Shown: piece by piece, positions 1 through 64,000 of the stretch
Position numbering within the stretch: the stretch's first letter is position 1
Layout: each line of letters opens with the position of its first letter
DNA from: Octopus vulgaris
Lineage: Eukaryota
DNA length: 64,000 nt
Direction of reading: 5' to 3'
NCBI GenBank assembly: GCA_951406725.2
Contig: OX597817.1
Coordinates: 110,546,001 to 110,610,000 of the forward strand
Program-made: the position numbers and the translations under genes
The notes under the pieces: generated by a model
The model's database searches: none
Seen by the model: only the letters and a program-made list of their open reading frames with translations
What the model was told of the DNA's origin: nothing

Positions 1-210
1 AGCTCTTTAACCTTGGTTGGTAACCTACCTAGGAGAAGAAAATCTCCGAAATAAAACCTGAAGCCTTGGAAGTTCTTGCTTTTGTCAATTTTCACGTCAC
101 ACCGGCGAAAGTCTTCTTGGGCCAATAGGTGGGGGTAGTGCAGTGCAAGCTACACTATCTGTGGTTGGAAAGGTTCTTGCCTGCATTTTGTTAGAACTTT
201 TAAATACCTT

Positions 211-274
211 CATATATATATGTACATATATATATATAGATATATATATGTACGTATAAATACATATATATATA

Positions 275-324
<50 letters not shown>

Positions 325-375
325 CATATAAATATATATCTAAATGTACATATAAATATATATGTACATATATAT
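211..375. repeat. (TA)n/(TATG) microsatellite
   Basis: Direct reading of the dinucleotide run; it explains the YIYIYI ORFs 97..327 and 220..429. Confidence 0.95.
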
Positions 376-488
376 CATCATCATCATTTAATGTCCTTTT
401 TCCATGCTAGCATGGGTTGGACGATTTGACTGAGGTCTGGCGAACCAGACTCCAATCTGATCTGGCAGAGTTTCTACAGCTGGATGCC
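376..488 (-). mobile_element. 5'-truncated RTE-type 3' tail (SINE or LINE end)
   Basis: (CAT)n-TTTAATGTCC...CCATGCTAGCATGGGTTGGAC...GTTTCTACAGCTGGATGCC is the reverse complement of the 3' end of the RTE at 59584-61214. Confidence 0.85.
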
Positions 489-638
489 TGTTAGGTTCTA
501 AGTTCACAGCTGAGGCGTGAGCTAGGATCCATGTTAGGCTTCTGTGTTAGCATGTATATATTAGAGGAAATGGACAACAAAAACCAAAGCAGGACAAGTA
601 TCTCAAGTCATAATAATTGAGGGTAAGGTGAATTTGAA

Positions 639-715
639 GTCTTACAGCTGTTTCGAGGATATCTCAAGTGGTAAGGCTAGGATGTCTGTACACTTGGTAT
701 TCTATCATCAGAGAC
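639..715 (-). ncRNA. Type I hammerhead ribozyme motif, degenerate (Penelope-type terminus)
   Basis: Minus strand reads GTCT-CTGATGA-[long stem II with CAAGTG/CACTTG]-GAAA-CAGCTG-TA-AGAC. Stem I is GTCT/AGAC, stem III is palindromic, and the triplet is GUA. The base of stem II is mispaired (position 10.1 is T). Confidence 0.65.
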
Positions 716-1140
716 AAGGTGTGTATGTATGAAAGTTCCATACAGGGAAATTCGCAGTTTATAAGGAATAAAATAGAAGAATAAAGAGTAAAAGCTGATA
801 GAAGAATACAGATAGGAGAATAAAGTTCACAGTTCATTTTTCCAGAGAGTATGGAGGTTGGTCTGTACTTTCATGGAGGTATAAGCCCTTAAGTATAATC
901 CCAGGTAAATCCAGGCAGTATTTTGAATGATGCATTCATGTTGAAGTAGGTATTTCCAATACTCTAGTCACTAAATGTGACAATTATAGTTTTCCTTTTT
1001 GGTTAAACATTTCAAACTGCTGTCTATTTTAATTTTATGTATACACATTAGCGATTTGCTAAATCATCCATAAATGTCTATGATGGAAACATATATACAG
1101 GCAGAGAATTAAGTCTGAAAATCTACTGAAGTAGAGCCAA

Positions 1141-1191
1141 TCCTTATTGATGAGGCAACAGAAATTGCAGAAACTGAATTCAGTATAAGGA
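1141..1191 (+). ncRNA. Type I hammerhead ribozyme motif, degenerate
   Basis: TCCTTA-TTGATGA-GGCAA(CAGAAA)TTGCA-GAAA-CTGAATTCAG-TA-TAAGGA. It has a 6-bp stem I, a palindromic stem III and a GUA triplet, with two departures from consensus (U3 and A11.1). Confidence 0.7.
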
Positions 1192-1382
1192 ATTTTCGAA
1201 TGGCATTTATGGATGATTATAGTCTCCGTCTGTGTATATATATATATACAATTATGTGCTTTGACAACAGGATTAGAACATTTTAGCTCTCTTATCTCTA
1301 GCAATGTAGGTGTTTCTAACACTTTAGTCACATTTAGTGACAATTATAATTTTCCTCTTTGGTAAAACATTGCAAACTACTA

Positions 1383-1422
<40 letters not shown>

Positions 1423-1424
<2 letters not shown>

Positions 1425-2270
1425 TACAATGGGTAAATTGTTACCATTTTATATTTTTAATTTTGCCATACACATTGTTTATTTTTGATTTTGTTGACTA
1501 CAGAATATAGTAGGGTCAGTTTGGACACCAGCTGTGAGAAAAATAGCACCATGACACAATTTGCTCTGCCATAAACTTGGAAAGAACATGCTGTATTGCT
1601 TGGCATTCACGCCAAAAGCTCCAATACGAACAGATGATGAACACGCAGAACAACGATTGACTTGCCTTGTCCCCAAAACATGTACTGAGAGTGATAAAAA
1701 TCAAACATCCAGTCAATATCATGGTGTTTGGAATGATCACTAGTGATAGGGACATTATACATCCATTCATCTTCCCACACAGCCTCACACTCAACATGGA
1801 GGCCTGCATCAAGTGCCTGGTGGAGGTAGTGCTGCCTGAGTCAAGAGGGTGGCTGCTGGAAGACCCTAAGTCTGACAACAGGACTCTGCACCATGTCACA
1901 CAAGCAGGAGAACCCAGTCATGGCTGTCAGATAATTTCTGTGACTACATCACTCCTAACATCTGGCCACCTAACCCCCAGACTGCAATCCCTTTGATTAT
2001 TATGTTTCAGCATGCAGTTGAGTGAGAGACCAACAAAACTTCAACAGCAAAAAAAATGAACTGAAGGAAAGGATTATGGTAGCATTCACCAATTTAAGGA
2101 GACTGTCCAGATGAGTTGCAGGAGATTCCAAAGTCATCTGGAGGCTGTGGTTGAAGACAATGGCAATTTTATTGAATAAATTTACTATTTAGTAAATATA
2201 TCTGTTAAAATAAGATGTCAGTGTTATTTTCATTTTTGCTTAATTTAGACAATATATTCACCATACCCTG
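1423..2270 (+). mobile_element. DD37D (maT-type) Tc1/mariner element, internally deleted and decayed
   Basis: Homologous to 58595-59525 (HPVNIMVFGMITSD..HPFIFPH; WPPNPPDCNPFDYY). It ends in ...ACCCTG followed by TA and is flanked by (TA)n. Confidence 0.85.
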
Positions 2271-2390
2271 TATATATATATAATTATTATTTGAGGGAAT
2301 AAAATCCAAACTTACAAGGAAAAAGAATTCAATTTAGAAATACTAAATCAAATTCCACACAATATAATATATATAAAATATTATATTTTT

Positions 2391-2477
2391 AACCTGATGA
2401 GTGACTATATTTATATGCAAGTGATTTCTCTACTACTATAATCACTTCTTAAATATAGCAGCGAAACACGTGTTGTT
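2391..2477 (+). ncRNA. Hammerhead ribozyme motif with extended stem II
   Basis: AAC-CTGATGA-[CTATATTTA/TAAATATAG plus AAGTGATT/AATCACTT]-GAAA-CACGTG-TT-GTT. Stem III is palindromic, but stem I is only 3 bp. Confidence 0.55.
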
Positions 2478-2628
2478 TTTCTACTTATTACATACATTAT
2501 ATTATTCTTGTAATTTACTTAATCTTTACTTTTTAATTATTTTAATTTTAACTTTTCTATTATATGTAATTTTCTAGATGCTGTAATTTAATTATTCATT
2601 TTGAATTGATAAAAGGTGTTTTTTTCTA

Positions 2629-2673
<45 letters not shown>

Positions 2674-2677
<4 letters not shown>

Positions 2678-2762
2678 ACAAAATTATACACATATAAGAG
2701 GACCACATATATGTATATATATAATGTATGTGGTCCTCTTATATGTGTGTAATTTTGTCTTT
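2674..2762. repeat. Fold-back (inverted repeat) adjoining (TA)n
   Basis: AAAGACAAAATTATACACATATAAGAGGACCACATA is mirrored by TATGTGGTCCTCTTATATGTGTGTAATTTTGTCTTT. Confidence 0.85.
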
Positions 2763-5252
2763 TTTGTCTACATATTCATCTGTGTGCCACACTCACACCT
2801 TTACCTAAGCTTGGAGAGCTTGGTTTATTTTCAAGCTTGCAACACTTGAAGTTGCATGATGCCAAATCAAACTTGTATTAAATTAGGTGTGTGTGTATGT
2901 ATGTATATAGATACATGGATGGATCGATCGATCGATGGGGGTAATTTAAATATTCAATTTTTAGTATGTATTTGGATGCATATAAGAATTCTTATGCACA
3001 TCTATGCACATTTTGATGTACTTACTTATGCATATCTCATACACATCCATCTATTACTCTCTCTCTCTCCCTCCCTCTCTCTCATTCTCTCTCTCTCCCC
3101 TCTCTTTCTCTCTCTCTCTCCATCTCTCCACAAGCTACATACATGCATATATACATACAGAAATACATATATTCACAAAGATATAGATATTTACTATTGC
3201 ATTTTTATTCATATTTTTCGTTTTGTAGATCATTGTTTCTGCTTATGTTTATAATGATGAAGTTATTTCGTTTCATGGTTTGGTAATTCTTTCCAGGATG
3301 TAGGATCTCTGTCTCATCAACTATTGATTTGTTGGCAAAGTCAGAATATGAGCTTCTTGATAGATTTCAATGACTCACTGTGAAGACGAGCAGCTAACAC
3401 AATCATGATTACATGTTAATAAATATTCTCTCTGCATCCGTGTTTCTTTCCATTGGAATATCCTTTGATGCCTCAGTACATGGACACTTATCTGGGTATC
3501 CAAAAGATGTAAGCATCTGAACAAGTTACTTTTGTGTTGATATGCATTTAATTGAAAAGCTTTCCTCATGCTATGCTAGCACATAAGCTGTCATGCCCTG
3601 TAGCCATGAAATTAACAAAGGTAGATTTAACAATAATGGTTTCACAATATCTCAAAGTACCACTTGTGGCTATCAAGCCTTTGTTCTTCCATACCTTCTC
3701 AATGAAGTAGTAGCAGAAGCAGTTGTTTTATTATGAGCAAGTTAAAGTTTGCCTTTCTAAAAGCAAACATTTCTGTGAAACTCTCTCTTTAAAAAAAATT
3801 CACTGACAACAGCACTAGCCGTCCACTTCAAAATGTTTCATCATTATGATCACTACTACCACCATTATCAGCTTTGTGACCGTCATCATAGTCATCGACA
3901 TGGCGATGATGATCATCATCATTATATTATCAATTCCATTATCATCACTACTACTATTACCACCACCATCATCATCATCATCATCATGCTATGTTTAATG
4001 GGTCCACAAAGCATCTACTTTTTGTAAAGAAAGAAAAGAAATTGTTTCGATTTTCTTTCTTTATAAGTATGTGAACAAAAGTGAGAAAGAAAGGGTGAGA
4101 GAAATAGAGAAAGAGAGAGAGAGAATGACTGGCTTTGAATAGATGTTGGCATTGTATATAATACATTTCTTTGCATATAATTAAACATACATTTTTTTTA
4201 CTTACTGATATCTTCAAAGTCATTGTAGGAATCTTTTATTTTTATGTCAAATAGTAGCAACTATTTTAGGTTATATTCTACTTATTTTACCAAAAATGTT
4301 GTCTTTACACATGATTGTCTTTTTGTTTTTAAAATTATTTATATAAATCCACGAGATATTACAATAGAATGGTGTATGAGGTGGAAAAATATCTAAATCT
4401 AATTAAGATCCCATTTTCTAATATTTTTACTTTTGATCACTCTTCTGTATAAAATTTTACTTTTACATTTTTATAATATCATTCAGTGATTTTTTTTTTA
4501 CAAGAGTTATTTTAAAACAAATAGAATGTGATGCTATGACATTTTAAACCTTTCGTAATTATCATCATCATAATCAAGAATTTTACACTCCCTTTTCAGT
4601 GCTGGCATGGATTTGATGGTTGTCACAATCTGAGTCGTTTCTTATTCAGAATTACCATCTTTCTAGTTGGGTTTCAGGACCACATTTTGCCTATGTATTC
4701 TATTTTTGGCATGGTTTCTGTAGTTGAGTGCCCTTCGTAACACCAGCCACTTTACAATATGTACTTAAATGCATTTTATTGTGAGAGCAGCATACTAGAG
4801 ATTGTCATAAAAATATTTATTGCTCACTGCATCTCAGTGATGAGCCATTCTCATCAGGGCCAGGAAATCCTTCACTTCAGATCAATTACTGACAATTCAA
4901 TTGCTGACTAAACTCTTGTCAGTTCCACAATATGGTTATTGTTCTCACATCTGGAGCAGTGCTACAAATACACATACACTATTATTGTAGACTGCATCCA
5001 AAATAGCTGATTAGGAAAAACTCCCCAACCATCACACTACAACCTCTTGGACACAGACATGTGGTTAATTAAATACTGCCTCATCACAAGCTCACTGACA
5101 CACCAATTTCTTCTCTTCTCATACTAGCCACTATACATAATCATCTCTACAACTAAATCTTTTGGAATTCCTTCTTTGTCCATTTTTACCCCCTGTCATA
5201 GACATGTACATAAGCTAAAAATTTACATACAGAATATATATATATATATATA

Positions 5253-5396
5253 TCATCATCATCATAATCGTTTAACGTCCGCTTTCCATGCTAGCATGGG
5301 TTGGACAATTTGACTGAGGACTGGTGAACCAGATGGCTGCACCAGCTCCAATCTGATCTGGCAGAGTTTCTACAGCTGGTCAGATCCGATTGGAGC
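5253..5396 (-). mobile_element. RTE-type tail fragment with a short inverted segment at its truncation point
   Basis: Same tail as 376-488. GCTCCAATCTGATCTG (5345-5360) is mirrored by CAGATCCGATTGGAGC (5381-5396). Confidence 0.75.
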
Positions 5397-5502
5397 CTTA
5401 ATCAAAGGACATACTGTTATTATCATTTTTAAATTGTTACACTAGATAATAACAGTCAATGATATCTTCGCAAATTATATATATATATATATATGTGTGT
5501 GT

Positions 5503-5862
5503 GTTAAGAAGTTTGGTTCCCAACCACATGATTCTAGGGTCAGATCCACAGCGTGGCTTCTTGAGCAAGTGTTTACTACTGTAGCCTCAGGCTGACCAAA
5601 GTCTTGTGAGTGGATTTGGTAGACAGAAATTGAAAGAAGCTCATCATATATTGTACATATATGTGTATGTGTGTGTGTTTGTATGTGTCTTTGACTCCCC
5701 TCCCACTGCTTGACAACCAGCGGTCTGGCATAAGAGACTGATAGAATAAGTACCAGGCTTTAAAAGATGAGTACTGGGGCTGATCAGTTTGACTAAAATT
5801 CTTCAAGGTGGTGTCCCAGCAAGGCTGCAGTCTAATGACTGAAACGAGTAAAAGAATAAAAG
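5503..5862 (+). mobile_element. tRNA-derived CORE-type SINE (octopus OR-like), diverged
   Basis: Aligns by eye with the well-preserved copy at 15951-16360 (CTTGAGCAAGTG core; GACTGAAAC..GTAAAAGA tail). Confidence 0.8.
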
Positions 5863-6164
5863 AATATATGTATATATGATGGCAGTCCACTTGTGACGAA
5901 GGAAGACCATCACTGACCGTTAAGAACATTGTGCACCCAGACAGAATTATACTTACAATGTACACATATACACATCAAGAATATTTGTGTGTGTGTAAAT
6001 TGTTTTCCTGGTTTTAGTTATTGGCCTGCAACTTTGTTGTATCAACACCTTGAAGGATTTTTAGTCGATCATAATCATGCCAGTACTTATTTCAATCTGG
6101 TACTATTAACAATGAACAAGGCTGGTTTTCAAACCAATGTAACACAAACACATTTACCAAGTCC

Positions 6165-6802
6165 TTTGTGAGCCGCTCTCCGGCTATCTATCTGCGGCTT
6201 TATATAGCTATGGTAAGACTTCACCTAGAATTTGCATCACCAGTCTGGAACCCCTATCTTGCCCAGGATATTAATCGTCTGGAAGCCGTTCAGCGACGTG
6301 CAACCAAAAGAATACCCTCCATCAGGCATTTGCCATATTCTGAACACCTTACTTCCCTGGGCATGGATACATTGAAACTCCAACGTCTGGCAGCTGACTT
6401 AGCAGTCACCCATAAAATTATTAACCATTTTACAAACAATAACTCTGAGCACCTTTTCAAACTCCACCCGTCTAACACCCGTGGACATATTTACAGTCAG
6501 AAAACAACACAGCTCCCATGACTTTAGGAAACATTTTTTTACGCTGAGAGTTGCTGAAGCATGGAACAAACTGCTGGCATCAGTTGTTAGTTGTCGGAGC
6601 ACTGCATCCTTCAAAACTTCCATGCTTTCTGGGATTTGCCAACACTACACCTGATTTTCTCCCCTCCATATACACACAAGCATGTATCTGACTCATACAT
6701 TGTTCGCTTTCTAGACATTTGTACATTACTGCATAGACTTTATACGCACTTTCTGACAAGTTGTGGTGCACCTGAGCACTGTATACAATAATTTCATTAT
6801 TA
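6165..6802 (+). mobile_element. CR1/L2-clade LINE 3' end (RT C-terminal region plus 3' UTR)
   Basis: ORF 6168..6521 reads LYIAMVRLHLEFASPVWNPYLAQDINRLEAVQRRATKRIP, typical of the CR1 ORF2 C-terminus. It has an (ATT)n tail and a near-identical sister copy at 35646-36015. Confidence 0.9.
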
Positions 6803-7069
6803 TATATGTGCCATATCCCCACCCTCACACATATAGATGACAGCAGATACTAAAATCAAAACAAATATGCAACCAAGAAATCAGCATTTTGTATCTTGTC
6901 ACCAACACTGCCTTGTGTCCATTGATAAAACATGGAATTCAACTCATGATTACTCAATTCTACATATATACATAATTAAAATATCAAGTGACTTGCATGT
7001 GACAACTTATTGATCTTTATCTCTGAACCACATGTCTAATTCATTCCAATTCATGTCTGGAAATAGGAT

Positions 7070-7300
7070 AAGGTCCTTCCTGAGACATACAGACTCATAG
7101 GGCCAATTTCGTGATGTATATATTCCCACTGGATGTGATGCCAGTCCATCACGGGATGACTCATTATTACTAGCTGAGTGAACTGGAGCAATGTGGAAAG
7201 AGGTGTTTTTCTCAAAAAAACATGTTGCTCGGTCCAGGAATTGAAACCACAGTCTTATGTCCATGAGTCCAACACCCTTAACCATTAAGCCACATGCTTC
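7070..7300 (-). mobile_element. tRNA-derived SINE with a V-domain-like motif
   Basis: Minus strand: A box TGGCTTAATGG, B-box-like GTTTCAATTCC, and CCCGTGATGGACTGGCATCACATCCAG resembling the V-SINE conserved block. Confidence 0.6.
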
Positions 7301-7734
7301 CACCATGTCTGGAAATGCATGAAGCTCACTGGAGAGGCTCTTGGCACCAACTCATCTCTGACTTGAAGACAGTCAGGATCAATACCCTGAATGAGAAAAG
7401 AGCTCAGCATAAAGTCAGATCCAATTTACAATCAAATGATGGAGTCTACTACTCCAGTATCAGTGGCTGGATCTGTAAATCCCAGATAGGCCCGAATTCC
7501 CACATGAAGTGACGAGAGTCCAGTAATAGTGGTAGTAGTAGTAGTAGTAATGTAAATACACATAAGCATATCCTTTGTTGTAGTTGCGATATCTGAACCT
7601 TTACTCCTAATTTTTAGGAGTTTTTAATGTTTTTAATTTCAGTTATGAAATAGTATAGTGGACAAAAGTATTGAATCTTTATGTTAGTAATTTGGTGCGG
7701 AGTTCAAACCCACCCAAATCACAGACATATCTTT

Positions 7735-8132
7735 TATGATTTATCTTTTACTTGTTTCGGTCATTTGACTGTGGCCATGCTGGGGTACTGCATTGAAGGG
7801 TTTTAGTTGAACAACTTAACCCCAGGACTTATTTTTTTAAAGTCTGATACTTATTCTGTTGGTCTCTTTTTGCCGAACCATTAAATTACAAGGACATAAA
7901 CACACCAGGTGGTGGGGGACAAACACAGACACAGAGACACATGCATATATATATATATGTGTGTGTGTGTATGACAGGCTTCCTTCAGTTTTAGTCTATC
8001 AAGTCAACTCACAAAACTTTGGTTGGCCCAAAGGCTATAGTAAAAGACACTTGCCAATGGTGCCATGCAGTGGGACTGAATCTGGAGCCATGTGGTTGGG
8101 AAGCAAACTTCTTGCCACACAGCAATGTCTGT
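7735..8132 (-). mobile_element. CORE-type SINE (OR-like)
   Basis: Reverse complement of the 15951-16360 family, with an internal (TA/TG) microsatellite. Confidence 0.85.
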
Positions 8133-8231
8133 GCTTATATATGTATATATCTGAAAACAAGGTGATGCACAAGGCCCAGTTATCATGTTTTTATTCTCTC
8201 TACTATGGCTGGTATATTGGTTAGTGCATTT

Positions 8232-9578
8232 TATCATCATCATCATCATCATCATATGCTGGCATGGGTTGGATGGTTTGACTGAAGACTGGCAAGCCAG
8301 AAGGCTGCACCAGGCTCCAATCTGATCTGGCAACTGCTCCGCTTCCTAACGCCAACTGCTCCGAGAGTGTAGTGGGTGCTTTTTATGTGCTACTGGCATG
8401 GGAGCCAATCAGGCAGCACTGGCATCGGCCATGCTTGAATGGTGCTTTCTACATGCCAGTGAGGCAGCACTGGCATCAGCCATGACTAAGATTTCACTTG
8501 ACTCAACAGGTCTTCTCAAGTAGAGCATACTGCTTGATGATTGAAGGACACTTTTAAATGGGTCAGTTATACAACACTGGTATCAGCCACAGCTATGATT
8601 TCACTTGGCTTGTTGGAGCTTCTCAAGCAAAGCATATCTCCAAAGGTCTTGGTTGCTTGTCATTGCCTCTGTGAGGCCCAACATTCAAAGGTCATGCTTC
8701 CCCACCTCATCCCATGTCTTCCTGGGTCTACCTCTTCCACAGGTTCCCTCCACTGTTAGGGTGTGATACTTCTTCACACAGCTGTCCTCATCCATATGCA
8801 ACACATGACCATACCAGTGCAGTCATCTCTCTTGCACACCACATCTGATGCTTCTTTGTCCAACTTTTCTCTCAGAATGCTTGCACTCTGTCGTGTATAC
8901 ACACTGACATTACACATTCAGCAGAGCATACTAGCTTCATTTCTTTCAAGCCTATGCATGTCTTCAGCAGTCACAGCCCGTGTTTCACTGCCATGTAGCA
9001 TGGCAGTTAGCACATATGCATCATACAGTCTAGCTTTCAGTCTAAGTGAGAGGCCCTTTGTTACCAGCAAAGGTAGGAGCTTTCTCAACTTTGCCCTGGC
9101 TATTCTTATTCTAGAAGCTATGCTCTCAGAGCATCCACCCCCACTACTGACTTGGTTACCTAGGTAACAGAAGCTATCAACCACTTCTGGTTTTTCCCCC
9201 TGGCATATGAAGGAATCTGTTTTCTGTACATCTTCAGTGCTTATTGACCCTGTGCCACACACAAAAAATATCTTCCCAGTTAACCTTTCTTTGATATTGC
9301 TGCACCTCTTATGTGTACATAGCTTACACTGGGTACATCTTATGGAGTTTCTACCTATGCCTTTTCTACAGATCGAGAAGGGCCATCTACCTGAAGGGAA
9401 TTGTGATTTGTCTGCCTTCCTACTTACTAAGACCTTGGTTTTTGCTAGATTGACTCTAAGACCCTTCAATTCTAGACCTTGCTTCCACACCTGAAACTTC
9501 TCTAGTTCTGGTAGTGACTCAGCTATTAGAGCAAGGTCATCAGCATAGAGGAGCTCTCAGGGGCAGCCTGTCTTGAAT
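8232..9578 (-). mobile_element. 5'-truncated RTE LINE (same family as 59584-61214)
   Basis: Minus strand has ELLYADD and ORF 8918..9490 (GLRVNLAKTK...SFCYLG...MLHGSET), followed by the 3' UTR and a (GAT)n tail. Contains stops and indels. Confidence 0.93.
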
Positions 9579-10090
9579 GTTTATGAAAATGTTTTTGTCA
9601 TTGAACCCTAGTCTGAATGGCTGTAGATTTAACCGAATAATATATAAATATATATAACAAGAACAAGAATGAAGAAAACCACATCTTTAATTTGTGATTA
9701 TACCATACATTACCGATGATCATTTCTATGTGCTAGCATGTTTAAGTGATATTTAGATTTACTTGTCATACATGAAGAATTACCTTGGATGTTAATTCTA
9801 CTTGAATTTATTGGTATCTGATTGTTTGATATAGTTAACCAATTTCATTTAACACTGAGTGCTTTATAGATATTTGCCTGGATTTATTAATCCCTTTTAT
9901 TTATATATATATATATATAAAATAATAGTTATCGCCATACTAATATGGCATTCTTATAAAAATAAGAAAAAAGCTGTCCGCTTATTAGCTCCATGAGGCC
10001 ATCGCCTTAAGTTAGCTATTTGATACACAAACTGTATCCATATAACCTTCGAACAAGGGAGGTCAGTCACTCCACACTACTTGACCGGCA

Positions 10091-10132
10091 GCTACAGACG
10101 CGTTTCGGAGTATTGCCCCTTTTCAATGCAGC
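10091..10132 (-). ncRNA. Minimal type I hammerhead ribozyme, U3-A8 core variant, intact copy
   Basis: GCTGCA-TTGAAAA-GGGG(CAATA)CTCC-GAAA-CGCG-TC-TGTAGC. Stem I extends through GGCTGGC/GCCGGTC and CACCTACT/AGTAGTGTG. Confidence 0.8.
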
Positions 10133-10339
10133 GTAGCCAGCCAGTAGGTGTCGCTTCCGACAATCTCTGTTCGATGGTTTTATTTACCTAGTTTCGGTGG
10201 AATACATCCACTTGTTTTCAATAATAGAAATATTAAAATAACTAAGTCTCTCTAAAAGAGAACAGCGGCAGCGTTCCCGGAAAATAATAGTTATCGCCAT
10301 ACTAATATGGCATTCTTATAAAAATAAGAAAAAAGCTAC

Positions 10340-10381
10340 GCTGCATTGAAAAGGGGCAATACTCCGAAACACGTCTGTAGC
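10340..10381 (+). ncRNA. Minimal type I hammerhead ribozyme, U3-A8 variant (stem III CACG)
   Basis: Same motif as 10091-10132 with CGCG changed to CACG. Predicted cleavage is after C10375. The upstream stem I extension is cut off by the inversion junction. Confidence 0.7.
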
Positions 10382-10700
10382 TGCCGGTCAAGTAATGTGG
10401 AGCGACTGACCTCCCTTGTTCGAAGGTTATATGGATACAGTTTGTGTATCAAATAGCTAACTTAAGGCGATGGCCTCATGGAGCTAATAAGCGGACAGCT
10501 TTTTTCTTATTTTTATAAGAATGCCATATTAGTATGGCGATAACTATTATTTTCCGGAATGCTGCCGCTGTTCTCTTTTAGAGAGACTTAGTTATTTTAA
10601 TATTTCTATTATTGAAAACAAGTGGATGTATTCCACCGAAACTAGGTAAATAAAACCATCGAACAGAGATTGTCGGAAGCGACACCTACTGGCTGGCTAC

Positions 10701-10742
10701 GCTGCATTGAAAAGGGGCAATACTCCAAAACGCATCTGTAGC
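10701..10742 (+). ncRNA. Hammerhead motif copy, probably inactivated (G12>A, G16.2>A)
   Basis: GCTGCA-TTGAAAA-GGGGCAATACTCC-AAAA-CGCA-TC-TGTAGC. Both changes are CpG>CpA. Confidence 0.65.
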
Positions 10743-10965
10743 TGCCGGTCAAGTAGTGTGGAGCGACTGACCTCCCTTGTTCGAAGGTTATATGGATACA
10801 GTTTGTGTATCAAATAGCTAACTTAAGGCGATGGCCTCATGGAGCTAATAAGCGGACAGCTTTTTTCTTATTTTATAAGAATGCCATATTATATGGCGAT
10901 AACTATTATTTTCCGGAACGCTGCCGCTGTTCTCTTTTAGAGAGACTTAGTTATTTTAATATTTC

Positions 10966-11004
<39 letters not shown>

Positions 11005-11008
11005 TATA

Positions 11009-12583
11009 CAATATCTCACTGAAGTATGTGCACCCCTAAATAATTTCAGTAAAATCATCATTACAGTGATAATATCGAAGGAAATCAAATGAAATTTATA
11101 CTGAATAAAATGTATTATACAAGCAAACATAATACAAATTTGGAACACAAAACAATAAACATTTTCAAAGATAAGAATGAAATATTAATTTTCAAACGTT
11201 ACAAAAATATGTTCACCCTAAAGGAAATTTGCTATATTCAGTATTTTATCCACTTTTTTTTTATTAAATTCAGATATTGTTGATAATTCTAATTCTAATA
11301 AATTATTTCTCCTGACATTTTTGCGCAGGTCATTGATATTGCATCTGCAGGAATTCTGATTTGTGTACTGTGGTGAAAATCTTCATTGTGATTAAAATGG
11401 CACCAATAGGAAATGTCTGAAAATTTGAAGAAAACTATTTTTAATTTGCACAAAAATGGTTTAGGATACAAGTTAATTAGCAAATGAATACATATTAGCA
11501 TAAACACTGTTGCCAAAGTAATTCAGAAGTACAAAGCTACTGGACAGCTAAGTAATAAGCATCATCCAGGTCGTCCTTCTATTTTAACTACATGTGATAT
11601 TCACCACATCTAACATTGTGCTTCATTTTCGGCCTAAGAATTGTCTTCTGTTAGTGCAAATACTGTATCCACCCAAACAGTTTGATGAAGTTTGAACCAG
11701 TGTGGTCTTCATGGACACATTCCTCATAGGAAACCTCTCCTCACTACCAAACATAAATCAAGTTGTTTTACTTTTGCCGAAACTATGTGAGTTAGGGGAA
11801 GGAGTTTCGAAATAAAATTCTTGTTTCTGACTAGACTAAAATCAATTTGTTTGGGTCAGATGTTATTAAATGAGTATGACGACGGCCAGGAGAAGATAAT
11901 AGCAACAAATGCACTATGCCTACCATGAGACATGGCAGTAGAAGTGTTATGTTTTGGGGATGCATGAGTGCAGCCAGTGTAGGAAGACTCACATTTATTG
12001 AGAACTGTGGATTCAAGGCTTTATTGTGACATATTGAAAAGCATCAAGGAACTATGAAGACATTCCATGTTTCAACATGATAATGACCCTAGACACACTT
12101 CAAAGATGACAACTAAGTTTTTATCAGATAAAAAGGTAAAAGTATTGCCTTGGTCTACTATGTCACCTGATTTAAACACAATAGAACATCTGTGGAGTGT
12201 TTTGAAAAGGAAGGTTGAGGAGAAAAAAACTCCACAATGTAACACAGCTGAAAGACATCATTCAGGATGAATAGAGGTCAATTTCATCGGTTATGTGTCG
12301 AAATTTAATCAACTCTATGTCCAGAAGACTTAATGCAATCATTGAAAGCAAGGGCGGTCACACCAAATAATCCTTTAGGATATGCATATTTTTGTATCGT
12401 TGGAAAATTAATATTTCGTTCATATCTTTGAAAATGTTTATTGTTTTGTGTTCCAAATTTGTATAATGTTTGTATAATATATTTTATTCAATATAAATTT
12501 CATTTGATTTCCTTCAATATTATCAGAGTAATGGCAATTTTACTGGAATGTTTTGGGGGTGTACATACTTCTGTGAGATACTA
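11009..12583 (+). mobile_element. Tc1-family (DD34E) DNA transposon with ~215-bp TIRs
   Basis: TA|CAATATCTCACTGAAGTATGTGCACCCC ... GGGGTGTACATACTTCTGTGAGATACTA|TA. The long inverted repeats span about 11009-11226 and 12371-12583. Confidence 0.93.
11397..12370 (+). pseudogene. Tc1 transposase pseudogene
   Basis: FQHDNDPRH...WSTMSPDLNTIEHLW has 34 residues between D and E, and the frame ends GGHTK*. Several stops and frameshifts. Confidence 0.9.
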
Positions 12584-12988
12584 TATGTGTATGTATGAAC
12601 TTAAATTTTCATCTTACAGCAACAATTTAAATCATAATATAAATGTCTTCTTGAATTTCTTCAACAGAATATACATGCTAAATGGAATTTTTATTCAATT
12701 ACTAGACTAGTGTGAATTAAAATGAGAGACACTGGTTTAGCCCAATTCAATATTTTCATATTAGTTATTTATAAGAAAATGATTTCATAGTGTGTAATAT
12801 CCTTTTTTTAATTTTTTTTTTTTTGCTTTTTTTGCTCTGCATATTGTATATATCATTATTGATTTCTCACTTCCATCTTACTTTATTAGGGTAGTGAAGT
12901 GACAAAAATAGCTGAGGGTTGGACCAAATGCCTAGAAGTATTTAAGCAGGTTTTTTTATATTCTTTGTTCTAATCCTGATAGTGTTTA

Positions 12989-14277
12989 CCATAGAAACCC
13001 ATGTAATTTGCGCACCTGTGTAATTTATGCAGGTGATTTTCAGAATAAAATTTGTTAGAAAAAGCTCTGTCTTGTGTAAAATTTGCACACAAAAGTTTTC
13101 AGAATTGCCAATATAGCCAGGGGAAAAATTCTTTCAATTTAGTTGTATTTAGCATAATTTCACTTACTTATGATTAGCTTTTATTAAATTTTCATTAAAT
13201 AAAAATACTTTCTCTGTAACAGATATCACATTGAAAGCTACTAAATTACAAAGTGTTTGTGTTTATAATGAACTTTATTTTACATTTCTTGCCCACAAGA
13301 GATTATGTCTGATCTTTTGCATACTGCTGTATGTGTTCTCAAATCACTATAACAGGAAAGTTGTTGATAAGAATTATCAATGAAAACAAAGCTGATAAAT
13401 ACATACAGGTGTTGCAAATAAAGTTTAATTACCAATAAACATCAGCTTGGATGACACTTTACTCAACCGACAGAGGAAGGTGACTGATCAAACTGATTAT
13501 GTAAACAGAATTCTTTTCTGCCTATTCTTGTCAGAACCTTTGATATGGAGTATAGAAATTTTAATCTGTTTCACACTTATAAAATGTCAAGCAAACTTAA
13601 AAATTTGTCATTACTGTTGTTTACAGTATGGGCAGGACTTATGAATTGTTTACTGTGAAGGAGAAATTAAGTATGCTGAATATGCATTTGAACATGGCAA
13701 TAGAGCTGCCGGAAAGCATTTTAATGTTAATGACACCAATGTTTGAAATTGGCGTAAACAATACAACAAACTTAAAATAGTGCCTAGTAATAAACTGACC
13801 AAAATAAAAACATACAATCAAGGTTATCCTATCACTACATTTTTTCCAGTCAGGAATATCCATATCCCTGTATGTCAATGTATGTATGTATGTATGTCAT
13901 TGCGATAGGTAGAAACACCAAGCAATATAAAATATGGCCCAGACCGTGTTTACCAGCATGAATATCAAACTTGAAAAAGTAGTTAACCATTTAATGGTTT
14001 CAGTAAATTTATACTGTAAAAGTAAGCATTATACCATCCAGCATAAATATACATCAACTTCATTATATTTGAGCCATTATTTTTTTCTGTAAAAATCTAT
14101 TCTGACATTAAATGAGTCAACTTCCAGTATGAATGTTTATGTTTTGTGTGTCTTTTTTCAACAAAAAAGTTTCAAAAGAAATTCTGGAAATGATCTACTC
14201 ATGTAATTCACGCACCCCCTAAAGTTTATTTTTATTTTTGCGAAAAAAAAGTGCATAAATTACATGGGTTTTTATGG
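12989..14277 (+). mobile_element. pogo/Tc2-like non-autonomous DNA transposon nested in a Meta-domain SINE
   Basis: TA|CCATAGAAACCCATGTAATTTGCGCAC ... GTGCATAAATTACATGGGTTTTTATGG|TA. An HTH remnant EYAFEHGNRAAGKHFNVNDTNV*NWRKQ lies at 13678-13761. The flank resumes CTTAGCCTTTCATCC (Meta domain). Confidence 0.85.
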
Positions 14278-14489
14278 TACTTAGCCTTTCATCCTTCAAG
14301 GATTTACACAATTCTTTCTACATTTATCCTATTAATTTGTGACCAAATTTGGCAATCAATATTATAAACAGTTAATACCACAAATGATAAATTTCAAATA
14401 CAACACTTATATCTTAAAGGGTGAAACTTCTTGTTGCCTGGACTCACTTCAGTCCTGATTGAGCAGTTCTATGAAAAATGCTTTCCAAG

Positions 14490-14870
14490 TAGGTGCAGAC
14501 ATGTCAGTGTGGTAAGAAGCTTACCTCCTAACCTCATAGTTTCGGGTTCAGTCCCACTGCATGACACCTTGCACAGGTGTTTTTCTAACCCTGGGTTGAC
14601 CAAAGCCTTTTGAGTGGATTTGGTTGGTAGACAGTAAATGAAAGAAGCCCATTATGTATGTGTGTGTTTGTGTTTGTCTCCCACCCTACCCACTGCTTGA
14701 CAACTTGTATTAGTTTGTTTATGTACCCATAACTTAGTGGTTCAGCAATAAGAAACCAATAGAATAACTACCAGACTTTAAAATAAGTACTAGAGTGGAT
14801 TTGTTCAACTGAATCCTCCAGGGCAGTGCCCTAGCATGGCTGCTGTCCAATGAGTGAAAGAAGTAAAAGG
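14490..14870 (+). mobile_element. CORE-type SINE (OR-like)
   Basis: GTGTGGTAAGAAGC...GGGTTCAGTCCCACTGC head plus the family tail. Confidence 0.85.
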
Positions 14871-14872
14871 TA

Positions 14873-15509
14873 ACTAGAAAAGCACTCGTAGAGCGCAGAC
14901 CTCCGCCAAGCTGCTCATTTCCACCCATATACACACATGCTAAAAATCGCCCAATTTCCCAAACCAACACCGGCAAAAACATAACCTCCTTGGTGGGGTT
15001 AAAAAAAAAATAATACAGCTATATGATTTAAAAAAACAAAACCTTTAAAAACAGCAATCATCTGAAGCAGTTATAGTACATCAATGACAACAGCAAGCTA
15101 GTTTCACCATACGACTAAAAAAAAACAACAATTACCTAAAACTTGAGTGATACACACACAATGCGAGTAACATTACTAATAGAGAAACGAAAATAAACTT
15201 TGGAAACAGCAACGCCACCATAGGTTACGTTGAAACAATGAATGTGTTTTCAAGGGAGATAATCAAAGAACATAACATTGTAATACTTCATGTAAAGTAA
15301 ATATAACAAATGAAAAATCCTTCAAGAATCCATAACTATTCCTGGATCACTACCAAAATTTTATCATCTGTTCCTTGTGTCATTAACAACTTTTCCTGCA
15401 AGTTTCATCAAATACCGTTCACAACTTTTTGAGTTATTTTGCACATAGACAGACTGATGGACAAACCAATGCCAATGAAAACATAACCTCCTTCCTTGGT
15501 GGAGGTAAT
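14873..15509 (+). mobile_element. DINE-1/HINE-like (Helentron-associated) non-autonomous element
   Basis: One end reads ACTAGAAAAGCACTC..CCTCCGCCAAG. The complementary subTIR/hairpin AACATAACCTCC..TTGGTGGAGGTAA occurs at the other end and also at ~14978-15000, with a GACA-like repeat before the terminal copy. Confidence 0.7.
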
Positions 15510-15950
15510 AAATTTCATGTCTATACCAGGAACAGTGTATTCATAACCACATAATCCAATGTGTACTACTTTTCTAAAACAGGGAATGATTCAAGGGAGA
15601 TTTGGCTGCTATTTCTGTAGAACAAGAATGGATAACCTTTTTTGTGAAACAGGCTGCATAAAATATGGCTTATCATCAGGTGTGCCACAATGCTAAAAGC
15701 ATTCTAGATAATTTTTTTGTTGGCATGCTATTCATCAAGTCCCACAAACTGCGGTTTGTCCATGACTGCTGTAGAGACTCCCTTTTTGGCTCGAGCTGGT
15801 GTAGTGTGTAGCTAGATGATCTCTGGAAACACAAATTTTTATTTTCTAGAGGATTAACTTCTCAATTTTTACAAAAAAACTCTCTGTACTGAAAAGTTTG
15901 TTAGAATGCAGAGTATTCTAATCACTCTTAGAGAAGCTAAACATGTACAT

Positions 15951-16360
15951 AGGCGCAGGAGTGGCTGTGTGGTAAGTAGCTTGTCTACCAACCACATGGT
16001 TCCGGGTTCAGTCCCACTGCGTGGCACCTTGGGCAAGTGTCTTCTACTATAGCCTCGGGCCGACCAAAGCCTTGTGAGAGGATTTGGTAGACGGAAACTG
16101 AAAGCAGCCCGTCGTATATATGTGTATATATATATATATGCATGTGTGTGTTTGTGTGTCTGTTTGTCCCCTAGCATTGCTTGACAACCGATGCTGGTGT
16201 GTTTATGTCCCCGTTACTTAGCGGTTCGGCAAAAGAGACCGATAGAATAAGTACTGGGCTTACAAAAGAATAAGTCCCGGGGTCGATTTGCTCGATTAAA
16301 GGCGGTGCTCCAGCATGGCCGTAGTCAAATGACTGAAACAAGTAAAAGAGTAAAGAGAGT
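15951..16360 (+). mobile_element. Full-length tRNA-derived CORE-type SINE (OR-like), young copy
   Basis: A box TGGCTGTGTGG, B box GGTTCAGTCCC, CORE-like ACCTTGGGCAAGTG, an internal microsatellite and a (GTAAAAGA)n tail. CpGs are retained. Confidence 0.92.
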
Positions 16361-17656
16361 ACTCACTAAAAGGGCACACAGCCATTTTTATCAAAAATCC
16401 ATTGTGTAGTTCATTAATACATGTTACCAACACTTATGCAAGTTAAGACAAATTCAGATCTATTGGTATTTGTGTATAGTATAAACAGTTATAAACTACT
16501 ATTCTCTCTCTGTTTTTGAGAAAATGAATAATTGACCTCTGAAGGAGAGGAAGAAGACACTGGAAGTAGTTGGGCCATTCTCATTTTCCTGGTCAGAGAG
16601 GGGAAAAAATACATATAGTTTAGCCACAATATCTACTTCTCACTGCAAGGTTAAATTTCTTTTTACTTACTGAGAATATACACTAATAAACCTACTTTAC
16701 AGTTCTGTTTATCCTTCCCAGTTACCAAAAAAAAAAAAAGATTATGTGTGGTGCATCTATTAATCAATTCCAACATAAACTCCCTTACTTACGCAATGAC
16801 AGCCAAAGCCAAAATGATAAATAAGAAATTTGAGATTTTGAAAATATCCTCTTACTTTTACAAGTCCAATTAAAATATACACACAAGTTTAAGAAAACAG
16901 TGAAATGTTTTCGTCTTGTAAGATGTTACATATCTCATGCATATTGCCTGCGCCAAATTAAATGCCTTTAATGCACTCGTTAAAGAAGGTACATGATTAA
17001 TTGGAAAGTATCTTTATGGAAATTTCCACTTGCACTGAATAACTGGCTATTAATGGTTAAAAATGTTGAGCACATGTCAGTGTCCTGATATTCATCTTTT
17101 TCAAGTTTGCAGTTAACTACTCCTCCCACCTGTATCTCTATTAATGTTTATGGTTTGGGGATGGGATTTGGTAATTCATTAATAAATATACTAGCAAATA
17201 TAAAGGAAGTCTCTTTTTAACTTCTTTCTTTAGCATCCTGTTTTCTGTTAGAACCAGCCCCCAAAGGGTGTTGATAGTTCATTTCAGTGTTTCATAATGC
17301 TATTAAAAATAAGATAAATATATTTTAACTGTGTGAAAAAATTATATATCATCCAAATGCTTTGTTAGATTTACTTCTGTTTTGAAAAATGGCCTAAGTT
17401 TGTGTATTTTCCAAGTATAAAGTACACAAGCTCCTATATATGTAGATGTATGAAATATAATTTGCAACATGACAGAAGCTACTACTGAAATGATTTCTTC
17501 AACTATTGTTTTGACATATGTATTTGGTCTTTTTACTCTACTTAAAATTTTCTCCTACTTCATTTTGTAACTGTCACTTCTTTAGCTCTGAGTTTCAGTT
17601 GTTAGAAAAATTTATGACCAATTTCTGAAGGGATTCAAATGATGTAACGTATTTAG

Positions 17657-17865
17657 CTCTTTAGCATTTAAACTGGCCATATCCAGATCAAATATTCTAC
17701 CTGTTTTATGTTTAAACTGACCAGATCTGGCCTATCACACCTACCTTACAATGTCATTCTAAAACTAAATAATCATGTCATCAATATCTTGAATGATTAA
17801 TTCAATTCAAAATAAAGTGAATAAATAATCATTACATTTGACAGAGTAATCTGAATGCTAAATGG
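17657..17865. mobile_element. TTAA-type (piggyBac-like) MITE, decayed
   Basis: Termini CTCTTTAGCATTTA...TGAATGCTAAATGG. A partial, opposite-orientation sister copy starts TTAACCCTTTAGCATT at ~50422. Confidence 0.6.
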
Positions 17866-18150
17866 TTCAGTTATGAAAAAAGTTAAGAAGTGATGTAGTG
17901 AATGATGTATGCAAAAAACTTTTAGTTAATTGAAATTTCCCTTAGTTGGAGAAAAATACAAAACCTAGTAGTAACAATTTGTAACTCTAAAAGAAAGGGG
18001 GAAATAATTTCATGAAATTTACATGCTTAAGAGAAAATCTGATCTTGACTTGAAGGCAAAGGAACAAAGAAGGACTTGTTTTAGTCTTATTGGTCAGTTG
18101 AAAGAAATTTTTCCATATAATGAATTATGAAGTTTTTGCACATACGAGGT

Positions 18151-18906
18151 TGTAACAGTTAAGTTTTTAGTTGAAGTCGAGGGTCACCAGCTTGTAATCA
18201 ATGAAAGATTATTTTTGTATCGGTTGAAATTAAATTGTAATAACACGTGAAATGTAAAAGATGAACAATGCATGAAGTTTTAAAGAAATGTTTATTTTTA
18301 CTCATTACATTATACAATACCTTACCTTGACAGGCAGGTGATAAAATCGTAAAGCATGCAAAGTGAGGATAGATGTAGAGTTTGTGTTTGTGTTCTTGTC
18401 ATTGTGTAGTAGTGGTTGCAGAGAGTGATAGAATCGTGTTGGAAGAAAACAGAATTAGAGCTAGTGAGAGTGAGAGAGTGTGGGACAAAACAACTACTTC
18501 ATTGGTGAGGTACCAAAGTTGTTCTAGCCAGTCAGCCAGACTCCGTTCTCGCTAACTGAGTTGTCACCAAAGTGACTAACTCTTGAGTTGCAACAAGTGA
18601 CTGGCTGTCTTTTACTTGCAGGTTCTTGTTTTTAACTATCCAGAAGGATGGTCATATCGTTGAGAACAATGGACTTCATTGGTGGTACTGTGATTTCTCT
18701 ATTCTAGCTTTTGGTGAAGTAGAGGAGGTTATAAGGGTCAAGTGGTGAAGACATTATTTCGGCCTAGCTAAAGGCAATCTGGCAAATGTAAAACTGCTGT
18801 CACAGAAAAAACCATTGTTCCACCATGAGAAAAATTCTGTTGAACTGTTAATTTAAATTTGGCTATGGTGGATCAAATCCACTTCATGCTTGCAAGATTC
18901 ACTACA
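18151..18906 (-). mobile_element. Solo LTR (Gypsy-like, 4-bp TSD)
   Basis: AGGT|TGTAAC...CACTACA|AGGT gives TG..CA termini with an exact 4-bp duplication. AATAAA is on the minus strand at ~18291. Confidence 0.8.
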
Positions 18907-19186
18907 AGGTGATACACTGAATGATCTAAGTAAAAAATACTTAAGTTAACAGATCCTTACTATTAGGAGTTAGTTCTGTTTTTGCAATTACTATCAGTCT
19001 GGTTTTTGACATATGTTGTTAAATTATGGCTAAGATGTTTTATTTGTTTATGAACCCAAAGTAGAAACATTCTAATTTTGTGTGTGTATTCCAGAACAGG
19101 AGCATAAATTTTTATAAATGACCATATTATTGCTTTAAAAGTTGACATAAACATGTTTTTTTTTTAAAACAGCCCAAATTAAATTT

Positions 19187-19810
19187 GCAGGAGTGGCTGT
19201 GTGGTAAGTAGCTTGTTTACAAACCACATGTTTCCGTGTTCAGTCCTACTGTGTGACATCTTAGGCAAGTGTCTTCTACTATAGCCTTGGGCCAACCAAA
19301 GCCTTGTGAGTGGATTTGGTAAACAGAAACTGAAAGAAGCCTGTCGTATATATGTATATATATATATATATGCATGTGTGTATATGTTTGTGTGTCTGTG
19401 TTTGTACCCCCAACATTGCTTGACAACCGATGCTGGTGTGTTTACGTCCCCGTAACTTAGCGGTTCGGCAAAAGAGACCGATAGAATAAGTACTAGGCTT
19501 ACAAAGAATAAGTCCTGGGATTGATTTGCTCGACTAAAGGTGGTGCTCCAGCATGGCCACAGTCACATGACTGAAACAAGTAAAAGAGTATATGTGTGTG
19601 TGTATGTTTGTGTGTCTGTGTTTGTCCCCCCAACATCGCTTGACAACTGATGCTGGTGTGTTTACGTCCCCGTAACTTAGTGGTTTGGCAAAAGAGACCG
19701 ATAGAATAAGTACTAGGCTTCCAAAGAATAAGTCCCGGGGTCGATTTACTCTCCTAAAGGCGGTGCTCCAGCATGGCCACAGTCAAATGACTGAAACAAG
19801 TAAAAGAGTA
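19187..19810 (+). mobile_element. CORE-type SINE with tandemly duplicated 3' half
   Basis: One head followed by two ~220-bp 3' bodies (about 19370-19590 and 19590-19810). Confidence 0.88.
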
Positions 19811-19994
19811 ATAAGAATCTAAATTTAAAAAATAGATATGTAAATAACTTCTGAATCTTGAACCTCTCCTTGTCTCAATAGCTTTAAGTAAAAATGAAAA
19901 TGGAGACTCTCATCTGTATTTGATTTATACAGCAAAGTTATAGTCATCATCTATCAATGTGTATCAAGCATGACAATGGAAACATCATGTATCT

Positions 19995-20707
19995 TGTAAA
20001 TAACCTGTTGTGAGCTGTTTTTGTTAGCTGGTCTGTGGTGATGACTGGTTGAGTTGATGAATGGAAATGTGTTTCTTGGGCTGCGTGAAGAAGTAACTGA
20101 CAACACCTGCAAACAATTAACAGAAAATTTTATTATTATACATTGAATTTGGTCTTTTACAAATAATAACAATAATTACATAGTAGGAGAGACATACTGC
20201 TTGGAGTTTACAACAAGCATACTGATACAGTAATCTGTGGCTGGCCCACTATAGCTGGAAACAATTGCACTATATTCATGGCGACAGAGATTCCTGTTGA
20301 CTATCTGCCATCTTTCTTAACTGTCTGGTTGTGGCAAGAATGGAGACACAACATACAGCTGCCTCAACATTCTGCAAAGCAAGAGATGAGATGTGTGAAT
20401 GAGTTGGCTGGTCTCAACACTCTACAAAGAGTTTAGGCACCAAAAGTTGTTTTTTATAGGGTACAAAGAGATAATTCTAGAAGATTGACTCATGCAGTAG
20501 CTTGACACGGATTGGTTGCTTAATAGACTAATCACGTGAAACTATTGTGGTTTGGGTTCATGATGCATGATCACTTACCTAATGGTTTGGTTTCAAATCA
20601 CCACTACAAACTTTTATGTGGTATTGTTTCGTTATTATACCTTTCAAAGCTAATAATGCCTGGAGTCACTGCCCTTCACAGGAATATTGTGGCTGTTGGG
20701 GTTTACA
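19995..20707 (-). mobile_element. Possible solo LTR
   Basis: TGTAAA...TTTACA termini. On the minus strand, CCAAT (~20511), TATAAAA (~20455) and AATAAA (~20130) occur in U3-R order. No TSD is visible. Confidence 0.45.
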
Positions 20708-21708
20708 CTTTCATCCGCCTTTAATTGCAAGTAGCTCTAAGAAGATTTATTTGAGTCTTTACTGTTGTCTCTTGCATGTAGAAGTTTAAATGCGCAGGTC
20801 TCTGATATCCAAATGTCAGCAGAAGGGCACTCAGGAGCCATGACCTGGATGCAGCCCGGCCCTTTACAGTGTAAGAGGTTAAGGGCCAAAACACTTGCCT
20901 GAGGTGGGTTTCTTCGCTGAAGATCTGCTGTTCAGCTCTCTTGAGAGTTTCATACCACTTAATGAGTCAATGAGTGAGCATATACATGGTTCTATAATTC
21001 ACAACAAATAGCAGCCAAATCCCCTTTAAACCATACCCTATGCTCTTAAAAATGGCTAAGACATATTGAATAAGGTAGTCTTAGTATATTATGCCTTAAA
21101 ACACAACAGATGGTCTTGGCTACAATGTTTTTGACCTCAGACCTTAATCAGTATTGACCTGGAGTTAAACAACAACAATAATTAATATATTTGTATACTA
21201 GATTTGTATGTATTGACTATATTATGCATATTGTGCATATCCATGGTTTAGAACAGGTTACCATGTCCCTACATATCATAAGAGATGACTAAAAGTTTGG
21301 TAACAGGAAGAGCATACAGCTATAAAATATCAAGAAAACCATTCAACCTATGCCGGCATGAAAAAGTAGATGTAAAACATGAACAAATAGTACATCTTTG
21401 TACTATTTATATTTAAAAAGATAATTATACAAACCTACAAAGAAACCTGTATGTGATTGTTTTATAAGCCATAAAGTACAGCCAATTTCTCTCAAATCAC
21501 ACACCACAGTCTTAAAAAGAAGCACACCTTTTAGTCCAAGGTAAACCAGGTGTGAGGAAAGGGAATGGTCATGACTGGAAAACCTCATTCATAGGACTGC
21601 TTAATTAAGGCTGACCTGAGGTTAAATATGAACAACAACTATACAAGTATATGTTACACATGATATACAAAGGACACTATGGGAGACACTTAGCCATAGA
21701 TACTTTGT

Positions 21709-21835
21709 ATGCTATTATATTATATTGTATTATATTATATATCATCATCATCATCATCATCATTTAACGTCCGTTAAATGATGATGATGATGATGATGAT
21801 GATATATAATATAATACAATATAATATAATAGCAT
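21709..21835. repeat. Near-perfect hairpin palindrome centred on an RTE-tail stub
   Basis: ATGCTATTATATT...(ATC)7ATTTAACG-TC-CGTTAAAT(GAT)8...AATATAATAGCAT. Confidence 0.92.
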
Positions 21836-21927
21836 GTGTGAGTATATGTGTGTAAAACAGCAGCAAGTAAAGAAACTTGGATAACTATTAGTGATGTTTC
21901 TTTATTAAGTTTCTTGCATGTCATATA

Positions 21928-22322
21928 CTAGCAGTATTGCCCGGCGTTGCTCGGGTTTGTAAGGGAAATAACTATATAAGCATTTTTAGAGAGTTATAGC
22001 CAAAAATAGCAAAAAAATGCATTAAAAATGGAAAGAAAATTATGGTAAATTTTTTTTTAAATCGTTGACTCATCGTAGACATTTTTAGAGAGTTACTTCC
22101 CTTATATAATAGCGAAAAAATGCATTAAAATGGAAAAAAAATGATGGTAAATTATTTTTTAAATCGTAGACTCATCATAGACGCGTGCTAATACCCAGAA
22201 GGGCTTAATATGAATCACGACTATAAGATACCCGCTTTTGGTTACACTGCACCGCAAATTGTGGGAGTAAGGAATCTAAATCGTAGGAGACAGACACACA
22301 ACTTCACTTTTATATATAAAGA
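21928..22322 (-). mobile_element. Non-autonomous Helitron
   Basis: Minus strand begins A|TCTTTATATATAAAAG and ends with the CCCGAGCAACGCCGGG hairpin then CTAG|T. Sister copy at 53669-54174. Confidence 0.88.
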
Positions 22323-22754
22323 TAACTGTGTGTCTGTATGTGGGTATGCATACATGGCTATCTATTTAAGAAGTTCACTTACCAGCAAGATGGTTTTGGT
22401 TTCAGTCCCACTACATGATACTTTGGGCATGTGTTTCTATTAGTCCCTGACTGACCAAAGTCTTGTTAATGGATTTGATAGATGGACACTGACTTGATTT
22501 CTTGTCATGTATATGTGTGTCCTTGTTTTGACATAACCAGATAGTCAATTAGTCATAGTCTGATAGTCATAACCTGATACGAATGGTGTTGCATTTTACT
22601 AATCTTTTGTGAAATCATTTCTGGCCTTGGAGAAATATTACCTTACTTGGACACCAGTGAGGGTTTCTAACAGGAAGAGCTACTGACTGTTAAAAATTTG
22701 TCTTAAAGAATTTTATTTGATCAATACAAGCATGGAAAGAGTGGAGGTAACATG

Positions 22755-22786
<32 letters not shown>

Positions 22787-22882
22787 CTACTAATATAGGA
22801 TGAAGTTTTTTTACAGAAAAAAATTTCATCAAAAAGTGGCAGCATATTAAAATACCTTTAAAGGTTAAAATTATAAACAACT

Positions 22883-23060
22883 TATAAACAGGGGCAAAAG
22901 GAAAATTATTTCCATGCCAATATGCTAATAACAGACTTTTAAATCGTCAATTTCCACATATTATTATATACCCAAATAATAATATGTGGAAATTGACAAT
23001 TTAAAAGTCTGTTATCAACATATTGGCATGGAAATAATTTTCCTTTTGCCCTTGTATATA
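22883..23060. repeat. ~85-bp-arm fold-back within a (TA)n-flanked insert
   Basis: GGGCAAAAGGAAAATTATTTCCATGCCAATATG...CACATATTATTA is mirrored by TAATAATATGTG...CATATTGGCATGGAAATAATTTTCCTTTTGCCC with only a few mismatches. Confidence 0.9.
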
Positions 23061-23069
23061 TATATATAA

Positions 23070-23265
23070 GATGCCGTGTAAAAAGCATTAGTGTGGGTGC
23101 TGGTGCCGCATAAAAAGCATCCAGTACACTCTGTAGAGTGACTAGCATTAGAAAGGGCATCCAGCCATAGAAACCAAGCCAATCTGGTGCAGCCCCTGAC
23201 CTGGCCAGTTCTTATCAAACATGGAAAATGGACGTTAAATGTTGTTGTTGATGATGATGATGATA
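23070..23265 (+). mobile_element. RTE-type 3' tail fragment
   Basis: GTAAAAAGCA...GAAAGGGCATCCAGCCATAGAAAC...GGACGTTAAATG..(GAT)n. Confidence 0.8.
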
Positions 23266-26089
23266 TTCAATTAATGACAACTGAGCTGAACGTTGTATAT
23301 TAGTTTTGAAATATATGGTACATATTTTATAAATTGGTGCTGAAATTAACCTTATTTTGATATTTAATGTATAACTACTTTGCTGGAAAATAGAATTGTA
23401 TACAGAATATCTTTCTCAAAGATGCTGTCTACTTAAAACAAAATAGTTAAATTAGAGTTAATATATTTAATACTAGGAGGATTAGAAAGCTAACTCAAAA
23501 TCAATGTGTGATGAAGTAAAAAAAAAAAAAGAAAGAAATAATGATTAGTCATTCTCAGAGTTATTTTAATTACTTTGGCAAATACAAACAACAACTCTAG
23601 AAATGTTTTAGTTTTCTTATGACTATCAGTAAAGCATAGGCTTCACTGTACTTAATGAAGTGGTGATAAGAGACCAGGCAAATATACAAGAAAACTCATT
23701 GGTTAGCATAGTACAATTTTTTAAAGACTAAATTATTCAAAGAAGCCACCCACATGGAAAACAATAGTTGTTCCCTATACTTGCTAAAATAATTAAAATA
23801 ATATAAATGTATAATAGTGTCTATTTTCTCCTCTTCATTTAATTATTTCTAGTTAGGTTTTTAATTTATTATTTCCTGCATTAAATATGTTAACATTAAC
23901 TATTGTTGCTCATGCAGTTATTGCAAACTACTCTATTTTCTCCAAACACCAGTGTAGATTTTTCTCTATTGATTCTCTCATCACTATTTTGGTAACTATG
24001 ACAAATTTATGCTTCATTAATGAGGTCATAATAAGGCAGAAACATGTCCAGATCTATCTCTTATACTTAATTATTTGTCAATGAATAATATTATTTTTGT
24101 TTTTCTTACTACATCAGCATTTCTAGCTAGTGTTTTGATGCTTTCTGCTTTAAATACATTAACACTAACTTAACCACAGCTTTAAACATCACATTATTTA
24201 AGCAGAAGAGAAACATTAATATCTATTTCAAATTAAAAATTTTTTTATAATAGATTTGTAAGAAAGATTACTATTCTCTCTCCACATTACAAATTTTCAC
24301 TTTAGCTGACTATATTTTACAAACATTCTCAACTTCAATCCTACCCTACTCCTCTGTATCCCCTTTCTCTTGCACTTCATCTTTGGTAAAACTGATGACA
24401 GCACATATATAGTATGTTTTTTTGCTTTTTACATTTGAATTAAAGTTCAGTAATTCTTTAAAAGATACTGTTACACTTCAGAGCCAGCAATCTGCTGTTG
24501 TAGATAACAACCTTTCTAAATATATTTTTACTTAATATCTACTTAGTACTACAAGCTATTTTACTGCAGATAAGTTTTTGCTGCAAGTCTAGAAAGTCTG
24601 TCTGGAAGATGTTAATGAGGTTGTTGATGACATAGCAAGCTTTGTTGGTGGTAATTTGCATTCACATAATTTTTCTTACATTTTAAGATAATCAATTAGT
24701 GACATTAAGAAGTTTAAAAATATGTAAAATGACAGAGGTTTATAAAGCATTTAGATTAATGTCCCTAAAGGGACATTTGAAAGGAAGTTGAAAACAATTT
24801 AAGTAATTACTGTTGAAGAACAGATATTTATTTTTGATTTGGAATTTAGGAAACACTTTGAGTTAGTACTGAGGTAAGCATGTTGGAATACAAATTCAGA
24901 GTTTTCAATTTTTTTATCAGCTGACTTTCTTCAATTACCACTACATTCTATCAAATTTATTCTTTTAACTACTTTTAAATAAATATTATGCACTTGTTTT
25001 GGGCAAGACACTAAACTGCATCTAGTCGTGAGGATCCAGCTTGGGAGTTTAGAAGTTTGGAGGAGAAACAAGTTAACCTTTAGTCTTCACTTCTTCCAGT
25101 TCTGCTCTTCCTGGAGTGATAGTAGCATTTATCAAGGACCCACTTGTTGGTTAAGTAACAGATAAGGCCCCTGTGCAACCAAGACTTGGAGGATACCAAG
25201 ACATATATCACACAGGTTCACAGATGCATCCCTAATGTGTCAATATATCCTCATTTTGTATGAACCAGTTCCCTTACCTAATATTACAGATATTTAGAGT
25301 CAACTGATATAAACTGCTAAATTGATAACATTTTTGGTGGAGCAGTTGAGTGGTAGAAAGCTTTCAGCTTTATTTTAAACTCAAACTGCTTCAGAGTGTT
25401 GATAATGCATCAAAGATATCTTAATCACATGAAAGACACTCTGAAGCTAATTGTATTGAAATTTAAGAATTAAAATCTGTGACTAAATTACTACATAAGC
25501 TCTGGAGTGCTTCAGTGGGGTTCACTCTATCACAAACATTGAGACTAGATCTGAGACTAACTTAATATCTTGATGTGCTGCTTTCTATTGCGTTTTATTT
25601 AATGTTGAAAGGACACTGGTGTATAAATTGAAATAGATAGTCAGGAATTGAACTCAGCTGTAAATATGGTTCACCATGAATTTAACATCTAAACTACAGC
25701 ATTTACAGTGGCAAAGAAATCAATATAGTTAAGATTACATGAGTGACTGATTAATTTTTAAATTTGTCAACTCAAAGCTCATTATTAAGATGTTCACAAG
25801 AAGCTTCATATATCCTGCAATACATATGCTTTTCTCTGATATAACTTTCAACTAGATTAAAGAAACCTCTCTGGCAAAGAAGAGCAATATTCTTGTCAAG
25901 AGTCTGTACTTAGAGAATCCAGTTGTGAAGATTGGATTAAAAGTAATCTTTGGCAACAACATTTGAGATGCTGAATATCTGACTCTGCTCGCTCTCTCTC
26001 TCTCCTACATAATAATTCAGTAACAGAACAAATGTTTTTATCATAGCTACATTTATTTTACATTCTGAGAGACTTTAATAACACACATG

Positions 26090-26121
<32 letters not shown>

Positions 26122-26569
26122 CTTCACAATGTTGTTTAGCTCTAGGATGATTTTGACTTACGATTCAAGGCCTTCCAGTTATGTCTATACTGTCGTTTTT
26201 TTTGTTAGAAAGTGCATCCAGAACTCCATTATCTAAAGTATTCCTCTTTTGTGATGGTTGGGTGTAATTTGAGGGGAATTTAGCTGCCATATTTAGCAGA
26301 TGGCATGTCATCTCAATAGAAGATCATATTATGAAACTGTGTCTCTTGTAAAAACACCAACCTAACTTTAATAGACCAGTGTACTTAATTTTAGAGAAGC
26401 ACTTTAGGAGTTGTAAATAACAAGATCAGTATATAAAAGATGAGTGTCTTGTAAGCTTGCTGTACTTTGTTGAAATCCATCTTTTGCCCTGAAGAAACAA
26501 ATAGGAAACCATTTTGTTGTTTACACCATTGGATTACTATATGAAGATATGTTTTCAGTCATGCAGTCA

Positions 26570-26930
26570 TATCTCAGTTGAGGTGTATAAGAGTGTGCAT
26601 GGATTATAGAGCACAAAGGAGATGAGAAAAAAACTTAGTATAAAGAGAATCTGATTTTTTGTGCAAGAGAGGAGACTGAGCTCATATAGTCTTGTGATGT
26701 ATGTGAAGGATGACACATGTATAAAGAAGTATCATAGGATCCAAGTGAAAGGAACCTGTGGAAAGAGCAGATTGAGGAAGACACAGGAAGAAGTGGTGAA
26801 ATCTGATGCCAGGAAGCTGAACCTCATAAAGGAGATGACAAAAGACTACAAGTAGTGAGATACTGTACAGGGGAAGACATATTCAACTCATGCAAGCACA
26901 GCTAAATAAATGTAAAATGATGATGATGGT
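26570..26930 (+). mobile_element. Old RTE LINE 3' end
   Basis: ORF 26661..26855 (QERRLSSYSLV...IKKYHRIQVKGTCGKSRLRKT) parallels the RTE C-terminus QERRLCWYGHV...VEGTRGRGRPRKTW. A (GAT)n tail follows. Confidence 0.75.
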
Positions 26931-28529
26931 GGTGGTGGTGGTGGTGTGTGTGTGTGTATGTGTGTATGAAGTAAATTTTATCTTGGGTGACAATTGTTGT
27001 TTTATTGATTTAATTGATATTATTAGTGCCTGTGTATTTTGCACATGTGAGAAAGGCCTGTATAAGCAATTTATAAGCAGCTTTACTGCAAAGTAAGATT
27101 CTCATGCTTGACAAATGCTGCTTGAAATTCTAAACTTCAAAATTCTTTGTAGTTTGACCTGCATGATAGAGATAGTAAGGGCATAAACTTGAAGTTTTAG
27201 CATATATGAAGTATAATTATTGCAGTTTTATCTTCTGTTATAATTTCATTCATGTTTAGAATGTGTAATAAAAAATCCTAATTGAAGTTGGCTGTTACTT
27301 TATTCATTGATTAGAAAAAGTATGAAAGGCAAAGTTGACCTTAGTATGATTTGTACTCAGAATGTAAAGGACCATAACTAAATACTACAAGGCTTTTTTC
27401 TCTCTGACTTCTTAAAAAAATCTGCCATTTTCCACTAGGATTGATTTGACCTTTAATCCATCTGAGTTTGTTAAAATAGGCATCAATAATGAATTAAGAT
27501 TGATTATATTGAGTATAACTTCTCCCTTGAGTAAATGCTATGCGTTATCATCATCATAGTCATTGCCACCATTATTTTATTATGGTCAATAGATATGTAC
27601 TTGCTGTCTTCTACTGAGGCAAAAGTGATCATTTATTCTGAACATGAAGTTAGTTATTTCTGTGTTAATTATGTTGAAAAGATATTAAGATATTAAACAT
27701 TGTTTCAGATTGTCATATAATCATGTGTCATTGATCAATTCTATCATCTACAGGCAAATTTTTAGAAAGAGAAAGAGAAATATTTTATTTCACAATCAAA
27801 GATATTACAATTCTACTTTACTTATTTGTTTTAGAACTGAGAGGCAAGGCCCGTAAAATCAGATTTAGAAAAATGTATTAAATTTACGATTTTTTTTTAT
27901 GAATATTGATGAAATATTTTTGTGAATTGGTTAGTTGTTTTTGACTGAAAATTTTTCTTTGGTAATTTGATGCTAGTTTATAATGGTACCATTTAGATGG
28001 TTTGGTGCCAAGTTACTTTGTTGCTTACTTTGTTACATCACCTTTTAAATAATCTGTATGAATGACATCCTGATGGTTGACAGAACATTGTTTTGTTTTG
28101 AGGTTTCCCTTTCTCGTTATAATTTTACAAGTATACAGCATACCTTCTCTTTTTCTGTAGAACATTGTTCAACTCATATAACTGGTTTCTTAACATTTCA
28201 ATCAATAGGGTAGCTTTCATTGACTAATTTCCTACAAGAATTTGATCCTTGATGAAGTGTGGTTCTCAGATGGTCTTATCGATTTAAAAATAAATAATGT
28301 TTTTGAATTGAGAACCAATAATTGTAAGATAAACTTTGGAACAAAATTTTATTGTGATTTTATTGATCACTGAAATAGACTGTTTTATTGTTACAAGAAT
28401 GATCTTATAATAATTGGTTCCTGATTCAAAAGATTGTATATTTTGGAATTGTGTACAATTGATCAGGAAAGGGAAAAAAATTAAAAGCAATAATTGACAA
28501 TTATACACAAACACTCTACCAAGTTTAAG

Positions 28530-28890
28530 TACTGCTGACATTGGAGTACTTCTCACATATGAAAGTAATACTTCTGCATCCATGCAGAAACATCCTCTAG
28601 ATTGCATACAAAAGAAGGTAGTTAAACTGATTGACAATAATTCACTCACCAATACAGTATAATCACTAGCAGATGTGTCTTTTTCTCTCTTTGCATCTTC
28701 TGTTGCTACCATACTGCCTATGTTTTTCTGATCTAGTTAACTCCTTACTTTCCATTCCTTAACTCATCTCCTTTCTATCACTGAGTTCTAGACTACACTA
28801 AATACTTCCCTCTCTATCCACTGATCTACAAATGTCTAGGAAAGCCTACAAATATTTTATGCACTGCTTCTTCTCTACAAACTTTAAATA
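28530..28890 (+). mobile_element. Old CR1/Jockey-group LINE C-terminal fragment
   Basis: Pieces LEYFSHI and LDCIQKKVVKLIDNNSLTN resemble the conserved MEYCSHIW..LDRIQKRA block. Confidence 0.55.
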
Positions 28891-30449
28891 AAAACAGTCC
28901 AAGTTATTAAAATTAATGAAAATAATAATGTTCTTAAACTTAGATGTTTTCCAGAAAATTCCTGTTATAAAAGGAAGAGGATACAAAATCTATTAATCAT
29001 GCCAAATTTGAAAAGGCTTTTTAAATCTTTTAGCATCTCCCTAAGATTTGATCTCATAGGAAGTTTGTTCATATATACTGAGTCATATATTCATTTAATC
29101 ATGGTTAGATTTGAAGAAATAACTTGCAGTGAAAAGTCATATTTAAACAGAAATAGTGCCAAGATTTTATATTAAGGTATTTCAATTGCATTTGTACTAT
29201 TTCCATAGTGTGTGTTAATGTGTTTTTATTATACTAAATTTGCTGGAATTACTATTCCCCATCACATCTGTATACTTTTATCAGCACTTTAAATTCACTT
29301 TTCACTCAACATACTATTAATTGCTCTTTGAAAATTTGACTCCATCTGAGTGTTTTCTACTTTTGATTTCTTAATATTACTTTTTTTTTTTTTGAAGAAA
29401 TACGATCTTAGTAGTAAATGGACAAAATTCAGTTAAGTATCCCTTTCATTTTCATTTTAGCATTTTAATTTGCTTGGAAATCTTGGAACAACATTGGAAG
29501 GGAAAATTCTTTCCTTTATCTAAAATCTATTGCAATATTTTTACTTTTACTCTTTTTTTACTATATGTATATATATCAAACAAGCTTCTCTTCAAAAGTG
29601 CTCTTTATTGCTTTCTTCTGACAGGATCCTAATTTACTGTTATAGAATAGATATAATTTTCTTGTTGGAAACAAAAACACTAAAGTATCACAAGATGTTT
29701 CACATTTCAGCTAGTTGTTTTATCTTCAATTACATTTGGTTTCAATCAGTTGTTATGTTCTCAATTATGTAAAACAAAATTAAGACCTCTTAACATATTC
29801 ATTCTTTCTTTCTTCTGATTTAATTACCTGCTTTTTGACCTTATGTCTGGATTGGGGAAATATGAAAGAAAAATAAAAGGATAGCATGAATAACAAGAGA
29901 AGAAATAAAGTAATCTAATGAAAGACCAAAAAAAATGGTATGAGAGAGAAATGAGTTTTCTTTTTATTTTACAATCATAATTGTTTGAGTTAGTGATTTC
30001 ATAAAATATTCTGCTATATTTAAACCCCATTTTGCATGTTTATGTGAAATAACAATACCTTTTCAATGCCAAATCAAACCATAAAGAAAAATATATAAGC
30101 ACACCAATATATAACATTATTTATTATTAAGCTACTACTGTCATCAACACCACCACCATCCTTGAAGCCAGTTCACCATTTTCACCATAGTATTTTTCTC
30201 AATTGTAACTTCTGAACTTTGACTATAATATCCCAAGAAAGAAAGTAAAACATGAAACAAATACTTTTAAATTAATGAATATTGTGTAGCATTTCAAAAG
30301 CAATTGTTTTATCTGATTCTCTTAAATACATTTCTGGAAAAGAGAAAAATACTACCTTTTATTATGAAGTCTGGACTAGATTAAGGATTCTTGATAGAGA
30401 TTATTAGAGAATACTATATTCTGGTACTCATGATTTAATATGTATCATC

Positions 30450-32670
30450 TCCATAACCCTGGCTGACTCTTTTGGTTTAAGGGGAGAGTTGGGGAGTTGG
30501 TAAGCATTGATGCACCAGATTTGTGGAAGACTTTTAAAGAAGGGGTACTAAAGGCATGTGACAAAGTGTATGGAAGGATGAAAGGTAGGAGAGATTGAGG
30601 AGATACATGGTGGTGGAATGAGGAGGTGAGGGATGCGATAGCGAGGAAGAAGGAGGCACACAAAGCTTTATGTCATAATAGGACTGAGCAAAAGAAATCC
30701 AGGTATGATAACATGAAGAATAATGCAAAGAGGGTGATTGCGAGATCTATGAGGAAGGAGGCTGAGGAGAGGTTGAGCGGGCTGGATGAGAACCCAGATA
30801 GAGTGTTTAGGTTTATTAAATCAATGAAAAAATGGCAGAGATGTTGAGGGTGGAACATGCATGATGGAAGGTTGAATTTTAGTGAGAAGGAGAAGGGAAG
30901 AGTTTGGAATTATGAATGAGGAGAATGAATGGGATCAGAGGGTGGAAGTTGTGAAGGGGCCAGTAGAGAGGATTAGTCAGGAAGAAGTAGTGGAGGCAAT
31001 GAAGGAAATGAAAAGAGGAAAGGCATCTGGTCCATCAGAAGTAAGTGTGGAAATGATAACTGCAAGTGGAGAGATAGGGATTGTTGTGATGATGGAACTC
31101 TATCAGGGTGTGCTGGATGGAAGAGGAATGCCAGATGATTAGGCACTAAGTATGATGGTACCAATCTTCAAGGGGAAGGGGAATGCGATGAGTTCTGGGG
31201 TGTATAGGGGAGTGAAGTTATTGGAGCATGCAATGAAGATAGTGGAAAGGGTTTTGGAGAGGAGAATTCAGAAAGGGGTGGATGTGGATGAGATGCAATT
31301 TTTTTTATGCCAGGAAAGGGGACAATAGATGCAGTGTTCATTGTAAGGAGATTGCCAGAGAAATACAAAGATAAGAAGGAATTGTGCATATGCTTCGTTG
31401 ATCTGGAGAAGGCATTTGATAGGGTTCCAAGGAAGGTGATTGAGTGGGCATTGAGGAAGAGAGGTGTACTAGAGGTAATAGTGAAGGCAGTGATAAGTTT
31501 ATATGAGGGGGTAAAGACAAGAGTTAGAATTGGATCAGAGTTGTCAGAGGAGTTTTCAGTGAAAGTTGGTGTGCATCAGGGAGCTGTGTTGTTACCGTTG
31601 TTGTTTGCAATAGTGGTTGATGTGGTGATGGAGAGTGCAAGAGAAGGATTGATAATGGAGATACTGTATGTGGATGACCTTGTTCTGATGAGTGAGATGC
31701 TGGAGGGATTGAGGGAGAAGTTTTGGAAATGGAAGGAGGTATTTGAAAGCAAGGGTTAGAAGGTAAACCTCAGGCAGACAAAGGTGATGGTGAGCGGGGT
31801 GGAAGGAGAAGTATTAGTGAGTTAGATGGATCCGTGAGGTGTATGTTGGAGGAGGGTAATGGCAAATGCAGTGTTGTGTACGAGATGTGAGAAATGGATT
31901 CATGATAGATGTACAAAAATGAAGAAGGTGACCCCAAGACTGGCAAGAGAGTTTGTTTGTGGAAGATGTGAGAAAGGAGCTGGAGGGCTGGCAGAACCAG
32001 TGGAACGTTATGTGATGAGGAGGAAATGGTGAGAGGATTTTGTTATGTAGGAGATAGGATGGATGTAAATGGTGGATGTGAAGCAGCTGTGACAGCAAGA
32101 GCAAGACTTGGCTGGGTGAAGTTCAGGGAATGTGGAGTGTTGTTATATGGGAAAAGGTTCTAATTGAAGATGAAAGGAAAGGTCTATAGGAGTTGTGTGA
32201 GAGCTACGATGCTATATAGACATGAGACATGGTGCCTTGAGGGAGAGAGATGGCAATTTTGAGAAGGACCGTGAGAGCAATGGTGAGAGAAATGTGAGGA
32301 GTGAAGCTGTTGGATAAGAGGAGGTCTGAGGACTTGATGGTGATGCGGGGGTTGGAAGAATTGGTGGAACAGCTGGCAAGGGTGAATGGAGTGCAGTGGT
32401 ATGGGCATGTGTTGAGGAGGGATGGGGAGTACGTTTTGAAGAGGGTACTTGAGTTTGAAATAAATGGACCACAAAAGTGAGGTAGATCCAGGAAAATGTT
32501 GAGGGGACAGGAATGAGGAGATTGGGAGGGTTGGCTTGAGAAGGGAGGATGCGCAAAACAGGGCAAGATGGTGTGAGGGCAGTTGCTATGGCATTGAGGT
32601 AGATCCAGCCACCCCTGTTAATAGGGACAAAACCTAGATTTAAAACACTAGATGATGATGATGATGATGA
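30450..32670 (+). mobile_element. RTE LINE (second family), 5'-truncated and decayed, covering most of the RT
   Basis: Motifs TWWWNEEV, KASGPSEV, FVDLEKAFDRVPR, GVHQGAVLLPLLF, ILYVDDLVL, FCYVGD and WYGHVLRR are present, followed by a (GAT)n tail. Frameshifts and stops. Confidence 0.93.
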
Positions 32671-32844
32671 TAATCATGAAATACTTGGTGAATAAAGGGG
32701 TAAAGCACTAGAAGTTGATCAAGGCTACTACTTTTGAAATATTTGAACCACTTTATTGCTTGTGTACTTTAACTAATAAACATTTTAAATTTGTACTTGT
32801 TGCCTGAGATGTAAATTATTTCATATCTTGAGAAAGGAATTTCA

Positions 32845-33070
32845 GTAGTTGACAGAACTACCAAGAGTGGTAAATTGGAAGAATCATTAGAGTTTTAGAA
32901 AAACGCCTTCTAGTATTTATTTCAGCTCTTTACCTGCTGAGTTCAAATCTTGCTTTGGTTAATCTTCCTATTCATCTTTCCAAAGTTGATAAAACAAAAT
33001 ATCGGTTACATACTAGGGTCAGTATAATTGTATTTCCCTGCTGACCAACTTCTGTATTACAAGTAATTAT
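32845..33070 (+). mobile_element. Meta-domain SINE (OK-like), diverged
   Basis: CTGAGTTCAAATCTTGC..CTATTCATCTTTCCAAAGTTGATAAAAC resembles the copy at 57421-57637. Confidence 0.6.
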
Positions 33071-33134
33071 AGTATCATCAAGAACTTAGTCCAACTCAGA
33101 GTGAGGAATATCTTTTTACTGTAGCAACATCAAC

Positions 33135-33840
33135 ACCGTCGTCATTTAATGTTTCCTTTCCATGCTGGCATAGGTTGGATGGTTTGACAGGAAAATGGCA
33201 AGTTGCAGGGCTGTGGTGAGTTCCAGTGTCATCTTTGGTATGGTTTCTATGGCTGGATGACCCTCCTTGCATCAACCACTTGACAGGTTGCACTGGAGGC
33301 ATTTTTCATGTCATTGCACAACTGAGGTTGCCATGTGACTTGCAAATTAGAAAAGAACAGGAAAAAAAGCTCTCATTATTAAGAGGGAGTATTCAGGAGA
33401 GGAAGGTGGAGGTGAGCGGTTTTAGGCTAGGTGTTGAATAACTAAAGTATGATAGAGGGACAAGCGCAGGCATTTTGCTACAGAGGAGCTTCATGGCTAA
33501 AGGAGATAAAAAGAAGGGAGTGAATGGGTGCTGGAGCAAACCCTCAAAGAATAAAAAGATGAGCATAAGAGAGGATGTAGTCAGTAGGTCATGGGAAGAT
33601 ATGAAAGAGTAGATTCTTTCATAAGATGAGGGGGAAGTAAACAGATGGAGGTAGAGGTTCATGTTGTGAATGATGAACTAGGGTTGGGGTGCAGATGATG
33701 GGAAATACCAATATTTGGATGGGTAAGGTGGAAGAAGTAGTATTTTCACAGGAAGGAGAATAGAACAGAAAATAGTGGAGTGATGTGCAAGGTGTAGGAG
33801 CAGGGGAGAGGGAGATATAGAGACACATAAGAGGCTTCAG
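33135..33840 (-). mobile_element. Non-autonomous element with a pyrimidine-rich body and an RTE-type tail
   Basis: RTE tail at 33135-33330, followed on the plus strand by a GA-rich body. Shares blocks (TTTTGCT..AGAGGAG) with 63240-64000. Confidence 0.55.
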
Positions 33841-34996
33841 AAGTCAATTCTTATTGGAAACTGCTGCCTCTATTGACTGGTGCTTGTATATTCCATTTTG
33901 GCTTGGTTTCTATGACTAGCTGCCATTTCTATCATCGATGACTTCACAAGGTGTACTGGGTACATTTTCATGTCACCAACTTTTGAAGAGGTTGTTAAGT
34001 CTTCAATGAGACTGGATTAAATGAACCTCTCAATCTTACTTTTTCTCTGCTCACTTGCGGACCACTCTAGAGAGTGTGCCAGTTTGGTAGGGGTGGGGTT
34101 GGATGACCTTTTGTCATGGTAGATGATGTGATGACGAGAGTGTGATGACTGAAGAAAAGCCAGAATGTGTTGGTGAAAGGCACACAACTATGATGCTAAG
34201 GTGCAGTATAGTTGACTGGTTCAAAAGTTCACTTCACAATCATGAGGTTCTGACTTTGATCTAACTGCATGGTATTTTTGGTAAGTGTCAACTTCTATTG
34301 CCTTGTGAGTGAAACTGATAGATGGAAACTGTGCAGAAGCCTGTTGGCTGGATTATATCTCTAATTCATTAGGTCCAAACTTTACACACTGTCATACTGA
34401 TCCTGTCTAAAGCCCTTTCTCTTTTTCAAATAAAAGGGTCTCTTGTGCAATATACCTTTGTCAGTGCAAAGCCAGTGGATGATTTGCTGACAAAAGAAAT
34501 TACCACTGCTTGTAGCTCAACAATTTTTGGAAAAGACCAAATGTAAACACACACTCACATACACGTACATGTGAACCATACGACAATCTTCTTTAAGTTT
34601 CTGTCTACCAACATCTACTCACAAGGTTTAGTTGGCCAAGGGCTATTGTAGAAGATACTTTCAGTGGAACTAAAACTGAAACCACATGGCTGGGAAGCAA
34701 ATTATAATTTAATTAATTGAGAACATAGAGTTCCAAAAAGAAATGGAATAAGTGAACTATCAGATGACTTGTTGAATGCATTATTTGTTTCCAATACCAA
34801 ATGTTTTGTTATTGTTCTTTATGTCTTTATGTTTTAGGAGAATTATTCCAATTGAATCATCAGAAATCTAGCTTACTGGGTGTTATCTTTATCTTGCAGA
34901 GATTTATTTTTATACATTTTTGTCAAGATAAGAAAAAAATTTATTAATGTTCCCTTTCTTAAGATTCATTTTTGTATGTATATATATATGTGTATG

Positions 34997-35051
<55 letters not shown>

Positions 35052-35645
35052 ACACATATATAAAGCTTGGCAGTAAATAATTTAAAAAGTTGAACTGTAT
35101 AGATTATTTATTTGTTACTTGACTTTAATCAGTTCTTTGGTTTCACATTAATCTTTTAACTTTCAGAAGTGGGAAAGGAGGAGTGGTGTTAAAAAATATT
35201 TTTTCATTTGAGAAACAAAGATTTGCATAAAATTGGGAAAAGGTAAAGACTAGCAAAAGTTGATTTTTGTATGTATGTTTGTACATCTCCACATACATAC
35301 ATGCATGCATGCATACATACATTCATTCATTCATTCATTCTTTACTAGCAGAAACATACTTGGGAAAGTAGAAATGTCCTAGTTTTTCCAGATTGAAATA
35401 GAGTTTTGATTTACTTTATTTTTATTGCATTGAAGAAAGTGATATATTGTGTTACTTGTATATTAATTTATCATTCTTTAAAGGAAAATAAAGTGACTTT
35501 CCTATTTGCACTTGTTGAAAATAATGCAGAAAAATTTATCTTAAAGTTTCTATTAGGCTCAGAATATATAATTTGCTATGATTTTGTGTGTGTGTGTTTA
35601 TATATATAACTCTGAGCACCTTTTGTGTGTGTCTGTTTATATATA

Positions 35646-36015
35646 TAACTCTGAGCACCTTTTCAAACTCCACCCATCTAACACCCGTGGACATATTTAC
35701 AAAGTAAGAAAACAGCACAGCTCCCATGACTTCAGGAAACATTTTTTCACGCTGAGAGTTGCTGAAGCATGGAACAAACTGCCGGCATCGGTTGTTAGTT
35801 GTTGGAGCACTGCATCCTTCAAAACTTCCATTCTTCCTGAGATTCGCCAACACTACACTTGATTTTCTCCCTCCATACACACACAAGCATGTATCTGACT
35901 CATACATTGTTCGCTTTCCAGACATTTCTACATTACTGCATGTACTTTATATGCACTTTCTGACAAGTTGTGGTGCACCTGAGCACTGTATACAATAATT
36001 TCATTATTATTATTA
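35646..36015 (+). mobile_element. CR1-clade LINE 3' end
   Basis: NSEHLFKLHPSNTRGHIYKV...HFFTLRVAEAWNKLPASVV, near-identical to ~6440-6802, with an (ATT)n tail. Confidence 0.9.
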
Positions 36016-36975
36016 TATACACACACACATACATTTTTTTGTGATTAACATTTTAGCTTTTGAAGCTGTTGAATTTGTTCCAATTTTTAAAATTTACTTT
36101 GTAAATCATTTAACATGAACTAGAGTCATTCTGTTTATTTAGTGCATTTGTCTCATAATATTTAATGAAATAGTTTTCTAAATTATCCAACAGCGTTTCT
36201 ACTTTGTTGCTATATCACCATCTCTACTTAATTGTTCTGTTTGTCTTTTGTATTTGAAAGTTCATTCTGCTTAAGTAATCTTATCCAATACATATAATAA
36301 AATGCAATGTGTATCACATTGCTCATACTGGCAGAGGGAAAACTAAAACAATAAACAGAATAGGAGTGAGTGCCCACAAGAAATTATCAATGCAGCAAAC
36401 TGTAATGAGAGGTTTTACTCCAAAGTTGTGCAAATTTTTATTGTAAATAATATTTACTTTAATAATTTCACACACACGCACATGACTGGATTTAAACCAT
36501 GGTGGTGGTAGGGGACACTTCAAGTTTGGTGGGCCCCTTATACACAAGAATTAAAATCTTAAAAAATTACCAAATTTCAATCTCAAAACCCAATATTTTT
36601 CATGTAACTAAATTTGATGAATTAGCAGAGAAAATTAAAATAAATGAATAAAAATGTCTGTCTGTCTGTTTCCCTAAAACTTGAGAACTACACAACCAAT
36701 TTCATTCAAATTTTACATATGCCTTACTTAAGGTCCAGGGAGTGTCATTGGCAAAAAAAATCTTAACTTTTTCAAATTCCGTCTTTCACACATTCACCTG
36801 CAATGTTTGACTTTTCTTTCATTGTGAAAAGGAGAGAAAAGTGGGGTAAGATTTTTTTCTTCTTTTAATGTGAGTTACATATGTTTCAGAATTTAGAATA
36901 AGATAAAATGACAGAAAATTACAAAAATGAAAAAATCATTTTTGTATTTGTTGCTATTCCAAAGGCATGATGACT

Positions 36976-36977
<2 letters not shown>

Positions 36978-37050
<73 letters not shown>
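36978..37050. repeat. (TG)n microsatellite
   Basis: Long pure TG run. Confidence 0.95.
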
Positions 37051-37052
<2 letters not shown>

Positions 37053-37707
37053 TTTGTGTGTGTATGTTTGTATGTGAAAGTGAGCAGGGTAGAAACAAAA
37101 AATGGGAAATTCAAACAGCTTTCTGAAAGTCTGCTTGTGGGGTACCATGAGTAATACTTACTGCATTTTTGACTTTGAAGTAAATATATTTATTGCAAAT
37201 GTTCACTACCTTGCAAAAACTATATCAACGAAGTAAAGATCTTCTCTACATGCAGAAAAAACCTATAACATATTCAGAACACTTTCAGAAAATTATCACT
37301 GTTCTCTTTAAGCATATAAAAGACAAATTTAGGCAGGGCAATATGGGTAAACAAGACAAGCTAAATATGCCCTTCCATTTCTCCATAATTAAATTTGAAC
37401 AAAAGAGTCATACACATAAACATCCATCTTTAGACATCAGAAATGCAACAAAATTTAAAATATCTAAGTCAAATGAAAGAGGATTATGGAAAAATAGCGT
37501 ATAATATGAAATTAATGAAACTCACTAAATCTAAAAATTCAACAAAGTATTCTTTATAGCTTCTTCATGACAGCTTCTTCACCAAAATTTATCTAGATAT
37601 TTCGTTAGCTACCTCAATTACAATCAAGTCAAATTTGAGGAAATATTTTTTGAAAATAGTATCTGTCACTTATGTTTCAAACTCTCAACTTCAACAGCTA
37701 TGTAAAC

Positions 37708-37802
37708 TATACTGACCAATTTTTACTTCCAACTACATAACTTATACTGACCAGTTTTTATTCCCAACTACATAATTTATACTGCTCAAATTTTACTCCC
37801 AA
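37708..37802. repeat. 35-bp minisatellite, ~2.7 copies
   Basis: TATACTGACCAATTTTTACTTCCAACTACATAACT-like units start at 37708, 37743 and 37778. Confidence 0.8.
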
Positions 37803-38639
37803 AAATTATGCTATGGTACAAATTGAGAGAAAATAACAAGAAATCAGAAATTATTCATTTTGACGCAGTTACCAATTTTACCCCACTTTCATATAGTAAT
37901 TCCAAGAGTGTGACAGAATGGCGAAAAATATATGAAAAAAGAAAAAGGTTCTATTTAATGAGACATTTCAATATATATGCAATAATTCTAAAGGTGAAAA
38001 AAAATGCTTTTAGCTGTTGAAAGATCTAATTTTATAATTAAAACTAAATTCAAAAGTTTTCTTTACTCACTTCCTTCATAAAATAAGACCAGTTTTCAAA
38101 TCCTCACTGAAATAAGTTTAGAAGTAGAAATGTGTGTGTGTGTGTGTGTGCATGCATACATGCGTGCATGTGTATGCCTTTAACTGCTATTGCACAAACA
38201 CACATACACTCACAGATGCATACATACAATTTCAGGAGTGTTCTGTTGTTTCCCTTTTATCCGTTGTCCCAAAAGCAGTTTGGGTATTAATCTGTTTTTT
38301 AATTGAATTATTTAGTGTCTCTACAGTGGCAAAAAATCTATGGGTATTTATCATAAAAGAGAATCCATTACATTTTTTTAAGAAGTCAAGATACCTTTGT
38401 ATATTGAAAGAGAGCCTGATGAAGCTATGTTGACTTAATTCGAATACCCTATGAAGATGAAGAACTTTATTCTTGCATTTATTTATAGACAGCATTTTGG
38501 CAACTGATCAGAAACGGCCATAAGATATGTTACATCACCTATTTGTTATGTCATGCTTTGTATTAAAAAATAAGCTACAAATGTGGTCCAATCGATGTGT
38601 TTGTCAATCTGAGGTTTTCTCCATTTTCTGATAATTTGC

Positions 38640-38675
<36 letters not shown>

Positions 38676-38699
38676 CCATGTTGGACTGCTGAACTCGAC

Positions 38700-38870
38700 A
38701 AGTTTTTTCATTCTTTCTCTGTTTATTTTCTCTTATTCCTTTCTGTTGAAGAGTGTAGGCTCGAAACATAAAAGACTTTTTCATTTTTCCCTAGCATCAA
38801 ACTAATACACCTGCTTGTTGTTTGTACACCTGTCTTTGTCTTTTGTTTTTCTATAAATTTCAACTATATA
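38700..38870 (+). mobile_element. Short Penelope-terminus-like repeat with an atypical HHR-like motif
   Basis: CTTT-CTGTTGA-A-GAGT(GTAG)GCTC-GAAA-CA-TA-AAAG at 38739-38774. It lies between (TA)n tracts and has a related inverted copy at 39003-39185. Confidence 0.55.
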
Positions 38871-39002
38871 TATATATATATAGTTATACTTGGGGATGGT
38901 CATTTTTGGCAACTAAATTTAATTGGTAAAATATGGCCATCCCTTATCTGTTCAACACATGATTTCACATCAGGAATCTTGCGGAATAAATACATATATA
39001 CA

Positions 39003-39185
39003 TAGGGGAAGAATTCACAAAAAAAAAAGACAGCTGGTGTAGACAACAAACAGATGTATTAATATAATGCTCGGGAAGTGAAAAAGTCTTTAACATTTCG
39101 AGCCTATGCTCTTCCACAGAAAGGAACACAGAAAGAAACAAGGAGAGAAAATAAAGAATGTGTGGCTAGTGATCTACCATGGCAA
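39003..39185 (-). mobile_element. Related copy of the 38700-38870 repeat, inverted
   Basis: Minus strand reads CTTT-CTGTGGA-A-GAGC(ATAG)GCTC-GAAA-TG-TT-AAAG at 39088-39123 and shares the downstream TAATACA.CTG.TTGTTG block. Confidence 0.55.
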
Positions 39186-40814
39186 AGTATGATAGTATAT
39201 ACATACTTACACACACACATACACACACTCTATCATGTTCACCTTTTGAGCTACCTGATGTTATCCACAGTTACAATATAATTTTCACTGGATCTATGTC
39301 AGGAAATCTGCAGTGTTTGTTGAGTTTATAATTGATGGGAGAAACAGAAGATAGATTTAGTACAAATATTTATTCAGCACAACAATTGCTTTGAGCCACC
39401 CTGCAAATATCCCTTAGGGATAGGATATTGTGCATCTAGTTGTGTTGCATCAATCATTGCAGGCTGTGTCACTTCAGGTGCTTGGTGTAAAGAAGTTATC
39501 TCACTCAAGGAGGATATCTTCTTTTGTTTTCTACACACCTGTATACCTTTTACAAACATTTCTGGTATAATCCTTCCTCTAAAATTTATTCTTCTCAAAC
39601 TGCTTTTTTACTCAGGTCTTTAACCAAGATATTAATCTCTGATAATTCACACTAAACACTATCAATTAACATATTAACTTGATCCAACTATTCTACTATT
39701 GAAGTTCAAATGGGCTTCCAGGGACTAGCAAACAAAAAGAAATGTTTTTATTCTTTTGAAATTTCTTTCCTTTAAAGGTTTTGAAATGCATACTAATTAC
39801 TAATTTTTAAAAAATTGAATCTCAGCTGTGAATTTAAATTTGCTTTAAACCGAACTACAACCGCTTAAAACTTTTACATCACTAACATGGAAACATAATT
39901 GGAAAAATATGTTAAATTAATCCATTCTAGAAAAAGAAAAAGAAATGTGTTTTGAGAAAGACACCAAATCATATTTTTAAATTTTACTTGAGCCATACAA
40001 ATTTTATTAAAGTTTTAGTGAACATGGAGGAATCAACTGATTATATTAACTTTGAATTTTCTTTTCATAGTTAGTGTTAATTAATTAAAAAGTTCATTAA
40101 TTACAGTCAAAGGTCATTGAATTCAGTAGTGTTTTAACTTCTTCTAATGTTTTGGCCTTTTAAAAGCCTGTGTATGAAAAACAATTACAGGCAGCTGCAT
40201 AATTCATGGAATCATAATGTTTCATAGTGTAGTTGTAGACTTTACTATTAATATTGATATGCATTATAAACAGGTTTGGATCAGAGGAAGACAAAAAAAT
40301 TAATCGTTCATTTGTATGTATAATGGTGTATCATTTCTAGATAATGATGACTGAAAAGTGAAAGGGGATATCTAGAAGGGGAAAATGATTTTACCTATGA
40401 TTGTTCATGGAGAAAGAAGCTAAGGTAATGAGTTAATCTATATTTTTTCATATGTGTCCTTAAGAAGACTTTGTGCGAATGGAGTGAACTTTAAAAGGCT
40501 TGACATAGAGCTGATATCAGTGGACATGTTATGGGAGTATACTATAAGATTTTTATTCTCTAATTTAGACACACGGTCAGCAATTTTCAGGGAAGGATTA
40601 GTCAGTACTTAACTGTTATTTTATTTTATCAACTTCAAAATGATGAAGGGTAAAGGACTTCAGCTTAGGACAGAAAGAGCTAAAACAAATGCTGCTATGC
40701 ATTCTCCCAAGCTTTGTGTGTGTGTGTGTGTGTGTGTGTGTTGCGTGCGTGTGTGTGTGTGTGAAAGAGAGAAAGAACGTGTGTGTATGAGTGAGTGAAT
40801 GAATGCATACTTTT

Positions 40815-41210
40815 GTTTTGCCCAGGTCAGCTGTGATCCTGCAAACCTATGATCAAAAGCATTCCAGCTGTGTCCACCTTGTTCTAAATATTGTATTTAT
40901 GACTACATTATCCGATGCATTATTCTTGTTTAAAGTGTGTTTGAGGGAGATATACCTAATGTTTCTAGCAAATCAAGTGACTGTTAAAAGTCTGTCATTG
41001 GCTTGGCAATATGTATGTTGTGTTGACAATGTGTATGTTTAGAACCCCTGACCTGGCAGACCTATGATCAAAAGCATTATGATCATGACCATTCAGTGTC
41101 AGGGTATGTCTATTATCCAGTGTGTTTTGTTTAATATGGTAGAGTATGATTTGTGAGAGATTGGCTGCTGTTTCTAGCAAGTTATGCAGCTGTAAAAATG
41201 CTCCTTCATT
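40815..41210 (-). repeat. Two adjacent copies of a short interspersed repeat ((CAA)n-tailed family)
   Basis: ACCTATGATCAAAAGCATT...GTTTCTAGCAA occurs twice. Related copies lie at about 21000-21180, 21470-21640 and 26130-26310. Confidence 0.6.
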
Positions 41211-41550
41211 AGCTGGTCATTACCTGTGTTCATCACTGGTAAAGATGACTTTTCCAAAATATTAAACATATTACCTTAAAACTTTACTATCTCTCACATT
41301 GTTGTTTCATTTTACACTAATTCCATATACTTTTTCAGATGCTTCTGTGCAGAGAATAAGAATTACTGGATTTAGTTTGGAATTTTTAACCTGATGGGAA
41401 AATGTATTCAAAAAATTATTCCTGAAGATAACTAGCTGGCAAAGTGGGTGGCTTAGGGGTATCTGAAACAATAAAAATGAGGAGGAAAATAGGAGCATTG
41501 AATATTTTTTCAGAAGAAACAATTCAGATATGAATATCATGAAATTAAGA

Positions 41551-41666
41551 GCTTTAATACCATAACTATAAACCAGCCGCTTTAAAACCATAATTACCAG
41601 AAGCTTTAATACTTTAATTACCAGAAGCTTTAATACCATAATTACCAGAAGCTTTAATACCATAAT
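41551..41666. repeat. 24-bp minisatellite (GCTTTAATACCATAATTACCAGAA)
   Basis: About 4.5 copies read directly. It generates the MVLKLLVI-repeat ORF artefact. Confidence 0.88.
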
Positions 41667-42450
41667 ATAAACATGACAAAATAAATTTGAAACATAGAAT
41701 TAATAAATGTATGGTATGGTGGTCATTTTTAGTAAAAAAAAAGGGAAAAGTAAAGCAAGTAGAAGTTTTAAATATTGTAATATTTTTCTTCAGCTAATAT
41801 TCATCTGATGGGTTTTCTCCAAATGTAACTGATATATATGACTTAAGGGATTGTCTTTAGAAAAATGGTCTACAAAACACATGAAATAGGTTTTACTATC
41901 TTTACTTTTCTTTCTAATCCTGGTGAATTACACAATATTTTATTTCAGTTTTGCAGACAAACTTATTCTTATTTAATCTTTCTTACACAATATGGCTGAA
42001 AGGAAAACAACTCCAGGGGAGTGTTCTGCATATCAAATACAAATATATTGAGTTTATCTAAGTAATTAATAATAGACAGAAATTCCCTTTTAGGATGTTG
42101 AAAATCTACAAACAATTAGCAAGGAAGATAACTCCATTAAAATCAGTAAAACAAAATGTTTGGACAATATGGGCAATACAAAATGGAGAAAATACAGCTG
42201 TTAAACTACAATGATGTATTTTTAGCATGCAAATTTTAAGCTGGTTTCTATTGATATAAAATAAAATTATATTTATCATTGCTTAATTTTAAAAAATTTC
42301 TATTACAAGTTTGTAGAGATAATTTAGTTTCTTTGTTCAGTATCAATTGTGTGTAATGTGTATTATTGCTGGATGAGTACGGGCACAATCAAAAGGTTGC
42401 TAAGTTTTCTTATTAATTGTGATTCTGGGTTTGATTCCCCTGCATAGCAT

Positions 42451-42906
42451 TGTAGGAAATGAGTTGGCACTGGATGGGTGCTTCACAATTCCATACATAG
42501 TTCATGGAAGGAAAAGGCGAGGACAAGATCTCTCCGAACAAATAATAATTTATTTCTCCTGAATAAACCTTTCATCTCTGGACATTGGTAGCCTGGACGC
42601 CTTGGTGTGGAAGCAGCAGGGTTGGTAGTTGGACACAAAAATACGAAAGCATTTTTACAGGCTCGCAATGTTGCTCGCTGTCAGAATTCCAGTTCCACGG
42701 AGCTGGTCTACGTTGCATCCTGTCTGGTCAGAAGCCGGGGCTGAAGAGGATGAATGGGTGGTCAAGCCTAGCTGCTTCTAACGATTGCGCATGCACATAA
42801 GGGACTTCCGTCAGATCTCTGGAAAGCTCTAATTCTATGCACATGTGTGGATGAATGTTCCACAATGGCATCTAGAGCCAGGCATCTAGAACCAGGCATC
42901 ACTACA
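42451..42906 (-). mobile_element. Solo LTR inserted in a CORE-type SINE
   Basis: GCAT|TGTAGG...CACTACA|GCAT. Removing it restores the SINE sequence GGTTTGATTCCCCTGCATAGCATCTTGGGCAAGT. Orientation is inferred from the TGTAGTGA end shared with 18151-18906. Confidence 0.85.
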
Positions 42907-43214
42907 GCATCTTGGGCAAGTATCTCTTACATTGCCCTGGGTTAAAATAAACTTTGTGAGTGAAATCTGATTGATGGAAACTATGTAGAACCTTATCAGA
43001 TGGACTGAATTTGTAATTCAGTGGTTCAGCCTTGTTACACATTGTGTCACACTGATTCTGCCTGAAGATTATTTGATGGTGTGTGTATGTCTGTGATGGT
43101 ACATGTGTCAGCCACTTAATTTTATGAGTAGATAGCTCCATAGTACAAACAATTGTAACATTCATCATTGAAACCGACACGAGATCCTTCATTGCTGGAT
43201 ATTAAGTAGTACTT

Positions 43215-43556
43215 TTATCTTTTATTTGTTTCAGTCATTAAACTGCAGCCATGCTGGGGCACTACCTTGAAGGGTTTTAGTCAACCCTGTATTTACTTTT
43301 TTAAAACCTGGTATTTATTCTATTGGTCTCTTAGGCCAAACCACTAAGTTATGGGGCTGTAAACACACCAACACCAGTTATCAAGTGGTGGTGGGGACAA
43401 ATTCATACACACAAATATATATATAACAGGCGTTTACTATATAAATCAACATACAATGCTTTGGTCAGCCCAAGGCTGTAAAGGTGCCATGCAATGGATC
43501 TGAACCCTGAATCATGTAGTTGGAAAGCAAGCTTCTTACCACACAGCCACACCTGC
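43215..43556 (-). mobile_element. CORE-type SINE (OR-like)
   Basis: Reverse complement of the family head (CTTACCACACAGCCACACCTGC) and tail. Confidence 0.85.
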
Positions 43557-44283
43557 ACATTTTTTCAAGTTTGCCTTTTTCTTTTTTTGTCATTTATATA
43601 CATTTTCTGTTCAACCATGCAAATATGTTTTTTGCTTGTATTTAAGGAAAGTACCTGTATTTGAAATAGTAACCTGGCAAATGATGTTATTACGTGTCCT
43701 GTTCAACATTTTACTACCATTTTGCTTTCTCTCATTATTTCTATATCATTATCTTTGCAATCCTAGTTTTATTTAGTTCTGTTTACTAAAAAAAATTCAG
43801 GGAACTAGAGACAAGATAGATAAACAGAGTACATGCATACATATCAAATTTAACTCTTATCACAAGCTGCCAAACCCTTATACAAAAAGGAAAGCATGTT
43901 TAAAAGTATGGACTTCTATGTAAAGGAGAATCAAGAAACAAATTTAAGTACTTAATAGAAGAACCTCAAGTTTGGATGTCTATAAAATAAACTACCAGCA
44001 TGTTACACCTCCATGGAGAATTAATAGTGTTCCACCCACAAAATATCTTTTACATATCTAAATTTATCTTTTCTTCTTCCAATGTTTACTAAAATCTAAA
44101 AAGGATTTAGTATCCTTTTTTAGAGTTTTTATGCTCTTCAGACAAATAAGTAACTTATCTCTACCAGCATCTTCCATGAAAAGTTGTTCAGATATATGAT
44201 GATAAAATGATATAACACATAAATATATTTATTGTGTGTGTGTGTGGATGTGTGTGTGTATACATAAATGACATGTGCATGCA

Positions 44284-45800
44284 CATCATCATCATTGTCA
44301 TTCCTCAGTGTACAGAATTTGATTCTGTTGTATTTATATGTTCTTAGATGGTAGTATGAGCCAGTTTTAGCTGTAAAATGATGCTGCTCTTAAGGACATG
44401 AGAATTGAAGCAGAGCTGAGTCAAAAAGTCCTCGTTATCAGCCTGTTCTTCTCTGTTGATGTCTCTTGTCAGCCTTCTGTTTACAACTTTCAAAGAAGTC
44501 ATATCCAACATTACATTTTCTCCTTCAAAGCAGGCAATCATATGCGTCAAAGAAACATAGATATTAAAGTTTTTATATGCTTACTTTAGTTGACCCTTCT
44601 ATTGCCATCTCAGTTTTCCTACTGGATGTGTTCCTTCTTTCCCTTTTTCATACATAAGCACCTTCAGCTGTTCAATCCCTCCCAGTTGGTATCTAACACC
44701 TCATCAATGCCATTAAATCTCTTTTAATCAAGAATTTTATTTTGTCACATGGTCTTGCCAACATATGTGCAGGAAGATTTGCAACTTTGTCTAATGGAAA
44801 TGTTCCAATCTTTTTATGCTTTTTCAATAAGCTTCCAGATTTCAAGATGTTGTGAGAATAATTGCTTTGCAAACCAACAACTTAGTGCATATTTTGACCA
44901 ATTTCTTGAAGATAGCATGTGCAGGATGAATATGATATGAAATTTTATGGGATGCAGTGCCATCTTTATTGTAGATATTTTCTCTGTAACAGAAATGAGT
45001 AACCTGTTCAACAGAGTGGGGAGTTGTGAATTTGAATTTGAAAAGTGGAATTTGTACCTAGACCTTTCTTTTCATTTTTAATATGTGCTTCTATATGAAA
45101 GTGTTCCCTAGCATTCGCAGATTTACCTAATGTATCTTGTAGATTTTCAGAACTGTACTCCCCTCCAATATTATCATCAGAAATATAAAGTATGGTTCCT
45201 TCAGTTATTTTGGGTCTCTGAAAGTCGAAAACACATAATGGTACTTACTGGAAATTCCAACTGAGATTTGAGCTATTCATTGTGGCATAGCTGCAACATA
45301 TTGACTAAACAGGACAGGAGTAAGAACTCCCTCTTTAACATTTGTTCCAGTAGAGAATGATGGAAAAAAAAGCTTAATTCATAGAGTATCCATCATTTTC
45401 ATGTAGAGCCTTCACAGCTTTTAAGAGATACAACAGGAATCCCAGAACCATTTATGTGCTTTCCACATTGTGTAATGTGGTACTGAATAAAAAATCTTAA
45501 CAAGAAAATTGTGCGTAGATAAGGCTCTTGTTCAAGGCATTTTTCTTGGATCTGTCATAAGGAAAAGATCATATTGATTATTCCATGATCAGGTCTAATC
45601 ACATATCGGTTTTCCAGAAGAATTAATTCTGCAATCAGAAGGAATTTTGTAGCAAAGGAAAGAAGAGATGATACCTTGATAGTTTACATACTGTATATAT
45701 TCTCTCTCTCTCTCATATAGTTACAATGATAGCATTTTTCAAACCTGCAGTTACTTTACCTTGTTCCCAGGCACAGAAGATAAGGTGATGAATCATAAGA
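44284..45800 (-). mobile_element. Highly decayed LINE (probably RTE)
   Basis: (CAT)n tail at ~44285, plus weak RT-like remnants on the minus strand. Confidence 0.45.
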
Positions 45801-48800
45801 GAAGGATTTGACTATTACATCTTATAAGTTCTACTTGAATTTGATCCACTCCTGCAAATTTATTGTTTTGCATTTTTGAGACTACCACGTTAACTGTGCT
45901 GAAAGTAGAACATCCAGGTCTAGAAAAACAATTTGGTATGGGACATTGTCAGTACATTCAGGTGGTGAATTTTGCTGATGATTAAGTAAATTTATAAAAT
46001 GTTCTTGATATATTTCCAGTACAGCTTCTTTTTTTTTTTATTATTATAGTGAAATTTCCATCCAAAGATTGAATTACCATCATTCTCATGTTTATGGGGC
46101 CAAAAATCTTTTGAATAATTCAAAGAAGTTTCTTTATTGGGTTTGACTGCATGCGCTTAAATATCTTTGCTTTTGACATTTCACTATTAATTTTGTAAAT
46201 TTCTAATCCTTTATTATGTTTCCAACTTCATTTCATGATAAACTCTAAAAATCAGCCAAATAACTAACCAGTATTTGTATCGGTTATTATTATACAGCCA
46301 AGCATGACTATCTGACTTTATAATTTGAATTGTTCTGTTTGTTAAATTTAGCTTTTCACTTTTCTGCAATTAGAAATTTTAATGTGTGATCTTTTTCATC
46401 GAATTAATCAGGTTGCTGTCAATGAAGTGATCCAAGATTTTTTTTGTGCAGTGTAAAGTACTGCTGATTTAAGAAGGCACCACTTTCCTTCAATCAAGAT
46501 TCTGCAGTTTAGTTGATTAGAAAGACTTTTACTCAAGGTGGTGAATAATTGTTGCTAAGACTGGCATCTTAATTTCTTCCTCCCAATATGTTGGATTCTA
46601 AGCAAATTTTTTAAATTTAAATTCTTAATTTCCTTAAAATTTTGTGGCCTGTTCTAAAGTCATTAATGCATTATATTGAACTAGTAAGCTGAATATCAAA
46701 TGTAGCTTGTCTTTGAAGGACAAGAAAATCAGTTAGATGGCAATAGTTTGAATGGAGATACACCAATGTAATTTTGTTTTAGTGTTAATTGAAATGGATT
46801 TATCTATTATTTATACTGATAACTTGATTTCTAATGTTTATAAGTAATCATATTTCTAAGGAAATACTGCATCCTTGTATTTCTATTGATTTTTAAAGAA
46901 GTCAAGAATTAAGAGAGAGTTAATAAAATAGTTAACTTCTCCATCAGAAAACATCAGGGAAAAATTTGGAAAAAGCATTATATTTGAGTGTAAGAAAAAT
47001 AAAAGATATGAGAATAAAAGGTATTGCTCATTTTTAGGTACAAAAGCAGATGTTGCAATAGATTTGAAATTACACTGTACTTTAGTGAATTTGATAGTCA
47101 TAAACACTTTCAAACAGACAGCTTTATATCTTAGAACCAGGTGCATTGTCTGGTAGTTTGATGTTAAAAAAAGTTTATATTGTACTTCTGCCCTTTCTAC
47201 TTAGTAAAAATAATATAAAGACTCTTCACCAACTAGACACTGTATTATAGAATTAAACATTTACTATCTATTATTGGGCATGCTTTAGATAAAGAGTAGA
47301 AAATCTGGTTGTCAGATGAGATGTTATGTATCTTGTTAAAAGCTGTCTAAATCATGTTGGAGCAAAAAAGTAAGTGTGACTCAGCTCAAAACTAAACAGA
47401 AGTGGGTATCAAATAAACTATAGTTTGTTTGAAATGTCACCGATATCAAATGGAGTTTCGAATTTCAAAGTAGTACTTCCTCATCTTTAAACTCTGTCAC
47501 TTTTATCTATATCATCATTGTTTACTTCTCTTATTGATTTTTATTAGTAATCATTGATACAACCAGCTTTTTGAAGTTCTGATTTAATTTCCTTTTTCCT
47601 TATTTTTAGTTTGAAATTAAGTTGGTATTCCAGCATCTTGTACCATGTGGTTAACTTTGGTATAATTCCAACATGTTATCTTCAATTATTTGTTGAAATA
47701 TGTAGGAACTTTGAAAGTATACTTTTGCCACCATGGGTGATATCAGGAAATATGGCATACATACAATAATTATGATTTAATTTTTATCAAATTTCTTGGA
47801 GCTCATTACAAAATGATGAAATGAAACAAATTTCTCATTTGTATCTTTGCAATAAATATATCATTTTTCTAAATTTCATCATGTTCAAACCATCAAAAAC
47901 CTGTCTCTGCAAAATTTCATAAAAAATGTGTATTTTTCAGAAAGTTATCATCACCTGCCACCAAGGCTTGCATGTTCATTAATCCTGTACCTTTTATGTT
48001 ATTTCTCTCTGTATTTTTTGTAACTTTCTCTCTTCCTCTCTCTATGTGATATAAAGTGTGGTTGGAGAAATCAATCAATCAACATTTAAATCAGTTATTA
48101 TTATATACAGATAAATAAGACTGTGTGTGTGTGCAGATATGCACTATAAATGGTTGTGTTTGAGGGGAAAATATTAAAAATTTATGTTAGCAATATCAGA
48201 AATGTACATCAAAATAACTTTCCTCTCTGAAAAAAATTTCAGTTTTGAAACATGGCAGAATATGACTAAAATAAGTGTTTATACATTGATACTGTTTGAA
48301 CAATTGTTATTTTTGTTTGCATCTTTCATAACAATGCATTCTTTAGATTATTTTTTGACATATCAAGACCAATAGAATAAAAATATCTTTATCAAAACAA
48401 CTCATGGTTGGTAATAGAAAGGGTATCGGGCCATGAAATACTGCTTTAATAACTCTTATTCAAGCCATGCCAGCATAGAAAAGTAAATGTAAAAACAAAG
48501 ATGATAGTGATGATGAACAACTGGTATAAAAGGAAAATGTCCAAGTACATTAAAAAATTTAGGACGATAACTGAAGTTTAAAGGATTTCAAGATTTTTTT
48601 CAATCCAGAGTAAGTTAAAAAGAACATGATAACAATTCTATGAAAGTAAGTTTTACTTAGTCATGTTTCTAATGTTAAATTCAGCTCTGCAATTAGCAAC
48701 AGCAGTTCACTGATACTGTTGCAAACTTCTGATTTATTTCTATTTGAAACATCAAAGTAATGATATTTTATACTAGTCGGTTTCCTTGTGAATATAGCAG

Positions 48801-49878
48801 ACACAATTCTTCTCAAATAAATTTTGTTTATCAAAAGATTTAGAAGCTGGCTTTCATTGAGAGCCAAGCAATATTTTATCTCTCAGCATGTACTTTTCTC
48901 AGAAGCGATATAGCATGCATCCATATATCACTGCTATTCTAGGATGCATTTAAAAAGAAGCTGGCCAATTGATTCAATAAACCATTTCTAATTTTTAAAA
49001 AAACAAACCCAAGACCCTGTACTTCTGCAGTGTTATTTTCACTTTCTGCTCATCTCATCAGAACCTTCTGCTTGCTCTCCACTTATTAAAGAATTACAGC
49101 TTTCAATTGATTTTTCACTACCTATTATGTACCTATAATATATTTTTCAACACAAAATCCCAGTTATTTGTTTTAAATAATCAAAGAGAGAAGTAGAGCA
49201 GCAGTGCCCATAATCTTTCCAGGATAGTGGAAACTGGTAGAGATTAATGTAGTTAATTCTCAATTTGAATTCTTGACAGTTAGGTGCAAACATAGACAAG
49301 GAAAGAGTTTCAGAGAATACTGTCAGATCTGCTTACCTGGTTAGAATTTAAGAAGCAAAGAAATTTCCCCTTCTCGATAAGACTAGGTTAAGATAAGAGA
49401 GTGCAAAAGTTGAATTGTTATATGCATGCTGAGAATTTAGCCTATGATAAATCTGTGAGATGACATTTAACAACAGTTTTATTTGTATTCTCTATTGGTC
49501 AATAAATCAATGTAGCTGTGACAAGCTATATGAACTATTATAAATAATACGTATGAAATGAAGCTTCAAATTATCTCAAAGTAGTGAATATCTCTGAGAT
49601 GAAGAGCATTCTACAGGTCTTTTAATCATCACCATCATAATGATGATGATGATGATGATCATCATCATCATACATCTAACTTCCATGCTAGCATGAGTTG
49701 GACAGTTTGACAGGAGCCAGCAAGATGGAGAGCTGCACCAGGTTCCAACATATATATATATGAATGTATGTATGTATGTATGTATATATATAAATAAACA
49801 ATTGCAGTGGGGAAGGTGTTTATAAGCCATTTAAAAACACACAAAAACCATTAGACTCACTTCAACATTTAAATTTAA

Positions 49879-49929
49879 TTTGCCAAAATATTTTCGTCGC
49901 TTTGAGACCGCAACCTGATCACTGACAAA
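49879..49929 (-). ncRNA. Minimal type I hammerhead motif, G3-C8 core variant
   Basis: Minus strand reads TTTGTCA-GTGATCA-G-GTTGC(GGTCTCAAA)GCGAC-GAAA-ATAT-TT-TGGCAAA. It has a 7-bp stem I, a 5-bp stem II and a palindromic stem III (AATATT), and lies in a ~150-bp insert adjoining (TA)n. Confidence 0.6.
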
Positions 49930-50882
49930 ATTCCATGCTAAGCATCTGCTTTTCCATGCTTGTATGAGTCAAACAAAGTTTATTGAGTCAATTTTTCTAC
50001 AGTTTAAATTATAAACTACTACTACTATTACTGCTGCTGCTGTTGCAATTATTTGGCAGAATTTACAGTGTGGATAGAAAATGTTGAAGGTTCATGTGTA
50101 TGCACATAAACACACACACACAAACACATTAACATGCTTACACATACATACATACCTGTATTTTGTGTGTGTGTGTGCGTGTGTGTGCAGGCATGAAAAG
50201 TGACTAAGGTATAAACTTATTCAAAAAATTTTCCCTCAAAATAATGAGTTTGTACTTTACTTATGTAAGAAAACAAATTTAACAATGATCACTGAGAGCT
50301 TTCAGTGATTATTTTAATATAATGTTGGTATCAAAATAGCAACAGATATTTTCATATACTATAATTTCTCAATGATTGTGTCATTAACGAAACAATGAGT
50401 AAAATTGTTGCCTTACAGCATTTAACCCTTTAGCATTTAGCTTACTCTAACAAATATAATGCTTATTAATTCACATTGTTTTGAATTAAACATGCATTAT
50501 CTTGTAGCTTTGAGATTTTTTTAGATTGACATTGTAGGGTAAGTACAAGAGGCTGGATTCTTTCCAATTTTAACATAAAATATGAAACTTACAAATATGA
50601 AACTTAGTGCAATTAAAAGAATTCAGTGTATGTATAATTTTCATTTACAGATGCAGATAGTTAAAAAGTTTACTTTGCACTCATGAGATCCCAGCTTTGA
50701 TCCTATTGTGTGGCATCTTGGATAAGTCTGTCACCATAGCTTCGAGGCAGTCTGAGCCTTGTTCATGAATCTGGATAGACAGAAACTATTTGCATGGCCG
50801 TTGAATGGATTTTACCAATAAATCAAAGATCCAGCCTTGTCATACCCTGTGCTATACTGATTCTTTCTGAAAATTACATTAA

Positions 50883-51000
50883 CCCTTTGAGCCCTGACCG
50901 CCTGAACCTTATTTTACCATATACCCAGCACTCCACTAATGCTACGGTATAGAGAAAAATAAGCCATTCACATGTAAACTGGTGTTACGGGCTCAAAGGA
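50883..51000. mobile_element. piggyBac-like MITE (TTAA TSD) inside a SINE
   Basis: TTAA|CCCTTTGAGCCC...GGGCTCAAAGGA|TTAA. Confidence 0.85.
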
Positions 51001-52037
51001 TTAAGGATACACTTGTGAATGGACTATTCAGCAAATCAGTCATTCAATGAATATCCCTTTTCATTGACTGAAAAATTGAAATATTCATTGTGAAAACCAA
51101 CAGAGACCTATGTATTATAATTTTATTCTATTTATAAATACAGAAGTCTTTGATCTGCACTGTTTCAATACATATTACGAGTCAAAATATTTTGAAATTA
51201 AATGATAAAACATACACAATATATGATTTCAGCTGAATTTCTGATTTTGGCCTTTTGCTCCATGCTCAGACAATTAACAAGCATCAAATGTTACTTGTTC
51301 TCCATAATTTTAAGTGTAAAATGTTTTCAACTTGTAAGAAATGGAAAATATATAATTTACATTATAAGTACTAAGTTCTTTATCTTGTAAAACCAAGGTT
51401 CATTAATTTTTAATTACTAGCTTTAATATAAATCCCTAATGGCCTAATGTTGAAACTTTAAACTTCATCAACTATGGAAAACATTTTACTTTCTTATGTT
51501 TTTGGTATGTGTTTATATTGTATATGTTTCAATTTTAACTTTTCTGGAATTGTAGAATTGTAGTTTTCTATAAGCATTGAGAAAACTTCATTCATATCTT
51601 ACAACCATTTGCATAACAAACTTTGCTTAGATTTCTAAACTGAATAATTCAGACAGATGTTTCCTGATTCCACCTACTTGTATTATTTTTGTCTAAGATT
51701 AATTTTCAAAATGAAAGGTAACCTGTTACAAGAACTGATTCTTTGTAATCCTAATTCTTGAGCAATATGTCATGCTGAGTTTGTACTTTCCACCTCTCTA
51801 AAAAAAAGGAAAAAAAAATTGATGCTAAATAGATTTCTCACTCTCAACTTTTTAAAAACATTTTCTGCCATTGAACAGAAGCTTTGAAAACTTGAATTAA
51901 TGAGAAAGCACCTACTTAGTTGCTCAAGGAACATTTATCTTCTTTCACATTATGCTTTGTGCATATGATGAGTTGTTATTAATTTTACAATATCTCTCTG
52001 TTCTTATATAGTTTATATTATAACTAATTATTATCTA

Positions 52038-52243
52038 TTTATCTTCCTTTCTTTATTTTCTTTCTTTCTTTCTCTTTCTTCCTTCCTTCCTTTCTTTCTT
52101 TCTTTCTTCCTTCCTTTCTTTCTTCCTTTCTTTCTTTCTTCCTTCCTTCCTTCCTTTTTTCTTTCTTTGTTTCTTTGTTTCTTTTTTTCTTTGTTTGTTT
52201 GTTTGTTTGTTTGTTTCTTTGTTTCTTTCTGTCTTTCTTTCTT
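52038..52243. repeat. Compound (CTTT/CCTT/GTTT)n microsatellite
   Basis: Direct reading; it explains the K/E/R-rich ORF 52039..52266. Confidence 0.92.
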
Positions 52244-52334
52244 AACATGGATGTATTGCTAGACATTAATTTTGATATAAAGATTGCCTTTTGGTATTAA
52301 TACCACCTCCATTGCCAATAAATTATATATACAC

Positions 52335-52660
52335 ATGTGATCCGAGTGTGATCGTTGCTAGGGCCGCTGACTGGCTTCCGTGCCGGTGGCACATAAAATG
52401 CACCATTCAAGCGTGATTGTTACCAGTGTTGCCTTACTGGCACTTGTGCCGGTGGCACGTGAAGAACAACATTTGAGCGAGGTCGTTGCCAGTACCACCT
52501 GACTGGCCCTCATACTGGTGGCACGTAAAAGCACTCACTACACTCTCGGAGTGGTTGGCGTTAAGAAGGGCATCCAGCTGTAGAAACTCTGCCAAATGAG
52601 ATTGGAGCCTGATCCAACCATCTGGCTTGCCAGTCCTTAGTCAAACTGTCCAACCCAAAC
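52335..52660 (+). mobile_element. RTE 3' UTR/tail fragment
   Basis: Repeated GGTGGCACGTAAAAGCAC units followed by CACTCTCGGAGTGGTTGGCGTTAAGAAGGGCATCCAGCTGTAGAAAC. Confidence 0.85.
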
Positions 52661-53150
52661 CATTTTCTCTGAAAGAAAAATCTTTTGTTACTAACAGAAA
52701 TAATTTGGTTCCCAGAATTTTCTTTATCTTGTTCTAAGGCTGATCCAAAAGTATAATCAGAGTTTCTCATTGCTAACTAGATTACTGAGGCAACAGAAGC
52801 CATTTGCTCCTTCTAGGAATCTAAAAAGATCCCTAGAAGTAAAAATTGTATTTAAAAAGCAAGATTGTGTTTTAAAAAAACTGTATATAAAATTGTAACA
52901 AAATAAAAATAAAAATTTATATATTGCATTGTTTGTGTATGTGTGTGTGCATATGTATGTATATATGTGTGTATGTATCTATATATATATATATACATGT
53001 ATATATGTATATTTGTTAAGGTATTGTTCCTTTAATATGTAAGTTACCAACATTTTTATTGATGCTTTTGATGGAAATTTTTACATTTGTATTCAGGTAG
53101 CAATAGCTGTTGAGATACCTTTTAACAGACAAACCTGACATTTTCATGTA

Positions 53151-53333
53151 CTGTTTGTATATATGCCTGTCAAAACAGAAGTAGTTGTTGTTCATATTCA
53201 TAGAGAACAGTGGCTATATATCCAAGGGAGATAAAGCAAAACAGTCTCCATTGCTTGAAGAAAGATAATTTGTTTGGAAATCACAACTGTGAATGACACC
53301 TACATCTGTTTTGACAAGTGCATATACAAACAG
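53151..53333. mobile_element. MITE-like inverted repeat
   Basis: CTGTTTGTATATATGCCTGTCAAAACAGAAGTAG is mirrored by CTACATCTGTTTTGACAAGTGCATATACAAACAG. The outer ends are unresolved. Confidence 0.6.
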
Positions 53334-53668
53334 GCTGTAAGATTATCAATGGGCTTGAGTTTATCAGAGTTATTAATGATCTTAGGCATGGAAATGGTGA
53401 AGTACAGATTGCTTATTGTTTGCATCCTCTTGCACATTCTTTGAGATATACTCTTTTACTCATTTCAGCCTTGTAGCTGCTGTTATGCTGGATCACTTTG
53501 ATAACATTTTTATGAAACACCTGATGGAATCAAAATTCATTAACTCTTTGATATTCAATAACTTTTGAAAGTAAAATGTCAACTTCTACAGACATTCGGG
53601 ACATAAAGATTTGTTTCACCACTTCCAATCAGCTTTGCTGCTTTAGTGATAATTCATTATTTCAATGA

Positions 53669-54174
53669 CTAGCAGTATCGCCCGGCGTTGCTCGGGTTTG
53701 TAAGGGAAATAACTATATAAGCATTTTTAGAGAGTTACTTCCCTTATAAATTCGGGCTTTCTTAGCCATTTTTGTTTTGGTGTCTTCAAGCCATGAAGTC
53801 GTTGTTCTAAAAGAACGCTGGTTTCCTTCACAACGCATTACGACGTTGATTTCTTTACACTCCCTTCCCCACAGCTTCACGAGGGAGGGAAGGGGGAGAA
53901 GCAAAGAGGTGCAGCTGTGAGCGTGGACGCCAACTCCGCCGCCATCGACATACGATGCATTTTATGCATTAAAATGGAATAAAAAATGATGTTAAATTAT
54001 TTTTAAAATCGTAGACTCATCGTTGACGCGCGCTAATAGTCAGACGGGCTCGATATGAATCACGACTATAAGATACCCGAATTTGGTTAAACTGCACCGC
54101 AAAATGTGGGAGGAGTTAGGAATCTAAATCGAAGGGGACAGACACTCACACAACTAGAGTTTTATATATATAGA
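53669..54174 (-). mobile_element. Non-autonomous Helitron with a distinct internal segment
   Basis: Same TC...hairpin-CTAG termini as 21928-22322, with an A|T target. Confidence 0.88.
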
Positions 54175-55624
54175 TATAGGAAACAAAAATACCATTTGTG
54201 AGTGATCTTTATCAGAACAAGTGCCCTGGGCAACACATCAAACTGCGCATCTTGCAGTGGAGCTTCAACTCAGGAGTTCAGGAATTTGGTGGGGAAAACA
54301 GTTATCTCTTAGTTACCATTACTCTGCGGTTAGCTTTGGGGTGGTAGCACATGTCAAGGGCCTCAGTTATGGGTCATATAGCAAAATGTGGTCCAATGAC
54401 TAAAGCATATTGGGGTCAGGAGTGCTGGCCCCTAAACATGTGTCATACAGGCCTACTGGTGTGTTGGCATACCTTGATGTTACATTACCGAAAATTTATG
54501 TAGGCTTTGTTCTTTGATGGTAAGCTCCAAAGAGATGGAGATTAGTAAAGGAAATTGAAAATAAAGCAGAAAGTAACAAGAAACCACCATTGTATCTTTC
54601 CAAGAAAAATCATGAATCTTTAGATTATGATGACATGCAAGTCCATGATTGCTGGCACCAATACGCATGATATCTGTAGATAGAGATTAGAATATAGCCA
54701 TAAAAGAACAAGAAAAAAATGGATATAAGACAAAAGAATTGTCCAAAATTCTTGCTAATTTAGGCACCTTATTCAAATGCATGTTTTATATCTAAGTGAT
54801 TACTTATTATTTCCCAAGTAAATTCTGATCATGAAGACCTATGGTCAAAGGCATTTCAGCTATGTCAATTTTTAAAAACTTATCTTTCTTCTTTTTGATA
54901 TGAAAGAAAACGAAGGAGACTTGACTGGTATTTGTAGCAGGTCATGTAACAATTCTTTCAAGTCATCAGTAATTTTGTACAGAGAGAAGAATTCATATAA
55001 CATTAAATCTGCCTGTTTGAGGACTTCTTTAAAAAGCTGTCTCTACAGCAATAGAACCCCTGATTGCCACAGAATATGAGCACTGCTTGATTAAAAATGC
55101 TTATAAATTCTTTAAAGCTTATAGGTGAGAGGTAACAATTTTTACAAAGGCAGAATCATGCATTTACTATTTATTAGACATTAGGTAGTTCTTGAATATG
55201 GCAGCCTGATCTATTTAAAGGCAACTTGACAGCTGCCAGAATAACAGAAATTATGGTTTCTATCAAGACTTTTAATAGAAACCTTGGATATTTATATGCT
55301 AAAAAAGCAATACAGTTAAAGCATTTGCAATCACAAATTTGCAATGGTCATGAGTTCCGCAACTGTCAGTTGTTTGTTGTATGATTTGAAAATTACTGTG
55401 CACATGTCTTTACATCTCTGTTTATCTCATAATGGGTTGGGTGTGTTTACAGTTAAATCCTTGTTTTACATATTTCAGTTCATGATATAGGTTGTTAAAG
55501 CCAAATCACTGAATAAATTACTCCCAATTTTGCATTGTTAAATGTCTTTTATTACCTTTCTGATTCTGTCCATTGCCTCAAGTAAACTAGCAGTTTTACT
55601 TATATCTGAATGTGTGTATGTATG

Positions 55625-55680
<56 letters not shown>

Positions 55681-56488
55681 TGTGTGTATCAAGTTAGATA
55701 ATGTCTATATATTGTGATTTAGATGCATAACCGTCAAGATGCTCATTGCATACTTGAGGTAAATCATGTAGTTAGTTATGTATATGGAGGTAAATATGTA
55801 TTTAGAAGCATTCCCTGGTTTTACATAAATATCTGTGTACATATCAATGATTCCAGAAGGTGCTAAGTAGAAGATCATTATTGCCCACATAAATACCTTC
55901 ATGAAACCATGGTATAGACACATCTGATTACCTTTGGAAGTAGGTAGACACTTGCATGCACGAATCTACACAGATATACATTCCCACTTCTGCACATGGT
56001 AATTACATCATGCAGGCACATGTTTTACAAAGCATTTTCTAATTACAATAAATCCAATCATAAGAACTAAGCCTTCCTCTCTACCTAACTTTTAAAATTT
56101 CCTCCTAAATGATTGTTCTCCCATACCAGTAACTAGCAACACTTAAGACTTTCTCATTTTTCATGTTCTTGCTCTTTTACCAGTTTATTATACATCCCCT
56201 GCCCTCCCCTCATCCACTCTACTTACCTGTGTCCCTGATATGATTGAGCCTCTTTTATCTTTTAAGTGTTTCAGTCATTAGACTGCAGCTGTGCTGGGGC
56301 ACCACATTCAAGAACTTTTAGTCAAATGAACTGAGCCCAGGACTTCTTTTTTAAAGCCTGGTACTTATTCTACCAGTCTTTTTTACTGAACTGCTTAGTT
56401 ATGGGGATGTAAACAAACCAAAACTAGTTGTCAAGTGGTGATGGGAGACAAACACAGACACAAAGATATACACACACAGACATGTTTT

Positions 56489-56529
<41 letters not shown>

Positions 56530-56595
56530 GGTCCCGGGTTGATTCGGGGTTAACCACAGTAAATAAGGTACTCAATACATAGTAGAGTAAAATTA

Positions 56596-56729
56596 ATTTA
56601 TTATATAGAAGGAGCTTCTACAGGACTAGAACTGTTTCATTCAAGAGAAATCTTCAGGAAGCCGGCTTCCTGAAGATTTCTCTTGAATGAAACAGTTCTA
56701 GTCCTGTAGAAGCTCCTTCTATATAATAA

Positions 56730-56731
<2 letters not shown>
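56596..56731. repeat. Perfect 136-bp palindrome
   Basis: Centre GAAGCC|GGCTTC at 56663/56664. The arms match base for base out to 56596 and 56731. Confidence 0.95.
56665..56713 (+). ncRNA. Type I hammerhead motif (mirror copy on minus strand at 56614-56662)
   Basis: GCTTC-CTGAAGA-TTTC(TCTT)GAAT-GAAA-CAG(TTCTAGTC)CTG-TA-GAAGC with a GUA triplet. Stem II is weak (U-U at 10.1/11.1). Confidence 0.65.
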
Positions 56732-56764
<33 letters not shown>

Positions 56765-57420
56765 TAAAACATATATATACAACAGGGGCAAGGCTCTTGT
56801 AGAAGACACTTGCCCAAAGTGCCATGCAGTGGGACTGAACCTGAAACGATGTGGTTGGTTGAGAAGTAAGCTTCTTGCCACACAGCCATGCTGGTGCCTC
56901 TGTTTATGTCTCCTTTGTATTTTCTTTTTTTAGTTTTTTCTTTACTTATTTATGCAACTGACCTTAATTTACTACCTAGCACCCACTTCCTTCTCTATGT
57001 TGATTGTTTAGTATCATCCTGCGTTTACCGCTTTTAATCTACTCTACAACAGACACCAACCTTTCTTTATTCATACTTCCCTATCTTTATGACTCATTTT
57101 ATCTCCCCCCCCCCCCCCACACCGATGCTGTTATATGGTGTCTCCTAAGTTTTAACCTTCAGCAACCTCATTCTTCTTGCTCCCATCGTATCAGTCTATG
57201 TTTTTTCCTTAAGCCTCACTCCCTCAAACTACCCCCTGTTTCCCATTGAACCTGTATATAAACATTGTTCTATACAAGGATTCTATATGAAGATCAAGAT
57301 ATGTCACATTACATATCTCTTACAATCCATACACCTACAATATTATGAGATCTTAGTCTGTATACTCTCTAATGCTCATCTTTCTGTACCTTGAAAGTTA
57401 GCTCTAGTACGCTTACTTCC

Positions 57421-57637
57421 TATTTATTTACTGCCCACAAAGGGCTACACACAGAGGAGACAAACAAGGACAGACAAATGGATTAAGTTGATTATATCGA
57501 CCCCAGTGCGTAACTGGTACTTATTTAATCAACCCTGAAAGAATGAAAAGCAAATTTGAACTCAGAACGTAGCGGCAGACAAAATACTGCTAAGCATTTC
57601 ACCCGGCGTGCTAAAGTTTCCGCCAGCTCGACACCTT
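57421..57637 (-). mobile_element. tRNA-derived Meta-domain SINE (OK-like)
   Basis: Minus strand reads GAGCTGGCGGAAACTTTAGCACGCCGGG...GAGTTCAAATT..TTTCATTCTTTCAGGGTTGATTAAATAAGTACCAGTT..CTGGGGTCG. A 13-bp TSD TACGCTTACTTCC sits at 57408 and 57664. Confidence 0.85.
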
Positions 57638-58444
57638 AAGTAAGTGAGTGGAAGTAAGCCTAATACGCTTACTTCCACCCACTCCAATATGGTATGTGGT
57701 TAACCATCTACCCCTTCTATAGCAAGACATCTATGCTTGTCCCTCTATCATATATTTTAACCTTTCAAAACTTGACATAGTATTACCCCACCTCTTGAAT
57801 ATTTGCCCATCCACTTAGTAGTAGGAGCTTTTTCATTTTTTTTCCTAGTTCTCTTTTTGTGTTTTTGGAAATTGCAATTGGTAACCTTATTAGTGGTATG
57901 AAAAAAACCACACAATACTCATTGTAAATTAGTTGGTGTTAGGAAGGGCATCCAGCAGTAGAAAACATGCCAAAGCTGACACTGAAGCTTGATGTAGATC
58001 TGCAGCTCGCCAGATCCTGTTAAACCATCCTACACATACAAGCATTGAGAAACAGATGTTAAATGATGATGATGGTGGTTATGGCATCAGTTATTGTTCA
58101 TCTGAAACAGCTGTAAAGATAAGGCTATCCCATCATTCCTTATGTTTATTTTTATTCACAAGTTTCCATGTAAATACACTCCTTACACCTAATTTTGTTT
58201 TGCTGCCTTTTTTACTTCAATATCCACTTGATGAAGGTTGTTCTTATAGTTGAATTCCTATATTGGCAATATCTACCTTGGATGAAAGAGTTAGAATTTA
58301 AGTTTTAGATCTATCTAGGAAGTACTTAGTTACTATACCACACTTACTTTAATGTTCATCAACACTGTTGTTTTCTCTCTCTCTCTCTATCTATCTATAT
58401 CTTACATACATACACATGTGTGTGCGCACTCACACACACACAAA

Positions 58445-58537
58445 CTAGTGTAGCTAGAGGGGTAGTGGAGGTAGTCCACTCTGGACAGGACTTTTATGGG
58501 AGTAGCACCACTTTTGAGTCTGCTCTAGCTACGCCAG
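58445..58537. mobile_element. Short MITE
   Basis: Terminal inverted repeats CTAGTGTAGCTAGAG / CTCTAGCTACGCCAG. Confidence 0.6.
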
Positions 58538-58594
58538 AATGTAAGCGAGCAAGGCAAATGAAAAGATGCAAAATTTATTTTTATTGAATACCTG

Positions 58595-59522
58595 AAATTG
58601 TGGGATCCAGGCCATGATTGACAACGACCTCTCCAAGTCAGTCAGGTTCATCGCCAGGGAAATGGTAATGTCTGAGTTTCTTATCACACAGGTAGTGCAT
58701 GAAGACATTCAGTATTCCTCATACAAGATGAGAAAGGACCAATTTTTATCCCAAGCCATTAAGGACAAGTGGAAAAACTGCACTACAAATCTTTTGAACA
58801 AACTCAAGCATGCCCTCCAACCGAACATGCTATGGGTTTTCTCAGATGAGAATAGTTTCTGCCGGGCTCAGATGGTGAACACAGAACAACCGTTGGCTTG
58901 CTGTGTCCACAAAACATGTTGACATCCAGTCAACATCATGGTGTTTCAAGCGATCACTAGTGATGGCAACGATATGCCTCCATTTATCTTCCCACATGGC
59001 CTCACACTCAACACGCAGGCCTACATCAAGTGCCTGAAGGAGGCAGTGCTGCCCTGGGTCAAGAGGGTGGCTGATGGAAGACCCTATGTCTGGCAACAAG
59101 ACTCTGCACCATGCCACACAAGTAGGAGAACCCAGTCATGGCTGTTAGACAATTCCTGCAACCACATCACACCTAACATCTGGCCACCTAACTCCCCAGA
59201 CTCCAACACCCTTGATTATTATGTGTGGGGTGCAGTTGAGTGAGAGACCAACAAAATTCCTTGTAACACCAAAGATGAACTGAAAGCAAGGATTATGGCA
59301 GCATTCACCAACTTAAACAAGGAAACCTTCCAAGAAGAGTTGCAGGAGATTTTGAAGTCTTCTGGAGGCTATGGTTGAAGCCAATGGCGATTTTATTGAA
59401 TAAAGATTTACTCTTTAATATTTCAAGACATTTTTATGTAATTTTGGTAAATATATCTATTAAAATGAGATGTCAGTGTTATTTTCATTTTTGTATAATT
59501 TAGACAATTTATTCACCACTCC

Positions 59523-59525
<3 letters not shown>
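58595..59525 (+). mobile_element. DD37D (maT-type) transposon, 5'-truncated pseudogene
   Basis: WVFSDE ... WQQDSAPCH ... WPPNSPDSNTLDY, with 37 residues between the second and third D. Ends CTCCCTG|TA. Confidence 0.9.
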
Positions 59526-59583
<58 letters not shown>

Positions 59584-59588
<5 letters not shown>

Positions 59589-60618
59589 CATAGTCCTATT
59601 TATCATAGTCCTCCAGGCAATTACGGAGGAATTCAAGATAAGTTGCCCCTGGGAGCTCCTATATGCTGACGACCTCGCTCTAATTGCTGAGTCACTATCA
59701 GAACTGGAGGAGAAGTTCCAGGTGTGGAAGGAGGGTCTAGAATTGAGGGGCCTTAGAGTTAACCTAGCAAAAACCAAAGTAGTAATAAGTAGGAAGGTAG
59801 ACAATCCACAAATGTCTTCAGGAAGATGGCCCTGCTCGATCTGTAGAAAAGGTGTAGGTAGAAACTCTATAAGATGTACCCAGTGTAAGCTATGGACACA
59901 TAAGAGGTGCAGCAATGTCAAAGGAAGGCTAACTGGGAAGATAGTTTTTGTATGTGGCAGATGCTCTGGAGCATTAACCTCTGAAAATCTGCAGAAAACA
60001 ACTTCCGTCACTTTCCAGGGGGAAAAACTAGAAGTAGTTGATAGCTTCCGCTATCTTGGTGACCAAGTCAGTAGTGGGGGTGGGGGTGCTGAAAGTGTAA
60101 CGGCTAGAGTAAGAATAGCCTGGGCAAAGTTTAGGGAGCTCTTACCTCTGCTGGTGACTAAAGGCCTCTCGCTCAGAGTAAAAGGCAGACTGTATGATGC
60201 ATGTGTACGAACAGCCATGCTACATGGCAGTGAAACATGGGCCGTGACTGCTGAGGACATGCGTAAGCTCGCGAGAAATGAAGCCAGTATGCTCCGATGG
60301 ATGTGTAATGTCAGTGTGCATGCTCGACAGAGCGTTAGTACCCTGAGAGAAATGTTGGACCTAAGGGGAATCAGTTGTGGTGTGCAGGAGAGACGATTGT
60401 GCTGGTATGGTCATGTGGCGAGAATGGATGAAGATAGGTGTGTGAAAAAGTGCCAATCCCTAGCAGTGGAGGGAACTCGTGGAAGAGGTAGACCCAGGAA
60501 AACTTGGGACGAGATGGTGAAGCACGACCTTCGAAATTTAGGTCTCACTGAGGAAATGTCCAGCGACCGAGACCTTTGGAAATTTGCTGTGCGTGAAAAG
60601 ACCAGGCAGGACAAGTGA
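59584..60618 (+). pseudogene. RTE reverse transcriptase, C-terminal half (uninterrupted), with a PHD-like insert
   Basis: LLYADD, GLRVNLAKTK, FRYLG, MLHGSETW, RLCWYGHV and RGRGRPRKTW. The listed start at 59470 is an artefact of the upstream TIR and microsatellite. Confidence 0.93.
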
Positions 60619-61214
60619 GTCCAGCCCATTTATGCATGCCTTTCCTCCATTGGACACACAAAGACCTGTTGAGGCAAGCGAAGTCGATATCGAACCTCAT
60701 CTGACGACAGGCATCTATGCCAACCCCCCTTTGCTTGCGAAGACCTGTTGGGGCAAGTGAAATCGAAATTGGAATCGAAATTGAACCAATCCTATGACTG
60801 GCACCCGGCAGATGCCAGGACCCCTGGACTGGAGATACGTAAAAAGCACTATCTGAATCATGGCCGATGCCAGCACCGCTTCGACTGGCTTCCGTGTCGG
60901 TGGCACGTAAAAAGCACCATCCGAATCGTGGCCGAAGCCAGTGCCGCCTCGACTGGCTTCCGTGTTGGTGGCACGTAAAAAGCACCAATCCGACCGTAGC
61001 CGATGCCAGCCTCGCCTGGCACCAGTGCAGGTGGCACGTGAAAAGCACCCATTACACTCTCGGAGTGGTTGGCGTTAGGAAGGGCATCCAGCTGTAGAAA
61101 CTTTGCCAGATAAGACCAGAGCTTGGTGCAGCCTTCTGGCTTCCCAGATCCCCAGTCGAACCGTTCAACCCATGCTAGCATGGAGAACGGACGTTAAATG
61201 ATGATGATGATGAT
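59584..61214 (+). mobile_element. Young 5'-truncated RTE LINE inserted in (TA)n
   Basis: Open RT 3' half, a 3' UTR with ~68-bp tandem units (about 60830-61050), a conserved tail and (GAT)n. Confidence 0.95.
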
Positions 61215-62224
61215 ATATATATATATACATTTGCATGTATGTATATAAATTTATACATCTATGTGTATTTAACCATCTGTATTTATGTTAGCTAAATATT
61301 TTCTGAAAAAGAAAAGAAAAAAAAAACAGAGCAGAATTATTACAAAACTTTAAAAAAGTTTGCCTATTTCAAAATATTTTACTGACTTTAATTTAATCAA
61401 AATAACATCTATCAGAAGTCTCTATTGTTTTGAAAATAACAAAATATTAATATTGAAGTTCTTAAATGAATTATTAGGCATCAGAAGTAAAATTGAAGTG
61501 TTTGCTATCTGAAGAAAGAAACCTACAAGTTTATCACTGAAATCTAAACTATTGAGACTGTTATGTCATAAGAGAAAAAAAGATGGTAAGGTAGGAATTC
61601 AGAATGTTTTCTGTAGCATCTAGGGCCTTGTTTTCTTTTGCTAGTTTCTTATCTGTTCAAAATATAGAAGGTATATCTTAAAATAGCAGTTGTTATATAT
61701 AAGTATCTAGCTATACATGTATGCATGCATACATACATACGTGTGTGTGTAAGAACTGATATTTAAGACTCTTCTATTGCAGTAAATCTAAGATGCCTGG
61801 AAATGTCATTTCTGAATAAAATTATATGAAATTCATTCATTTCTAAGCCAAGAGGCAGCAAGCTGTATTTCTCTCAAAATTAATACAAAAAAAAAAAATG
61901 CTAAGAAAAATAAATATATAAATAAATCCAGTAAAATCCTAGAAAAACAAAGTAAAGAAAGGTTGAATGTTAGTGATTTTAAACACACCCTTTGCTTCCT
62001 CTATTAGTTTGACTGACCTTTTAAATGATCATTTGATGTATAAATTGTTTAGGTTCAGCTTTTGGGTGGTAATTGTGCACTCCACTGCAATAGTTTTGAA
62101 ATTTATACAAATAATATAATTTATTTAAAGAAGCTTATTGCATAAGAGATTTCCCCACCCTAGTGAATTACTATCTCTATAAAAGTAAAATAAATTATGA
62201 ACAATCATGAAAAATAAATTTATA

Positions 62225-62440
62225 ATCATCACTCATCGTCATCATCTTTGTTTAACGTACGCTTTCCATGCTAGCATGGGTTGGACAATTTGACTGAGGG
62301 CTGGAAAACCAGATGGCTGCCCCAGGCTCCAATCTTGATCTGGCAGAGTTTCTACAGCTGGATGCCCTTCCTAACACCACCACTCCGAGAGTGTAGTGGG
62401 TGCTTTTACGTGCCACTGGCACGGGGGCCAGTCAGGCAGT
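62225..62440 (-). mobile_element. RTE-type 3' tail fragment
   Basis: Reverse complement of ~61000-61210. Confidence 0.85.
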
Positions 62441-63239
62441 ATTACTAACATTTTGATAAGTCAGACCTGCTTTCCAGATCATGTTAACAGTAAAAGTGAA
62501 CACATTATGCTCCTAATCATGTGTGTGTGTGTGTGTGTAGGGATATGGTTGACTGGATAAAGTATTGGAGTATTTGCTCTTAAGTTAATGGTTTAAATCC
62601 TCAGTAGGTGTTTAATTGCACTGCATCATTTCCTCTAGTTGCTAGGTATTATATTGCATGTTATGGTTAGTGTGCACCAGTGCTTTCCATGTTAAACTCA
62701 TTTGGCTGAGTGCATCCAAAGCAGTGCTATACCTTTTCTTTTATTGATTTCAGTCAACAGACTGCATTCATAATGGGGTACTGGCTTTTGAGGGTATTAA
62801 TCAATTATATCAACCCCAGTACTTTATTTTCTACTTATTCTGTTAGTGTTGTAAAGAGAAATGGCAAAGTCAACCTTGGTATAAAGGGATATAACCAGTG
62901 TTTGTTCAACAAGACACTTTTGCACTACTATCCCACACTGATATAATACATATAACACACACACAATTTATGGACTTCAGTAGTTTATTTCTATCAAATT
63001 TCGCTCAGAGGCTATGGTCGAAGACACTTGTGAAGGTGCCATGCAAAGCAATTGACCCCAGAAGCATATGATTGTGAAACAAATTTTTTGATTGCATAAC
63101 CATGTTTGTCCCCTATATTTCAATTTCTATAATTTTGAGCTATAGTTACACCCACATTTTTGTTAGTACCTGGGCAAAATATTTGCTGTTATAACCTGTC
63201 ATTGAAATTCCTTCAAGAAAACCTTTGCATTGTGTATGT

Positions 63240-64000
63240 CATCATCATCTTCGTTGTCTTTTTGGGTTGGATAGTTTGAGAGGATCTGATGGATTGGAGA
63301 TATGTGTTGTGTTTCAATGACTGCTTTGGCATAGTTTCTACAGCTGGATGCCCTTCCTAAAGCCAACCACTTTACAGAATGTACTGGGTACATTTTGTAG
63401 CACTAGGACTAATGAGGTCACTGTAGTTTGCACGACTAAGATTCCCTTTGGCTTAGTGGGACTACAGTCAAGAGGGAGGCAACTTTATGCTAGATGATAA
63501 GAAGTTAAATCATGAAAGAAGCTGGAACAGGTTTTTTGCTGTAGAGGAGATATAGGGCAACTCGCATTATACATTTGCGGGTGGAAAGAGAAGTAAAGAT
63601 GGTTGTGTCAAGGTGTCAGAGTGCTCCCTCAAGATACAAAAAGGTAAAGAGAAGTGAGATAGAATAGGAAAACAGGAAGGGTGTGTGGGTAGACGTTGCA
63701 CACTTGTGTGGGAGAGTGAATGATGCTTAGAGATGGAGTAAGGGTGTTAGGGTGAATATAATTAAAGATGGACAAGAGTTGAGAGGTAATTGATGATAGA
63801 TAAGGATTGAAAAGATGGTAAAGGAGAGTAAGTGACAACTGTAAAAATTGGATAGAGTTGGGGTAGATGTAGCGAATGGTGAACAAAGGGTGATTGATAA
63901 TGCATGTGAGTTGAAAAGAAGGTGATGACTGTCGGAGAGTTGGTGATAACTGGCTGTACAAAAGTGGAGTGAAGGGCAAATAAAAATAATACAGCAGGTA
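63240..64000 (-). mobile_element. Non-autonomous element with a pyrimidine-rich body and an RTE-type tail (runs off window)
   Basis: Tail GTTTCTACAGCTGGATGCCCTTCCTAA followed by a GA-rich body related to 33135-33840. Confidence 0.55.

Follow-up and report, generated by a model that had tools for sequence, protein, structure and literature searches.

Predicted type I hammerhead motifs in seven unrelated repeat families of the octopus genome and their relation to Penelope-like elements

A 64,000-nt stretch of Octopus vulgaris DNA (assembly GCA_951406725.2, contig OX597817.1, positions 110,546,001 to 110,610,000, forward strand; hereafter the window) carries predicted self-cutting RNA motifs in seven unrelated repeats (F1 to F7, Table 1), and these are of a kind already known from Penelope-like elements (PLEs). 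At each site a short repeat carries a type I hammerhead (HHR) motif. It is highly probable that four of the families are pLTRs of EN+ PLEs whose intact or broken copies lie in other parts of the genome and that the other three are non-autonomous derivatives moved by the same enzymes, through the cycle proposed below. In some very abundant families a normally fixed catalytic base has changed, which is likely to slow cutting.

Table 1. Hammerhead motifs and their carrier insertion, in window positions
Feature	Position	Strand	Description
F1 HHR	639..715	-	C3-G8; long stem II decayed at base; palindromic stem III
F2 HHR	1141..1191	+	family core C3-G8; U3 in window copy
F3 HHR	2391..2477	+	C3-G8; long interrupted stem II
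F4 insertion	9920..10971	.	inverted and tandem copies of young 362-nt unit; TA tract each side
F4 HHR copy 1	10091-10132	-	intact; U3-A8
F4 HHR copy 2	10340-10381	+	stem III altered
F4 HHR copy 3	10701-10742	+	G12 missing
F5 HHR copy 1	38739..38774	+	minimal; U6 (core CUGUNGA); bulged A; 4-bp stem II; 2-nt palindromic stem III (decayed here)
F5-type HHR copy 2	39088..39123	-	minimal; U6; 79% like copy 1
F6 HHR	49879..49929	-	G3-C8 core; 7-bp stem I; bulged G; 5-bp stem II; AAUAUU stem III; U17
F7 paired inverted HHRs	56613..56714	56613-56663 -, 56664-56714 +	C3-G8; U10.1-U11.1 mismatch; hairpin stem III

All seven sites follow the type I order (stem I 5' - N3UGNNN8A - stem II - GAAA - stem III - UH - stem I 3'), and the three-way junction with its ends in stem I was recovered by the family majorities and by the descriptor. 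Pairwise alignment joined the window elements only over 13-19 AT-rich nt, and each site belongs to a genome-wide repeat (174-3,274 first-look candidates per family), which bears out an earlier note's claim of about seven sequence-unrelated HHR repeat families. The excess over shuffled sequence on which that claim depended was also found in the window, where a relaxed HHR descriptor gave 6 matches against 0.63 +/- 0.83 (maximum 3) in 40 block-wise dinucleotide shuffles and a strict one gave 4 against 0.1, both having been defined only after the sites were known. The descriptors miss F1, F3, and F5, whose copies in the window show decay or interruptions of the stems; in the family majorities, complete stems and cores are restored. 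One descriptor match (32685-32746) lies outside the sites of the earlier note and was taken as a probable chance match, and four other loose matches were treated likewise.

Core states were read from 30 copies per family, the window copy included. A6 was present in all 30 copies of each of F1-F4, F6, and F7, in which positions 3 and 8 form a Watson-Crick pair in 26-30 copies, in keeping with the consensus core (N3 U4 G5 A6 N7 N8 A9 / G12 A13 A14 / A15.1-U16.1 / H17). The pair is C-G in F1 (28), F2 (26), F3 (30), F5 (25), and F7 (30), U-A in F4 (30), and G-C in F6 (29), so that the three pair states reported earlier are all present; the U3 of the copy at 1141 is a private change and not the state of its family. 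Genome-wide, F4 has 903 exact matches, with U3-A8 in 99 of the first 100 listed, and F6 has 1,287, with both G3 and C8 in 94 of the first 100 listed. Since F4 and F6 each derive from near-identical masters, 3-8 covariation is visible only between families and not within them. A short palindromic stem III, also claimed earlier, stands as the general pattern but not for F7, whose stem III is an ordinary hairpin; that of F2 occurs in two subfamily forms which differ by a two-sided change.

F5 lacks the invariant A6 and is thus a core variant, not a member of the consensus HHR class. It has 13,039 exact genomic matches, and among the first 100 listed position 6 was U in 97, position 7 was any of the four bases (39/24/23/11), and position 17 was A or U, the search pattern itself admitting only these two. 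In 30 older copies, position 6 was U in 20, C in 8, and A in 2. Contigs from four sequencing runs with four organism labels list core variants only at positions 7 and 17, with G avoided at 17. The 3-8 pair, the bulge, G10.1-C11.1, and the palindrome are all kept. A sister family, whose pLTR is homologous to F5 (75% over 65 nt, E 4e-8), has A6 in 99 of 100 matches.

Further genomic analysis connected F3, F5, F7, and probably F1 to RT/GIY-YIG ORFs of PLEs, on the same strand or in an inverted-pLTR arrangement, as the Penelope/retrozyme reading of the earlier note would have it; the PLE assignment rests on motifs, Pfam support being weak (GIY-YIG E 0.009, one fragment). Repeats flanking an ORF with RT and C-terminal GIY-YIG were found for F3, F5, and F7. 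In a young PLE carrying a close relative of F5, 29 of 30 loci have an F5-type HHR on the strand of the ORF, 0.3-1.1 kb past its end, and in 5 of 6 longer loci this HHR forms direct repeats ~4.5 kb apart around an open frame of 1,100-1,200 codons. This frame contains the DKG and YIDD motifs, a linker of the form CX4CX2C, and a GIY-YIG whose halves are separated by a stretch with two Cys, the motifs being defined as in bioRxiv 2021.04.23.441226. The window element of F5 (38673-38865) has TA on both flanks. In 19 of 20 loci, F7 lies 1.5-4.9 kb downstream of the GIY-YIG ORF of a second PLE and shares its strand, and at one locus (L327) an inverted F7 is joined to the truncated 5' end of its partner ORF; the window copy is a young pLTR end (56528-56731) with a TA tract on each side. 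The 3' region of the F7 partner is ~3 kb long and rich in simple repeats.

The remaining two links concern old or broken elements. The F3 pLTR at ~2290-2635 carries an inverted 5' piece and ends in (TA)19, and in L211 and L217 an inverted pLTR is followed by a broken RT/GIY-YIG ORF and two tandem pLTRs. These two loci look like a single locus represented twice. The F1 fragment (~489-900) is probably a piece of an old PLE 3' end; in 3 of 30 loci, endonuclease-domain remnants lie 400-1250 nt upstream of its upstream segment and share its strand, as weak matches (E 7e-12 to 7e-5). An ORF next to F1 in L214 belongs to another PLE family with its own pLTR, and this link was rejected. The window itself holds no PLE ORF by tblastn, in agreement with the earlier statement that the inserts carry no recognisable RT ORF. 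RT fragments at 8918-9556, 31292-31759, and 59464-60618 resemble pieces of LINEs, which we presume them to be.

F2 and F4 have a retrozyme-like layout, namely non-coding head-to-tail units of ~150-400 nt (here ~361 nt) with one type I HHR each. The F2 stretch at 946-1399 comprises ~1.2 units of a 361-nt tandem repeat and ends in (TA)16 (1390-1422). F4 forms arrays elsewhere of up to at least 9 units with 99-100% identity and 362-nt spacing; the HHR folds claimed at 9.9-10.9 kb are present, although only one of the three copies is intact. The F6 window element spans 49790-49945. For F2, F4, and F6, no consistent PLE ORF was found within 1.5 kb in 30 loci each, in a non-exhaustive search that also covered two other PLE families. 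One ORF next to F4 (L212) belongs to another PLE family with its own pLTR, and a LINE-type insertion accounts for a long ORF within another F4 locus, the array L213; both were rejected as partners. All three families share the PLE insertion signature of inverted 5' pieces, TA junctions, and no poly-A, and they are likely non-autonomous derivatives mobilised by the same PLE enzymes.

Most inserts adjoin TA repeats, as had been noted, but F1 in the window does not, another repeat lying between ~489 and the tract that ends at 375. With junctions set by alignment in place of a fixed-offset test, and with 11 F4 rows and one F3 row from the same array or locus left out, (TA)3 occurred at the 3' junction in 13/30 (F1), 11/30 (F2), 23/29 (F3), 18/19 (F4), 19/30 (F5), 16/30 (F6), and 30/30 (F7) copies, against 7-19% in random windows. 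Non-HHR repeats had TA at 24/48, 15/32, and 24/69 junctions, a rough comparison given windows of 30 nt for these and 20 nt for the HHR families. The proposed targeting of TA microsatellites stands as an enrichment of 3' ends in (TA)n, but the bias is not special to HHR families, and other repeats here often adjoin TA as well.

Tandem or inverted 5'-truncated insertions were found among the HHR elements, and a life cycle can be proposed in which a tandem or read-through transcript would be cut at the HHR, slowly, and probably as a dimer via the palindromic stem III; both cleavage and dimer use are what we infer from sequence. The GIY-YIG domain of the element would nick (TA)n DNA, and the RT would copy the RNA from near its 3' end, usually halting early or switching strand. 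Such an early stop or strand switch would leave short, 5'-truncated, often inverted HHR-bearing stubs like those in the window. A lizard PLE counts against this cycle, as it could insert in vitro without a need for its HHR, at whose cut site RNA ends were not found (PMC11167929).

A chance origin of the motifs, as random matches within AT-rich repeats, now has next to no probability. An Rfam scan of the window gave 49 matches at E<=1, none of them a hammerhead; no single motif in the window reached z < -2 in folding against shuffles, single-sequence folding being uninformative; the MFE structures of F1, F3, F5, and F7 differ from the hammerhead fold; and the window holds the one probable chance match. 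The family-level data nevertheless refute this reading, through the descriptor excess, the family majorities, the placement in pLTRs of PLE ORFs, and reversed-pattern controls that gave 0 matches for the genomic search patterns of F5, F6, F4, and the F5 sister. It is also quite improbable that F2, F4, and F6 are independent of PLEs, either as circular-RNA retrozymes or as SINEs mobilised through LINE enzymes or through replication of their own RNA. Their want of a linked PLE ORF in 30 loci each and the near-identical F4 arrays would suit such independence, whereas their insertion signature argues for PLE enzymes, and pLTRs are given as the source of animal retrozymes in a 2026 preprint (10.64898/2026.07.22.740005).

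A further question is whether the motifs with variant cores, chiefly A6U, are dead or vestigial. In that case a master element would have lost a cleavage that it did not need, the change spreading with the master while the stems were retained for something else, RT binding for example. We regard this as rather unlikely. A6C strongly reduces activity in Mg2+ (PMC3088659; PMC7151607), PLE insertion in vitro was not stopped by HHR mutation (PMC11167929), and the MFE structure of the F5 monomer pairs U4-N7 with the GAAAC strand. The F5 subfamilies, however, vary only at 7 and 17, positions that hammerheads leave free, and this restriction, the avoidance of G at 17 in the contigs, and the retained pairs, bulge, and palindrome all favour a functional motif. 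The U3-A8, G3-C8, and A6U cores are predicted to form ribozymes that would work but more slowly.

Core diversity extends beyond the window. U4C was found in three further PLE families (77 of the first 100 listed of 11,420 matches; 30/30; 31/32). Two PLE lineages have a U-U at the stem II base. From this it may be proposed, tentatively and with some doubt, that the most successful PLEs here repeatedly and independently detuned their HHRs (A6U, U4C three times, stem II U-U twice, G3-C8, U3-A8), that slow cleavage gated by dimers, protein, or metal is a selected state, and that A6U and G3-C8 are new natural working cores. If so, long multimeric RNA would survive for translation and reverse transcription. 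This genome has homologous elements, still intact and at high copy number, with differences at individual catalytic positions (U6 and A6, C4 and U4), and they form a ready natural series in which to test whether transposition depends on the rate of cleavage. Searches with the consensus core or Rfam miss tens of thousands of HHR motifs in such genomes.

The motifs resemble the minimal, small-stem-III type I HHRs in the pLTRs of metazoan PLEs (Cervera and De la Pena, 2014, PMC4209133) in their type I order, the unpaired base between A9 and 10.1, G10.1-C11.1, a palindromic 15.2-16.2 or short palindromic helix III, and the many sequence families per genome, mostly as solo truncated copies with opposite-strand pairs 100-700 bp apart. 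A U3-A8 family is described there too (S. mansoni), but the text and the supplement rows covered by the search hold no A6U or G3-C8 family, and those rows contain no cephalopod. The partner elements are like the Neptune and Nematis EN+ PLEs (Craig et al., 2021, bioRxiv 2021.04.23.441226), with a C-terminal GIY-YIG after the RT, a Zn-finger linker, tandem or inverted pLTRs, an optional tail, and a microsatellite/(TA)n bias; the clade labels used here come from motifs and not from a tree with reference sequences, and the long 3' region of the F7 partner sets it apart. F2 (361 nt), F3 (411 nt), and F4 (362 nt) are arranged head to tail with a single type I HHR per unit and in this recall the non-LTR retrozymes of Cervera and De la Pena (2020, PMC7229834) and of a 2026 preprint (Li et al.), whose mussel units measure 350-390 bp; the F7 U-U at the base of stem II is shared with the axolotl HHR_Amex2 of that literature. 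In contrast, F4 has a U3-A8 core, and the units described here are known from genomic DNA.

U3-A8, A6C, U4C, and U10.1-U11.1 are reported natural variants, slower but active (Perreault et al., 2011, PMC3088659; A6C in Bcep176, PMC7151607), with A6C preferring Mn2+. In the parts of these sources covered they are rare single examples and A6U and natural G3-C8 are absent, whereas the U6 and C4 cores here exceed 10,000 copies each; G3-C8 in PMC3884650 is an engineered variant only. In a literature survey, neither A6U nor G3-C8 was seen to be reported as a natural core of PLEs; Lunse et al. (2017, RNA Biol), on PLE hammerhead variants, which may list them, and the supplements of two bioRxiv papers lay outside the survey. 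The earlier note's unusual core diversity thus holds in part, because the ecosystem, the heterogeneity of the families, U3-A8, and the TA bias had been described (PMC4209133; bioRxiv 2021.04.23.441226), and its oddest core, the A6U of F5, went unstated there. PLE hammerheads and retrozymes are likewise already known; what is less ordinary is the abundance of families with an altered fixed core base.

Seven sites in the window, which is rich in TA/TG microsatellites and lies in a 2.8 Gb animal genome, carry hammerhead (HHR) motifs and are labelled F1 to F7. Type I order is present at all of them, each family has many genomic copies, and no alignment was found among window elements of different families, which bears out an earlier note's description of about seven mutually unrelated HHR repeat families. 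Complete stems and cores were recovered in the 30-copy family alignments, and the C3-G8, U3-A8 and G3-C8 cores listed in that note all occur at family level. An exact F4 pattern had 903 matches genome-wide, with U3-A8 in 99 of the first 100 listed, and an exact F6 pattern had 1,287, with G3 and C8 in 94 of the first 100 listed; reversed-pattern controls for both families gave 0 matches in the whole genome. Covariation of the 3-8 pair was not seen inside single families. Six families have a palindromic stem III, as had been claimed for most sites, but F7 has a hairpin there. At 99-100% identity, F4 and F7 count as young; F3 and F6 are of intermediate age, and F1, F2 and the window copies of F5 are older.

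HHR sites in the window and properties of their families. Copies are genomic candidates, of which the best 40 per family were scored and 30 per family aligned; cores are counted in the aligned copies. TA junctions were set by alignment, with 12 redundant rows removed.
Family	Site	Strand	Order	Copies	3-8 core	(TA)3 at 3' end
F1	639-715	-	type I	1,280	C3-G8, 28/30	13/30
F2	1141-1191	+	type I	174	C3-G8, 26/30	11/30
F3	2391-2477	+	type I	1,350	C3-G8, 30/30	23/29
F4	9.9-11.0 kb		type I	1,172	U3-A8, 30/30	18/19
F5	38.7 kb and 39.1 kb	+ and -	type I	3,274	C3-G8, 25/30	19/30
F6	49879-49929	-	type I	1,972	G3-C8, 29/30	16/30
F7	56613-56714	both	type I	210	C3-G8, 30/30	30/30

The shuffle control proposed in the earlier note, when run on the window, came out in its favour: a relaxed descriptor had 6 matches against a mean of 0.63 in local dinucleotide shuffles (n=40, none at 6), and a strict descriptor had 4 against 0.1. 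Both descriptors were composed once the sites were known, one match in the window is probably due to chance, and decayed copies escape them. The family-level alignments and copy numbers are the stronger evidence. The Rfam scan of the window contained no hammerhead match. Spurious Rfam miRNA matches came from near-perfect inverted repeats at 22883-23060, 2676-2760 and 21735-21811, which have no hammerhead core.

Flanking ORF fragments of the HHR repeats led to proteins of Penelope-like elements (PLEs), which were assigned by motif because Pfam scarcely recognises them. The F5-type HHR was found directly after the ORF of a young PLE on the same strand in 29/30 loci, and in 5/6 longer loci two copies of it, ~4.5 kb apart, bracket an open frame of 1,100-1,200 codons. 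The motifs of this frame include DKG, YIDD and a CX4CX2C linker, and its GIY-YIG domain holds two inner cysteines, which fits the description of Neptune/Nematis by Craig et al. (bioRxiv 2021.04.23.441226). The window F5 copies are 73-83% similar to the ORF-linked terminal repeat (pLTR) and therefore represent an older relative from a different subfamily. In 19/20 loci, F7 follows the endonuclease of a second PLE at a distance of 1.5-4.9 kb downstream; elsewhere in the genome, an inverted F7 is joined to the truncated start of the same ORF (locus L327), and a pLTR runs into an ORF start and is followed by another pLTR (L196). The 3' region of the F7 partner includes ~3 kb of TA/TG-like simple sequence (L328-L347), so some microsatellite-like DNA here was spread by the element itself. 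For F3, an inverted pLTR, a broken RT/GIY-YIG ORF and two tandem pLTRs were found in this order in L211. Between ORF end and pLTR this locus holds ~2.3 kb of AT-rich sequence (L211:4757-7040), possibly an antisense coding remnant, of which at least 1.2 kb recurs in other copies. Weak same-strand endonuclease remnants accompany the upstream segment of F1 in 3/30 loci.

F2 and F4 are built of units repeated head to tail (361 and 362 nt, respectively), and F6 of a ~210-nt unit with a recurrent 5' start; no partner ORF was found for these three in 30 loci each. The earlier remark that no HHR insert has a recognisable RT ORF held for PLE ORFs, none of which is in the window. LINE RT fragments at 8600-9556, 31292-31759, 59464-60618 and 6075-6521 are unrelated to the HHR repeats, and an F4 tandem array elsewhere encloses an intact two-ORF LINE-type element of 370 + 1,140 codons (L213:1737-6603). 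Directly after the F4 TA tract sits an inserted element (10996-12596), probably Tc1/mariner, whose ~230-nt inverted ends surround transposase-like remnants.

The earlier core list missed the U6 core of F5, whose motif reads C3 U4 G5 U6 N7 G8 A9, a bulged A, a 4-bp stem II, GAAA, CG and UH. With positions 6 and 7 left free, its 34-nt pattern had 13,039 exact genomic matches; among the first 100 listed, position 6 was U in 97, and in these position 7 was U (39), C (24), A (23) or G (11). In contigs from four runs with four organism labels, the core variants listed (at least 5%) fell only at positions 7 and 17. A sister pLTR outside the window, 75% similar to F5 over 65 nt and with 11,420 exact matches (L378-L407), has A6 in 99 and C4 in 77 of the first 100 listed; its U4 copies may reflect CpG decay. 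In 1/30 of its loci a Neptune-like ORF is inverted upstream. C4 is also found in 30/30 and 31/32 motifs of two further young PLE families, neither of them from the window. One is very young, with >120 ORF copies at ~100% identity and 775-codon frames (L325:87-2129, L438-L467), and in 30/30 loci combines C4 with a basal U-U pair in stem II; the other has a long-stem-II HHR (L349-L377). From these counts, intact abundant elements mostly have a non-consensus core or the U-U pair. In 1.39 Mb of flanks, a non-random sample, eight or more additional HHR sequence types were seen (L325:5980 onward, L192, L197, L263, L309, L317, L372), two more U3-A8 candidates (L138, L192) among them.

Natural U3-A8, A6C, U4C and U10.1-U11.1 hammerheads are reported as slower, still active (Perreault et al., PMC3088659), and A6C as changing the metal preference to Mn2+ (PMC7151607). 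That the U6 core of F5 is instead vestigial appears rather doubtful. In the predicted F5 monomer fold, U4-N7 pairs with the GAAAC strand, which may represent an off state opened by dimer formation.

At the 3' end, (TA)3 exceeds its frequency in random 20-nt windows of the same loci (7-19%), as the proposed tie to TA would have it, but three non-HHR repeats (two SINE-like ends and one other) also adjoin TA in 24/48, 24/69 and 15/32 cases, so the bias is no mark of HHR families in this genome. The adjacency is strongest in the youngest families, which fits targeting followed by decay, as expected. A (TA)n bias has been published for Naiad and Hydra, and a microsatellite bias for canonical clades (bioRxiv 2021.04.23.441226).

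With motifs, linkage and junctions observed, the seven sites are most likely PLE ends together with PLE-dependent retrozymes; the dependence of F2, F4 and F6 on PLEs, like RNA cleavage and dimer use, is what we infer. At the HHR, tandem or read-through RNA would be cut slowly and probably in dimeric form; (TA)n would be nicked by GIY-YIG, and RT would begin near the 3' end, often truncating or inverting the copy. Counting against this mechanism are the weak folding scores of the motifs, the absence of 3-8 covariation inside families and a report of a lizard PLE whose insertion in vitro proceeds with no cleavage by the HHR (PMC11167929).

A natural A6U or G3-C8 PLE family was not found in the literature compared, which excludes Lunse et al. 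2017, and as far as checked these core variants are new. A repeat annotation of Octopus vulgaris counts 31 Penelope-like families with recent activity, and the word ribozyme is absent from the text compared (PMC13282606). The system itself is real and of a known kind: Cervera and De la Pena (2014, PMC4209133) had described pLTR hammerheads that form numerous families within one genome, together with a palindromic helix III, HHR pairs on opposite strands and a U3-A8 family. Tandem retrozymes are likewise on record (PMC7229834), and a 2026 preprint ties them to pLTRs (10.64898/2026.07.22.740005).

Follow-up and report, generated by a model that had tools for sequence, protein, structure and literature searches.

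Family A, a 362-nt tandem repeat of Octopus vulgaris, is probably a young, non-LTR-type retrozyme. Its hammerhead ribozyme has a U3-A8 core pair that covaries with the C3-G8 pair of related families, is predicted to cleave as a dimer and likely gives rise to an RNA circle, which the enzyme of a Penelope-like element (PLE) likely copies into (TA)n tracts. The family is represented in the window, that is, the whole 64,000-nt stretch of contig OX597817.1 (GCA_951406725.2, positions 110,546,001 to 110,610,000) analyzed here. In the proposed cycle, a tandem array would be transcribed, and two ACGCGU palindromes would pair to form a shared 6-bp stem III in a double hammerhead. Cleavage after GUC would release unit-length RNA, which would be ligated to a circle. 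A PLE-encoded enzyme would copy this circle into (TA)n, with both cut DNA strands serving as primers for reverse transcription (RT). Synthesis would start at two internal positions some 60 nt from each other and continue round the template.

Hammerhead copies in the window

The window has three UUGAAAA cores, as the earlier sequence-only reading had claimed: one on the minus strand at 10126 and two on the plus strand at 10346 and 10707. All three lie inside one insertion (9919-10971) with (TA)n on both sides, in which one minus-strand and one plus-strand arm of the 362-nt unit face each other head to head with a 3-base overlap at the inversion joint (Table 1). Being a single insertion of one repeat, the three copies provide no independent evidence of covariation. 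No ORF of at least 120 aa is present over the element.

Table 1. Features of the family A insertion (window positions)
Feature	Position	Strand	Remarks
Intact type I hammerhead with extended stem I	10077..10147	-	Fold and alignment
Hammerhead core copy 2, U3-A8	10346..10375	+	G>A at 10371; distal stem I lost at joint
Hammerhead core copy 3, U3-A8	10707..10736	+	G12A (10727) and G16.2A (10734); predicted to be dead
Left arm	9919..10337	-	Monomer 122-362, then 1-178; proximal start site end by (TA)n
Right arm	10335..10971	+	Monomer 322-362, one full unit, 1-238; distal start site end by (TA)n
Full unit, cleavage site to cleavage site	10376..10736	+	361 nt (family unit 362 nt)
(TA)n target, left	9898..9918		
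(TA)n target, right	10969..11001		

In the intact copy, U3 is at 10126 and A8 at 10121 (minus strand), and the interval 10132-10091 corresponds exactly to the core plus the 6-bp proximal part of stem I. The elements listed for this copy by the sequence-only reading were all found: a GGGG/CUCC stem II, here capped by the loop CAAUA, followed by GAAA, the CGCG palindrome (ACGCGU in full), GUC and a long stem I with a UAC/U internal loop. This stem is 18 bp (6+7+5; 10147-10077), and the internal loop appears in both the minimum free energy (MFE) and the centroid fold. The copy shows the type I hammerhead core pattern, N3 U G A N N8 A...GAAA...UH with a Watson-Crick 3-8 pair, and three covariation-supported helices with an open stem I; stem III is a single pair in the monomer, A15.1-U16.1 closing a CGCG loop, and 6 bp in the dimer. 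Cleavage is predicted between 10097 and 10096. The fold has an energy of -28.8 kcal/mol (z -2.57), equalled by 3 of 200 shuffles. A full descriptor allowing either core, with a stem II of at least 4 bp and a stem I of at least 6 bp, matches the window twice and has no match in any of 60 dinucleotide shuffles.

The plus-strand copies are damaged. The substitution in copy 2 disrupts its palindrome, and since the right arm begins only at 10335, little of the distal part of stem I is left in this copy. For the plus-strand pair, the stem III duplex amounts to -1.1 versus -7.5 kcal/mol. Both plus-arm units share a 1-base deletion that the minus arm does not have. The one intact copy lacks a partner on its own strand and both remaining copies are damaged, so that the window locus is probably decaying, inactive in cis and no source of new copies. 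Five of the six substitutions relative to the family unit in 9919-10971 are CpG transitions, and across loci transitions amount to 82/8297 at CpG sites versus 126/33926 elsewhere, an excess consistent with methylation-driven decay.

Predicted dimer fold and loop contact

The unconstrained MFE structure of a tandem dimer of two ribozymes is the double hammerhead (-152.6 kcal/mol), in which the 6-bp ACGCGU helix is shared as stem III. The earlier suggestion of cleavage as a dimer agrees with this predicted fold. Small PLE hammerheads reportedly cleave as dimers. In the monomer, closing A15.1-U16.1 costs 5.6 kcal/mol and the MFE structure misfolds the core. Moreover, the stem III hexamer is palindromic in all related families despite a differing middle (ACGCGU versus ACCGGU). 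A close structural parallel is the axolotl HHR_Amex1, which likewise combines a stem III of 1 bp with a palindromic tetraloop; on its own this motif is a poor cleaver, whereas its dimer cleaves well (PMC7229834). These features make it improbable that the monomer cleaves efficiently through a loop 1-loop 2 contact that offsets the 1-bp stem III, in which case the intact window copy could cut alone. In favor of such a monomer, all tertiary-contact residues are present, and the coral and mussel retrozyme monomers do cleave (PMC7229834).

Three residues are in question: the U that follows stem I, the C at the end of the UAC loop and, in loop 2, the 3′ A. They are kept in 10 of 10 alignment rows, single-copy changes aside, and the same residues make the loop contact in the Schistosoma hammerhead (PMC2632901). 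Their presence here fits the idea, put forward before from the letters of the window, that the UAC/U loop may dock with loop 2. As in Schistosoma Sm-alpha, internal loop 1 has a 5′ U and an extrahelical C after UA, and loop 2 ends in A (PMC2632901). Loop 2 is CAAAUA in family B, as in the Schistosoma hammerhead, and CAAUA in family A, one base shorter than in Sm-alpha; family A also differs from Sm-alpha (PMC2632901) in having just one U on the 3′ side of loop 1 and a U-A core pair.

Size, consensus and class of family A

Family A is a young mobile repeat of roughly a thousand copies with a 362-nt period, dispersed over many contigs as tandem arrays that reach about 10 units. Exact-pattern searches returned 144 cores with the window's G-U in stem II and 860 with another base there, which is C (a G-C pair) in 100/100 among the matches listed. 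Position 3 is U in 1003 of these 1004 cores, the sole exception being C3-A8, and C3-G8 occurs in none; A8 is found in 200/200 among the matches listed. Another 100 loci have 184 cores, and 184/184 carry both U3 and A8, whereas N7, the G-U/G-C pair and a G-C/A-U pair in stem I vary as subfamily markers. The consensus core is UUGANAA, so that the objection anticipated by the sequence-only reading, a CUGANGA family consensus, does not apply. Of 20 sequencing runs listed as carrying the sequence, none is on record as RNA. Contigs from eight of these runs have no listed variant at position 3 or 8, and their 392-nt wrap-around contigs could derive from a tandem as well as from a circle; we draw no conclusion on expression from them. 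Ten C3-G8 matches with an ACGCGU stem III were considered as members of family A and belong elsewhere.

The family has the hallmarks of non-LTR retrozymes: a non-coding tandem unit within 150-450 bp, one type I hammerhead per unit, a GC content below 50% and dispersed multimers. The unit is strongly self-paired (z -7.06, 0/100 shuffles as good). A non-coding tandem unit with a type I hammerhead once per unit, self-pairing and co-occurring PLEs are likewise features of metazoan non-LTR retrozymes, whose units measure 350-390 bp in mussel and 330/350 bp in axolotl, and stem III of family A resembles that of axolotl HHR_Amex1 (PMC7229834). Differences exist as well. The core of family A is U3-A8, of which the parts consulted of PMC7229834 and bioRxiv 10.64898/2026.07.22.740005 make no mention for retrozymes, and its insertions consist of two arms in inverted orientation whose fixed ends lie in (TA)n, whereas the word "inverted" is absent from the main text of PMC7229834. 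A further mark of retrozymes is abundant unit-length linear and circular RNA in vivo.

Rfam hammerhead models gave no match to the window at the gathering threshold or at E<=10, nor to the C3-G8 loci L125 and L133; on five loci outside the window, they returned one weak HH9 match (E 0.36) and microsatellite noise. Hence, the expectation that standard searches miss the variant is borne out insofar as Rfam is blind to it even at E<=10, but the U3-A8 pair alone is not the cause: because C3-G8 relatives are missed too, the failure reflects model coverage.

Covariation of the 3-8 pair

Family B (364 nt, 87% identical to A) keeps U3-A8, with N7 changed, G10.1-C11.1 replaced by A-U and a longer loop 2 (see above). 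Families D and E, with units of about 359-360 nt, have C3-G8. Even without the ribozyme, D/E are colinear homologues of A/B (alignment scores of -7 and 15 for A-D and B-D, with maxima of -23 and -17 in 200 shuffles), and D/E insertions end at the two positions matching those of A/B. Two loci (L189 and L190) are 81-90% alike to D/E yet carry U3-A8.

These relationships were explored in an alignment of 10 hand-picked, related representatives, for which the shuffle counts are no probabilities. Positions 3 and 8 are U-A in seven rows and C-G in three, with no mismatch. Overall, 98.8% of the 160 alignment cells are paired (26-49% in slid controls); 9/16 helix pairs have changes on both sides (shuffles as high, 5/500), and the both-side-change cells number 34 (shuffles as high, 0/500). 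The compared families are only about 52-55% identical over the alignment. On this evidence from homologous families, the swap of C3-G8 for U3-A8 is a real compensatory change, and the covariation proposed at the outset holds. Parsimony would make U3-A8 the ancestral state of this group of retrozymes, with a later reversion to C3-G8 in D/E.

Genome-wide counts were made for ACCGGU and ACGCGU stem III cores with an 11-17 nt spacer, and therefore imply no genome-wide majority. Among 9400 ACCGGU cores, 8811 are U3-A8, 166 are C3-G8 and 423 are mismatched at 3/8 (reversed-pattern controls: 37, 20 and 112, respectively); among 1861 ACGCGU cores, the C3-G8 pattern ending in GUC occurs 10 times (control 4). 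In the ACCGGU class, searches restricted to CUGANGA would thus miss most palindromic-stem-III hammerheads here. Had positions 3 and 8 varied independently, no more than ~15 C3-G8 cores would be expected, versus the 166 counted, a comparison to be read with the reservation that the copies are not independent.

These data bear on the view that UUGAAAA is a decayed or chance look-alike, U3 and A8 being two independent mutations amplified with the repeat. The mismatched ACCGGU cores could be cited in its favor, as could the fact that the window copies stem from one insertion and that two are damaged. We give it almost no credence: in addition to the excess of C3-G8 cores and the empty shuffles in the descriptor search, U3-A8 is found in several unrelated families, some within the pLTRs of ORF-bearing PLEs, and the covariation across families has already largely refuted it.

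The variant as such is already known and not new. Natural U3-A8 hammerheads have been reported, with citation of in vitro activity, and are an accepted natural variant (Perreault et al. 2011, PMC3088659). About 1,300 U3-A8 motifs are present in Schistosoma mansoni PLEs (Cervera and de la Pena, PMC4209133), where the in vitro activity is credited to Przybilski and Hammann 2007. Under the exact terms, "U3-A8" was found in PMC4209133 and in no other text, and C3U/G8A nowhere. We found no published account of family A in the main texts (supplements aside) of the literature, that on octopus and cephalopods included. Family A adds a family and no principle, and with U3-A8 in print (PMC3088659, PMC4209133) the novelty initially assigned to the motif was rated too high.

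Family A shares the compensatory U3-A8 core pair with the S. mansoni PLE motifs. These are minimal hammerheads with a long helix II and an ill-defined loop 1 (PMC4209133), in contrast to family A, in which stem I has the canonical 6 bp, stem II has 4 bp and the tertiary loop motif is present. Assignment of family A to the minimal PLE hammerheads (min-HHR) was rejected on the 4-bp helix II, the lack of an extra base between 9 and 10.1 and the presence of the tertiary motif.

Insertion footprint and RNA template

The footprint was examined at 135 loci, chosen as the top BLAST matches plus the first listed pattern matches and thus biased toward intact copies. The outer ends of the arms are fixed, at monomer ~172-178 (proximal) or ~235-239 (distal), one per arm. 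In 84 two-armed loci both ends are at a start site; 83 of these have one proximal and one distal end, both ends are distal in the remaining one, and the combination of two proximal ends does not occur. The other loci comprise 29 with a single arm, 14 with two arms of which an end is atypical or cut off, and eight complex loci, including one (L304) without any arm at the 85% cut-off.

Family A insertions have the footprint of PLEs: an inverted arm, partial tandems, a tail at one end and a microsatellite target. The likeness to PLE insertions extends to the 5′ truncation of the inverted arm, two internal RT starts and an AT-rich or (TA)n target (PMC8557442, PMC11167929), and the tail signature of PLEs has been explained by two internal RT start sites (PMC11167929, PMC8557442). 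In contrast to PLEs, family A has no ORF, and its tail is about 60 nt rather than 30-40 (PMC8557442, PMC11167929). The start sites are strictly one per arm in family A, whereas the anole element PAc showed no strand difference in vitro (PMC11167929).

Differences at marker positions between the two arms of a locus number 13 in 534 comparisons, versus 182 expected for independent templates. Nine substitutions, each found in 1/135 loci, are present in all units of both arms. Ten further unique substitutions occur in all units of the sole arm covered, 139 in single units, and six are mixed. The concordance of the arms together with the rare shared variants fits one circular RNA template; for any single locus, a linear transcript from an already uniform, unsampled array is a possible source as well. 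Taken as a whole, the footprint points to Penelope-type copying of one RNA, which would likely be a circle.

The rare variants common to all units are rich in A>G on the ribozyme strand (11/34 versus 18/240 for single-unit variants; p 1.6e-4). At L270, three A>G changes within 6 nt are common to all units, and at L002 two are present in both arms. Clusters of this kind are suggestive of A-to-I editing of the template RNA, with an error bias of the RT as a possible alternative.

Alternatively, the hammerhead could be real in origin but weak or protein-dependent, the repeat spreading from uncut multimeric array transcripts without a circle. There is no spike of arm 5′ ends at the predicted cut (1/221 at position 1), that is, no cDNA run-off at this site; ends within about 10 nt of the cut number 21/221 versus 12.8 expected (p 0.019), an excess weaker than the hot spots at 39-49. 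One long linear transcript of a uniform array would also predict the concordance of the arms. Furthermore, PAc insertion in vitro did not depend on hammerhead cleavage, which itself required protein (PMC11167929), several PLE hammerheads have low or no in vitro activity (PMC4209133), and 8/9 Xenopus retrozyme dimers were uncleaved in vitro (bioRxiv 10.64898/2026.07.22.740005). Against this stand the rare variants in every unit of both arms, which under such a scheme need an ancestral monomer-to-multimer step, and the retention of core, helices and tertiary residues across the divergent families in the alignment. We consider spread from uncut transcripts unlikely, if less so than monomer cleavage, and favor copying from a circle.

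Arm 5′ ends cluster at monomer 39-49 throughout the family. Some inversion joints recur: 39/48 was seen three times, and 122/322 is common to the window and L049. The overlaps are mostly 2-4 bases.

PLEs in the same genome

A PLE origin of animal retrozymes has been proposed from co-occurrence and pLTR similarity, with the mechanism left open (PMC7229834, bioRxiv 10.64898/2026.07.22.740005). The octopus genome harbors a very young autonomous PLE (e.g., L182 2263-6198, plus strand) with a 1312-aa ORF encoding RT and GIY-YIG domains joined by a C-x4-C-x2-C linker. It gave 10998 first-look candidates, 99 of which were scored at 98-100%. Its start sites are at +35 and +91 (56 nt apart) and its target is (TA)n, the same end pattern as in family A. 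Inspection by eye placed immediately before the ORF, on its upstream side, an atypical hammerhead-like motif of the C3-G8 type in which C replaces A9; this motif, from the most abundant young PLE seen, lies outside the counted stem III classes.

Several U3-A8 families lie in the pLTRs of ORF-bearing PLEs. At five loci (L201-L205), the pLTRs of ORF-bearing PLEs with a CGRPNC linker contain U3-A8 hammerheads whose stem III is ACCGGU, and just one arm of these PLEs has a tail; by their linker, we take them to be Neptune-type. PLEs with this linker are described as Neptune-type (PMC8557442).

Unit A has no BLAST similarity to the PLE loci examined (three PLE families), and no joined family A/PLE insertion was found in 22 single-arm flanks. 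For family D, a junction with a PLE is present in 4/30 PLE loci (L152, L155-L157): an arm of the family D retrozyme is joined to a PLE arm, as in L151 3968-6673 and L155-L157, with the junction on two contigs. The junction is identical in all of them and therefore represents a single event that was re-copied within long TA tracts.

A broader reading, which we put forward tentatively and rate a shade below even, is that in this animal lineage U3-A8 is now the standard hammerhead of Neptune-type PLEs and their retrozyme parasites, with one retrozyme branch back to C3-G8. Each insertion would then record a single RNA circle, in some cases with A-to-I edits, from which a Penelope RT dimer made its copy starting at two fixed sites, one per cut strand. 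If true, it would offer a natural paired set for measuring the effect of 3-8 pair identity and genomic proof of how animal retrozymes are mobilized. Because naturally occurring close relatives carry one pair or the other, the 3-8 pair can be tested cleanly within a full-length type I hammerhead, and the footprint supports the mobilization of animal retrozymes by PLEs from one RNA template. Most of the value of family A lies in these paired natural variants and in its insertion footprint.

Other features of the unit and its surroundings

At L033 (1758-1892), a family B fragment adjoins a family A insertion in one TA tract, an instance of repeated target use. The window also contains what are presumably LINE-type reverse transcriptase fragments (8918-9556, minus strand; 6075-6521, 31292-31759 and 59464-60618, plus strand), which bear no relation to the ribozyme repeat as far as seen.

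A second hammerhead-like motif is located in the unit at 10612..10648 (plus strand), with a second copy at 10221-10185 (minus strand). It consists of UUGAAAA, a 5-bp hairpin and GAAAC..GUA, has no stem I, begins at the distal RT start site and is identical in families A and B. Its descriptor, written after the motif was seen, is matched by 0/20000 shuffles. The motif is possibly a relic of an older ribozyme.
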